Source: Macrostomum lignano (lineage: Eukaryota). Taken from it: a stretch of DNA of 43,040 bases. Location of the stretch: the NCBI GenBank assembly GCA_002269645.1, contig NIVC01004530.1:1-43040 (forward strand). Direction: 5' to 3'. Positions within the stretch are counted from its first letter, which is position 1; the number at the start of each line of letters is the position of its first letter. This document shows, piece after piece, positions 1 to 43,040 of the stretch. The notes beneath the pieces were generated by a model. The model saw only the letters and a list, made by a program, of their open reading frames with translations. It was not told the origin of the DNA and did no database searches. A program made the position numbers and the translations under genes.

Positions 1-160
1 CCAGACGAATGCAAAAACTTGGCCTGGACCACTGCTTATCGTGTAGGACTTGACATCCTTCAACTCGGTTACAAGACCAGTAACCACTGCAATTATATGG
101 CCCAGTGTCAGGGAGCAATTGTATTCTTCGCTTCTTGTAGGTGTTGATTGCAGACTACAT
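1..160 (-). pseudogene. Diverged, disrupted paralog of exon 1 of the RPA70-like gene, running off the left edge
   Basis: Minus strand reads VVTGLVTELKDVKSYTISSGPGQVFAFV, versus PVTGLVTNLKDVHTYNNNKGQGQVFSFI in the array copies. The ATG at 160 is followed by a stop and an indel. Confidence 0.75.
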
Positions 161-389
161 TGAGATCAGTTGCAAATTTTCAAAGAAGCGACAACAAAAT
201 ACGTCTTAGAAAGCTTACGTGTAAGTCGAAATATCTGGTTAAGAATACAAGCCCACAGGAATCAATCCATCCGACTAAATGCAGGCACCCCTCCCGATCC
301 CTCTGAAATTTCATCGCTTCCCGCCTGCATCGGCATCGGGTTTGTAGGGTCTGGAAATCGCAAACTAAATGGCTAAGAGGACAGAACAA

Positions 390-690
390 ACTTCTTGTGT
401 TCCTTTGTGTTCATGCTTATTAGGACTTTACTTTTTACACTAATATTTTATATCCGCATAAAATGTTCCTACATATTAGATCCATACGTAGCGGAATGGC
501 GCCCGCGCCTTCCCGCTGTGTCCCTCCGGGACAGCCCTGCAGCTAAGTCAAGTAGATCCATACGAGTGTTGACAGGGGATTACCGGAGTCAGTTGCTCTG
601 CAGCAAAGATGATGATCAATGATCGTCAAGCGGAATGTCGTTGGGTGATCACGGCGCGAAAAAGCACTTCGTTTATGTGCTAAGTTGCAC
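390..690 (+). pseudogene. Diverged remnant of intron 2 / exon 3 of the RPA70-like gene
   Basis: Nucleotide blocks match 10665-10890: gtgttcatgcttattaggacttt vs gtattcatgcttaataggacttt; acgagtgttgacaggggattaccggagtcagtt vs acgagtgtcgacgggtgatgaccggagtcagtt; gcggaatgtcgttgggtgatcacggcg vs gcagaatgtcgttcgatgatcacagcg. Confidence 0.7.
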
Positions 691-1077
691 AAAATTTGTA
701 AATTTCAAAAAGATTAAATCTATGGCCGTGCAAATGCAGCAGTAGCTATATCAATTTGTTTTTAGCTCTTAGCTTTTAGCTGTATATTTCCTTGAAAGTG
801 CATTGGAAAATATTTTTAAAAAGAGTTCGTATAAATGCCTATATACAAAAAGTGTATATTTACTAGACATTGCAGTAAAACATATAAGGTGACATGGAGG
901 ACTATTTGTTATGGGTGAATAGTGAATACCGAACAGACAAACGAAAAAAGTTAACACAGCAGATGTGGGCTTTAAAAAAGTGAATTTTAAACAGATATGA
1001 TCATTGCACAGATGTGAAAAATAAAAAGATGCGAAAAAAGATTCAACAGATTTTAAAAGTAAGAATGTGAACGCCAT

Positions 1078-2322
1078 CAGAAAACGGACTCCTGTGAGGG
1101 AATTCTGCCAATCCAGGCTTGTTGTAAAGGTTGTCCCGAAAATGAGAAAAACACTTTCGATTCCACGCCGTGACTTAGCTGATGTCGAAGAAAGTCCGCA
1201 GCCACAAGAAAAATGGACAATATTCGGATGACAAACGGCTTTCCACCAAAAAGAGGCTTTACCATGATGGCTAGAACTGTTCGTGCAGCCTGACTGGCAT
1301 CGTCGCTAGCACGTCTCATCGTGCACCGGTTACGTACGAACATCAAACATCAGAACACAATTTCGCTGAGGACCAGAAATCTTGGAAAAACCTATCGCGT
1401 AATTTTGATTGCATCATACTCTATGCCCAGCTCCCCATTTCTTCGAGTTGATGTCGTTGCATGCTCTGATGGGGCAATGGAATGAGTGTTCTAATGTATG
1501 AATAGGCGGAGTTACTGATCAGGTTAAGTAAGGCCGACTGCCGAATGATAGAGTGCTATATCTGCGAGCAGTCGGTGAGCCCAGTGTTAGCTTTAACTAG
1601 CAAGAGTTTTATAGTTGGATCCGAAATCTCTAACGCTGCGCTTTCAATAGCGAATATGTTGCTTTTCGTGAAATACAAAATCTCGTTCTCAACTGAAACT
1701 CAAAGTTTTTGCATCGTACGATAATTGCATCTAGTTGCGACCAATATATCAGCGTGGGTTGAAAACCATAAGTAGGTCACGAACAGTAAGCGGCGTATGC
1801 ATTTTGTAGGCGCGAATAGCAAAATTTGACGAAATAGACAATCGAACAAGCGTATCTTCGTTGGAGTCCAATAAAACAAATATAAATCCTACAGAAAAAT
1901 GTAACCACTTAGGAGTGGCGCTTGAATGTTTCAGAGTCCTGTACGGAATCACACACACTATTCCACGAAGATATGATGTCGTGTCGCGCAGCTGAAACTC
2001 CTCCAATTCATCGCATCATCGCCACTTCGTACGTCAAAGACTCCAAAGAGAACACTTCTCGCCTTCACATCTCTATTTCGTTCTAAAATGTAAAAAATCG
2101 TTTCCTGGGCGCTTCGAGGAAGTCTAGATTTTATCAACCAAATACTAAAGTCTTAAGTACAAATAGGTATCCAAAGCAACCATATCTTGGTTGTGGATAA
2201 GACAAGACGAAGGAACTCCATCGAAAATAGAAGGTGGATCCTCTAGGACCTCGAATCGTCGCTTTTCACCATAGCTGTGTCCGGTGGCCAGTGTTTGGCG
2301 CAGATTCCCATGTGATCTGTCT
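1078..2322 (-). pseudogene. THAP/P-element-like (THAP9-like) transposase, second half of THAP domain plus N-terminal core, degenerate
   Basis: KTDHMGICAKHWPPD and DPPSIFDGVPSSCL (THAP C-terminal half), DELEEFQLRD, SAYSYIRTLIPLP, QRNCVLMFD, AARTVLAIMVKPLFGGKPFVIRIL. Multiple stops and frameshifts. Confidence 0.7.
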
Positions 2323-2700
2323 TCCACCTATACTAAATGACTAAGATTTGTCTGTCCAGATTTAACGCTCTAGTCCTTCCTTCCTATTCATCCAACTATA
2401 CTAAATCTCTAAAGTCTGTCTGTCTGTCTGTGGAATCATCATCATCATCATTCATCATCATCATCATCACAATATACTATACTTTATTTTACTATACTAA
2501 ATCTCTAAGATCTGTCTGTCTGACCGGTATTCCAGTCTACAGCCTGAATGCCTGAACCGATTTTTTTCAAACTTGCTTTATTCAATTCCAAATTCTTGTG
2601 AGATTGTGTGGGTGTAATTGCATTGAAAAATTCGAATGGGAAGATGGTTAAATATTCGAAAAACGAGTTTTCCCAATGCTTTTAATGGGAGGCTAGAAAA
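2323..2700 (+). mobile_element. Stacked Helitron-type 5' ends
   Basis: Three copies of (TCCA.)CTATACTAAAT...(TCTG)n at 2323, 2391 and ~2491, followed by TGAACCGATTTTTTTCAAACTT and TAAATATTCGAAAAAC. This resembles the 5' region of Lep1-type non-autonomous Helitrons. Confidence 0.65.
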
Positions 2701-3040
2701 GGTCAAAATCTTGACTAACTGAATAGCAATTCCAATTAAGATTGCGCCACAACTTTTCTCTCTTCATTGTGTAGTAGGCCTCAGTACTGGATGCAGTAAG
2801 GGAGAGGAAAATAATGCTCAGTAGCTGCGTGTGTACATTCTGACTCTGGCTGACTGGCGGACTACATAGACAATTGCTATTAATAGATTTCACTCAACAT
2901 GTGCATTGGCTCTGCCTGCATACAACATGTGCACACTGAGCAGCCTATCCCTGCTATGTATTTGACTGCGGTGCCAAAGCATATATGTCTGATTTTTGCG
3001 CCCTCCGATCAGTAGGCGGAATAGCCGCAGTGTAGACATT

Positions 3041-3156
3041 GGGGTCGTACTATAAAGCTGTCGTAGCGTAAGTTCGAACGTACGTCGGAACTTTTACACT
3101 GCGGAGATAAGAGCTAAGAACGATCTTATCTTACGATGGCTTTATAGAACGGGTCC
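3041..3156. mobile_element. 116-bp MITE (possibly PIF/Harbinger-like)
   Basis: Imperfect TIRs GGGGTCGTACTATAAAGCTGTCGTAG / (rc) GGACCCGTTCTATAAAGCCATCGTAAG, flanked by a 3-bp direct repeat ATT. Confidence 0.55.
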
Positions 3157-3829
3157 ATTAGGACTAGGTTTAGGCTAGGCGTAAGGTCCAAGGTTCGAGT
3201 CTGCCTCCCCAGCGGTGAATTAAAATTAAATAAATTCATTCATTGGTAGCTTGTGCCTCGACTATTTTGAACATTTTTTTGAATAATAGTAATTTAAAAA
3301 TATTTTTTAATTACAATAATTTATTTTTGCTACTCACACAAGCCACTAAGCAAATTTGATTTGATTTGTAAAATCCTAAGATCCCATTAATTGTTATTAT
3401 CTAGGTCTATGGAAGTATTAAATTACTAAACTGCAGACGATGCTGCTAAACTGCTGAGGTATTGCTAAATGCTGAGTGATGCAAAAGATTGCCGATATGT
3501 ATCGAAAATCGATTAGTGAGCCATACAATGCTGAGCTAATTTCTACATTATTGAAAGGATCATTGCAGTTTGCTGAGGATACTGATGCTGATACTGATTT
3601 CTGAGGTAGTTCCTCCAGACCTATGAGTGTATAGCTGCAAACTGCTGAGGGGATAACTATCTAAAGAGTTTTAAGTGGATAATAACGGTGAAGTATTAAG
3701 TGCAAGTTGTTGAGGCGATAACTGCGGACTGCTGAGTGAATTATTGTAGTTTGCTGATGTTAATGAAAGTTGTAGACGGCAAAGTGGATAACTGTAGGCT
3801 GCTAAGAGTACTACTGCAGTCTGTTTTGC

Positions 3830-5640
3830 GGGATTAAAAGGATTAAAAGGATATGGATGGGTGGGGGATTCTTTGGATATGGATGGGTGGGGGATTCTTT
3901 GGATATGAATGGGTGGGGATTCTTTCGATGGGGACTCTGTGAATGAGGGACTCTTTTAATAGGGATTCTTTTGAAGGGGATTCTTTGCATATGAGATGTT
4001 ATGGATGGGCAATGCATTGGATGGGAAATTCTTCAGATAGGAGAATTCCTTGAATGGGGAATTCTTTGGATCCGGGATTCTATTAATAGGGGTTCTTTGG
4101 ATGGGAGATTTTTTGATATGGATGGAGGTCGAGGATTTTTTGGATAGGGATGGATAGGGGGATTCTTCGGATCGGGGATTCTATCGATGGGGGTTCTTTG
4201 GATGGGGATTCTCTGCATGTAAGATTCTATGGATGGGCAATTCTTCAGATAGGAGAATTCCTTGAATGGGGAATTCTTCGGATCGGTGATTCTATCGATG
4301 GGAGGTTTTTTGGATGGCGGATTCTTTTCATGTGAGATTCTTTGCATCGTGGATTTTATGGGTGGTGTATTCTTTGGATGAGGGATTCTTTGTATGGGAG
4401 ATTCAGTTGGGTGAAATTTTATTGCGTGGGAAAACTGTGGCTGGAGTTTGGACGGAAAGCCCCAACGGGAGTTGGAATTGGCTAGCTGAGGAAATTGATC
4501 CCTAATCTTGCTGGGGTACTTTCTATCAGGGGATGCTTGCTATCGGAAGGACGCTTGCTCTTGGGGTATGCTTGCTCGGAAGAGAATTTTAAGATGTCAA
4601 GATTTACAAGGGGAATTATTGAGATACATGTATAAAATCTTACCTTGGGGAATTAATGACATGTGAAGGCTTAAATGGGACTTGCTGAGATGCCAAGGCT
4701 TGTGGGGGAATTGCTGAGGTGTGAAGGCTTAAAAAGGAATTGCTGAGGTCTTAAGTCTCGGGGAGGGGAATCGCTAAGATGTCAAGACTTACTGGAGGAA
4801 TTACTGAGATATGAAGGCTTACTGGGAGAATTACTGAGATATCAAGGCTTGGGGAGGGGAATTACTGAGATGTCAAGGCTTTGGACGGGGAGAAATTGGT
4901 AACATGTCAAGGCTTGCGCCGGAATTGCTTAGATGTCAATGCTTGGGGAAAATTTCTGAGGTGTCGAGGCTTGGGGAAATTGCTGAAATGTTAAGTCTTG
5001 GGGAATTCTATGGATTGATGATTCTTTGGATGAGGGATGCTTCTAATGGATAAATTTGGATAGGTGATTCATTGGGCAATTTCTTCGGTGGGGCATTGTT
5101 TCGATTGAGGGTTTTTTGAATGGGGGATTCTTTAGATGAATGATTCTTTAGATGGGGGTTATTTGACGGGGGTTTTTTAGATGAGAGGATTCTGGATTCT
5201 TTGGCCAATTATGCTTTTGATGGGGGATTATTTAAGGATGTGAATTATTTAGAGGGGGATTTTTTGGAGAAGTAATTTTTTGGATATGGATGGTTAAGGT
5301 GATTATTTAGATAGGAATGGATGGGGAAATTCTTTGGATAGGGATGAATAGGAGGATTCTTGGGATAGGGATGGATGGGGGATTGTTTAGATAGGGATGG
5401 ATGGGCGATTCATTAAATAGGGAATTCTACAGATAGAGGATTCCTTGAATGGGCAATTCTTCGGATCGGGGATTCTGTCGATGGGGGGTTCTTTGTATGG
5501 GATTCTTTGGATGAGGGTTTTTTGCATGTGAGATTATTTGCATCAGGGACTTTATGGATTAGAGATTCTTTGGATGGGGGGGGTTCAGTTGGGTGAATTT
5601 CTTTTGCGTGGAAAAACTTTGGTAGGAGTTCTGACGGAAA
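3830..5640. repeat. Degenerate G/A/T-rich minisatellite blocks
   Basis: Recurrent GGGGATTCTTTGGATG-like motifs (3830-4400, 5005-5600) and GGGGAATTGCTGAGATGTCAAGGCTT-like motifs (4590-5005). A block duplicates between ~4230-4485 and ~5420-5667. Confidence 0.8.
4460..4485 (+). mobile_element. Internal Helitron 3' terminus
   Basis: CCCC-AAC-GGGA + GTTGGAATTGG (11 nt) + CTAG. Confidence 0.6.
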
Positions 5641-5641
5641 G

Positions 5642-5667
5642 CCCCAACGGGGGTTGGAATTGGCTAG
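5642..5667 (+). mobile_element. Internal Helitron 3' terminus
   Basis: CCCC-AAC-GGGG + GTTGGAATTGG (11 nt) + CTAG followed by T. Confidence 0.7.
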
Positions 5668-5900
5668 TCAAATATACTAAAAATCAAAACTATATGTATA
5701 TATGTCAATTGGTGCCATGTAAAATAGCCGTCTTCTCGTCGTTTACGCGAATGCGTTGTCCGATTTTCTTCAAATTTGCACCATTCGATCACAAATTTTT
5801 GCGTCTCGGTACATGCATTTTGGCTAAGAAATTGCTCGATGCTGAAGGCATTAAATATTCGAAAAACATGCTTTTTTGCAAAGGTCAAGCAAACTTTTCG
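5668..5900 (+). mobile_element. Helitron-type 5' end directly abutting the previous CTAG
   Basis: TCAAATATACTAAAAATC start. Shares CCGATTTTCTTCAAATTTG and TAAATATTCGAAAAAC with 2553-2664. Confidence 0.6.
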
Positions 5901-6196
5901 ACTTGAAATGCATAAGAATGCTAAGAGAAAAAATTGACTGGTTGAATTCTGATTCTGAAATAGATTGCATCATTACTGAATTGTAACTCCGACTTGAATT
6001 GCGTCACAGTATTTAAAATGCAGTGTGGAAGCGTAGCACCAGACTTGATTTAGATTGCGTAGCACCAGACTTGATTCAGTCAACTTTAATTTAATTGAGA
6101 CTGATACTGACTTGCCTGGGAAATTGATTATGTCATAACTGCTTCGTGAGTGAGTGTTGAATTATATAGGTGCTACAATTTCATTTATAAATTCGA

Positions 6197-6270
6197 TAAG
6201 AGCTAGCCTAGATGTGAACAGACTGGACTGCCAATGTCGCGACCTGGGTTCGAATCTTAGTAGAGAAATG
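6197..6270 (+). other. Degenerate tRNA-derived (SINE-head-like) segment
   Basis: A-box-like TAGCCTAGATG, B box GGTTCGAATC in a CTGGG/CTTAG stem, downstream T7 run. The acceptor and anticodon stems do not close, so it is not a functional tRNA. Confidence 0.3.
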
Positions 6271-6363
6271 TTTTTTTATTGAAAGCTTTTATTAAAGGAC
6301 TAATTAAAGGACTAAAGGTGTCATAGTATAGAGTATAGTATAGAGTATAGTATAGTACAGGTA

Positions 6364-6748
6364 TAAACAATCATAGAAGCGTCATGTAAAAATCATAGAA
6401 GCGTCATGAAAAATCATAGAAGCGTCATGTAAAAAATCATAGAAGCGTCATGTAAACAATCATAGAAGTGTCATGTAAAAATCATAAAAGCGTCATGAAA
6501 AATCATAGAAGCGTCATGTAAACAATCGTAAAAGCGTCATGTAAACAATCATAGAAGCGTCATGTAAAAAATCATAGAAGCGTCATGTAAAAATCAGAAG
6601 CATCATGTAAAAATCATAGAAGCGTCATGTAAAAATCATAGAAGCGTCATGTAAAAAATCATAGAAGCGTCATGTAAAAAATCATAGAAGCGTCATGTAA
6701 ACAATCATAGAAGCGTCAGGTAAAAATCATAGAAGCGTCATGTAAAAA
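6364..6748. repeat. ~22-bp minisatellite AAAAATCATAGAAGCGTCATGT
   Basis: About 17 direct copies with small length variants. Confidence 0.95.
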
Positions 6749-6807
6749 TCAATTTTCAATCAATAATTTTTGTCATTGTGATTTTTTTGTGTTTGTGATT
6801 TCAGAGC

Positions 6808-7060
6808 TCTACAGTCAGTAAACAGACAATAAAGTCTCTAAACAGACAATACAGCCTCTAAACAGACAATGCAGTCTCTAAAAAGACAATACAGCCTCTA
6901 AACACACAATACAGCCTTTAAACAGACAATACAGTCGTTTAACAGACAATACAGCCTCTAAACAGACAATACAGTCGTTTAACAGACAATACAGCCTCTA
7001 AACAGACAATAATACAGTCACTAATACAGCCTCTAAACAGACCATAAAATACAGTCAGTA
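6808..7060. repeat. 20-bp satellite CAGCCTCTAAACAGACAATA (leading short array)
   Basis: Direct repeats visible in the sequence. Confidence 0.9.
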
Positions 7061-8017
7061 AACAGATATAGTACAGGTATAAGCAGGTCAAACCTGTATG
7101 TATAATTGGAATTTATGAAGCAGCCCTCATTGAGAGTAGGTTGACTGCATCTTAACTGGGCTAAAAGAGTTTGTGAATGGTGTATAGGAGCTGCTCTATA
7201 TACCCTGTGGTTCCAGACTCTAAAAGGAGCATTTGCAGTCAAGCTCTGTAGCAGCCTTAAGCAGAGCTGAGCGACTTAATGTTTGGTTTGAGAATGAATG
7301 TCTCTACATTTGCTTACACCGAATGCATGCAATTGAGCAGTGACGCGAGTCGGCAGGTAGTCAGGATGGCATATACATGTGCATTTTTGTACCGCTAAAG
7401 CTATACTGGCTGCTTGTCGATGGCATCATCTGCTGAAGCGACAGTCGATCCTTTTGTAATAAATTATTACATTTTTCAATATCTGTACGAAATATTAAAC
7501 TTGCTCAGCGTTAGTAGTCAGAAGCAGATCATACATATATCGTTGGAATAAATACAAGTGTTTGTTTAACTTTTGTTTCAATTTTTAAACTTCAATTTGT
7601 GGTTGTTAATAGTTTAAAATTTAATTTGCCGTTTGCTTCTTTGTTAGTTATAGCAGTTAAAGATGGATAAAACAGTTTTTTGTACTGTGTATAATAATCG
7701 AAAAACTTATAAATGTTTAATAGTTCGGCGAATTCATTCATGCAGTTTCGTATTGTTCTACTTTCAAAGTAAGCCAGTATGAAATGGTAAGTGTGTATGT
7801 ACGGTCATTCTTTGTCATGACATGCTATGGTGAGAATGAATTATACTTTGAATATTTCATGGCATTAGAATATTCTGTTCACAAAACTTTGTACTGGTGC
7901 GCCATTCTTTCAAAAGTCCAAAAAAATAAATAAGTCTATCGCGGATTTTAATCAAAAGTCAAAAAAGTAATATAGTTTACTAAGATATAGTTTATTTATA
8001 TATATTAAAATAAATAT

Positions 8018-8591
8018 TCATTGGAAATTCATTGGCTGCGGCTGCTGTTGCTGCGGCTGCTGTTGCTGCTGCTGCGGCTGCTGCTGCTGCTGTTGCTGCT
8101 GCTGCGGCTGCTGCTGCTGCTGTTGCTGCGGCTGCTGTTGCTGCTGCTGCGGCTGCTGCTGCTGCTGTTGCTGCGGCTGCTGATGCTGCTGCTGTTGCTG
8201 CGGCTGCTCCTGTTGCTGCGGCTGCTGCGGCTGCTGCTGCTGCTGTTGCTGCTGCTGTTGCTGCTGCAGAAGGCGGGCGGCGGCCTTCATCGCGTTGCAG
8301 CTGGCTACGCGGTGGCGGCCTCCGCAGAAGAAACAAACGACTGGCAATTAAAAGAAGGGAAATTTTTGCAAAATTTATCAGTAATAATACGAGTAGCATG
8401 AAAGTCGGTAACAGGCTACAATTAGATTAAATTTAGGACTATACTCGAATGTACTCAAAGCTGAAGATTTACAGTGTCTTAGGAAGGTACTCACTACTCT
8501 TTCCGCGTGGGCCGCTGCCGCGCTGCCAGCCGCCTCGCCTACCGCTGCCGCCTCGCCTTCTACCGCCGCCGAATATTTGTGTAATATGCAT
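8018..8591 (-). CDS. Spliced RG-rich / CCHC zinc-knuckle / polyQ protein, ~139 aa (exon 1 8591-8495, exon 2 8340-8018), copy 1
   Basis: Exon 1 MHITQIFGGGRRRGGSGRRGGWQRGSGPRGKS ends at a GTGAGT donor (phase 1). Acceptor ttttaattgccAG. The join gives S-I-VCFFCGGRHRVASC (CX2CX3HX4C), then a Q/P tract. No internal stops. Confidence 0.6.
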
Positions 8592-9364
8592 CTTATCTTT
8601 TTATTATTATGACTCTAAAAACGAATCAGACTATATAGGCACTGAAACTGAGGTGTAGGGGCGAATAAAATAGGGGTTATGGGTTGTGCGTCGTCGCTTC
8701 GCTGAGCCTTAGGGTGGTTTTCTGTACAAGTCTGAGGCTTCCTATTGGTCGGTTGTGCAAGCGAGGGTGTGCAGGTCGGGGCTTTAGAGCGGCGATTGGT
8801 CTACAAATTGTCTAGCGTACTGGTGGCCATGCAGCCTGACTTGAGGGTCGCCTGTTTTTCTTTCCCGGCTTAGAAGGTGCGAAAATGGCTGAACCAGTCA
8901 GCCGCGCCATACAAGTTTTGTTTGTACAGTGAAGTACATGCGACCGCGAACTCTTAAAGTATTGCCTACACTTGCTGAGTCAGTCGGTGAGAATTGTGTC
9001 ACCATAAAACGAGATAGCAAACAAACAAAAGTATCAGGTGAGAAAAGTGAGGAGACCTTAGCTTACAGCAGAGGGTGCAGTGTGTGCTTTAATGCTGGGC
9101 ACGGGAGTGATTGGGGTGGGTTGTGTGTCCAGCCAATTAGATTGTGTAATAAAAATAAAAATGAATGCAAAATTGAGTACAATGTACTGGGCTGGAGGGG
9201 AGGTGGTGTTTTTTCGTGGCTACTTTTATTTCAACATATATACTTTGTGATTTGTTGAGCCTATTTTGTTGTCTTAAAGTTAAAGCTTATCATTGCTTAG
9301 AAAAAGTTTGATTGATACTTTTTATCAGTTCCTTTTTCGACTGTTGGATAATTCTTTGTGCAAA
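8592..9364. promoter_or_regulatory. Putative bidirectional promoter region between the divergent genes (repeated in each unit)
   Basis: CpG/GC-richer island at ~8660-8930 with reverse CCAAT boxes (ATTGG at ~8746 and ~8796), lying between two head-to-head ATGs. Function is inferred. Confidence 0.35.
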
Positions 9365-10936
9365 ATGGCCTCTTATTCACAGTCACCTTTGAAAAAGAAG
9401 TCGAAGAAGGATGGGATTGCAGGTCTGACAGCTGGTCAAATGCCTACGCCTGTCACTGGCCTTGTGACGAACCTGAAAGACGTTCACACGTATAATAACA
9501 ACAAAGGTCAGGGCCAAGTGTTTTCGTTCATCTTGGTGGACGACTCATCTGAGATGCGAGTCAGCGTCTTCGGTAAGGACCTGCAAGCTGTCTGGGAAGT
9601 TTGCAACGATGCTGAAGCCGTTCGCATATCCGGCGGGATGGTGAAGACTGCCAAGCCAGAGTACAAGTGTACGGACAATCCACTTGAGATGACCGTTTCC
9701 GTGGATTCCAAGGGCTTCATCTAAAGAAGCAACGAAGTGCCGGTTGCTCGAGATCCAGTAATTAATTACACTAGTCAACTGCAACAGACTGGATTGGACA
9801 GGTGAGTGACTAATTGATTTAGTAGTTTTCGTCATGTATTAGTGCTCAAATATCGTGGAGTGAAAGTACATGTAATCGTGTTTTTGGGTGACAGTTAGTT
9901 TGCCTTGTGTTTGAAAATATTTATCATCGCAACACTGTACGAAGCCTGGGTTATTAGCTTCATGATGCTACTGTTAGTGTACAAATAGAAATCTAATGTG
10001 ATGCTTAAGTTAGTGTGTAAATAGTTAAAAAAAGTATTGCTCCCTTTCACTATCAGAATCGTCGATGTGCTGGGAGTGATCGACGCCAGGCAACCGTCTG
10101 AAGAAGTCCGAACGCGTGCTGGGAAGAAGGTTAACGTAGCCAAAGTGACTTTGGTTGACCGAACCTTCGGCTCTGTAAGCTGCACGTTTTGGGGTTCGTC
10201 GTCAGCTCAAGTGGACAGGTGGAACATCGGCGATGTTTTGTCCATAAGAAGAGCAAAGGTGCAGGAGTATTCGGGCTCCGTCACGTTGGGATGCTCGAAC
10301 TCTGACGTAAAATGCAACAGTGACGATGGTGAAGCCAGAGTCTTGGCTGACTGGTATAGGAATGCAAAGGAAGGCGATACCCGGTTTGAACCTGTGCCCG
10401 CTCCAGTGCCTACTCCAGGACTGATGAGATTGGAGACGAAAGTGTGACCACCATTCGGGAGCCTGCTGCCTTGTTTGAGTTTTATGACAAACACTCAAAG
10501 GAAATTGTGAGGGACTTCGGAAATGCCAAAAGGTGAGTGATTTTCTACAAATTTAGTTGATTATTAAATATAATAAAGTTTGTTAGGTTACAAGGTTAGA
10601 CAGGTGTTCAGTTAAGCCATTTATTTTGATAATCGCAAATTGAATAGCAAAGAGAACAGTACTTATTGTGTTGCTTTTATGTATTCATGCTTAATAGGAC
10701 TTTCTTGTCACACATATTCTATATCCTTATAAATTTTTTCTTCTCGCAGATTCGATACAGACGAGTGTCGACGGGTGATGACCGGAGTCAGTTTCACCGC
10801 AGTGGAGGTGTCGACAGTCAGGATGAGTCGAGCAGAATGTCGTTCGATGATCACAGCGTACAGAACAGCACTTCGTATCAGTGAGTTGCCACAGTTGGCG
10901 CGTGCCACTTTTTTGACCCGAGCGTCTGATGGCTGA
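9365..10936 (+). pseudogene. RPA70 (RPA1)-like, DBD-A + DBD-B OB folds plus unrecognised C-terminus; 3 exons (9365-9801, 10057-10532, 10750-10936), copy 1
   Basis: GQVFSFILVDDSSEMRVSVF resembles DBD-A [28 protein letters not shown]...LVDRTFGSVSCTFWG...EARVLADWY resembles DBD-B. Both introns are GT-AG phase 2. In-frame TAA at 9722-9724 and a frameshift at ~10390-10445. Confidence 0.85.
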
Positions 10937-11116
10937 GAGTGAAATCAAAGTCGCGTAGAGTCTCAATGAACTGATAGCCCTGAGAGAGTGCATTGAGTAA
11001 ATCCTATTTACGAGGAATGTTTCATAAGTTCCTCCTTATACTCATAGGACATAAATATAACAGTACTTAAAGTAGACATTACACAATAAATACAGTCGTC
11101 TAACATAAAATGATGC

Positions 11117-12710
11117 AGTCCCTAAACAGGAAAATACAGCCTCTAAACAGAAAATGCAGTCTCTAAACAGACAATGCAGCCTCTAAATAGACAATACAGT
11201 CTCTAAACAGACAATGCAGCCTCTAAACAGAGAATGCAGCCTCTAAATAGACAATGCAGCCTCTAAACAGACAATACAGCCTCTAAACAGACAATACAGC
11301 CTCTAAACAGACAATACAGCCTCTAAACAGAGAATGCAGCCTCTAAACAGACAATACAGCCTCTAAACAGACAATACAGCCTCTAAACAGACAATACAGC
11401 CTCTAAACAGACAATACAGCCTCTAAACAGACAATACAGCCTCTAAACAGACAATACAGCCTCTAAACAGACAATGCAGCCTCTAAACAGAGAATGCAGC
11501 CTCTAAATAGACAATACAGTCTCTAAACAGACAATACAGCCTCTAAACAGAGAATGCAGCTTCTAAATAGACAATGCAGCCTCTAAACAGAGAATGCAGC
11601 CTCTAAATAGACAATACAGTCTCTAAACAGACAATACAGCCTCTAAACAGAGAATGCAGCCTCTAAATAGACAATACAGTCTCTAAACAGAGAATGCAGT
11701 CTCTAAACAGACAATACAGCCTCTAAACAGACAATGCAGCCTCTAAACAGAGAATGCAGCCTCTAAATAGACAATGCAGCCTCTAAACAGAGAATGCAGC
11801 CTCTAAATAGACAATACAGTCTCTAAACAGACAATACAGCCTCTAAACAGAGAATGCAGCTTCTAAATAGACAATGCAGCCTCTAAACAGAGAATGCAGC
11901 CTCTAAATAGACAATACAGTCTCTAAACAGACAATACAGCCTCTAAACAGAGAATGCAGCCTCTAAATAGACAATACAGTCTCTAAACAGACAATGCAGC
12001 CTCTAAACAGAGAATGCAGCCTCTAAATAGACAATACAGTCTCTAAACAGACAATACAGCCTCTAAACAGAGAATGCAGCCTCTAAATAGACAATACAGT
12101 CTCTAAACAGACAATGCAGCCTCTAAACAGAGAATGCAGCCTCTAAATAGACAATGCAGCCTCTAAACAGACAATACAGCCTCTAAACAGAGAATGCAGC
12201 CTCTAAACAGACAATACAGTCTCTAAACAGACAATACGGCCTCTAAACAGACAATACAGCCTTTAAACAGACAATTCAGTCTCTAAACAGACAATTCAGT
12301 CTCTAAACAGACAATACAGTCTCTAAACAGAGAATGCAGCCTCTAAACAGAGAATGCAGCCTCTAAATAGACAATACAGTCTCTAAACAGACAATGCAGC
12401 CTCTAAACAGAGAATGCAGCCTCTAAATAGACAATGCAGCCTCTAAACAGACAATACGGCCTCTAAACAGACAATACAGCCTTTAAACAGACAATTCAGT
12501 CTCTAAACAGACAATTCAGTCTCTAAACAGACAATACAGTCTCTAAATAGGCAATACAGTCTCTAAACAGGCAATACAGTCTCTAAATAGGCAATACAGT
12601 CTCTAAACAGACAATACAGCCTCTAAACAGACAATAAAGCCTCTAAACAGACAATACAGCCTCTAAACAGACCATAAAGTACAGTCAGTAAACAGACAAT
12701 AAAGCCTCTA
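11117..12710. repeat. 20-bp satellite array (~80 copies)
   Basis: CAG(C/T)CTCTAAA(C/T)AGA(C/G)AAT(A/G) repeats with 60-bp trimer periodicity in parts. Confidence 0.97.
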
Positions 12711-12711
12711 A

Positions 12712-13031
12712 TACGTCAGTTTGAGGCAGGTATCTGACTTTAACTGGTTTTAAACCCCCCCCCGCGCCGGCCTGGCCTCGCTTTGGTGGGTTGGTGGGGT
12801 GCTGGTGCACTGCGTGCGTGCAGGGCTTAGCGCAGCCTCCCCCCCGCTCTGTGCTATTTAGTCACGCGTCGCGGCCGCTGAGTCGGCGTAATTTTGGCAA
12901 AATATTTTTTTCTCTTTTAAATTACAAAATCAATATATTTCGTCGCTTAAGGGGTTCGTTTTCCCTTTCTGGGCCGCGTCTGCCGGTCTTTTGTGCCACT
13001 TGCTTTTATTCTGCGTTAGTCTTTTGGGGTT
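12712..13031. other. ~320-bp GC-rich insertion at the satellite/unit junction (possible MITE)
   Basis: Interrupts the satellite (cctctaa | ... | taaacagacc). Contains TTAAACCCC...GGGGTTTAA short inverted ends. Absent at the other junction type. Confidence 0.5.
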
Positions 13032-14040
13032 TAAACAGACCATAAAATACAGCCTCTAAACAGACCATAAAATACAGTCAGTAAACAGAAATAGTACAGG
13101 TATAAGCAGGTCAAACATGTATGTATAATTGGAATTTATGAAGCAGCCCTCATTGAGAGTAGGTTGACTGCATCTTAACTGGGCTAAAAGAGTTTGTGAA
13201 TGGTGTATAGGAGCTGCTCTATATACCCTGTGGTTCCAGACTCTAAAAGGAGCATTTGCAGTCAAGCTCTGTAGCAGCCTTAAGCAGAGCTGAGCGACTC
13301 AATGTTTGGTTTGAGAATGAGTGTCTCTACATTTGCTTACACCGAATGCATGCAATTGAGCAGTGACGCGAGTCGGCAGGTAGTCAGGATGGCATATACA
13401 TGTAAATTTTTGTACCGCTAAAGCTATACTGGCTGCTTGTCGATGGCATCATCTGCTGAAGCGACAGTCGATCCTTTTGTAATAAATTATTACATTTTTC
13501 AATATCTGTACGAAATATTAAACTTGCTCAGCGTTAGTAGTCAGAAGCAGATCATACATATATCGTTGGAATAAATACAAGTGTTTGTTTAACTTTTGTT
13601 TCAATTTTTAAACTTCAATTTGTGGTTGTTAATAGTTTAAAATTTAATTTGCCGTTTGCTTCTTTGTTAGTTATAGCAGTTAAAGATGGATCAAACAGTT
13701 TTTTGTACTGTGTATAATAATCGAAAAACTTATAAATGTTTAATAGTTCGGCGAATTCATTCATGCAGTTTCGTATTGTTCTACTTTCAAAGTAAGCCAG
13801 TATGAAATGGTAAGTGTGTATGTACGGTCATTCTTTGTCATGACATGCTATGGTGAGAATGAATTATACTTTGAATATTTCATGGCATTAGAATATTCTG
13901 TTCACAAAACTTTGTACTGGTGCGCCATTCTTTCAAAAGTCCAAAAAAATAAATAAGTCTATCGCGGATTTTAATCAAAAGTCAAAAAAGTAATATAGTT
14001 TACTAAGATATAGTTTATTTATATATATTAAAATAAATAT

Positions 14041-14614
14041 TCATTGGAAATTCATTGGCTGCGGCTGCTGTTGCTGCGGCTGCTGTTGCTGCTGCTGCGG
14101 CTGCTGCTGCTGCTGTTGCTGCTGCTGCGGCTGCTGCTGCTGCTGTTGCTGCGGCTGCTGTTGCTGCTGCTGCGGCTGCTGCTGCTGCTGTTGCTGCGGC
14201 TGCTGATGCTGCTGCTGTTGCTGCGGCTGCTCCTGTTGCTGCGGCTGCTGCGGCTGCTGCTGCTGCTGTTGCTGCTGCTGTTGCTGCTGCAGAAGGCGGG
14301 CGGCGGCCTTCATCGCGTTGCAGCTGGCTACGCGGTGGCGGCCTCCGCAGAAGAAACAAACGACTGGCAATTAAAAGAAGGGAAATTTTTGCAAAATTTA
14401 TCAGTAATAATACGAGTAGCATGAAAGTCGGTAACAGGCTACAATTAGATTAAATTTAGGACTATACTCGAATGTACTCAAAGCTGAAGATTTACAGTGT
14501 CTTAGGAAGGTACTCACTACTCTTTCCGCGTGGGCCGCTGCCGCGCTGCCAGCCGCCTCGCCTACCGCTGCCGCCTCGCCTTCTACCGCCGCCGAATATT
14601 TGTGTAATATGCAT
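14041..14614 (-). CDS. RG-rich / CCHC knuckle / polyQ protein, copy 2
   Basis: Same sequence as copy 1 at offset +6023. Confidence 0.6.
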
Positions 14615-15387
14615 CTTATCTTTTTATTATTATGACTCTAAAAACGAATCAGACTATATAGGCACTGAAACTGAGGTGTAGGGGCGAATAAAATAGGGGT
14701 TATGGGTTGTGCGTCGTCGCTTCGCTGAGCCTTAGGGTGGTTTTCTGTACAAGTCTGAGGCTTCCTATTGGTCGGTTGTGCAAGCGAGGGTGTGCAGGTC
14801 GGGGCTTTAGAGCGGCGATTGGTCTACAAATTGTCTAGCGTACTGGTGGCCATGCAGCCTGACTTGAGGGTCGCCTGTTTTTCTTTCCCGGCTTAGAAGG
14901 TGCGAAAATGGCTGAACCAGTCAGCCGCGCCATACAAGTTTTGTTTGTACAGTGAAGTACATGCGACCGCGAACTCTTAAAGTATTGCCTACACTTGCTG
15001 AGTCAGTCGGTGAGAATTGTGTCACCATAAAACGAGATAGCAAACAAACAAAAGTATCAGGTGAGAAAAGTGAGGAGACCTTAGCTTACAGCAGAGGGTG
15101 CAGTGTGTGCTTTAATGCTGGGCACGGGAGTGATTGGGGTGGGTTGTGTGTCCAGCCAATTAGATTGTGTAATAAAAATAAAAATGAATGCAAAATTGAG
15201 TACAATGTACTGGGCTGGAGGGGAGGTGGTGTTTTTTCGTGGCTACTTTTATTTCAACATATATACTTTGTGATTTGTTGAGCCTATTTTGTTGTCTTAA
15301 AGTTAAAGCTTATCATTGCTTAGAAAAAGTTTGATTGATACTTTTTATCAGTTCCTTTTTCGACTGTTGGATAATTCTTTGTGCAAA

Positions 15388-16959
15388 ATGGCCTCTTATT
15401 CACAGTCACCTTTGAAAAAGAAGTCGAAGAAGGATGGGATTGCAGGTCTGACAGCTGGTCAAATGCCTACGCCTGTCACTGGCCTTGTGACGAACCTGAA
15501 AGACGTTCACACGTATAATAACAACAAAGGTCAGGGCCAAGTGTTTTCGTTCATCTTGGTGGACGACTCATCTGAGATGCGAGTCAGCGTCTTCGGTAAG
15601 GACCTGCAAGCTGTCTGGGAAGTTTGCAACGATGCTGAAGCCGTTCGCATATCCGGCGGGATGGTGAAGACTGCCAAGCCAGAGTACAAGTGTACGGACA
15701 ATCCACTTGAGATGACCGTTTCCGTGGATTCCAAGGGCTTCATCTAAAGAAGCAACGAAGTGCCGGTTGCTCGAGATCCAGTAATTAATTACACTAGTCA
15801 ACTGCAACAGACTGGATTGGACAGGTGAGTGACTAATTGATTTAGTAGTTTTCGTCATGTATTAGTGCTCAAATATCGTGGAGTGAAAGTACATGTAATC
15901 GTGTTTTTGGGTGACAGTTAGTTTGCCTTGTGTTTGAAAATATTTATCATCGCAACACTGTACGAAGCCTGGGTTATTAGCTTCATGATGCTACTGTTAG
16001 TGTACAAATAGAAATCTAATGTGATGCTTAAGTTAGTGTGTAAATAGTTAAAAAAAGTATTGCTCCCTTTCACTATCAGAATCGTCGATGTGCTGGGAGT
16101 GATCGACGCCAGGCAACCGTCTGAAGAAGTCCGAACGCGTGCTGGGAAGAAGGTTAACGTAGCCAAAGTGACTTTGGTTGACCGAACCTTCGGCTCTGTA
16201 AGCTGCACGTTTTGGGGTTCGTCGTCAGCTCAAGTGGACAGGTGGAACATCGGCGATGTTTTGTCCATAAGAAGAGCAAAGGTGCAGGAGTATTCGGGCT
16301 CCGTCACGTTGGGATGCTCGAACTCTGACGTAAAATGCAACAGTGACGATGGTGAAGCCAGAGTCTTGGCTGACTGGTATAGGAATGCAAAGGAAGGCGA
16401 TACCCGGTTTGAACCTGTGCCCGCTCCAGTGCCTACTCCAGGACTGATGAGATTGGAGACGAAAGTGTGACCACCATTCGGGAGCCTGCTGCCTTGTTTG
16501 AGTTTTATGACAAACACTCAAAGGAAATTGTGAGGGACTTCGGAAATGCCAAAAGGTGAGTGATTTTCTACAAATTTAGTTGATTATTAAATATAATAAA
16601 GTTTGTTAGGTTACAAGGTTAGACAGGTGTTCAGTTAAGCCATTTATTTTGATAATCGCAAATTGAATAGCAAAGAGAACAGTACTTATTGTGTTGCTTT
16701 TATGTATTCATGCTTAATAGGACTTTCTTGTCACACATATTCTATATCCTTATAAATTTTTTCTTCTCGCAGATTCGATACAGACGAGTGTCGACGGGTG
16801 ATGACCGGAGTCAGTTTCACCGCAGTGGAGGTGTCGACAGTCAGGATGAGTCGAGCAGAATGTCGTTCGATGATCACAGCGTACAGAACAGCACTTCGTA
16901 TCAGTGAGTTGCCACAGTTGGCGCGTGCCACTTTTTTGACCCGAGCGTCTGATGGCTGA
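15388..16959 (+). pseudogene. RPA70-like gene, copy 2
   Basis: Offset +6023. Same TAA (15745-15747) and same frameshift. Confidence 0.85.
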
Positions 16960-17139
16960 GAGTGAAATCAAAGTCGCGTAGAGTCTCAATGAACTGATAG
17001 CCCTGAAAGAGTGCATTGAGTAAATCCTATTTACGAGGAATGTTTCATAAGTTCCTCCTTATACTCATAGGACATAAATATAACAGTACTTAAAGTAGAC
17101 ATTACACAATAAATACAGTCGTCTAACATAAAATGATGC

Positions 17140-18045
17140 AGTCCCTAAACAGGAAAATACAGCCTCTAAACAGAAAATGCAGTCTCTAAACAGACAATGC
17201 AGCCTCTAAATAGACAATACAGTCTCTAAACAGACAATGCAGCCTCTAAACAGAGAATGCAGCCTCTAAATAGACAATGCAGCCTCTAAACAGACAATAC
17301 AGCCTCTAAACAGACAATACAGCCTCTAAACAGACAATACAGCCTCTAAACAGAGAATGCAGCCTCTAAACAGACAATACAGCCTCTAAACAGACAATAC
17401 AGCCTCTAAACAGACAATACAGCCTCTAAACAGACAATACAGCCTCTAAACAGACAATACAGCCTCTAAACAGACAATACAGCCTCTAAACAGACAATAC
17501 AGCCTCTAAACAGAGAATGCAGCCTCTAAATAGACAATGCAGCCTCTAAACAGACAATACAGCCTCTAAACAGACAATACAGCCTCTAAACAGACAATAC
17601 AGCCTCTAAACAGAGAATGCAGCCTCTAAATAGACAATGCAGCCTCTAAACAGAGAATGCAGCCTCTAAATAGACAATACAGTCTCTAAACAGACAATAC
17701 AGCCTCTAAACAGAGAATGCAGCTTCTAAATAGACAATGCAGCCTCTAAACAGAGAATGCAGCCTCTAAATAGACAATACAGTCTCTAAACAGACAATAC
17801 AGCCTCTAAACAGAGAATGCAGCCTCTAAATAGACAATACAGTCTCTAAACAGAGAATGCAGTCTCTAAACAGACAATACAGCCTCTAAACACACAATAC
17901 AGCCTTTAAACAGACAATACAGTCGTTTAACAGACAATACAGCCTCTAAACAGACAATACAGTCGTTTAACAGACAATACAGCCTCTAAACAGACAATAA
18001 TACAGTCACTAATACAGCCTCTAAACAGACCATAAAATACAGTCA
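17140..18045. repeat. 20-bp satellite array (~45 copies)
   Basis: Direct repeats. Confidence 0.97.
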
Positions 18046-19005
18046 GTAAACAGATATAGTACAGGTATAAGCAGGTCAAACCTGTATGTATAATTGGAAT
18101 TTATGAAGCAGCCCTCATTGAGAGTAGGTTGACTGCATCTTAACTGGGCTAAAAGAGTTTGTGAATGGTGTATAGGAGCTGCTCTATATACCCTGTGGTT
18201 CCAGACTCTAAAAGGAGCATTTGCAGTCAAGCTCTGTAGCAGCCTTAAGCAGAGCTGAGCGACTTAATGTTTGGTTTGAGAATGAATGTCTCTACATTTG
18301 CTTACACCGAATGCATGCAATTGAGCAGTGACGCGAGTCGGCAGGTAGTCAGGATGGCATATACATGTGCATTTTTGTACCGCTAAAGCTATACTGGCTG
18401 CTTGTCGATGGCATCATCTGCTGAAGCGACAGTCGATCCTTTTGTAATAAATTATTACATTTTTCAATATCTGTACGAAATATTAAACTTGCTCAGCGTT
18501 AGTAGTCAGAAGCAGATCATACATATATCGTTGGAATAAATACAAGTGTTTGTTTAACTTTTGTTTCAATTTTTAAACTTCAATTTGTGGTTGTTAATAG
18601 TTTAAAATTTAATTTGCCGTTTGCTTCTTTGTTAGTTATAGCAGTTAAAGATGGATAAAACAGTTTTTTGTACTGTGTATAATAATCGAAAAACTTATAA
18701 ATGTTTAATAGTTCGGCGAATTCATTCATGCAGTTTCGTATTGTTCTACTTTCAAAGTAAGCCAGTATGAAATGGTAAGTGTGTATGTACGGTCATTCTT
18801 TGTCATGACATGCTATGGTGAGAATGAATTATACTTTGAATATTTCATGGCATTAGAATATTCTGTTCACAAAACTTTGTACTGGTGCGCCATTCTTTCA
18901 AAAGTCCAAAAAAATAAATAAGTCTATCGCGGATTTTAATCAAAAGTCAAAAAAGTAATATAGTTTACTAAGATATAGTTTATTTATATATATTAAAATA
19001 AATAT

Positions 19006-19579
19006 TCATTGGAAATTCATTGGCTGCGGCTGCTGTTGCTGCGGCTGCTGTTGCTGCTGCTGCGGCTGCTGCTGCTGCTGTTGCTGCTGCTGCGGCTGCT
19101 GCTGCTGCTGTTGCTGCGGCTGCTGTTGCTGCTGCTGCGGCTGCTGCTGCTGCTGTTGCTGCGGCTGCTGATGCTGCTGCTGTTGCTGCGGCTGCTCCTG
19201 TTGCTGCGGCTGCTGCGGCTGCTGCTGCTGCTGTTGCTGCTGCTGTTGCTGCTGCAGAAGGCGGGCGGCGGCCTTCATCGCGTTGCAGCTGGCTACGCGG
19301 TGGCGGCCTCCGCAGAAGAAACAAACGACTGGCAATTAAAAGAAGGGAAATTTTTGCAAAATTTATCAGTAATAATACGAGTAGCATGAAAGTCGGTAAC
19401 AGGCTACAATTAGATTAAATTTAGGACTATACTCGAATGTACTCAAAGCTGAAGATTTACAGTGTCTTAGGAAGGTACTCACTACTCTTTCCGCGTGGGC
19501 CGCTGCCGCGCTGCCAGCCGCCTCGCCTACCGCTGCCGCCTCGCCTTCTACCGCCGCCGAATATTTGTGTAATATGCAT
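19006..19579 (-). CDS. RG-rich / CCHC knuckle / polyQ protein, copy 3
   Basis: Same sequence as copy 1 at offset +10988. Confidence 0.6.
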
Positions 19580-20351
19580 CTTATCTTTTTATTATTATGA
19601 CTCTAAAAACGAATCAGACTATATAGGCACTGAAACTGAGGTGTAGGGCGAATAAAATAGGGGTTATGGGTTGTGCGTCGTCGCTTCGCTGAGCCTTAGG
19701 GTGGTTTTCTGTACAAGTCTGAGGCTTCCTATTGGTCGGTTGTGCAAGCGAGGGTGTGCAGGTCGGGGCTTTAGAGCGGCGATTGGTCTACAAATTGTCT
19801 AGCGTACTGGTGGCCATGCAGCCTGACTTGAGGGTCGCCTGTTTTTCTTTCCCGGCTTAGAAGGTGCGAAAATGGCTGAACCAGTCAGCCGCGCCATACA
19901 AGTTTTGTTTGTACAGTGAAGTACATGCGACCGCGAACTCTTAAAGTATTGCCTACACTTGCTGAGTCAGTCGGTGAGAATTGTGTCACCATAAAACGAG
20001 ATAGCAAACAAACAAAAGTATCAGGTGAGAAAAGTGAGGAGACCTTAGCTTACAGCAGAGGGTGCAGTGTGTGCTTTAATGCTGGGCACGGGAGTGATTG
20101 GGGTGGGTTGTGTGTCCAGCCAATTAGATTGTGTAATAAAAATAAAAATGAATGCAAAATTGAGTACAATGTACTGGGCTGGAGGGGAGGTGGTGTTTTT
20201 TCGTGGCTACTTTTATTTCAACATATATACTTTGTGATTTGTTGAGCCTATTTTGTTGTCTTAAAGTTAAAGCTTATCATTGCTTAGAAAAAGTTTGATT
20301 GATACTTTTTATCAGTTCCTTTTTCGACTGTTGGATAATTCTTTGTGCAAA

Positions 20352-21923
20352 ATGGCCTCTTATTCACAGTCACCTTTGAAAAAGAAGTCGAAGAAGGATG
20401 GGATTGCAGGTCTGACAGCTGGTCAAATGCCTACGCCTGTCACTGGCCTTGTGACGAACCTGAAAGACGTTCACACGTATAATAACAACAAAGGTCAGGG
20501 CCAAGTGTTTTCGTTCATCTTGGTGGACGACTCATCTGAGATGCGAGTCAGCGTCTTCGGTAAGGACCTGCAAGCTGTCTGGGAAGTTTGCAACGATGCT
20601 GAAGCCGTTCGCATATCCGGCGGGATGGTGAAGACTGCCAAGCCAGAGTACAAGTGTACGGACAATCCACTTGAGATGACCGTTTCCGTGGATTCCAAGG
20701 GCTTCATCTAAAGAAGCAACGAAGTGCCGGTTGCTCGAGATCCAGTAATTAATTACACTAGTCAACTGCAACAGACTGGATTGGACAGGTGAGTGACTAA
20801 TTGATTTAGTAGTTTTCGTCATGTATTAGTGCTCAAATATCGTGGAGTGAAAGTACATGTAATCGTGTTTTTGGGTGACAGTTAGTTTGCCTTGTGTTTG
20901 AAAATATTTATCATCGCAACACTGTACGAAGCCTGGGTTATTAGCTTCATGATGCTACTGTTAGTGTACAAATAGAAATCTAATGTGATGCTTAAGTTAG
21001 TGTGTAAATAGTTAAAAAAAGTATTGCTCCCTTTCACTATCAGAATCGTCGATGTGCTGGGAGTGATCGACGCCAGGCAACCGTCTGAAGAAGTCCGAAC
21101 GCGTGCTGGGAAGAAGGTTAACGTAGCCAAAGTGACTTTGGTTGACCGAACCTTCGGCTCTGTAAGCTGCACGTTTTGGGGTTCGTCGTCAGCTCAAGTG
21201 GACAGGTGGAACATCGGCGATGTTTTGTCCATAAGAAGAGCAAAGGTGCAGGAGTATTCGGGCTCCGTCACGTTGGGATGCTCGAACTCTGACGTAAAAT
21301 GCAACAGTGACGATGGTGAAGCCAGAGTCTTGGCTGACTGGTATAGGAATGCAAAGGAAGGCGATACCCGGTTTGAACCTGTGCCCGCTCCAGTGCCTAC
21401 TCCAGGACTGATGAGATTGGAGACGAAAGTGTGACCACCATTCGGGAGCCTGCTGCCTTGTTTGAGTTTTATGACAAACACTCAAAGGAAATTGTGAGGG
21501 ACTTCGGAAATGCCAAAAGGTGAGTGATTTTCTACAAATTTAGTTGATTATTAAATATAATAAAGTTTGTTAGGTTACAAGGTTAGACAGGTGTTCAGTT
21601 AAGCCATTTATTTTGATAATCGCAAATTGAATAGCAAAGAGAACAGTACTTATTGTGTTGCTTTTATGTATTCATGCTTAATAGGACTTTCTTGTCACAC
21701 ATATTCTATATCCTTATAAATTTTTTCTTCTCGCAGATTCGATACAGACGAGTGTCGACGGGTGATGACCGGAGTCAGTTTCACCGCAGTGGAGGTGTCG
21801 ACAGTCAGGATGAGTCGAGCAGAATGTCGTTCGATGATCACAGCGTACAGAACAGCACTTCGTATCAGTGAGTTGCCACAGTTGGCGCGTGCCACTTTTT
21901 TGACCCGAGCGTCTGATGGCTGA
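20352..21923 (+). pseudogene. RPA70-like gene, copy 3
   Basis: Offset +10987. Same TAA (20709-20711) and same frameshift. Confidence 0.85.
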
Positions 21924-22103
21924 GAGTGAAATCAAAGTCGCGTAGAGTCTCAATGAACTGATAGCCCTGAGAGAGTGCATTGAGTAAATCCTATTTACGA
22001 GGAATGTTTCATAAGTTCCTCCTTATACTCATAGGACATAAATATAACAGTACTTAAAGTAGACATTACACAATAAATACAGTCGTCTAACATAAAATGA
22101 TGC

Positions 22104-23337
22104 AGTCCCTAAACAGGAAAATACAGCCTCTAAACAGAAAATGCAGTCTCTAAACAGACAATGCAGCCTCTAAATAGACAATGCAGCCTCTAAACAGAGA
22201 ATGCAGCCTCTAAATAGACAATGCAGCCTCTAAACAGAGAATGCAGCCTCTAAATAGACAATACAGCCTCTAAACAGACAATGCAGCCTCTAAACAGACA
22301 ATGCAGCCTCTAAACAGAGAATGCAGCCTCTAAATAGACAATGCAGCCTCTAAACAGAGAATGCAGCCTCTAAATAGACAATACAGCCTCTAAACAGACA
22401 ATACAGCCTCTAAACAGACAATACAGCCTCTAAACAGAGAATGCAGCCTCTAAACAGACAATACAGCCTCTAAATAGACAATGCAGCCTCTAAATAGACA
22501 ATGCAGCCTCTAAACAGACAATACAGCCTCTAAATAGACAATGCAGCCTCTAAACAGAGAATGCAGCCTCTAAATAGACAATGCAGCCTCTAAACAGAGA
22601 ATGCAGTTTCTAAATAGACAATACAGTCTCTAAACAGACAATACAGCCTCTAAACAGAGAATGCAGCCTCTAAATAGACAATACAGTCTCTAAACAGACA
22701 ATACAGCCTCTAAACAGAGAATGCAGCTTCTAAATAGACAATGCAGCCTCTAAACAGAGAATGCAGCCTCTAAATAGACAATACAGTCTCTAAACAGACA
22801 ATACAGCCTCTAAACAGAGAATGCAGCCTCTAAATAGACAATACAGTCTCTAAACAGACAATACAGCCTCTAAACAGAGAATGCAGCTTCTAAACAGACA
22901 ATGCAGCCTCTAAACAGAGAATGCAGCCTCTAAATAGACAATACAGTCTCTAAACAGACAATACAGCCTCTAAACAGAGAATGCAGCCTCTAAATAGACA
23001 ATACAGTCTCTAAACAGACAATGCAGCCTCTAAACAGAGAATGCAGCCTCTAAATAGACAATGCAGCCTCTAAACAGACAATACGGCCTCTAAACAGACA
23101 ATACAGCCTTTAAACAGACAATTCAGTCTCTAAACAGACAATTCAGTCTCTAAACAGACAATACAGTCTCTAAATAGGCAATACAGTCTCTAAACAGGCA
23201 ATACAGTCTCTAAATAGGCAATACAGTCTCTAAACAGACAATACAGCCTCTAAACAGACAATAAAGCCTCTAAACAGACAATACAGCCTCTAAACAGACC
23301 ATAAAGTACAGTCAGTAAACAGACAATAAAGCCTCTA
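22104..23337. repeat. 20-bp satellite array (~60 copies)
   Basis: Direct repeats. Confidence 0.97.
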
Positions 23338-23338
23338 A

Positions 23339-23657
23339 TACGTCAGTTTGAGGCAGGTATCTGACTTTAACTGGTTTTAAACCCCCCCCCGCGCCGGCCT
23401 GGCCTCGCTTTGGTGGGTTGGTGGGGTGCTGGTGCTCTGCGTGCGTGCAGGGCTTAGGGCAGCCTCCCCCCGCTCTGTGCTATTTAGTCACGCGTCGCGG
23501 CCGCTGAGTCGGCGTAATTTTGGCAAAATATTTTTTTCTCTTTTAAATTACAAAATCAATATATTTCGTCGCTTAAGGGGTTCGTTTTCCCTTTCTGGGC
23601 CGCGTCTGCCGGTCTTTTGTGCCACTTGCTTTTATTCTGCGTTAGTCTTTTGGGGTT
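23339..23657. other. Second copy of the ~320-bp GC-rich insertion
   Basis: Near-identical to 12712-13031, with a few substitutions (e.g. gcactgcgtg vs gctctgcgtg). Confidence 0.5.
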
Positions 23658-24579
23658 TAAACAGACCATAAAATACAGCCTCTAAACAGACCATAAAATA
23701 CAGTCAGTAAACAGAAATAGTACAGGTATAAGCAGGTCAAACATGTATGTATAATTGGAATTTATGAAGCAGCCCTCATTGAGAGTAGGTTGACTGCATC
23801 TTAACTGGGCTAAAAGAGTTTGTGAATGGTGTATAGGAGCTGCTCTATATACCCTGTGGTTCCAGACTCTAAAAGGAGCATTTGCAGTCAAGCTCTGTAG
23901 CAGCCTTAAGCAGAACTGAGCGACTCAATGTTTGGTTTGAGAATGAGTGTCTCTACATTTGCTTACACCGAATGCATGCAATTGAGCAGTGACGCGAGTC
24001 GGCAGGTAGTCAGGATGGCATATACATGTAAATTTTTGTACCGCTAAAGCTATACTGGCTGCTTGTCGATGGCATCATCTGCTGAAGCGACAGTCGATCC
24101 TTTTGTTAATAAATTATTACATTATTGCAAATTTTCACTTGCTACGCTCGTATTAGCAGCAGAAGATCATATCATATCATTTGAATAAATACATGGGTTG
24201 GTTTAAATATTGTTTTAACTGCTGAACGTCAATTTTCGGTTGTTTAAAATTTAATTAAAAGCACATTGTTTTTGTTGCCGTTTGCTTCTTTGTTAGTTAT
24301 AGCAGTTAAAAATGGATAAAACAGTTTTTTGTACTGTGTATAATAATCGTAAAACTTACAGAAATGTTTAATAGTTCGGCGAATTCATTCATGCAGTTTC
24401 GTATTGTTCTACTTTCAAAGTAAGCAAGTATGAAATGGTAAGTGTATATGCAACGGTCATTCTTTTTAATGACATGCTATGGCGAAAATTTGTACTTCGA
24501 ATATTTCATGGCATTAGAATATTCTGTTCACAAAACTTTGTACTGGTGCGGTTCACAAACTTATGCAGATGCCAGGCCA

Positions 24580-24660
24580 TAGGTTTGGTTTTAAGGTTAG
24601 GCTTGTATAGGGTTAGTGTTCAGATTGGCGTTAGAGCTAGGGTTAGGGTTAGGGTTTGTT
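24580..24660 (+). repeat. Degenerate telomere-like (TTAGGG) tract
   Basis: ...GCTAGGGTTAGGGTTAGGGTTTG. Related tracts at 29085-29165 and 29265-29300. Confidence 0.6.
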
Positions 24661-24957
24661 TATGACTTAGTTCATGTAGCTTATTTATTAATTAAAAATG
24701 TATTCCATTCTTTTTTCGTTCTGTATGCAAGTATGAAATGGTACGTGTATATGTAGGGTCCTTCTTTGTAATGACATCCTATGGCGGAAATGAATTTTAC
24801 TCCAAATATTTCACGTCATTAGAACATTCTGTTATCAAAACTTTTCACTGGTGCGTCATCGTTTCAAAAGTTCGAAAAATTAAATAAGTCTATCACGGAT
24901 TTTAATCAAAAGTCAAAAAACGTTCAGTAAATTGTTACTATTGTATTATTAAAATTT

Positions 24958-25775
24958 TTAGTCAATTTTCATTCTGCGTGGCGATGGCTGCTGCGGCTGC
25001 TGTTGCTGCGGCTGCTGTTGCTGCGGCTGCTGTTGCTGTGGCTGCTGTTGCTGCGGCTGCTGTTGCTGCGGCTGCTGTTGCTGCGGCTGCTGTTGCTGCG
25101 GCTGCTGTTGCTGCGGCTGCTGTTGCTGCGGCTGCTGTTGCTGCGGCTGCTGTTGCTGCGGCTGCTGTTGCTGCGGCTGCTGTTGCTGCGGCTGCTGTTG
25201 CTGCGGCTGCTGTTGCTGCGGCTGCTGTTGCTGCGGCTGCTGTTGCTGTGGCTGCTGTTGCTGCGGCTGCTGTTGCTGCGGCTGCTGTTGCTGCGGCTGC
25301 TGTTGCTGCGGCTGCTGTTGCTGTGGCTGCTGTTGCTGCGGCTGCTGTTGCTGCGGCTGCTGTTGCTGCGGCTGCTGTTGCTGCGGCTGCTGTTGCTGCG
25401 GCTGCTGTTGCTGCGGCTGCTGTTGCTGCGGCTGCTGTTGCTGCGGCTGCTGTTGCTGTGGCTGCTGTTGCTGCGGCTGCTGTTGCTGCGGCTGCTGTTG
25501 CTGCGGCTGCTGTTGCTGCGGCTGCTGTTGCTGTGGCTGCTGTTGCTGTGGCTGCTGTTGCTGCGGCTGCTGTTGCTGCGGCTGCTGTTGCTGCGGCTGC
25601 TGTTGCTGCGGCTGCTGTTGCTGCGGCTGCTGTTGCTGCGGCTGCTGTTGCTGCGGCTGCTGTTGCTGCGGCTGCTGTTGCTGCGGCTGCTGTTGCTGCT
25701 GCAAATGGCGGGCGGCGGCCTTCATAGCGTTACAGCTGGCTACGCGGTGGCGGCCTCCGCAGAAGAAACAAACAA
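24958..25775 (-). pseudogene. Knuckle/polyQ gene, copy 4: exon 2 only, with expanded (QQQQP)n
   Basis: The 15-bp unit GCTGCTGTTGCTGCG is repeated ~47 times (~24985-25695). The RG-rich exon 1 is deleted (the sequence jumps from acaattagat to gactct). Confidence 0.7.
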
Positions 25776-26639
25776 CTGGCAATTAAAAGAGGAGAAAATT
25801 TTTGCAAATTTATCAGTAATAATACGAGTAGCATGAAAGTCAGTAACAGGCTACAATTAGATGACTCTAATATAGAAATATATGACTCTAAATGTATAAA
25901 TCAGACTATATAAGCACTGAAACTGAGGTGTAGGGGCGAATAAAATAGGGGTTATGGGTTGTGCGTCGTCGCTTCGCTGAGCCTTAGGGTGGTTTTCTGT
26001 ACAAGTCTGAGGCTTCCTATTGGTCGGTTGTGCAAGCGAGGGTGTGCAGGTCGGGGCTTTAGAGCGGCGATTGGTCTACAAATTGTCTAGCGTACTGGTG
26101 GCCATGCAGCCTGACTTGAGGGTCGCCTGTTTTTCTTTCCCGGCTTAGAAGGTGCGAAAATGGCTGAACCAGTCAGCCGCGCCATACAAGTTTTGTTTGT
26201 ACAGTGAAGTACATGCAACCGCGAACTCTTAAAGTATTGCCTACACTTGCTGAGTCAGTCGGTGAGAATTGTGTCACCATAAAACGAGATAGCAAACAAT
26301 CAAAAGTATCAGGTGAGAAAAGTGAGGAGACCTTAGCTTACAGCAGAGGGTGCAGTGTGTGCTTTAATGCTGGGCACGGGAGTGATTGGGGTGGGTTGTG
26401 TGTCCAGCCAATTAGATTGTGTAATAAAAATAAAAATGAATGCAAAATTGAGTACAATGTACTGGGCTGGAGGGGAGGTGGTGTTTTTTCGTGGCTACTT
26501 TTATTTCAACATATATACTTTGTGATTTGTTGAGCCTATTTTGTTGTCTTAAAGTTAAAGCTTATCATTGCTTAGAAAAAGTTTGATTGATACTTTTTAT
26601 CAGTTCCTTTTTCGACTGTTGGATAATTCTTTGTGCAAA

Positions 26640-27844
26640 ATGGCCTCTTATTCACAGTCACCTTTGAAAAAGAAGTCGAAGAAGGATGGGATTGCAGGTC
26701 TGACAGCTGGTCAAATGCCTACGCCTGTCACTGGCCTTGTGACGAACCTGAAAGACGTTCACACGTATAATAACAACAAAGGTCAGGGCCAAGTGTTTTC
26801 GTTCATCTTGGTGGACGACTCATCTGAGATGCGAGTCAGCGTCTTCGGTAAGGACCTGCAAGCTGTCTGGGAAGTTTGCAACGATGCTGAAGCCGTTCGC
26901 ATATCCGGCGGGATGGTGAAGACTGCCAAGCCAGAGTACAAGTGTACGGACAATCCACTTGAGATGACCGTTTCCGTGGATTCCAAGGGCTTCATCTAAA
27001 GAAGCAACGAAGTGCCGGTTGCTCGAGATCCAGTAATTAATTACACTAGTCAACTGCAACAGACTGGATTGGACAGGTGAGTGACTAATTGATTTAGTAG
27101 TTTTCGTCATGTATTAGTGCTCAAATATCGCGGAGTTAAAGTACATGTAATCGTGTTTTTGGGTGACAGTTAGTTTGTCTTGTGTTTGAAAATATTTATC
27201 ATCGCAACACTGTACGAAGCCTGGGTTATTAGTTTCATGATGCTCCTGTTAGTGTACAAATACTTTAGAAATCTAATGTGATGCTTAAGTTAGTGTGTAA
27301 ATAGTTAAAAAAAGTACTGCTCCCTTTCACTATCAGAATCGTCGATGTGCTGGGAGTGATCGACGCCAGGCAACCGCCTGAAAAAGTCCGAACGCGTGCT
27401 GGGAAGAAGGTTAACGTAGCCAAAGTGACTTTGGTTGACCGAACCTTCGGCTCTGTAAGCTGCACGTTTTGGGGTTCGTCGTCAGCTCAAGTGGACAGGT
27501 GGAACATCGGCGATGTTTTGTCCATAAGAAGAGCAAAGGTGCAGGAGTATTCGGGCTCCGTCACGTTGGGATGCTCGAACTCTGACGTAAAATGCAACAG
27601 TGACGATGGTGAAGCCAGAGTCTTGGCTGACTGGTATAGGAATGCAAAGGAAGGCGATACCCGATTTGACGAGTGTCGACGGGTGATGACCGGAGTCAGT
27701 TTCACCGCAGTGGAGGTGCCGACTGTCAGGATGAGTCGAGCAGAATGTCGTTCGATGATCACAGCGTACAGAACAGCACTTCGTATCAGTGAGTTGCCAC
27801 AGTTGGCGCGTGCCACTTTTTTGACCCGAGCGTCTGATGGCTGA
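26640..27844 (+). pseudogene. RPA70-like gene, copy 4, with a 372-bp in-frame deletion fusing exon 2 to exon 3
   Basis: Same TAA at 26997-26999. The junction GATACCCGATTTGA|CGAGTGTCG removes the equivalent of 10390-10761. Confidence 0.85.
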
Positions 27845-28021
27845 GAGTGAAATCAAAGTCGCGTAGAGTCTCAATGAACTGATAGCCCTGAGAGAGCACA
27901 TTGAGTAAATCCTATTTACGAGGAATGTTTCATAAATTCCTCCTTATACTCATAGGGACATAAATATAACAGTACTTAAAGTAGAAATTACACAATAAAT
28001 ACAGTCTTTTAACAGAATGAT

Positions 28022-28215
28022 GCAGTCCCTAAACAGGCAATACAGCCTCTAAACACACAATACAGCTTTTAAACAGACAATACAGTCGTTTAACAGACAA
28101 TACAGCCTCTAAACAGACAATACAGTCGTTTAACAGACAATACAGCCTCTAAACAGACAATAATACAGTCACTAATACAGCCTCTAAACAGACCATAAAA
28201 TACAGTCAGTAAACA
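28022..28215. repeat. 20-bp satellite, short array (~10 copies)
   Basis: Direct repeats. Confidence 0.9.
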
Positions 28216-29383
28216 GATATAGTACAGGTATAAGCAGGTCAAACCTGTATGTATAATTGGAATTTATGAAGCAGCCCTCATTGAGAGTAGGTTGACTGCA
28301 TCTTAACTGGGCTAAAAGAGTTTGTGAATGGTGTATAGGAGCTGCTCTGTATACCCTGTGGTTCCAGACTCTAAAAGGAGCATTTGCAGTCAAGCTCTGT
28401 AGCAGCCTTAAGCAGAGCGGAGCGACTTAATGTTTGGTTTGAGAATGAATGTCTCTACATTTGCTTACACCGAATGCATGCAATTGAGCAGTGACGCGAG
28501 TCGGCAGGTAGTCAGGATGGCATATACATGTAAATTTTTGTACCGCTAAAGCTATACTGGCTGCTTGTCGATGGCACCATCTGCCGAAGCGACAGTCGAT
28601 CCTTTTGTTAATAAATTATTACATTATTGCAAATTTTCACTTGCTACGCTCGTATTAGCAGCAGAAGATCATATCATATCATTTGAATAAATACATGGGT
28701 TGGTTTAAATATTGTTTTAACTGCTGAACGTCAATTTTCGGTTGTTTAAAATTTAATTAAAAGCACATTGTTTTTGTTGCCGTTTGCTTCTTTGTTAGTT
28801 ATAGCAGTTAAAAATGGATAAAACAGTTTTTTGTACTGTGTATAATAATCGTAAAACTTACAGAAATGTTTAATAGTTCGGCGAATTCATTCATGCAGTT
28901 TCGTATTGTCCTACACTTAAAGTATTCAAGTATTAAATGGTAGGCGTATATGCACGTTCTTTGTAGTGATGTGCTATCGCGGAAATAAATAAAGCTTCAA
29001 ATATTTCATGTCACTGAGAATATTCTGTTCACAAAAATTTGGTGCTTTAGCGCTTCACAAACTTATGCAAATGTCAGGCTGTAGGGTTGGTGTTAGGGTT
29101 TCAAGGTTTAGTGTTAGGTTCAGGGTATAGCGTTAAGATTTGGCTTAGGGCTAGGGTTAGGGTAGCTTATAACTTAGCTCATGTAGCCTATTAAAATGTT
29201 TATGGAAGCGTCATGCAAAAAAATAATGCAAGCATCATGCAAAAACTCGTGAACAAAATATTAAATTTAGGGTTATGGTTAGGGTTGGGGTTATGGTTAG
29301 AAGTTTGACAGGAGATTTTTTAAGATTTCAAGGCTTAGCTACATGTTGCTTATTAAAAAAACCTGTATTGCATTTCTTTTGCT

Positions 29384-29409
29384 CCCCAACGGGGGGCGTT
29401 GATTGCTAG
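29384..29409 (+). mobile_element. Outer Helitron 3' terminus
   Basis: CCCC-AAC-GGGG + GGCGTTGATTG (11 nt) + CTAG followed by T. Confidence 0.75.
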
Positions 29410-29636
29410 TCACGGACTAAAAGGCGGAATAAAGGAAAAACGCGCTGCGTAACTCACAAAAAGATATTAGCACAATTAACCTTACAGTAAATATTGCGTA
29501 CCTCCAGAGTGTTCGGTAGGGCTTTTCTCCATCGCTCTCGCTCAACCGAGTCCTTTGGAAACAGATGGACTTTCGTAACTAATCCTTCGGACTCGTAATT
29601 TGACTTACAGCCAACAACGCTGCACTTTCTTGGCAT
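29410..29636 (-). pseudogene. THAP/P-like transposase exon 1 (29636-29502), intron (29501-29417) and first 7 nt of exon 2
   Basis: MPRKCSVVGCKSNY...VHLFPKD..ERERWRKALPN is a THAP N-terminal half. GTACGC donor; polypyrimidine tract + TTTTAG acceptor. Confidence 0.8.
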
Positions 29637-29935
29637 TTTAAGCCAACAACAGAAGCAGAAAAAGAAACTTAGCTGCTATAATGCCAGCGTCTATTGCTAG
29701 CCTGCAGTCGATATACGCTCGTAGCTGTAGCACAAGCTGTAGCTGATAAACAATAACCGTAAACAACAATTAAGTAACACAGTATCGCTCCATGCAAATA
29801 AGTCAGCCAGTCATCCTCGCTGCTAATAACAAACCAGCCTCGTAAAAAATTGTTATGATTTGCCTATTTTCTCGTCCCCGTATTTGAGTAGTCCATGGGT
29901 GTATTAAAAAAGTTTTAGTATATTCTTTGTTGGCT

Positions 29936-29957
29936 CCCCAACGGGGGGCGCTGATTG
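29936..29957 (+). mobile_element. Decayed Helitron 3' terminus (CTAG lost)
   Basis: CCCC-AAC-GGGG-GGCGCTGATTG, then ATTC instead of CTAG. Confidence 0.45.
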
Positions 29958-30989
29958 ATTCAGCATCAAATAATGGCTCCTTAAAGTACTGTCAACCGTC
30001 TCCAAACGACGGACCGACGACCGACTGATTGAACCGTCCAGAATCAGTATGTATTCAGTTGATCTTGTGAACCAAGACAGCCTTAATAGGTCTCAGACAA
30101 AAATACCGTCTTGTTTTTGTAGCATTTTTCAATGATATTGAATGTTATAATAAAGTTAAATAAGTAAGCAATTTCTCTAACATTTTCGGTGTTCTTTTGC
30201 GTAAACATGCGTACCGACTTGCTGAATGCATCAGATGGTTCTTGCATAAAATATTCCATATCTATGCTCATATATATGTTTAGGACTTTCTAAATTAATG
30301 AAATGTATTCCAAAATAGTTTTCGAGACACGCTGGTGAAATAAAAAAACAATTATTTATCAGCAACCACTAGAAATCGGTGACCCAAATAATGGGCAGGT
30401 ATGACTGCCAAACAATTTTAAGATATTTATTTAAGATATGGTGCCTCAGAAAGCGAAGGAAGGTTGATATTTTGGCTATACGAGTTTTTGCGCGAATTTG
30501 TTATTCAGTCAGCGATGGAGCACGACTGCACAGTTTTGTGTGATAACTTTGTTAAGCGAGGCAGAAGTGTGGAATTGCAGGAGTGAGGAAAAGGTGCTCG
30601 CTTGAGAGCTAGGCTGTTAACATTTATTATTTAGCACTGAGGTGGTGGGTGCAGACAGATTCAAACGCGCGCATGGGGTGGGGTGGAATAAAATACAATC
30701 TCTAAGCCGATCAATAACAACTCCACTGCTAGTGAGTCAACACTACAGTGCATGCAACCTATAGCAAAGTTCATCGTGTCACTATGTCACATTTTGAATG
30801 CTGTGGTAACCACGGTTAATAAATACATCCAACCAGGGTCACTAGATTTCGTAGTTATTAAACCGGTTAAATAATTATGAGAATAAACGTCCCGCTGCAT
30901 TGCTATATGACGGATATTAGATACTCTCTTTGACGCCCTGTGTGCATCATAACGCTCATAGTCGGACAGAGTCAAAGCAATACTATTGA

Positions 30990-32400
30990 ATCACGACTTA
31001 GCTGCAGGGGGTTCCGGGCATCCGGATATAGTCGAGGAGGTGGATGCTGGCTCGCCGGTAGTTCTTAGGTAGTGGTTTGGGCCGAGGCAGGTGAGCCTGT
31101 CCTGAGTAAAAGCGAGGAAATTCGCAAATGAAGTCCTCCGCATTTTGAACACCGGAGAGGCAGAATAGGCGATTCTCACAATAGATTTTTTCTGGAGGTA
31201 AGGATGACTCAAAAAATAGCCATGACCCGAGAGGACCATTGACTCCAAGCAGGACGATGCGGAAGTGAAGTTAGACGGATTGGTAGAACTGCTTTGCCAT
31301 CGTCAGAAATCGAGGCTGTAATGACCATATGGTTGGTGATAATGTGATTGCATTAAATTACGCAGATGTCTCTGTCTAAAAGACCTGGTCTATGCAAAGC
31401 TTTGAGATGGGTATGCACGAATATGGATGCTCTTTGGTTTCAAGGGGTCCTAGGAAACAGTCGAAACCAGCAGGAATATTCAAAATCTTAGATTTCTTCG
31501 CATAGGGCTCCTGAAGTAAGATAACACCAGGTTTAGTGAAATTCGCCACCTGCATCAGGTTGCTCGAGGCCGCGATGCAGTCGTGCATGTTAAGATGCAG
31601 GAATTCCACCCCGGAAATTCCGCGGGTGGTCCGCGCAGCTTCCTGCTGACTTGAAGCGAGTTGTTTTTTCCGCCTCACTGATGGTTTTCATGGTCGAGGG
31701 CGGAGCCGCAACCGGGACAGCATCCGCATCCGCATACTCGGCCAAGTTTTTGATGGGGGCGCAGTGGTGGCACTGGACTAGGGGTTGCTGCAGTTTTGGA
31801 CCATGTCGGCATCCCCGCAGCTACCTCGCGTGCTGAGTAAGACCAGAGCTTCGGCCGAACCTGAAGCTTCTCGCTTCCCGCCGTAGATACTCTATGGGAT
31901 TAAACGTCCTCAGCCCGTGATGAATCCTCCGATCGCTTCTTGGTGGTAACAGCTTGTGGCATACCGAATTTGATAATGCTTGTTGATTTCTGTCTAAGTC
32001 TAGTCCCCTCTAGAAATGCAGTCATAAAGTCTGGTGCACGAAGTCCCTTTCTGCCTTGCAGTGCACACATCATGTTTGATGCTCCTAAAGTAATTTTCCG
32101 CAGTCACATTTACCACGATTTCGTCAGCTCAAATTGGCTTGGTGCTTTAGACACAAAATGGTTTCAAATAGGAGCCAGAGGAAGCCACTTATCAACAAGC
32201 AGCTCAGTCAACTTTCAAAATGCAGCGGATTCGTAGTTGGGCCGTCTTCATTCGTGGCGTCACGAAAAACACTGCTGAGAAACTCGACAAAAGTAATTGC
32301 AGTCTCCTTGAACGAAGACTTGCTGGACACCTTGTCTTCATCTGGAACATCAATTGTTTGCCAGAGAATGTTCGCCACTCGTTCAGCTAGCCATCTCAGC
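30990..32400 (-). mobile_element. Degenerate non-LTR retrotransposon: ORF1 3' part with decayed knuckles and ORF2 APE endonuclease N-terminus
   Basis: FLHLNMHDCIAASSNL...VILLQEPY matches APE motifs I-II. Upstream are QCHHC and other broken Cys/His clusters. Many stops and frameshifts. Confidence 0.6.
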
Positions 32401-32499
32401 ACATGAGGGACGGCTCATCGTAAACAAAATAGTTCAAGTTCAAATTATTTTATTTTGGCATGCAGAATTTAACCCACACAGTGCCACATACCAATCCGT

Positions 32500-32970
32500 T
32501 ATCCATCCCGCCACCTATATCCATCACTATGTACTAAATCGTCATCATCATCATCATCCACCTGTATCGAATGTCAAAGTCATCACTATGTACCGGGTAA
32601 TAAATCTCTTATCCATACTGTCCGTGTAGAACGCTCCACAGACTGAAAGCCTCAACCAATTTTATGGTGTTTTCGCGTTATCTCGCATTAAATATTCGAA
32701 AAACATTTTTTTGCCTCGGAATTCCCCTTCTCACTGAAAGAGAAGCTTCGCGACTGCCAATTTGTCTGACTTAACTGAGATTTTATCAACATCCCTGCCT
32801 ATTTCACCAGTGTATTTCATTTAATCTAGGCTGATTTGTGTGCAGAAAGGAGTGACGGGCTGTTGGCTTAGCTCGTATTAGCAGTGCAAAGGCATGTGTG
32901 TACTTTTGGCTGACTGATTTTCATCGCCTCCCATTATGCTGAGAATGCCCACTGTTTCAGCTAACTGATT
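32500..32970 (+). mobile_element. Helitron-type 5' fragment related to 2323-2700 and 5668-5900
   Basis: CCACCTATAT...ACTATGTACTAAATC, (TCA)n, CTCAACCAATTTT and TAAATATTCGAAAAAC. No 3' terminus seen. Confidence 0.45.
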
Positions 32971-32974
32971 GTTA

Positions 32975-33542
32975 TTGCAGTGGCCCGAGCGTATGCGGGC
33001 GAGAAGCACAGCGTCAGCACGATCGGTGATGAAGCCATCTTCAAGTTGGCGGTTGAGCTGGCTGTAGGTGAGGCGAGAGCGGTCGTGGCTGATCGGTGGG
33101 TCTTGGAGGACACGGAAGATAGCGTTTTTAGCGCTGCGCAGGCTGACCGGGCAGGGGGAGGGAGGTCCAGCGCGGTGGCCTCCTTGGCGGCGAGGTCGGC
33201 GAGTTAGTTACCGGTGATGTTTTGGTGGCCGGGGACCCATTGCCAGATGATGTCAACGGTGGAGGAGGGCAGCTGGGCTCTGATGGTGGGGCTGCCGCTG
33301 GCAAGCGCACGGAGGAGGGCCTGGCTGTCCGTGCAGATGCTGATGGCACCCAAGGTGACGGATTAATTGATCCAGTTCATGGCGAGAGCAGCGGCTCGGA
33401 CCTCCTCCTCGAAAGACGATGTGGAGGGAGCGCCGCGTTGACGGAAGGTGTCCTGGATGGTCGGATTCTCAGGGTCGCCGACGGTGACGACGGCCGCGGT
33501 GCCTCCGCAGGACGTGCCCCCGGCAGCCGAGCCGTCACAGTA
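32975..33542 (-). mobile_element. LINE (I/Ingi-like group) RNase H fragment C, degenerate
   Basis: YCDGSAAGG...TSSFEEE...ICTDSQA...WQWVPGHQNITGN*LAD...LLARIRSGHC. Confidence 0.75.
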
Positions 33543-33543
33543 G

Positions 33544-35430
33544 GCTGCTGTTGTTGCGGTTGCTGCTGCTGCTGTTGTTGTTGTTGCTGTCTGCGGTGAG
33601 CAACTCACAGGGGCCGCCAGTCGACGGCTCCCAGGAGCTGCGCCACCAAGTCACCACGTGCAAAGTCACTCAGACTAGTGACGCCGATGTTGCGCCGATT
33701 AGCTTCGAGCTTAGGGCAGGTCCAGAAATGAAATCTGTCCGGAACATCCAGGCAAGGTCGGCAGGGGCCGCCTTCGGTGATGCCGGTGCGGTTGCGATAA
33801 TAGTTGGAGTCAGGGCAGTGGCCTGCTCTGACCTGCGCCACGAGGATTTGTTGGCGACGCGGTCCCTGATGGAAGGAGATCGTTTTACCATAGACCTCGG
33901 CCAAGTGCCCATGAAGGGTAGGGCGGTACTTGAGATGATGGCGGATGCGCTCTTTAGCAGCTGCAAGGGTAATTTCTGACTCGTCTTGAGACAGTGTGGC
34001 CGCGAGCTTGGCCTCTGCGTCGACCAGTTCGTTACCGGGCACTCCGAATGTCCCGGAACCCATTGCAGGGTAATCTTTGTGTGCATGGCTGCGTTAGCGA
34101 GGAGATCTTTAACTTGCTCAAGCCGCAGGTTGAGGGTTGGACGGTCAGTTTTGATGGCGGCGATGGCGCTCAGGCTGTCGGTCAGTTTGACGGCATGGCG
34201 CGGTTCGGAGCTGATAATGTCTTCCAGGGCGAGCTTGATGGCCATTAATTCGGCTTCGTAGGAGTTGCACCAGCGACCAGCTGCTGCGTGCCCGCGGCGA
34301 CGGCTGGTGCCATCATGATTGAGGAAGATCCAAGCGGCTCCGCCGTTTTCGACCCCTCCGGTGGCCGAGCCATCGGTGTAGTAGGTGCAGGATCCTGGGC
34401 AGCGTTGCTCAATGGCTGCAAGAGTTTGTTCAGTCGAAGTGGCTCCCAGGTCTGGCAGGTCGGTGAAACAGTTGATGCCCTGGTCGACGAGTGAGGTCCA
34501 GGGTGGACGGCGAGCAAGGTGGAAGGGCATACGCGGGAGCGGCATCATGGAATCGCAGATGCGCCTCGCTTGTTCGCGCAGGCCTCTGTTGGCCGCGAGT
34601 CGGACGTTCGAGTGTTTTTCACAGATCTGGCGAAACGGGTCACTGAGAGGGCGACGGATGGCTTTCTCGTAGGTGAGCAGAGCACGCCTGCGGGCCTCAA
34701 CGCTGATAGGGTCAACCTGAGCCTCCAGGTAAATAGCTTCCGTGGGGGTCGATCGTGGCAGGCCGGTGATGGTGCGCAGCGCCTCCCTTTGAGCGCGGTC
34801 AAGTTCATCCAGGCGAGTCTTGGACAACCAGGGCGTCCAGGCCGATGCAGCATGCCAGATCACCGACTCGACCAAAGCACGGTAGACTTTGAGGAGGAGG
34901 AGGCGATCCCATCCCCAATCCTGGTTTGCTAAAGCTTTGATGATGGCAGTTCGACGGAGCATTTTGTCCTTGATTTCGCTCAGATGTTTGTCGAAAAGAA
35001 GTCCGCGGTCAATCCAGACCCCGAGGAACTTCAGCGCCGGCTTACTGGGGATAGGACGCCCAAGCAACGAGAGATGAACGGTGGTGTCTCGATCGGCTCG
35101 GTTGCGAGAGAACAGGCAGTATTTAGTTTTTGAAGGGTTGAGTTCGATGCGAAGATTATTGGCCCACTCTTCGATAAGGTGGAGGGCCCTTTGAATGCGC
35201 TCACGGACATCTGTGATATTCCTGCCGGAGGCCCAGATGGCGAGGTCGTCCGCGTATCCACTGTAATCGACCTCTTGGACGATGTAGTCAGTACCCTCTG
35301 GGCTTTACGCCTAGACTGCGGGTATCCCGCAGCTCCTACTCGGCGCCGCGTTTTCGTCGCGGAGGGGACCCTCTTCCTTCGGGGGAGGTCGAAGAGCGCC
35401 GTAAATCGGACACCATGTCCCACGTGCAAC
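33544..35430 (-). mobile_element. LINE (I/Ingi-like group) fragment B: RT C-half, RNase H, CCHC, CAA/CAG tail
   Basis: YADD at ~35250; LKFLGVWIDRGLLF; YTDGS, EAEL, TDSLS, WVPGH (RNase H); one frameshift at ~34060; QVRAGHC...CRPC...HFWTCP; stop at 33605; tail at 33544-33590. Confidence 0.88.
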
Positions 35431-35571
35431 TGTTGCTGCTGCTGTTGTTGTTGTTGTTGTTGTTGCCGGATCAAGCTGTGCCTATGCCATTCCTCTTCCA
35501 CCACTTCCAGAAGGCGTGCGCCGCCTTCTCCTCCGTCCACCAGTCACCAAGAGTCTGGATGCCCAACTCCT
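35430..35571 (-). mobile_element. 3' end of LINE fragment A (downstream of the copia insertion)
   Basis: LGIQTLGDWWTEEKAAHAFWKWWKRNGIGTA*, then a (CAA)n/CAG tail at 35430-35465. Continues QCPATFWKRQE from 40232+ once the copia and one TSD copy are removed. Confidence 0.75.
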
Positions 35572-35829
35572 TATTAAGAAAGCCTTGTTAAGTTATAATG
35601 AATCGGCGTTTATTGAGTTTTGAGAAAGATAGCAAAAGAAGGGTTAACATGGAATTTAGCACTGGCGTAGCTCAAACAAAACTTAGTGGTACAGGTAAGG
35701 GAGTCGAAAACCATAGATATAATTAAGCAGTCTGTTATAGAAAATTCTAGAAGGAAAACTTGGATTCACTTACTATAAATATAAAGTTGACTATTTTAAG
35801 ATAAACGATTACTTATAACATCTTTAACA
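35572..35829 (-). repeat. copia 3' LTR (258 bp)
   Basis: TGTTAAAG...CTTAATA. Differs from the 5' LTR by one 1-bp indel (by eye). Confidence 0.95.
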
Positions 35830-35928
35830 CTCCCACTTAATGTTTAGCTTAAAAACTAGTGCATACTGGTACAAACAGTTCATATTGTGTCTTGAATATC
35901 AAAGTTAGATAAAGAGTTAGCAGTCATA

Positions 35929-38900
35929 TTAACGAACAGGAATCAGTTCCTTGAGCACTTGAAACTTGGCATTAGACAGTGCTTTAGTAAGAATGTCAGC
36001 GATCATCTCCTCTGACGGACAGTAAATTAGCTTTAAAGTTCCACCGACCAACTTCTCACGCACGAAATGGTGACGGATATCAATGTGCTTAGAACGACTG
36101 TGGAAGACAGGATTCCTAGCTAGAGCAATACAGCCTTGATTGTCTTCTAGGATAGTAACGTATTTGAGACTTTCTACGCGAAGATCTAGTAGTAACTGTT
36201 GTAACCATGTGGCTTCTTGGGTAGCAGCTGAGAGTGCCATGTACTCGGCCTCCGTCGTCGATAGGGCTACAGTTTGTTGCTTCTTGCTACTCCAGCTAAT
36301 CGGACATTCAGCCAACTTGAATATGTATCCGGTTGTAGAACGTCGGTCATTGTGATCTCCAGCCCAGTCTGCATCGGAATATCCAATTAGATCGATTGCA
36401 CGCGAGTCCTTCTGAAAAACCAATCCTGATGAAATGGTTCCCTTTAGATATCTCAGGACACGCTTCACGCCACTCCAATGCTGTTCAGTTGGGTCTGAGC
36501 AATATCGCGCGAGAACTCCCACTGCAGATGACACATCTGGTCGTGTAGCTAGTGCTGCGTAGTTTAGACTTCCTATTGCCGCCTGATACATAGTCTTGTC
36601 CACCTTAGCATCACAGGTCTGTGTAGTGTAGAACTTGACACTTGTGTCCATTGGTGTTGATACCGGTTTGCAGTCCATCATGTTGAATTTAGAAAGGATG
36701 GTATTTAGATACCGCTCTTGGTTTAGAAACAATGAACCATTCTTCCAGGTAGCTTGAATTCCAAGAAAATAGTGAAATTCGCCTAGATCCTTCATCTTAA
36801 ATTTAGATTGCAGTTCTTGCTTCAGTACGGGCATGTAGTCGTCAGATGCTGTTAATAGAATGTCGTCCACATACACACCGATCGCAGATTGAGAGTTAGC
36901 ATAGATACACGGTTCTGACTTTGCCTGCACTAGGTTAAGACTTAAAAGTTCATCATGTAGAGTTTGATTCCAACATCTAGGAGCCTGCTTGAGTCCATAT
37001 AGACTTCTTTCTAGTTTGCATACTAGTGTTTCCTTGCCTTGAACCACAAATCCTTCCGGTTGTTCCATGTAAATTTCTTCGTCTAGTTTGCCGTTTAAAA
37101 ATGCTGTTACGACATCCATCTGGTGAATTTTCCAATCTCGTTAAACTCCAACAGTCAGTAGAGTTCTAATTGATGTAAATCGAGCTACTGGTGCATACGT
37201 CTCCTCGTAATCTACTCCATGCTCTTGAGAGTATCCTTTGACTACCAATCTTGCTTTGTATCTGTCTACTGAGTTGTCTGCCTTATACTTGACACGAAAT
37301 ACCCACTTACAGCCAATAGTTTGACGTCCTTTTGGTAGCTCAACCAGTTTCCATGTCTTGTTCTCCATCAGTGACTCGTACTCTGCGTTCGCAGCCTCTT
37401 GCCAGTCTTTAGAGAATGAGCTGTCTAATGCTTGCTGTAGAGTTTTCGGTTCGTCAATTTGTGTTGCGACGGATGCCACGTACCTGTCAACGGGCTTCTT
37501 CTCTCGAGTTGATCTCCGAACTTCTTGCTTGTCGACAGTTTCAGGAACACATTTGAAATCAGACGATGCTGGTTCGGTACCTGCATTCAGTTGAAGTGTC
37601 TCCTGCTTCTCCACTAATTGCTTCACGAAGCACGACTCTTGGAACGTTACATCGCGACTGACGAAAACTGATCGTGTTTGGAAATCAAAACAACGATATC
37701 CTTTTGAGGTTTCCGAGTATCCAATAAATCTGACTTCCCGAGCTTTTGAGTCAAACTTGTGACGTTTCTCAGCTGGGACATGCGCGTAGGCAACGCATCC
37801 AAATATTCGCAAATGCTGAACACTCGGCTTGCTGCCGGTCCAAATTTGATATGGTGTCGCTTTGTTGACTGCACTCGTTATTGATCGATTACGCAGATAT
37901 GCTGCCGTAGAGATTGCTTCTGCCCAGAATTCCTTGCCAATATGAGCATGTGCAATCATTGTTCGTGCTGCCTCCACCAAGGTTCGGTTCATTCTCTCGG
38001 CTACTCCGTTCTGTTTAGGAGAGTGTGGGACAGTAGTCTGGTGAATGATTCCGTTTCGGGCACAGAATGCCTCAAATTCTCCCGATGTATACTCTCCACC
38101 ATTGTCAGTCCGAAGAATCTTGATAGACTTGCCTGTTTGATTCGTGACGAGAGCCTGAAAGATCTTGAATTTTTCTAAGACTTCTGACTTGCTTTTAATG
38201 AAGTAAACTGAGCAATAGCGCGAATAGTCGTCAATAAATGTGACAAAATACTTTGATCCTCCAATTGACGTAGTTTTCATGGACCGCACACGTCACTGTG
38301 AATTAGACCCAATAGTTCAGTTGACCTTGACGCTTCACCCTTTGCAAATGGCGTTCGATGTAGCTTTCCTTCCACACATGCTGTGCAGAAACTGATGCCT
38401 TCAGTTTTTACGTCATCCTTGCTAAGCTCAATTCCGTCCACTTGCTTTCCATTAATTAGAGATTTCAGGTCTTGCTCACCTAGGTGTCCATAGCGCTGAT
38501 GCCATAGGTCGATGCTGTTGTTTCTCGCGACAGATGCAGTCTCGTTAGTTAGGTTAAAGCCTTTCAATTTGTACAGTCTGCCAACTTTTAAAGCTTCTCC
38601 AACAATCTTACCAGTTGCGCTCAAAATCTGACACTTGTCGTCGCTGAATTGTACACGGAAGCCTTTTCTTGTAACTGCTGATACTGAGAACAAATTCTGT
38701 TCCATAAGTGGTACATATAGAACGTCGCTCAGCTCGCACAATTTCTTACCAGAACCAGTATTGATATACAACCGAACGGTTCCCTTTCCAGTGGCTTCGA
38801 GCTTATGTCCATCTGCTAGCGAAATGTTCTCCAGTACCGAAAAATCTTCAAATTCCTCAAAACTTGTCCGATCATTAGTCATATGATTCGTTGCGCCTGA

Positions 38901-39821
38901 GTCCACAATCCATGTACTAGACTCGTTAGCTGTCGGTGATGTGCCCATAGACAACGCCGGAAATGCAGAATCTTCCTCATCTGAAGCTGAAAAGTCCTTT
39001 AAGTCTTTTGCTGGGGCGTCTGCAATCCTCGCCTGATGCCTTCTGTTGGATTTCTTCAAATCCTGTGGTCTTGAATTTGTGTTCGATCCACCTGTCACTG
39101 AGAGGCTATTCTTGAATTTGTAACAGTGCTTCTTTATGTGACCAGGCTTATTGCAGAAAAAACATACTTTTGGTCTGACACTCTGGTGCTGTTGCCTCTT
39201 GAATCCAACCAGAGCCTTTGAATTGCTGCTAGGTTCACAGCTTTCCTGTTCAAGTCGTTTTGACTCCTTGTGCAAAAGCCGCTCGAGTACGAAATTCATC
39301 GTCAAGTCGTCCGCTCGCGATTCCAGGGCAGTAATCAACCCGTCATATGACTTCGGCAAACTGTTTAGCAGAATCGTGACTTGATAGTCCTCGGGAACAC
39401 CTGCCCCGATAGCCGACAGTCGTTTGACGATATCCTTGAACTGATTAACATGCTCCTGCATGGATGCACCTTCCACCATCTTGAGCGCTTGTAGTTTCCG
39501 ATTAAGAAACAATTTATTTGCCAGTGAACTCCGCTCGAAATATGCTTGAAGCTTATCCCACGCTTCCTTCGGAGTTTCTGCATCCTCAATTAGATGAATT
39601 TGACTATCCGCAACAGCCAATACGATAGTCGCTAGGGCTTTGTTCGCACGCCGCTTGAACTGAACTTTGACCTCGTTGGTCGCGTCCTCAGCAAGTGTCT
39701 CTGTACCATCAACAACTTCCCAAAGTTCTCGCTCCATCAGGACGTTCTTCATCTTGAACTTCCAGACAGTGTAGTTGGAACTATCCAACTTCTCAACCAG
39801 TAGTTTGGCATCGAAAGACAT
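35929..39821 (-). pseudogene. copia gag-pol polyprotein with one frameshift (~38280) and one in-frame TAA (37141-37143)
   Basis: CFFCNKPGHIKKHC knuckle; WIVDSGATNHM protease; WHQRYGH...CTAC and HSDVCGP...FIDDYSR...RTDNGGEY integrase; RYKARLVVKGY, MDVVTAFLNG, YVDD RT; YSDADWAG RNase H. Confidence 0.95.
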
Positions 39822-39962
39822 CGTGTCGATCCACCAGCACAACTGGACTGCTGAGCTTGAACTTTCTAAGAGACGGTAGAGCCTGACAATCACGCGACTG
39901 ACGCACTGCCACTGAAGCAGCTTTATTGTTCACACTGCAGTAGATCACAGTGGAAGGGCGCA

Positions 39963-39974
39963 GGGCCCATAACC
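39963..39974 (-). promoter_or_regulatory. copia primer-binding site GGTTATGGGCCC
   Basis: Immediately follows the 5' LTR. Matches the internal initiator-tRNA-Met (half-tRNA) PBS type known from Drosophila copia. Confidence 0.8.
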
Positions 39975-40231
39975 TATTAAGAAAGCCTTGTTAAGTTATA
40001 ATGAATCGGCGTTTATTGATTTTGAGAAAGATAGCAAAAGAAGGGTTAACATGGAATTTAGCACTGGCGTAGCTCAAACAAAACTTAGTGGTACAGGTAA
40101 GGGAGTCGAAAACCATAGATATAATTAAGCAGTCTGTTATAGAAAATTCTAGAAGGAAAACTTGGATTCACTTACTATAAATATAAAGTTGACTATTTTA
40201 AGATAAACGATTACTTATAACATCTTTAACA
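39975..40231 (-). repeat. copia 5' LTR (257 bp)
   Basis: TGTTAAAG...CTTAATA. Confidence 0.95.
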
Positions 40232-40957
40232 CTCCTGTCTTTTCCAGAAGGTGGCTGGGCACTGACATGCTCGATGCTTTCCTCCTCAAGCCCGCATTTT
40301 CTGCAGATGCCGTCCGTTTCTTTTCCAAGTCTTTTCCTGTAGCTCGCCAGTTCGAGCGAGTGGCCAGTTCTAGCTCTCCTGAAGCTGGTGGCGTCTCCTG
40401 TGCTTTCAAAGGTCGTCTTCTTAATGGTTGCTCGGTTGCCGCTGTAGGTCTTTTCACAGCGCGGGATGCGCCCCTCCAGCTTTTTTAGCTTTCTCAGCTT
40501 CTGCCGCCTCGATCGCCTGTCACACAGCGCTCTTGCCCACCGTCGCCTCTTGCTGGTCCTCCTCGCAGGCTGTCGCAGCCACTTTGTCTGCCTCCTCGTT
40601 TCCCGGGAGCCCGCAGTGCGCTGGGATCCAGGCAAGCTCGACAATCTTTCCCCTCTCCTTCAACTCTTCCAGCTTCCATCTGATCTCTCCTGCGTGTTGG
40701 TGTTTGCTGTTTCCGAATATTACCTTCAGGGCGCTCGCGCTGTCTGTGAGGATAGCTGCCTTCTGCCAACTTCTTTCCTGCCTGCAGAGCCAGCTACAGG
40801 CCTCTTCCAGCTTTGGCTGCAGGCTAACACCTCGCGTGACGCAGGGTTGCGCGAGCCAGTGTGACCACACCGGCCGGTCCGAGCCCAGGACCGACAGTGG
40901 GGACCGTGGGGTGCCGAAGATCTGCGTAACGAGGCCCTCCACGGCCACCACCGTCTA
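40232..40957 (-). mobile_element. LINE fragment A: RNase H and CCHC region, degenerate
   Basis: ILTDSASAL...WIPAHCGLPGNEEADKVA; RTGHSLELASYRKRLGKETDGICRKCGLEEESIEHV. Confidence 0.82.
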
Positions 40958-42060
40958 ATGTTCAAGAACTCAAATTTCTTCAAGTGAACCTGCAGTCCGT
41001 GTTTGTAGGCGGTCCAAAACCTGTTCAAATGCGAGTAGTGGTCTTTCCGAGTCCTCAAGAATATCAGGGTATCATCGATGTAAGATATGATGAATGACAG
41101 TCCGTAAAAAACAGTCAATGAAGCGTTGAAATTTTGTGCTGCATTCCTCAGGCCGAAGGGCATGTGTGTACTCGAACAATCCAAACGGTGTGGTGATAGC
41201 GGTTTTGCATATATCTTCTTCTGCGACTGGAATCTGATGAAGGGCGCGAACAAGGTCTAACTTTGAAAACACAGTGCTTCGTGTAGGTACCGAGTGAAGG
41301 TATGAATATGTGGAACCGGATAGTTGTCCGAATTTGTTCGTTTGTTCAGTTCGCGATAGACACCGCATGGACGCCAGCCAGCTCCCTTGGGTGCCATGTA
41401 GAGGGTGACGCCCAAGCGCTTGAGAATGGTCTGAGGTAGCCGGCATCAATTAACTGCTGAAACTCCTACTTTGCAGCCTGCAGTTTTGCAGGGTGCAGTT
41501 GCAAGGTCGCAAGTGAACCGGTTCTCCACTACCAGTGTCTAGCCGGTGAACAGTCTCATGCTTGACCTCTGAATCTGGCGGAAGGGCTCCGCTTTCAACG
41601 AAAAAAAAACAATCTGCAAAATTTTGTCAACAGCGTGCTCGTCCGAGAATCTAGTTGGGTGGCAGTTCTACCGACTCAGTGAGTGGGCCACAATGAACAT
41701 ATGAAATTGACAAGGTAACAGTTGACAGTCCCGTTTCTGAGTCTCGAATGTGTTTGCGCTGGTAATCGACAACTAACCCATGGTAAGCAAGAAGTCGTAA
41801 CCAATGATGGGTTTTACTACTGAAGGTCCACTGGAAGGTGCGATGCAACCGGGGATTGAGAACATCCAGTAGGACCGACCGTGAATTTGTATGGCGGCTC
41901 CCGGTAGCAGTAACTAAACGAATGTTTGCATAACAAGTGCGTTAACGAGGTGAGGTGGAACAATGGAAACCGATCAGGCTCCGGTATCCACAATAAACTT
42001 GTAGGTATGTTTGATTTTAACATCCAACTCCAAACAGGTGGTCGACGGTGTTTCGGCACT
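40958..42060 (-). mobile_element. Ty3/gypsy protease-RT remnant
   Basis: FIVDTGA, PIIGYDFL (protease); [16 protein letters not shown]...[27 protein letters not shown] (RT). Frameshifts and stops. Confidence 0.8.
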
Positions 42061-42272
42061 GCGCACCGCGACCTCGAAAATCAACCAATTAGAGATAAGA
42101 TGGAGGGAGATTTACTTTGCCACTTGAATGCCAGTGCCACTTTTAATACCAGTGCCACTGTTATATGCCAGCGCCATTTTTTAAATCTATTAGTCGAATA
42201 ATCTTAACATGACAGAAAACTCTTTAATTTTAAACCTTGACATAAAAAGTCTTAGAAAAAAATTAAATTCAC

Positions 42273-42429
42273 CTGTCCTTGTATGACGCGCTTCTGCCAG
42301 CACAGCATCCTTCATCTCAAACATGGCTTTAATTTTCTCGCTGGTGAGCAGCTCACAGTTCTGGGCGGTCAACCAGCCCGTCAAAGTATTCCGCCTTCCA
42401 TCCAATGCCGTCCAATTCCTAGTGGGCTG
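42273..42429 (-). other. Candidate isolated coding exon of an unidentified gene
   Basis: Open frame QPTRNWTALDGRRNTLTGWLTAQNCELLTSEKIKAMFEMKDAVLAEARHTRT ends at an AG|GTGAAT donor in AT-rich flanks. The acceptor is weak and I recognise no homology. Confidence 0.2.
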
Positions 42430-43040
42430 CTTCAGTAATGGTAGGTAATTAAAAATTACATTACTTTTTCAAGTGCGGACACCGTTTGTATTAACATTAA
42501 ATAGGACAAACTGTCCAAGTGAGCGCCGATTGTGTCGCGCAGATCCTCGCTTATCAAACCGGGATGTCGAGACACTGCATCAGCCGTTTCAAATAACAGC
42601 GGATTTCGCAGACCGTAGCCGGCTTTTGCATCCACCGAGAGAGCCAGCTGTGATAGGACCCGCGGTCTGGCACTATGCGGAATTGGGCCAATCGTCTCGA
42701 CCGCCCTAGAATTCTCCTGGGCTAATGTCTCGCTATGAGTCTAGATTTCCGCTGGCTACCTTTCCCACGTGTCTTTGTCTAACGCAGACTATGAATCACC
42801 AGGACTTTTAACCGTAATGACTAAGCGTCTGGCTCGGATTAACTGGGCTAAATGTCCCCGAACTCTTAGCTGACGGAGTGAGCGGTCTCTCTATTTCCGC
42901 TGACAGATATCCCAAATAACTTTAAATAGCGGTAGCTGCGATGCTTGGGCCTAAGGCAAAACTGCTTATTCTGCACCAGCTGAAGAGCGGTACCCTGAGA
43001 TGGTCTGATAGAGTGCGACCGATAATTTCTTGATAAGTTG

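Follow-up and report, generated by a model that had tools for sequence, protein, structure and literature searches.

Canonical Helitrons of the type described by Kapitonov and Jurka in 2001 (defined in PMC4067079), Helibat/Helraiser among them, begin with TC, end with CTAG, have a short GC-rich hairpin some 10 nt upstream of that end, insert between A and T, and leave no ordinary target-site duplication. They can abut one another head to tail, and their non-autonomous copies have only the termini in common with a partner that carries Rep and a PIF1 helicase. Work on Helraiser (PMC4778049) has reported a terminator in the form of a hairpin, 3' ends that are read through, head-to-tail circles joining TC to CTAG, and Helitrons that lie directly against other Helitrons. 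It also describes target sites other than AT, a small minority, among which TT is named first. RPA70-like OB-fold accessory open reading frames (ORFs) are carried by plant Helitrons and by mite and insect Helentrons. The non-autonomous rolling-circle bodies of HINE/DINE-1 elements and of oyster Helentrons with satellite-like repeats (PMC7492417) are largely tandem repeats. P element and THAP9 transposases have a C2CH THAP domain at the N-terminus, and the host gene described below shares this layout, with a downstream region collinear with Tnp_P_element and TNP-like RNase H proteins.

The window analyzed here, a 43,040-nt stretch of Macrostomum lignano contig NIVC01004530.1, contains 27,087 bp of Helitron DNA on the plus strand (block 2323-29409) inside an exon of a minus-strand P-element-type gene. 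We consider it probable (about 0.8) that a dead P-element/THAP9-like gene has been interrupted by two stacked non-autonomous canonical Helitrons, A and B. The event is an ordinary nested-transposon insertion, from two elements instead of one, and it shares with canonical Helitrons the terminal sequences, the hairpin, the 3' flanking T, the head-to-tail arrangement, the pairing of non-autonomous copies with a Rep and PIF1-helicase partner, and the absence of any long target-site duplication. Knowledge of how Helitrons work is unchanged by this case. What it provides is a clean, datable example of nesting, a Helitron within a P element, in a flatworm model genome. It also puts on record a family of Macrostomum Helitrons whose ends are defined, which has a candidate autonomous partner and which carries an RPA-like gene as cargo; a narrow literature search found no paper on Macrostomum Helitrons.

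Exon 1 of the interrupted gene (29502..29636, minus strand; MPRKC...NTLE, translated from 29636 to 29502 as MPRKCSVVGCKSNYESEGLVTKVHLFPKDSVERERWRKALPNTLE) encodes the first C2 of the C2CH signature, can be aligned to the N-termini of proteins P0001 and P0018, and matches the Pfam THAP model with 25.9 bits alone. It is followed by an 85-nt GT..AG intron (29417..29501, minus strand); the intron of the relatives L001 and L004 occupies this position as well. The first 7 nt of exon 2 (TCCGTGA; 29410..29416, minus strand) form the right flank of the block, and the exon continues beyond the block as (K)TDHMGICAKHW...PPSIFDGVPSSCL (2148..2322, minus strand), with 84-85% identity to the M. lignano THAP proteins P0001 and P0004-6. 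When the flanks are joined, TCCGTGA followed by AGACAGATCAC... (2322 downward) yields SVKTDHMGICAKHWPPD, and, as the preliminary description had stated, a C2CH THAP domain is rebuilt, recognized as a single continuous stretch at 37.4 bits. Downstream lies a decayed P-element/THAP9-like transposase body (1089..2147, minus strand), broken by several frame changes and a stop codon. This body is collinear in tblastx and tblastn with L001, whose products match THAP and TNP-like_RNaseH_N, and P0018 (THAP plus Tnp_P_element) aligns to the window gene with E = 5e-66, 45% identity and 78% coverage. Both flanks are thus collinear with P-element/THAP9-like transposases of M. lignano and a relative, which places them in one transposase family rather than two. 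The catalytic region (Tnp_P_element/RNase H-like) was recognized by collinearity with L001 and P0018, since decay has brought the window's own transposase fragments below Pfam thresholds. One nucleotide is lost in the A-run at 2266-2263, about 50 nt downstream of the join, which shifts the frame by -1 and throws the PPSIF motif out of frame, and the rebuilt ORF ends at a stop 28 codons past the join. With this THAP frameshift and the frame breaks and stop codon of the transposase, the host ORF is dead regardless of the insertion; in this decay, and in its truncation below about 1089, the copy differs from P element and THAP9 transposases.

The insertion point lies 7 nt into exon 2. On the plus strand, with slashes marking junctions here and below, the left boundary reads ...GATCTGTCT (2322)/TCCACCTATACTAAAT... 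and the right boundary ...GCTCCCCAACGGGGGGCGTTGATTGCTAG (29409)/TCACGGACT. The block begins with TC and finishes with a hairpin and CTAG, in agreement with the preliminary description, and these termini are real canonical-Helitron ends. The 3' flanking base, T, fits the canonical A/T site. At the 5' side the A/T rule does not hold, since the flanking base is T by the boundary first proposed, or G if an extra TCT is non-target. This base, which is A in canonical elements, is an observation against the interpretation adopted here. The TC at 2323-24 equals the TC at 29410-11, and the boundary is free to slide by 2 nt; the earlier statement that there is no target-site duplication holds for any long duplication, but a 2-bp TC duplication would look identical. 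A 5' boundary at 2320 (TCTTCCACC...) would give the family-consensus SVTDH and an element still beginning with TC, and was rejected as the true 5' end because the copies in L006 and L002 are homologous only from TCCA onward.

Within the block, CTAG meets TC at 5667/5668 (GGCTAG/TCAAATATACTAAAAATC), which divides what had been read as one insertion into two different Helitrons head to tail. Helitron A (2323..5667, plus strand, 3.3 kb) is non-autonomous and begins with TCCACCTATACTAAAT, a 5' motif that recurs at 2391 and 2492; its body consists chiefly of G-rich 16-30-bp minisatellites, and its 3' end comprises CCCCAACGGGGG (5642-5653), 10 nt and CTAG (5664-5667). Its start, TCCACCT.TACTAAA, is also present in L006 behind a different flank, which backs the boundary at 2323, and a near-identical counterpart of its 5' end is found at position 2818 of L002. 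Helitron B (5668..29409, plus strand, 23.7 kb), also non-autonomous, begins with TCAAATATACTAAAAATC and has a 3' tail (29193-29409) of telomere-like degenerate repeats with a 17-nt stem-loop (29381-29397), 8 nt and CTAG (29406-29409), the hairpin lying 12 nt from the end. Both elements have a TC..TATACTAAA 5' end (TC at 2323-24 and 5668-69), a CCCCAACGGGG hairpin about 10 nt ahead of the terminal CTAG, and a 3' end that conforms to the CTRR rule. B has the canonical palindrome (16-20 nt, about 11 bp from the 3' end), and that of A is shorter. Folding z-scores of the hairpins are weak owing to the short stems; a stronger argument is that the hairpins are conserved across copies. The plus strand of the window contains the 11-mer CCCCAACGGGG three times, for a chance expectation that we estimate at about 0.02. 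The A/B joint could have formed in two ways, of which we lean toward the second element having integrated precisely at the terminus of the resident one, itself a Rep cleavage site. A less probable but still plausible course is that Rep read through A's weaker terminator at the donor locus and that the abutting A and B moved together. Two junctions of like style, CTAG/TCCTATATACTAAAAATG, are present in L002.

The bulk of Helitron B is a 4.2-copy tandem array of 4.5-6-kb units (starts at 7023, 13046, 18011 and 23672; partial unit at 28174-29192), each with an RPA70-like gene; a 23-bp satellite occupies 6364-6751. It is this internal array that makes B unusually long for a canonical Helitron. In unit 1 the gene (9365..10447, plus strand) is RPA70 DBD-A/B-like with two OB folds and has an exon at 9365-9724, an intron, and an exon at about 10037-10447; further copies lie at 15388-16470, 20352-21434 and 26640-27844, and a 370-bp deletion has altered the last of these. 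The product matches Pfam REPA_OB_2 (1.3e-13), RPA70 in PDB 1JMC (8e-19), and M. lignano REPA_OB_2 proteins with 40-57% identity over about 95% of the query, as well as two shorter ones with 63-67% identity. A search of the whole window returned no Rep/Hel remnants. In contrast to known RPA-carrying Helitrons and Helentrons, the RPA-like gene here resides, in four tandem copies, in a non-autonomous element without Rep/Hel. The locus also differs from satellite-bearing Helentron derivatives in its canonical Helitron termini, its lack of subterminal inverted repeats, and its repeats, which range from 15-30-bp satellites up to the gene-bearing unit of 4.5-6 kb. Over cores of about 4 kb, units 1 and 3 are 100% identical, unit 2 is 99.8% identical and unit 4 is 95% identical with large indels, and the units are bounded by 20-bp satellite arrays. 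Because of this near-identity (99.8-100%) and the satellite bounds, the amplification may post-date the insertion and 23.7 kb may not be the size at which B inserted, so that the earlier view of the gene array as cargo of the insertion is not supported. The array would most likely have been built through unequal crossing-over between the 20-bp satellite blocks, and probably grew in part after insertion. The 100% unit identity could in part stem from assembly or polishing. A T-arm-like GGGTTCGAATC at 6247-6257 was considered as a possible tRNA, but ARAGORN calls no tRNA.

The termini of the block recur in other M. lignano contigs. TCCACC and TC..TATACTAAA starts are also found in L006, L002 and L003, CTAG is likewise present in the L002 and L003 copies, and three independent M. 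lignano 5' ends are preceded by A. The preliminary description had proposed searching for an autonomous Rep/Hel partner with matching termini, and such a candidate is present on contig NIVC01004209.1 (L002), where Rep and a PIF1 helicase (Helitron_like_N, 3.6e-46; PIF1, 1.2e-19) lie between two CTAG/TC junctions. Window positions 5760-6751 match its 5' regions with 87-88% identity, and the 5' kb of B is 88% identical to its positions 6351-5372. The 3' 140 nt of B (29268-29409) have 80-88% identity to a 3'-end fragment at 10520-10779, and L002 has a hairpin of the same type. The ORFs of this candidate are fragmented, suggesting that it is probably not active itself. Exact-protein look-ups for an empty allele or sister loci (with the window RPA ORFs and P0001) gave no record, and metagenome scans for the left flank and the 3' end gave zero matches. 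We infer the number and order of insertion events, since neither an empty-site allele nor a second A-B composite was retrieved. By the mechanism known for Helitrons, Rep/Hel acting in trans, with a candidate source on NIVC01004209.1, would have nicked ahead of the 5' TC, unwound toward the 3' end, paused at the hairpin and cut past CTAG; the strand would then have been pasted into the target, leaving no ordinary target-site duplication.

The join was originally described as restoring the frame exactly, with an empty site that could be reconstructed to the base. It is indeed in frame, but it carries one surplus codon (K). Paralogues provided a stand-in for the empty site at the protein level. 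All eight relatives whose C2CH half aligns across the junction (30% to 85% identity) read V-T or P-T, with no extra residue, and the three with available DNA have NNN GTN ACN where the window has GTG A/AG ACA, 3 nt too many. Pfam THAP scores the join at 37.2 bits with K and 36.0 without, a difference by which the model cannot separate the two. A frame-restoring join is thus no proof of a base-exact empty site; it was the family comparison that revealed the surplus. The 3 nt were most likely gained at the 5' junction on integration (target CTG/TCACGG plus TCT), in which case the uninterrupted site would read GATCTGTCACGGA, and a private ancestral K codon is a less likely source. Such a gain would resemble the short 5' stutters of two M. 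lignano copies, TCCAA/TCCAAATATAC and TCCTATATA/TCCTATATAC, in L002 and L003. The stutters comprise these two examples, TCT is an imperfect copy of TCC, and a gain of this kind has no established Helitron mechanism. A bolder proposal, which we regard as doubtful, is that Rep prefers a resident Helitron 3' terminus (CTAG/T), giving rise to mixed head-to-tail stacks. Short partial 5'-end copies at some junctions, together with the 3 extra nt, would then be the footprint of imprecise 5' joining, and the amplified RPA70-like genes, carried by a Rep-less element, would provide the family with single-strand-binding protein in trans.

The preliminary description favored a single Helitron unit (2323-29409) whose precise insertion at a T^T site would have split an exon that already read SVKTDH, so that its removal would be base-exact; the empty site would then read GATCTGTCTTCACGGA. 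This account gains from the in-frame join, the slightly higher Pfam THAP score with K, the 5' boundary upheld by L006, and the place of TT as the first-named alternative Helraiser target dinucleotide (PMC4778049). It appears improbable, however, since it calls for a private 3-nt insertion at exactly the junction, where all eight junction-spanning relatives lack a residue, and since the internal CTAG/TC joint indicates two elements and the array units are nearly identical. Neither base-exact restoration nor a single event is established. An apparent T^T site, many internal satellites and an RPA-like gene are also what might be expected of Helentron or Helitron2-type elements, as in Helentrons and HINE derivatives (PMC4067079). 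We reject this assignment, which has very little probability, because terminal inverted repeats are absent: comparing the two 400-nt ends in inverted orientation gives at best an 11-nt match, which sits 215 and 335 nt from the ends. The 5' TC, the 3' CTAG and the palindrome some 10 nt short of the terminus are canonical, independent M. lignano 5' ends follow A, and no APE endonuclease domain was detected among five scanned L002 ORFs, which are fragmentary.

Origins other than transposition (mis-joining in the assembly, a very large intron, or the capture of DNA in double-strand-break repair) are the most improbable of the readings considered. The region is very repeat-rich, with 4-kb units that are 100% identical, and the joint, with its TC microhomology and its 3 extra nt, could suit end-joining; yet both block ends match family-conserved Helitron termini to the base, and a mis-join would not set the 5' TC and the 3' CTAG exactly on a split codon. 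The relatives L001, L004 and L005 have no intron at the junction, their exon sequence being continuous across this point. From canonical Helitrons the locus departs in its 5' flanking base and in the 3 unexplained nt at the joint.

Traces of additional elements lie outside the block. The relic 3' end of a third Helitron (29905..29965, plus strand) has the same hairpin and GCGCTGATTG without CTAG; homology to L002 downstream of 29965 extends over 7 nt only and was taken as chance. At the opposite side, the P-element copy is truncated below about 1089, and a search of 112-1300 found no minus-strand Helitron 5' end that would explain the RPA fragment at the window edge. This fragment, the start of a diverged RPA-like OB exon whose remainder lies beyond the left edge (1..111, minus strand; 53-56% identity to OB1 and P0008), probably belongs to a further Helitron-type insertion that truncated the P-element relic.

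The block at 2323-29409 is a nested transposon insertion in the repeat-rich Macrostomum genome, located in a P-element/THAP9-like transposase relic on the minus strand. On the plus strand the sequence reads ...GATCTGTCT(2322)|TCCACCTATACTAAATG... at the left junction and ...TTTGCTCCCCAACGGGGGGCGTTGATTGCTAG(29409)|TCACGGACTAAAAG at the right. On the minus strand, exon 1 (29636-29502; ATG at 29636, opening MPRKCSVVGCKSNYESEGLVTKVHLFPKDSVERERWRKALPNTLE) is followed by an 85-nt GT..AG intron (29501-29417) and seven further nucleotides, TCCGTGA (29416-29410); the exon continues across the skipped block from 2322 downward as AGACAGATCACATGGGAATCTGCGCCAAACACTGG, and the join reads SVKTDHMGICAKHWPPD. 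The joined product matches Pfam THAP as a single stretch (37.4 bits), while separately exon 1 scores 25.9 bits and exon 2 gives no score. The boundaries in the preliminary description are essentially right, as is its observation that block removal rebuilds the THAP domain.

Both flanks belong to one gene, as had been proposed. The nearest proteins are four M. lignano THAP proteins (94-95 aa, 80-85% identical). A more distant relative from a Logan assembly (L001), in which a TNP-like RNase H gene comes after THAP, aligns collinearly first with 29636-29500 and next with 2320 to ~1089, and a query assembled from window fragments matches M. lignano BOX15_Mlig002392g1 (THAP + Tnp_P_element; E = 5e-66, coverage 78%). 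The exon is uninterrupted at the block position in L001 and two other comparison loci (L004 and L005), which makes the block an insertion rather than an intron. The interrupted gene is itself a dead P-element copy. One nucleotide has been lost from the A-run at 2266-2263, which puts PPSIFDGVPSSCL out of frame, with a stop 28 codons past the join, and the transposase body has several frame changes and a stop. Since similarity to relatives ends at ~1089, a second Helitron-type insertion probably truncates the relic at left; a search of 112-1300 found no Helitron terminal motif. A diverged RPA-like OB exon (1-111, minus strand) begins here and continues beyond the left edge, with 53-56% identity to OB1 of the array in the block and to an RPA-like OB protein (P0008).

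The preliminary description correctly spotted the insertion, but its interpretation outruns the evidence. Instead of one Helitron, the block contains two stacked, non-autonomous Helitrons separated by a CTAG|TC joint at 5667|5668. Helitron A (2323-5667, plus strand) consists mostly of G-rich minisatellites and has three copies of the 5' motif; Helitron B (5668-29409, plus strand) makes up the remainder. The two have only terminal motifs in common, so a dimer of a single element is rejected. The plus strand of the window has three copies of the hairpin core CCCCAACGGGG: one at the end of the block; one at 5642, with TTGGAATTGG, CTAG and then directly TCAAATATACTAAAAATC after it; and one at 29936, in a relic 3' end of a third Helitron (29905-29965) that lacks CTAG(TC) compared with 10740-10785 of M. 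lignano contig NIVC01004209.1 (L002). This relic, with the same hairpin and GCGCTGATTG, lies ~500 bp beyond the block's right end and upstream of the THAP start codon.

We compared termini in the M. lignano contigs reached via RPA-like and P-element proteins. The same hairpin/CTAG/TC architecture recurs there, identifying the block ends as true Helitron ends. L002 has two such junctions, ...CCCC(C)AACGGGGGG..GCTAG|TCCTATATACTAAAAATG, and free 3' ends (CTAG|T) are present in L002 and in a further locus, L003. A free 5' end in a third locus, L006 (...gaataa|TCCACCTGTACTAAACC), starts exactly as the block does after a different flank, which fixes the family 5' end at TCCA..., position 2323. L003 has another at ...ccaaaaa|TCTAATATAC. 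Two free 5' ends have a partial terminus duplication: L002 2813-2830 (plus strand; ...caata|tccaa|TCCAAATATACTAAATCTC), with TCCAA|TCCAAATATAC just upstream of the full terminus, and L003 423-450 (plus strand; ...aacta|tcctatata|TCCTATATACTAAAAATG), with TCCTATATA|TCCTATATAC. A "stutter" at the junction may explain these duplications; alternatively, the true ends may be located farther upstream.

A B-type 5' end is the downstream partner in all three joints seen, which would fit integration at the 3' terminus of a resident element. Head-to-tail abutment of Helitrons, as at the A/B joint, has been documented for Helibat/Helraiser, as has read-through of weak terminators (PMC4778049). Helitrons A and B may have arrived together or one after the other. 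No Rep/Hel was found in the window. The autonomous-type partner that had been anticipated is present in L002, where fragmented Helitron_like_N (3.6e-46) and PIF1 (1.2e-19) ORFs lie between the two junctions, and each junction is followed by a 5' region with 87-88% identity to window 5760-6751. The block has no subterminal inverted repeats; by the published definition (PMC4067079) the elements are canonical Helitrons, and Helentron identity is rejected. The 3' subterminal region has degenerate telomere-like repeats (TTAGGG variants; 29085-29300), conserved in L002 (10495-10550). There, a 3' terminal fragment (10352-10824) comprising telomere-like repeats, minisatellite, hairpin and CTAG lies inside an intron of the annotated RPA-like gene BOX15_Mlig007159g1. 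The 5' region of B includes a tRNA T-arm-like stretch (GACCTGGGTTCGAATCTTAG; 6235-6262, plus strand), which may be a SINE or tRNA-derived fragment; ARAGORN called no tRNA there.

Restoration of the empty site to the base, claimed in the preliminary description, is not established, since one extra codon remains after block removal that is absent from all eight relatives containing the C2CH half and aligning across the junction. All eight have two residues after the intron and then T (SV-TDH in four proteins, RV-TDN in P0018, a THAP + Tnp_P_element protein, NV-TRH in P0021, EV-TPH in P0002, and GP-TDN in P0003). Exon 2 starts AGA GTG ACT in L004, GAA GTC ACG in L001 and AAT GTT ACA in L005, compared with TCC GTG A|AG ACA at the window join, which therefore has the family sequence plus 3 nt exactly at the joint. 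The inferred ancestral site on the plus strand is CTG-TC-ACGG, and the window has CTG-TC-T-[TCCACC...CTAG]-TC-ACGG.

A private AAG codon in the host copy that happened to supply a T^T site, as in the preliminary description, is unlikely, requiring the improbable coincidence that the excess sits exactly at the joint. A gain of 3 nt at integration, as TCT at the 5' junction (target G^T) or as a TC duplication plus one T, is favoured because of the short partial terminus duplications at the two free M. lignano 5' ends. However, the match to these is imperfect, and such a gain is without an established mechanism. Under either reading the 5' flanking base differs from the canonical A; in Helraiser, non-AT sites are a minority (46/1,751 insertions, with TT named first; PMC4778049).

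Helitron B contains a tandem array of four full units (starts 7023, 13046, 18011, and 23672), each closed by 7 to 79 copies of a 20-bp satellite (CTAAACAGACAATACAGCCT), and a partial unit (28174-29192). Every unit holds a two-exon gene encoding two OB folds, similar to Pfam REPA_OB_2 (1.3e-13) and to human RPA70 DBD-A/B (PDB 1JMC; 8e-19). The paralogues found are all from M. lignano (40-57% identity across ~95% of the query; two shorter matches, 63-67%). Outside the satellites, units 1 and 3 (7066-11088 and 18054-22075, ~4 kb) have 100% identical cores, which points to duplication or gene conversion in the very recent past, or to an assembly/polishing effect; unit 2, between them, has 8 differing sites. 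Identity falls to 95% in unit 4, where a 15-bp repeat has expanded to (TGCTGCGGCTGCTGT)47 (24989-25699) and yields long poly-Q, poly-A or poly-L ORFs; this unit also has a 370-bp deletion at 27668 (unit 1 10390-10759), at the RPA gene end, that changes the product's C-terminus. Recent unequal crossing-over is indicated by the near-identity of the units and the satellite arrays that bound them, and amplification of the array probably took place in situ. At insertion the element may have been much shorter; thus the 63% of the window ascribed to cargo of one insertion stands as an upper bound.

Elsewhere in the window, an apparently intact Ty1/copia-type LTR retrotransposon (35572-40235, minus strand; 262-bp LTRs, 99.6% identical) with long gag-integrase-RT-RNase H ORFs sits within the relic of a non-LTR retrotransposon, whose RT and RNase H ORFs are at 33605-35067 and 40198-41449.
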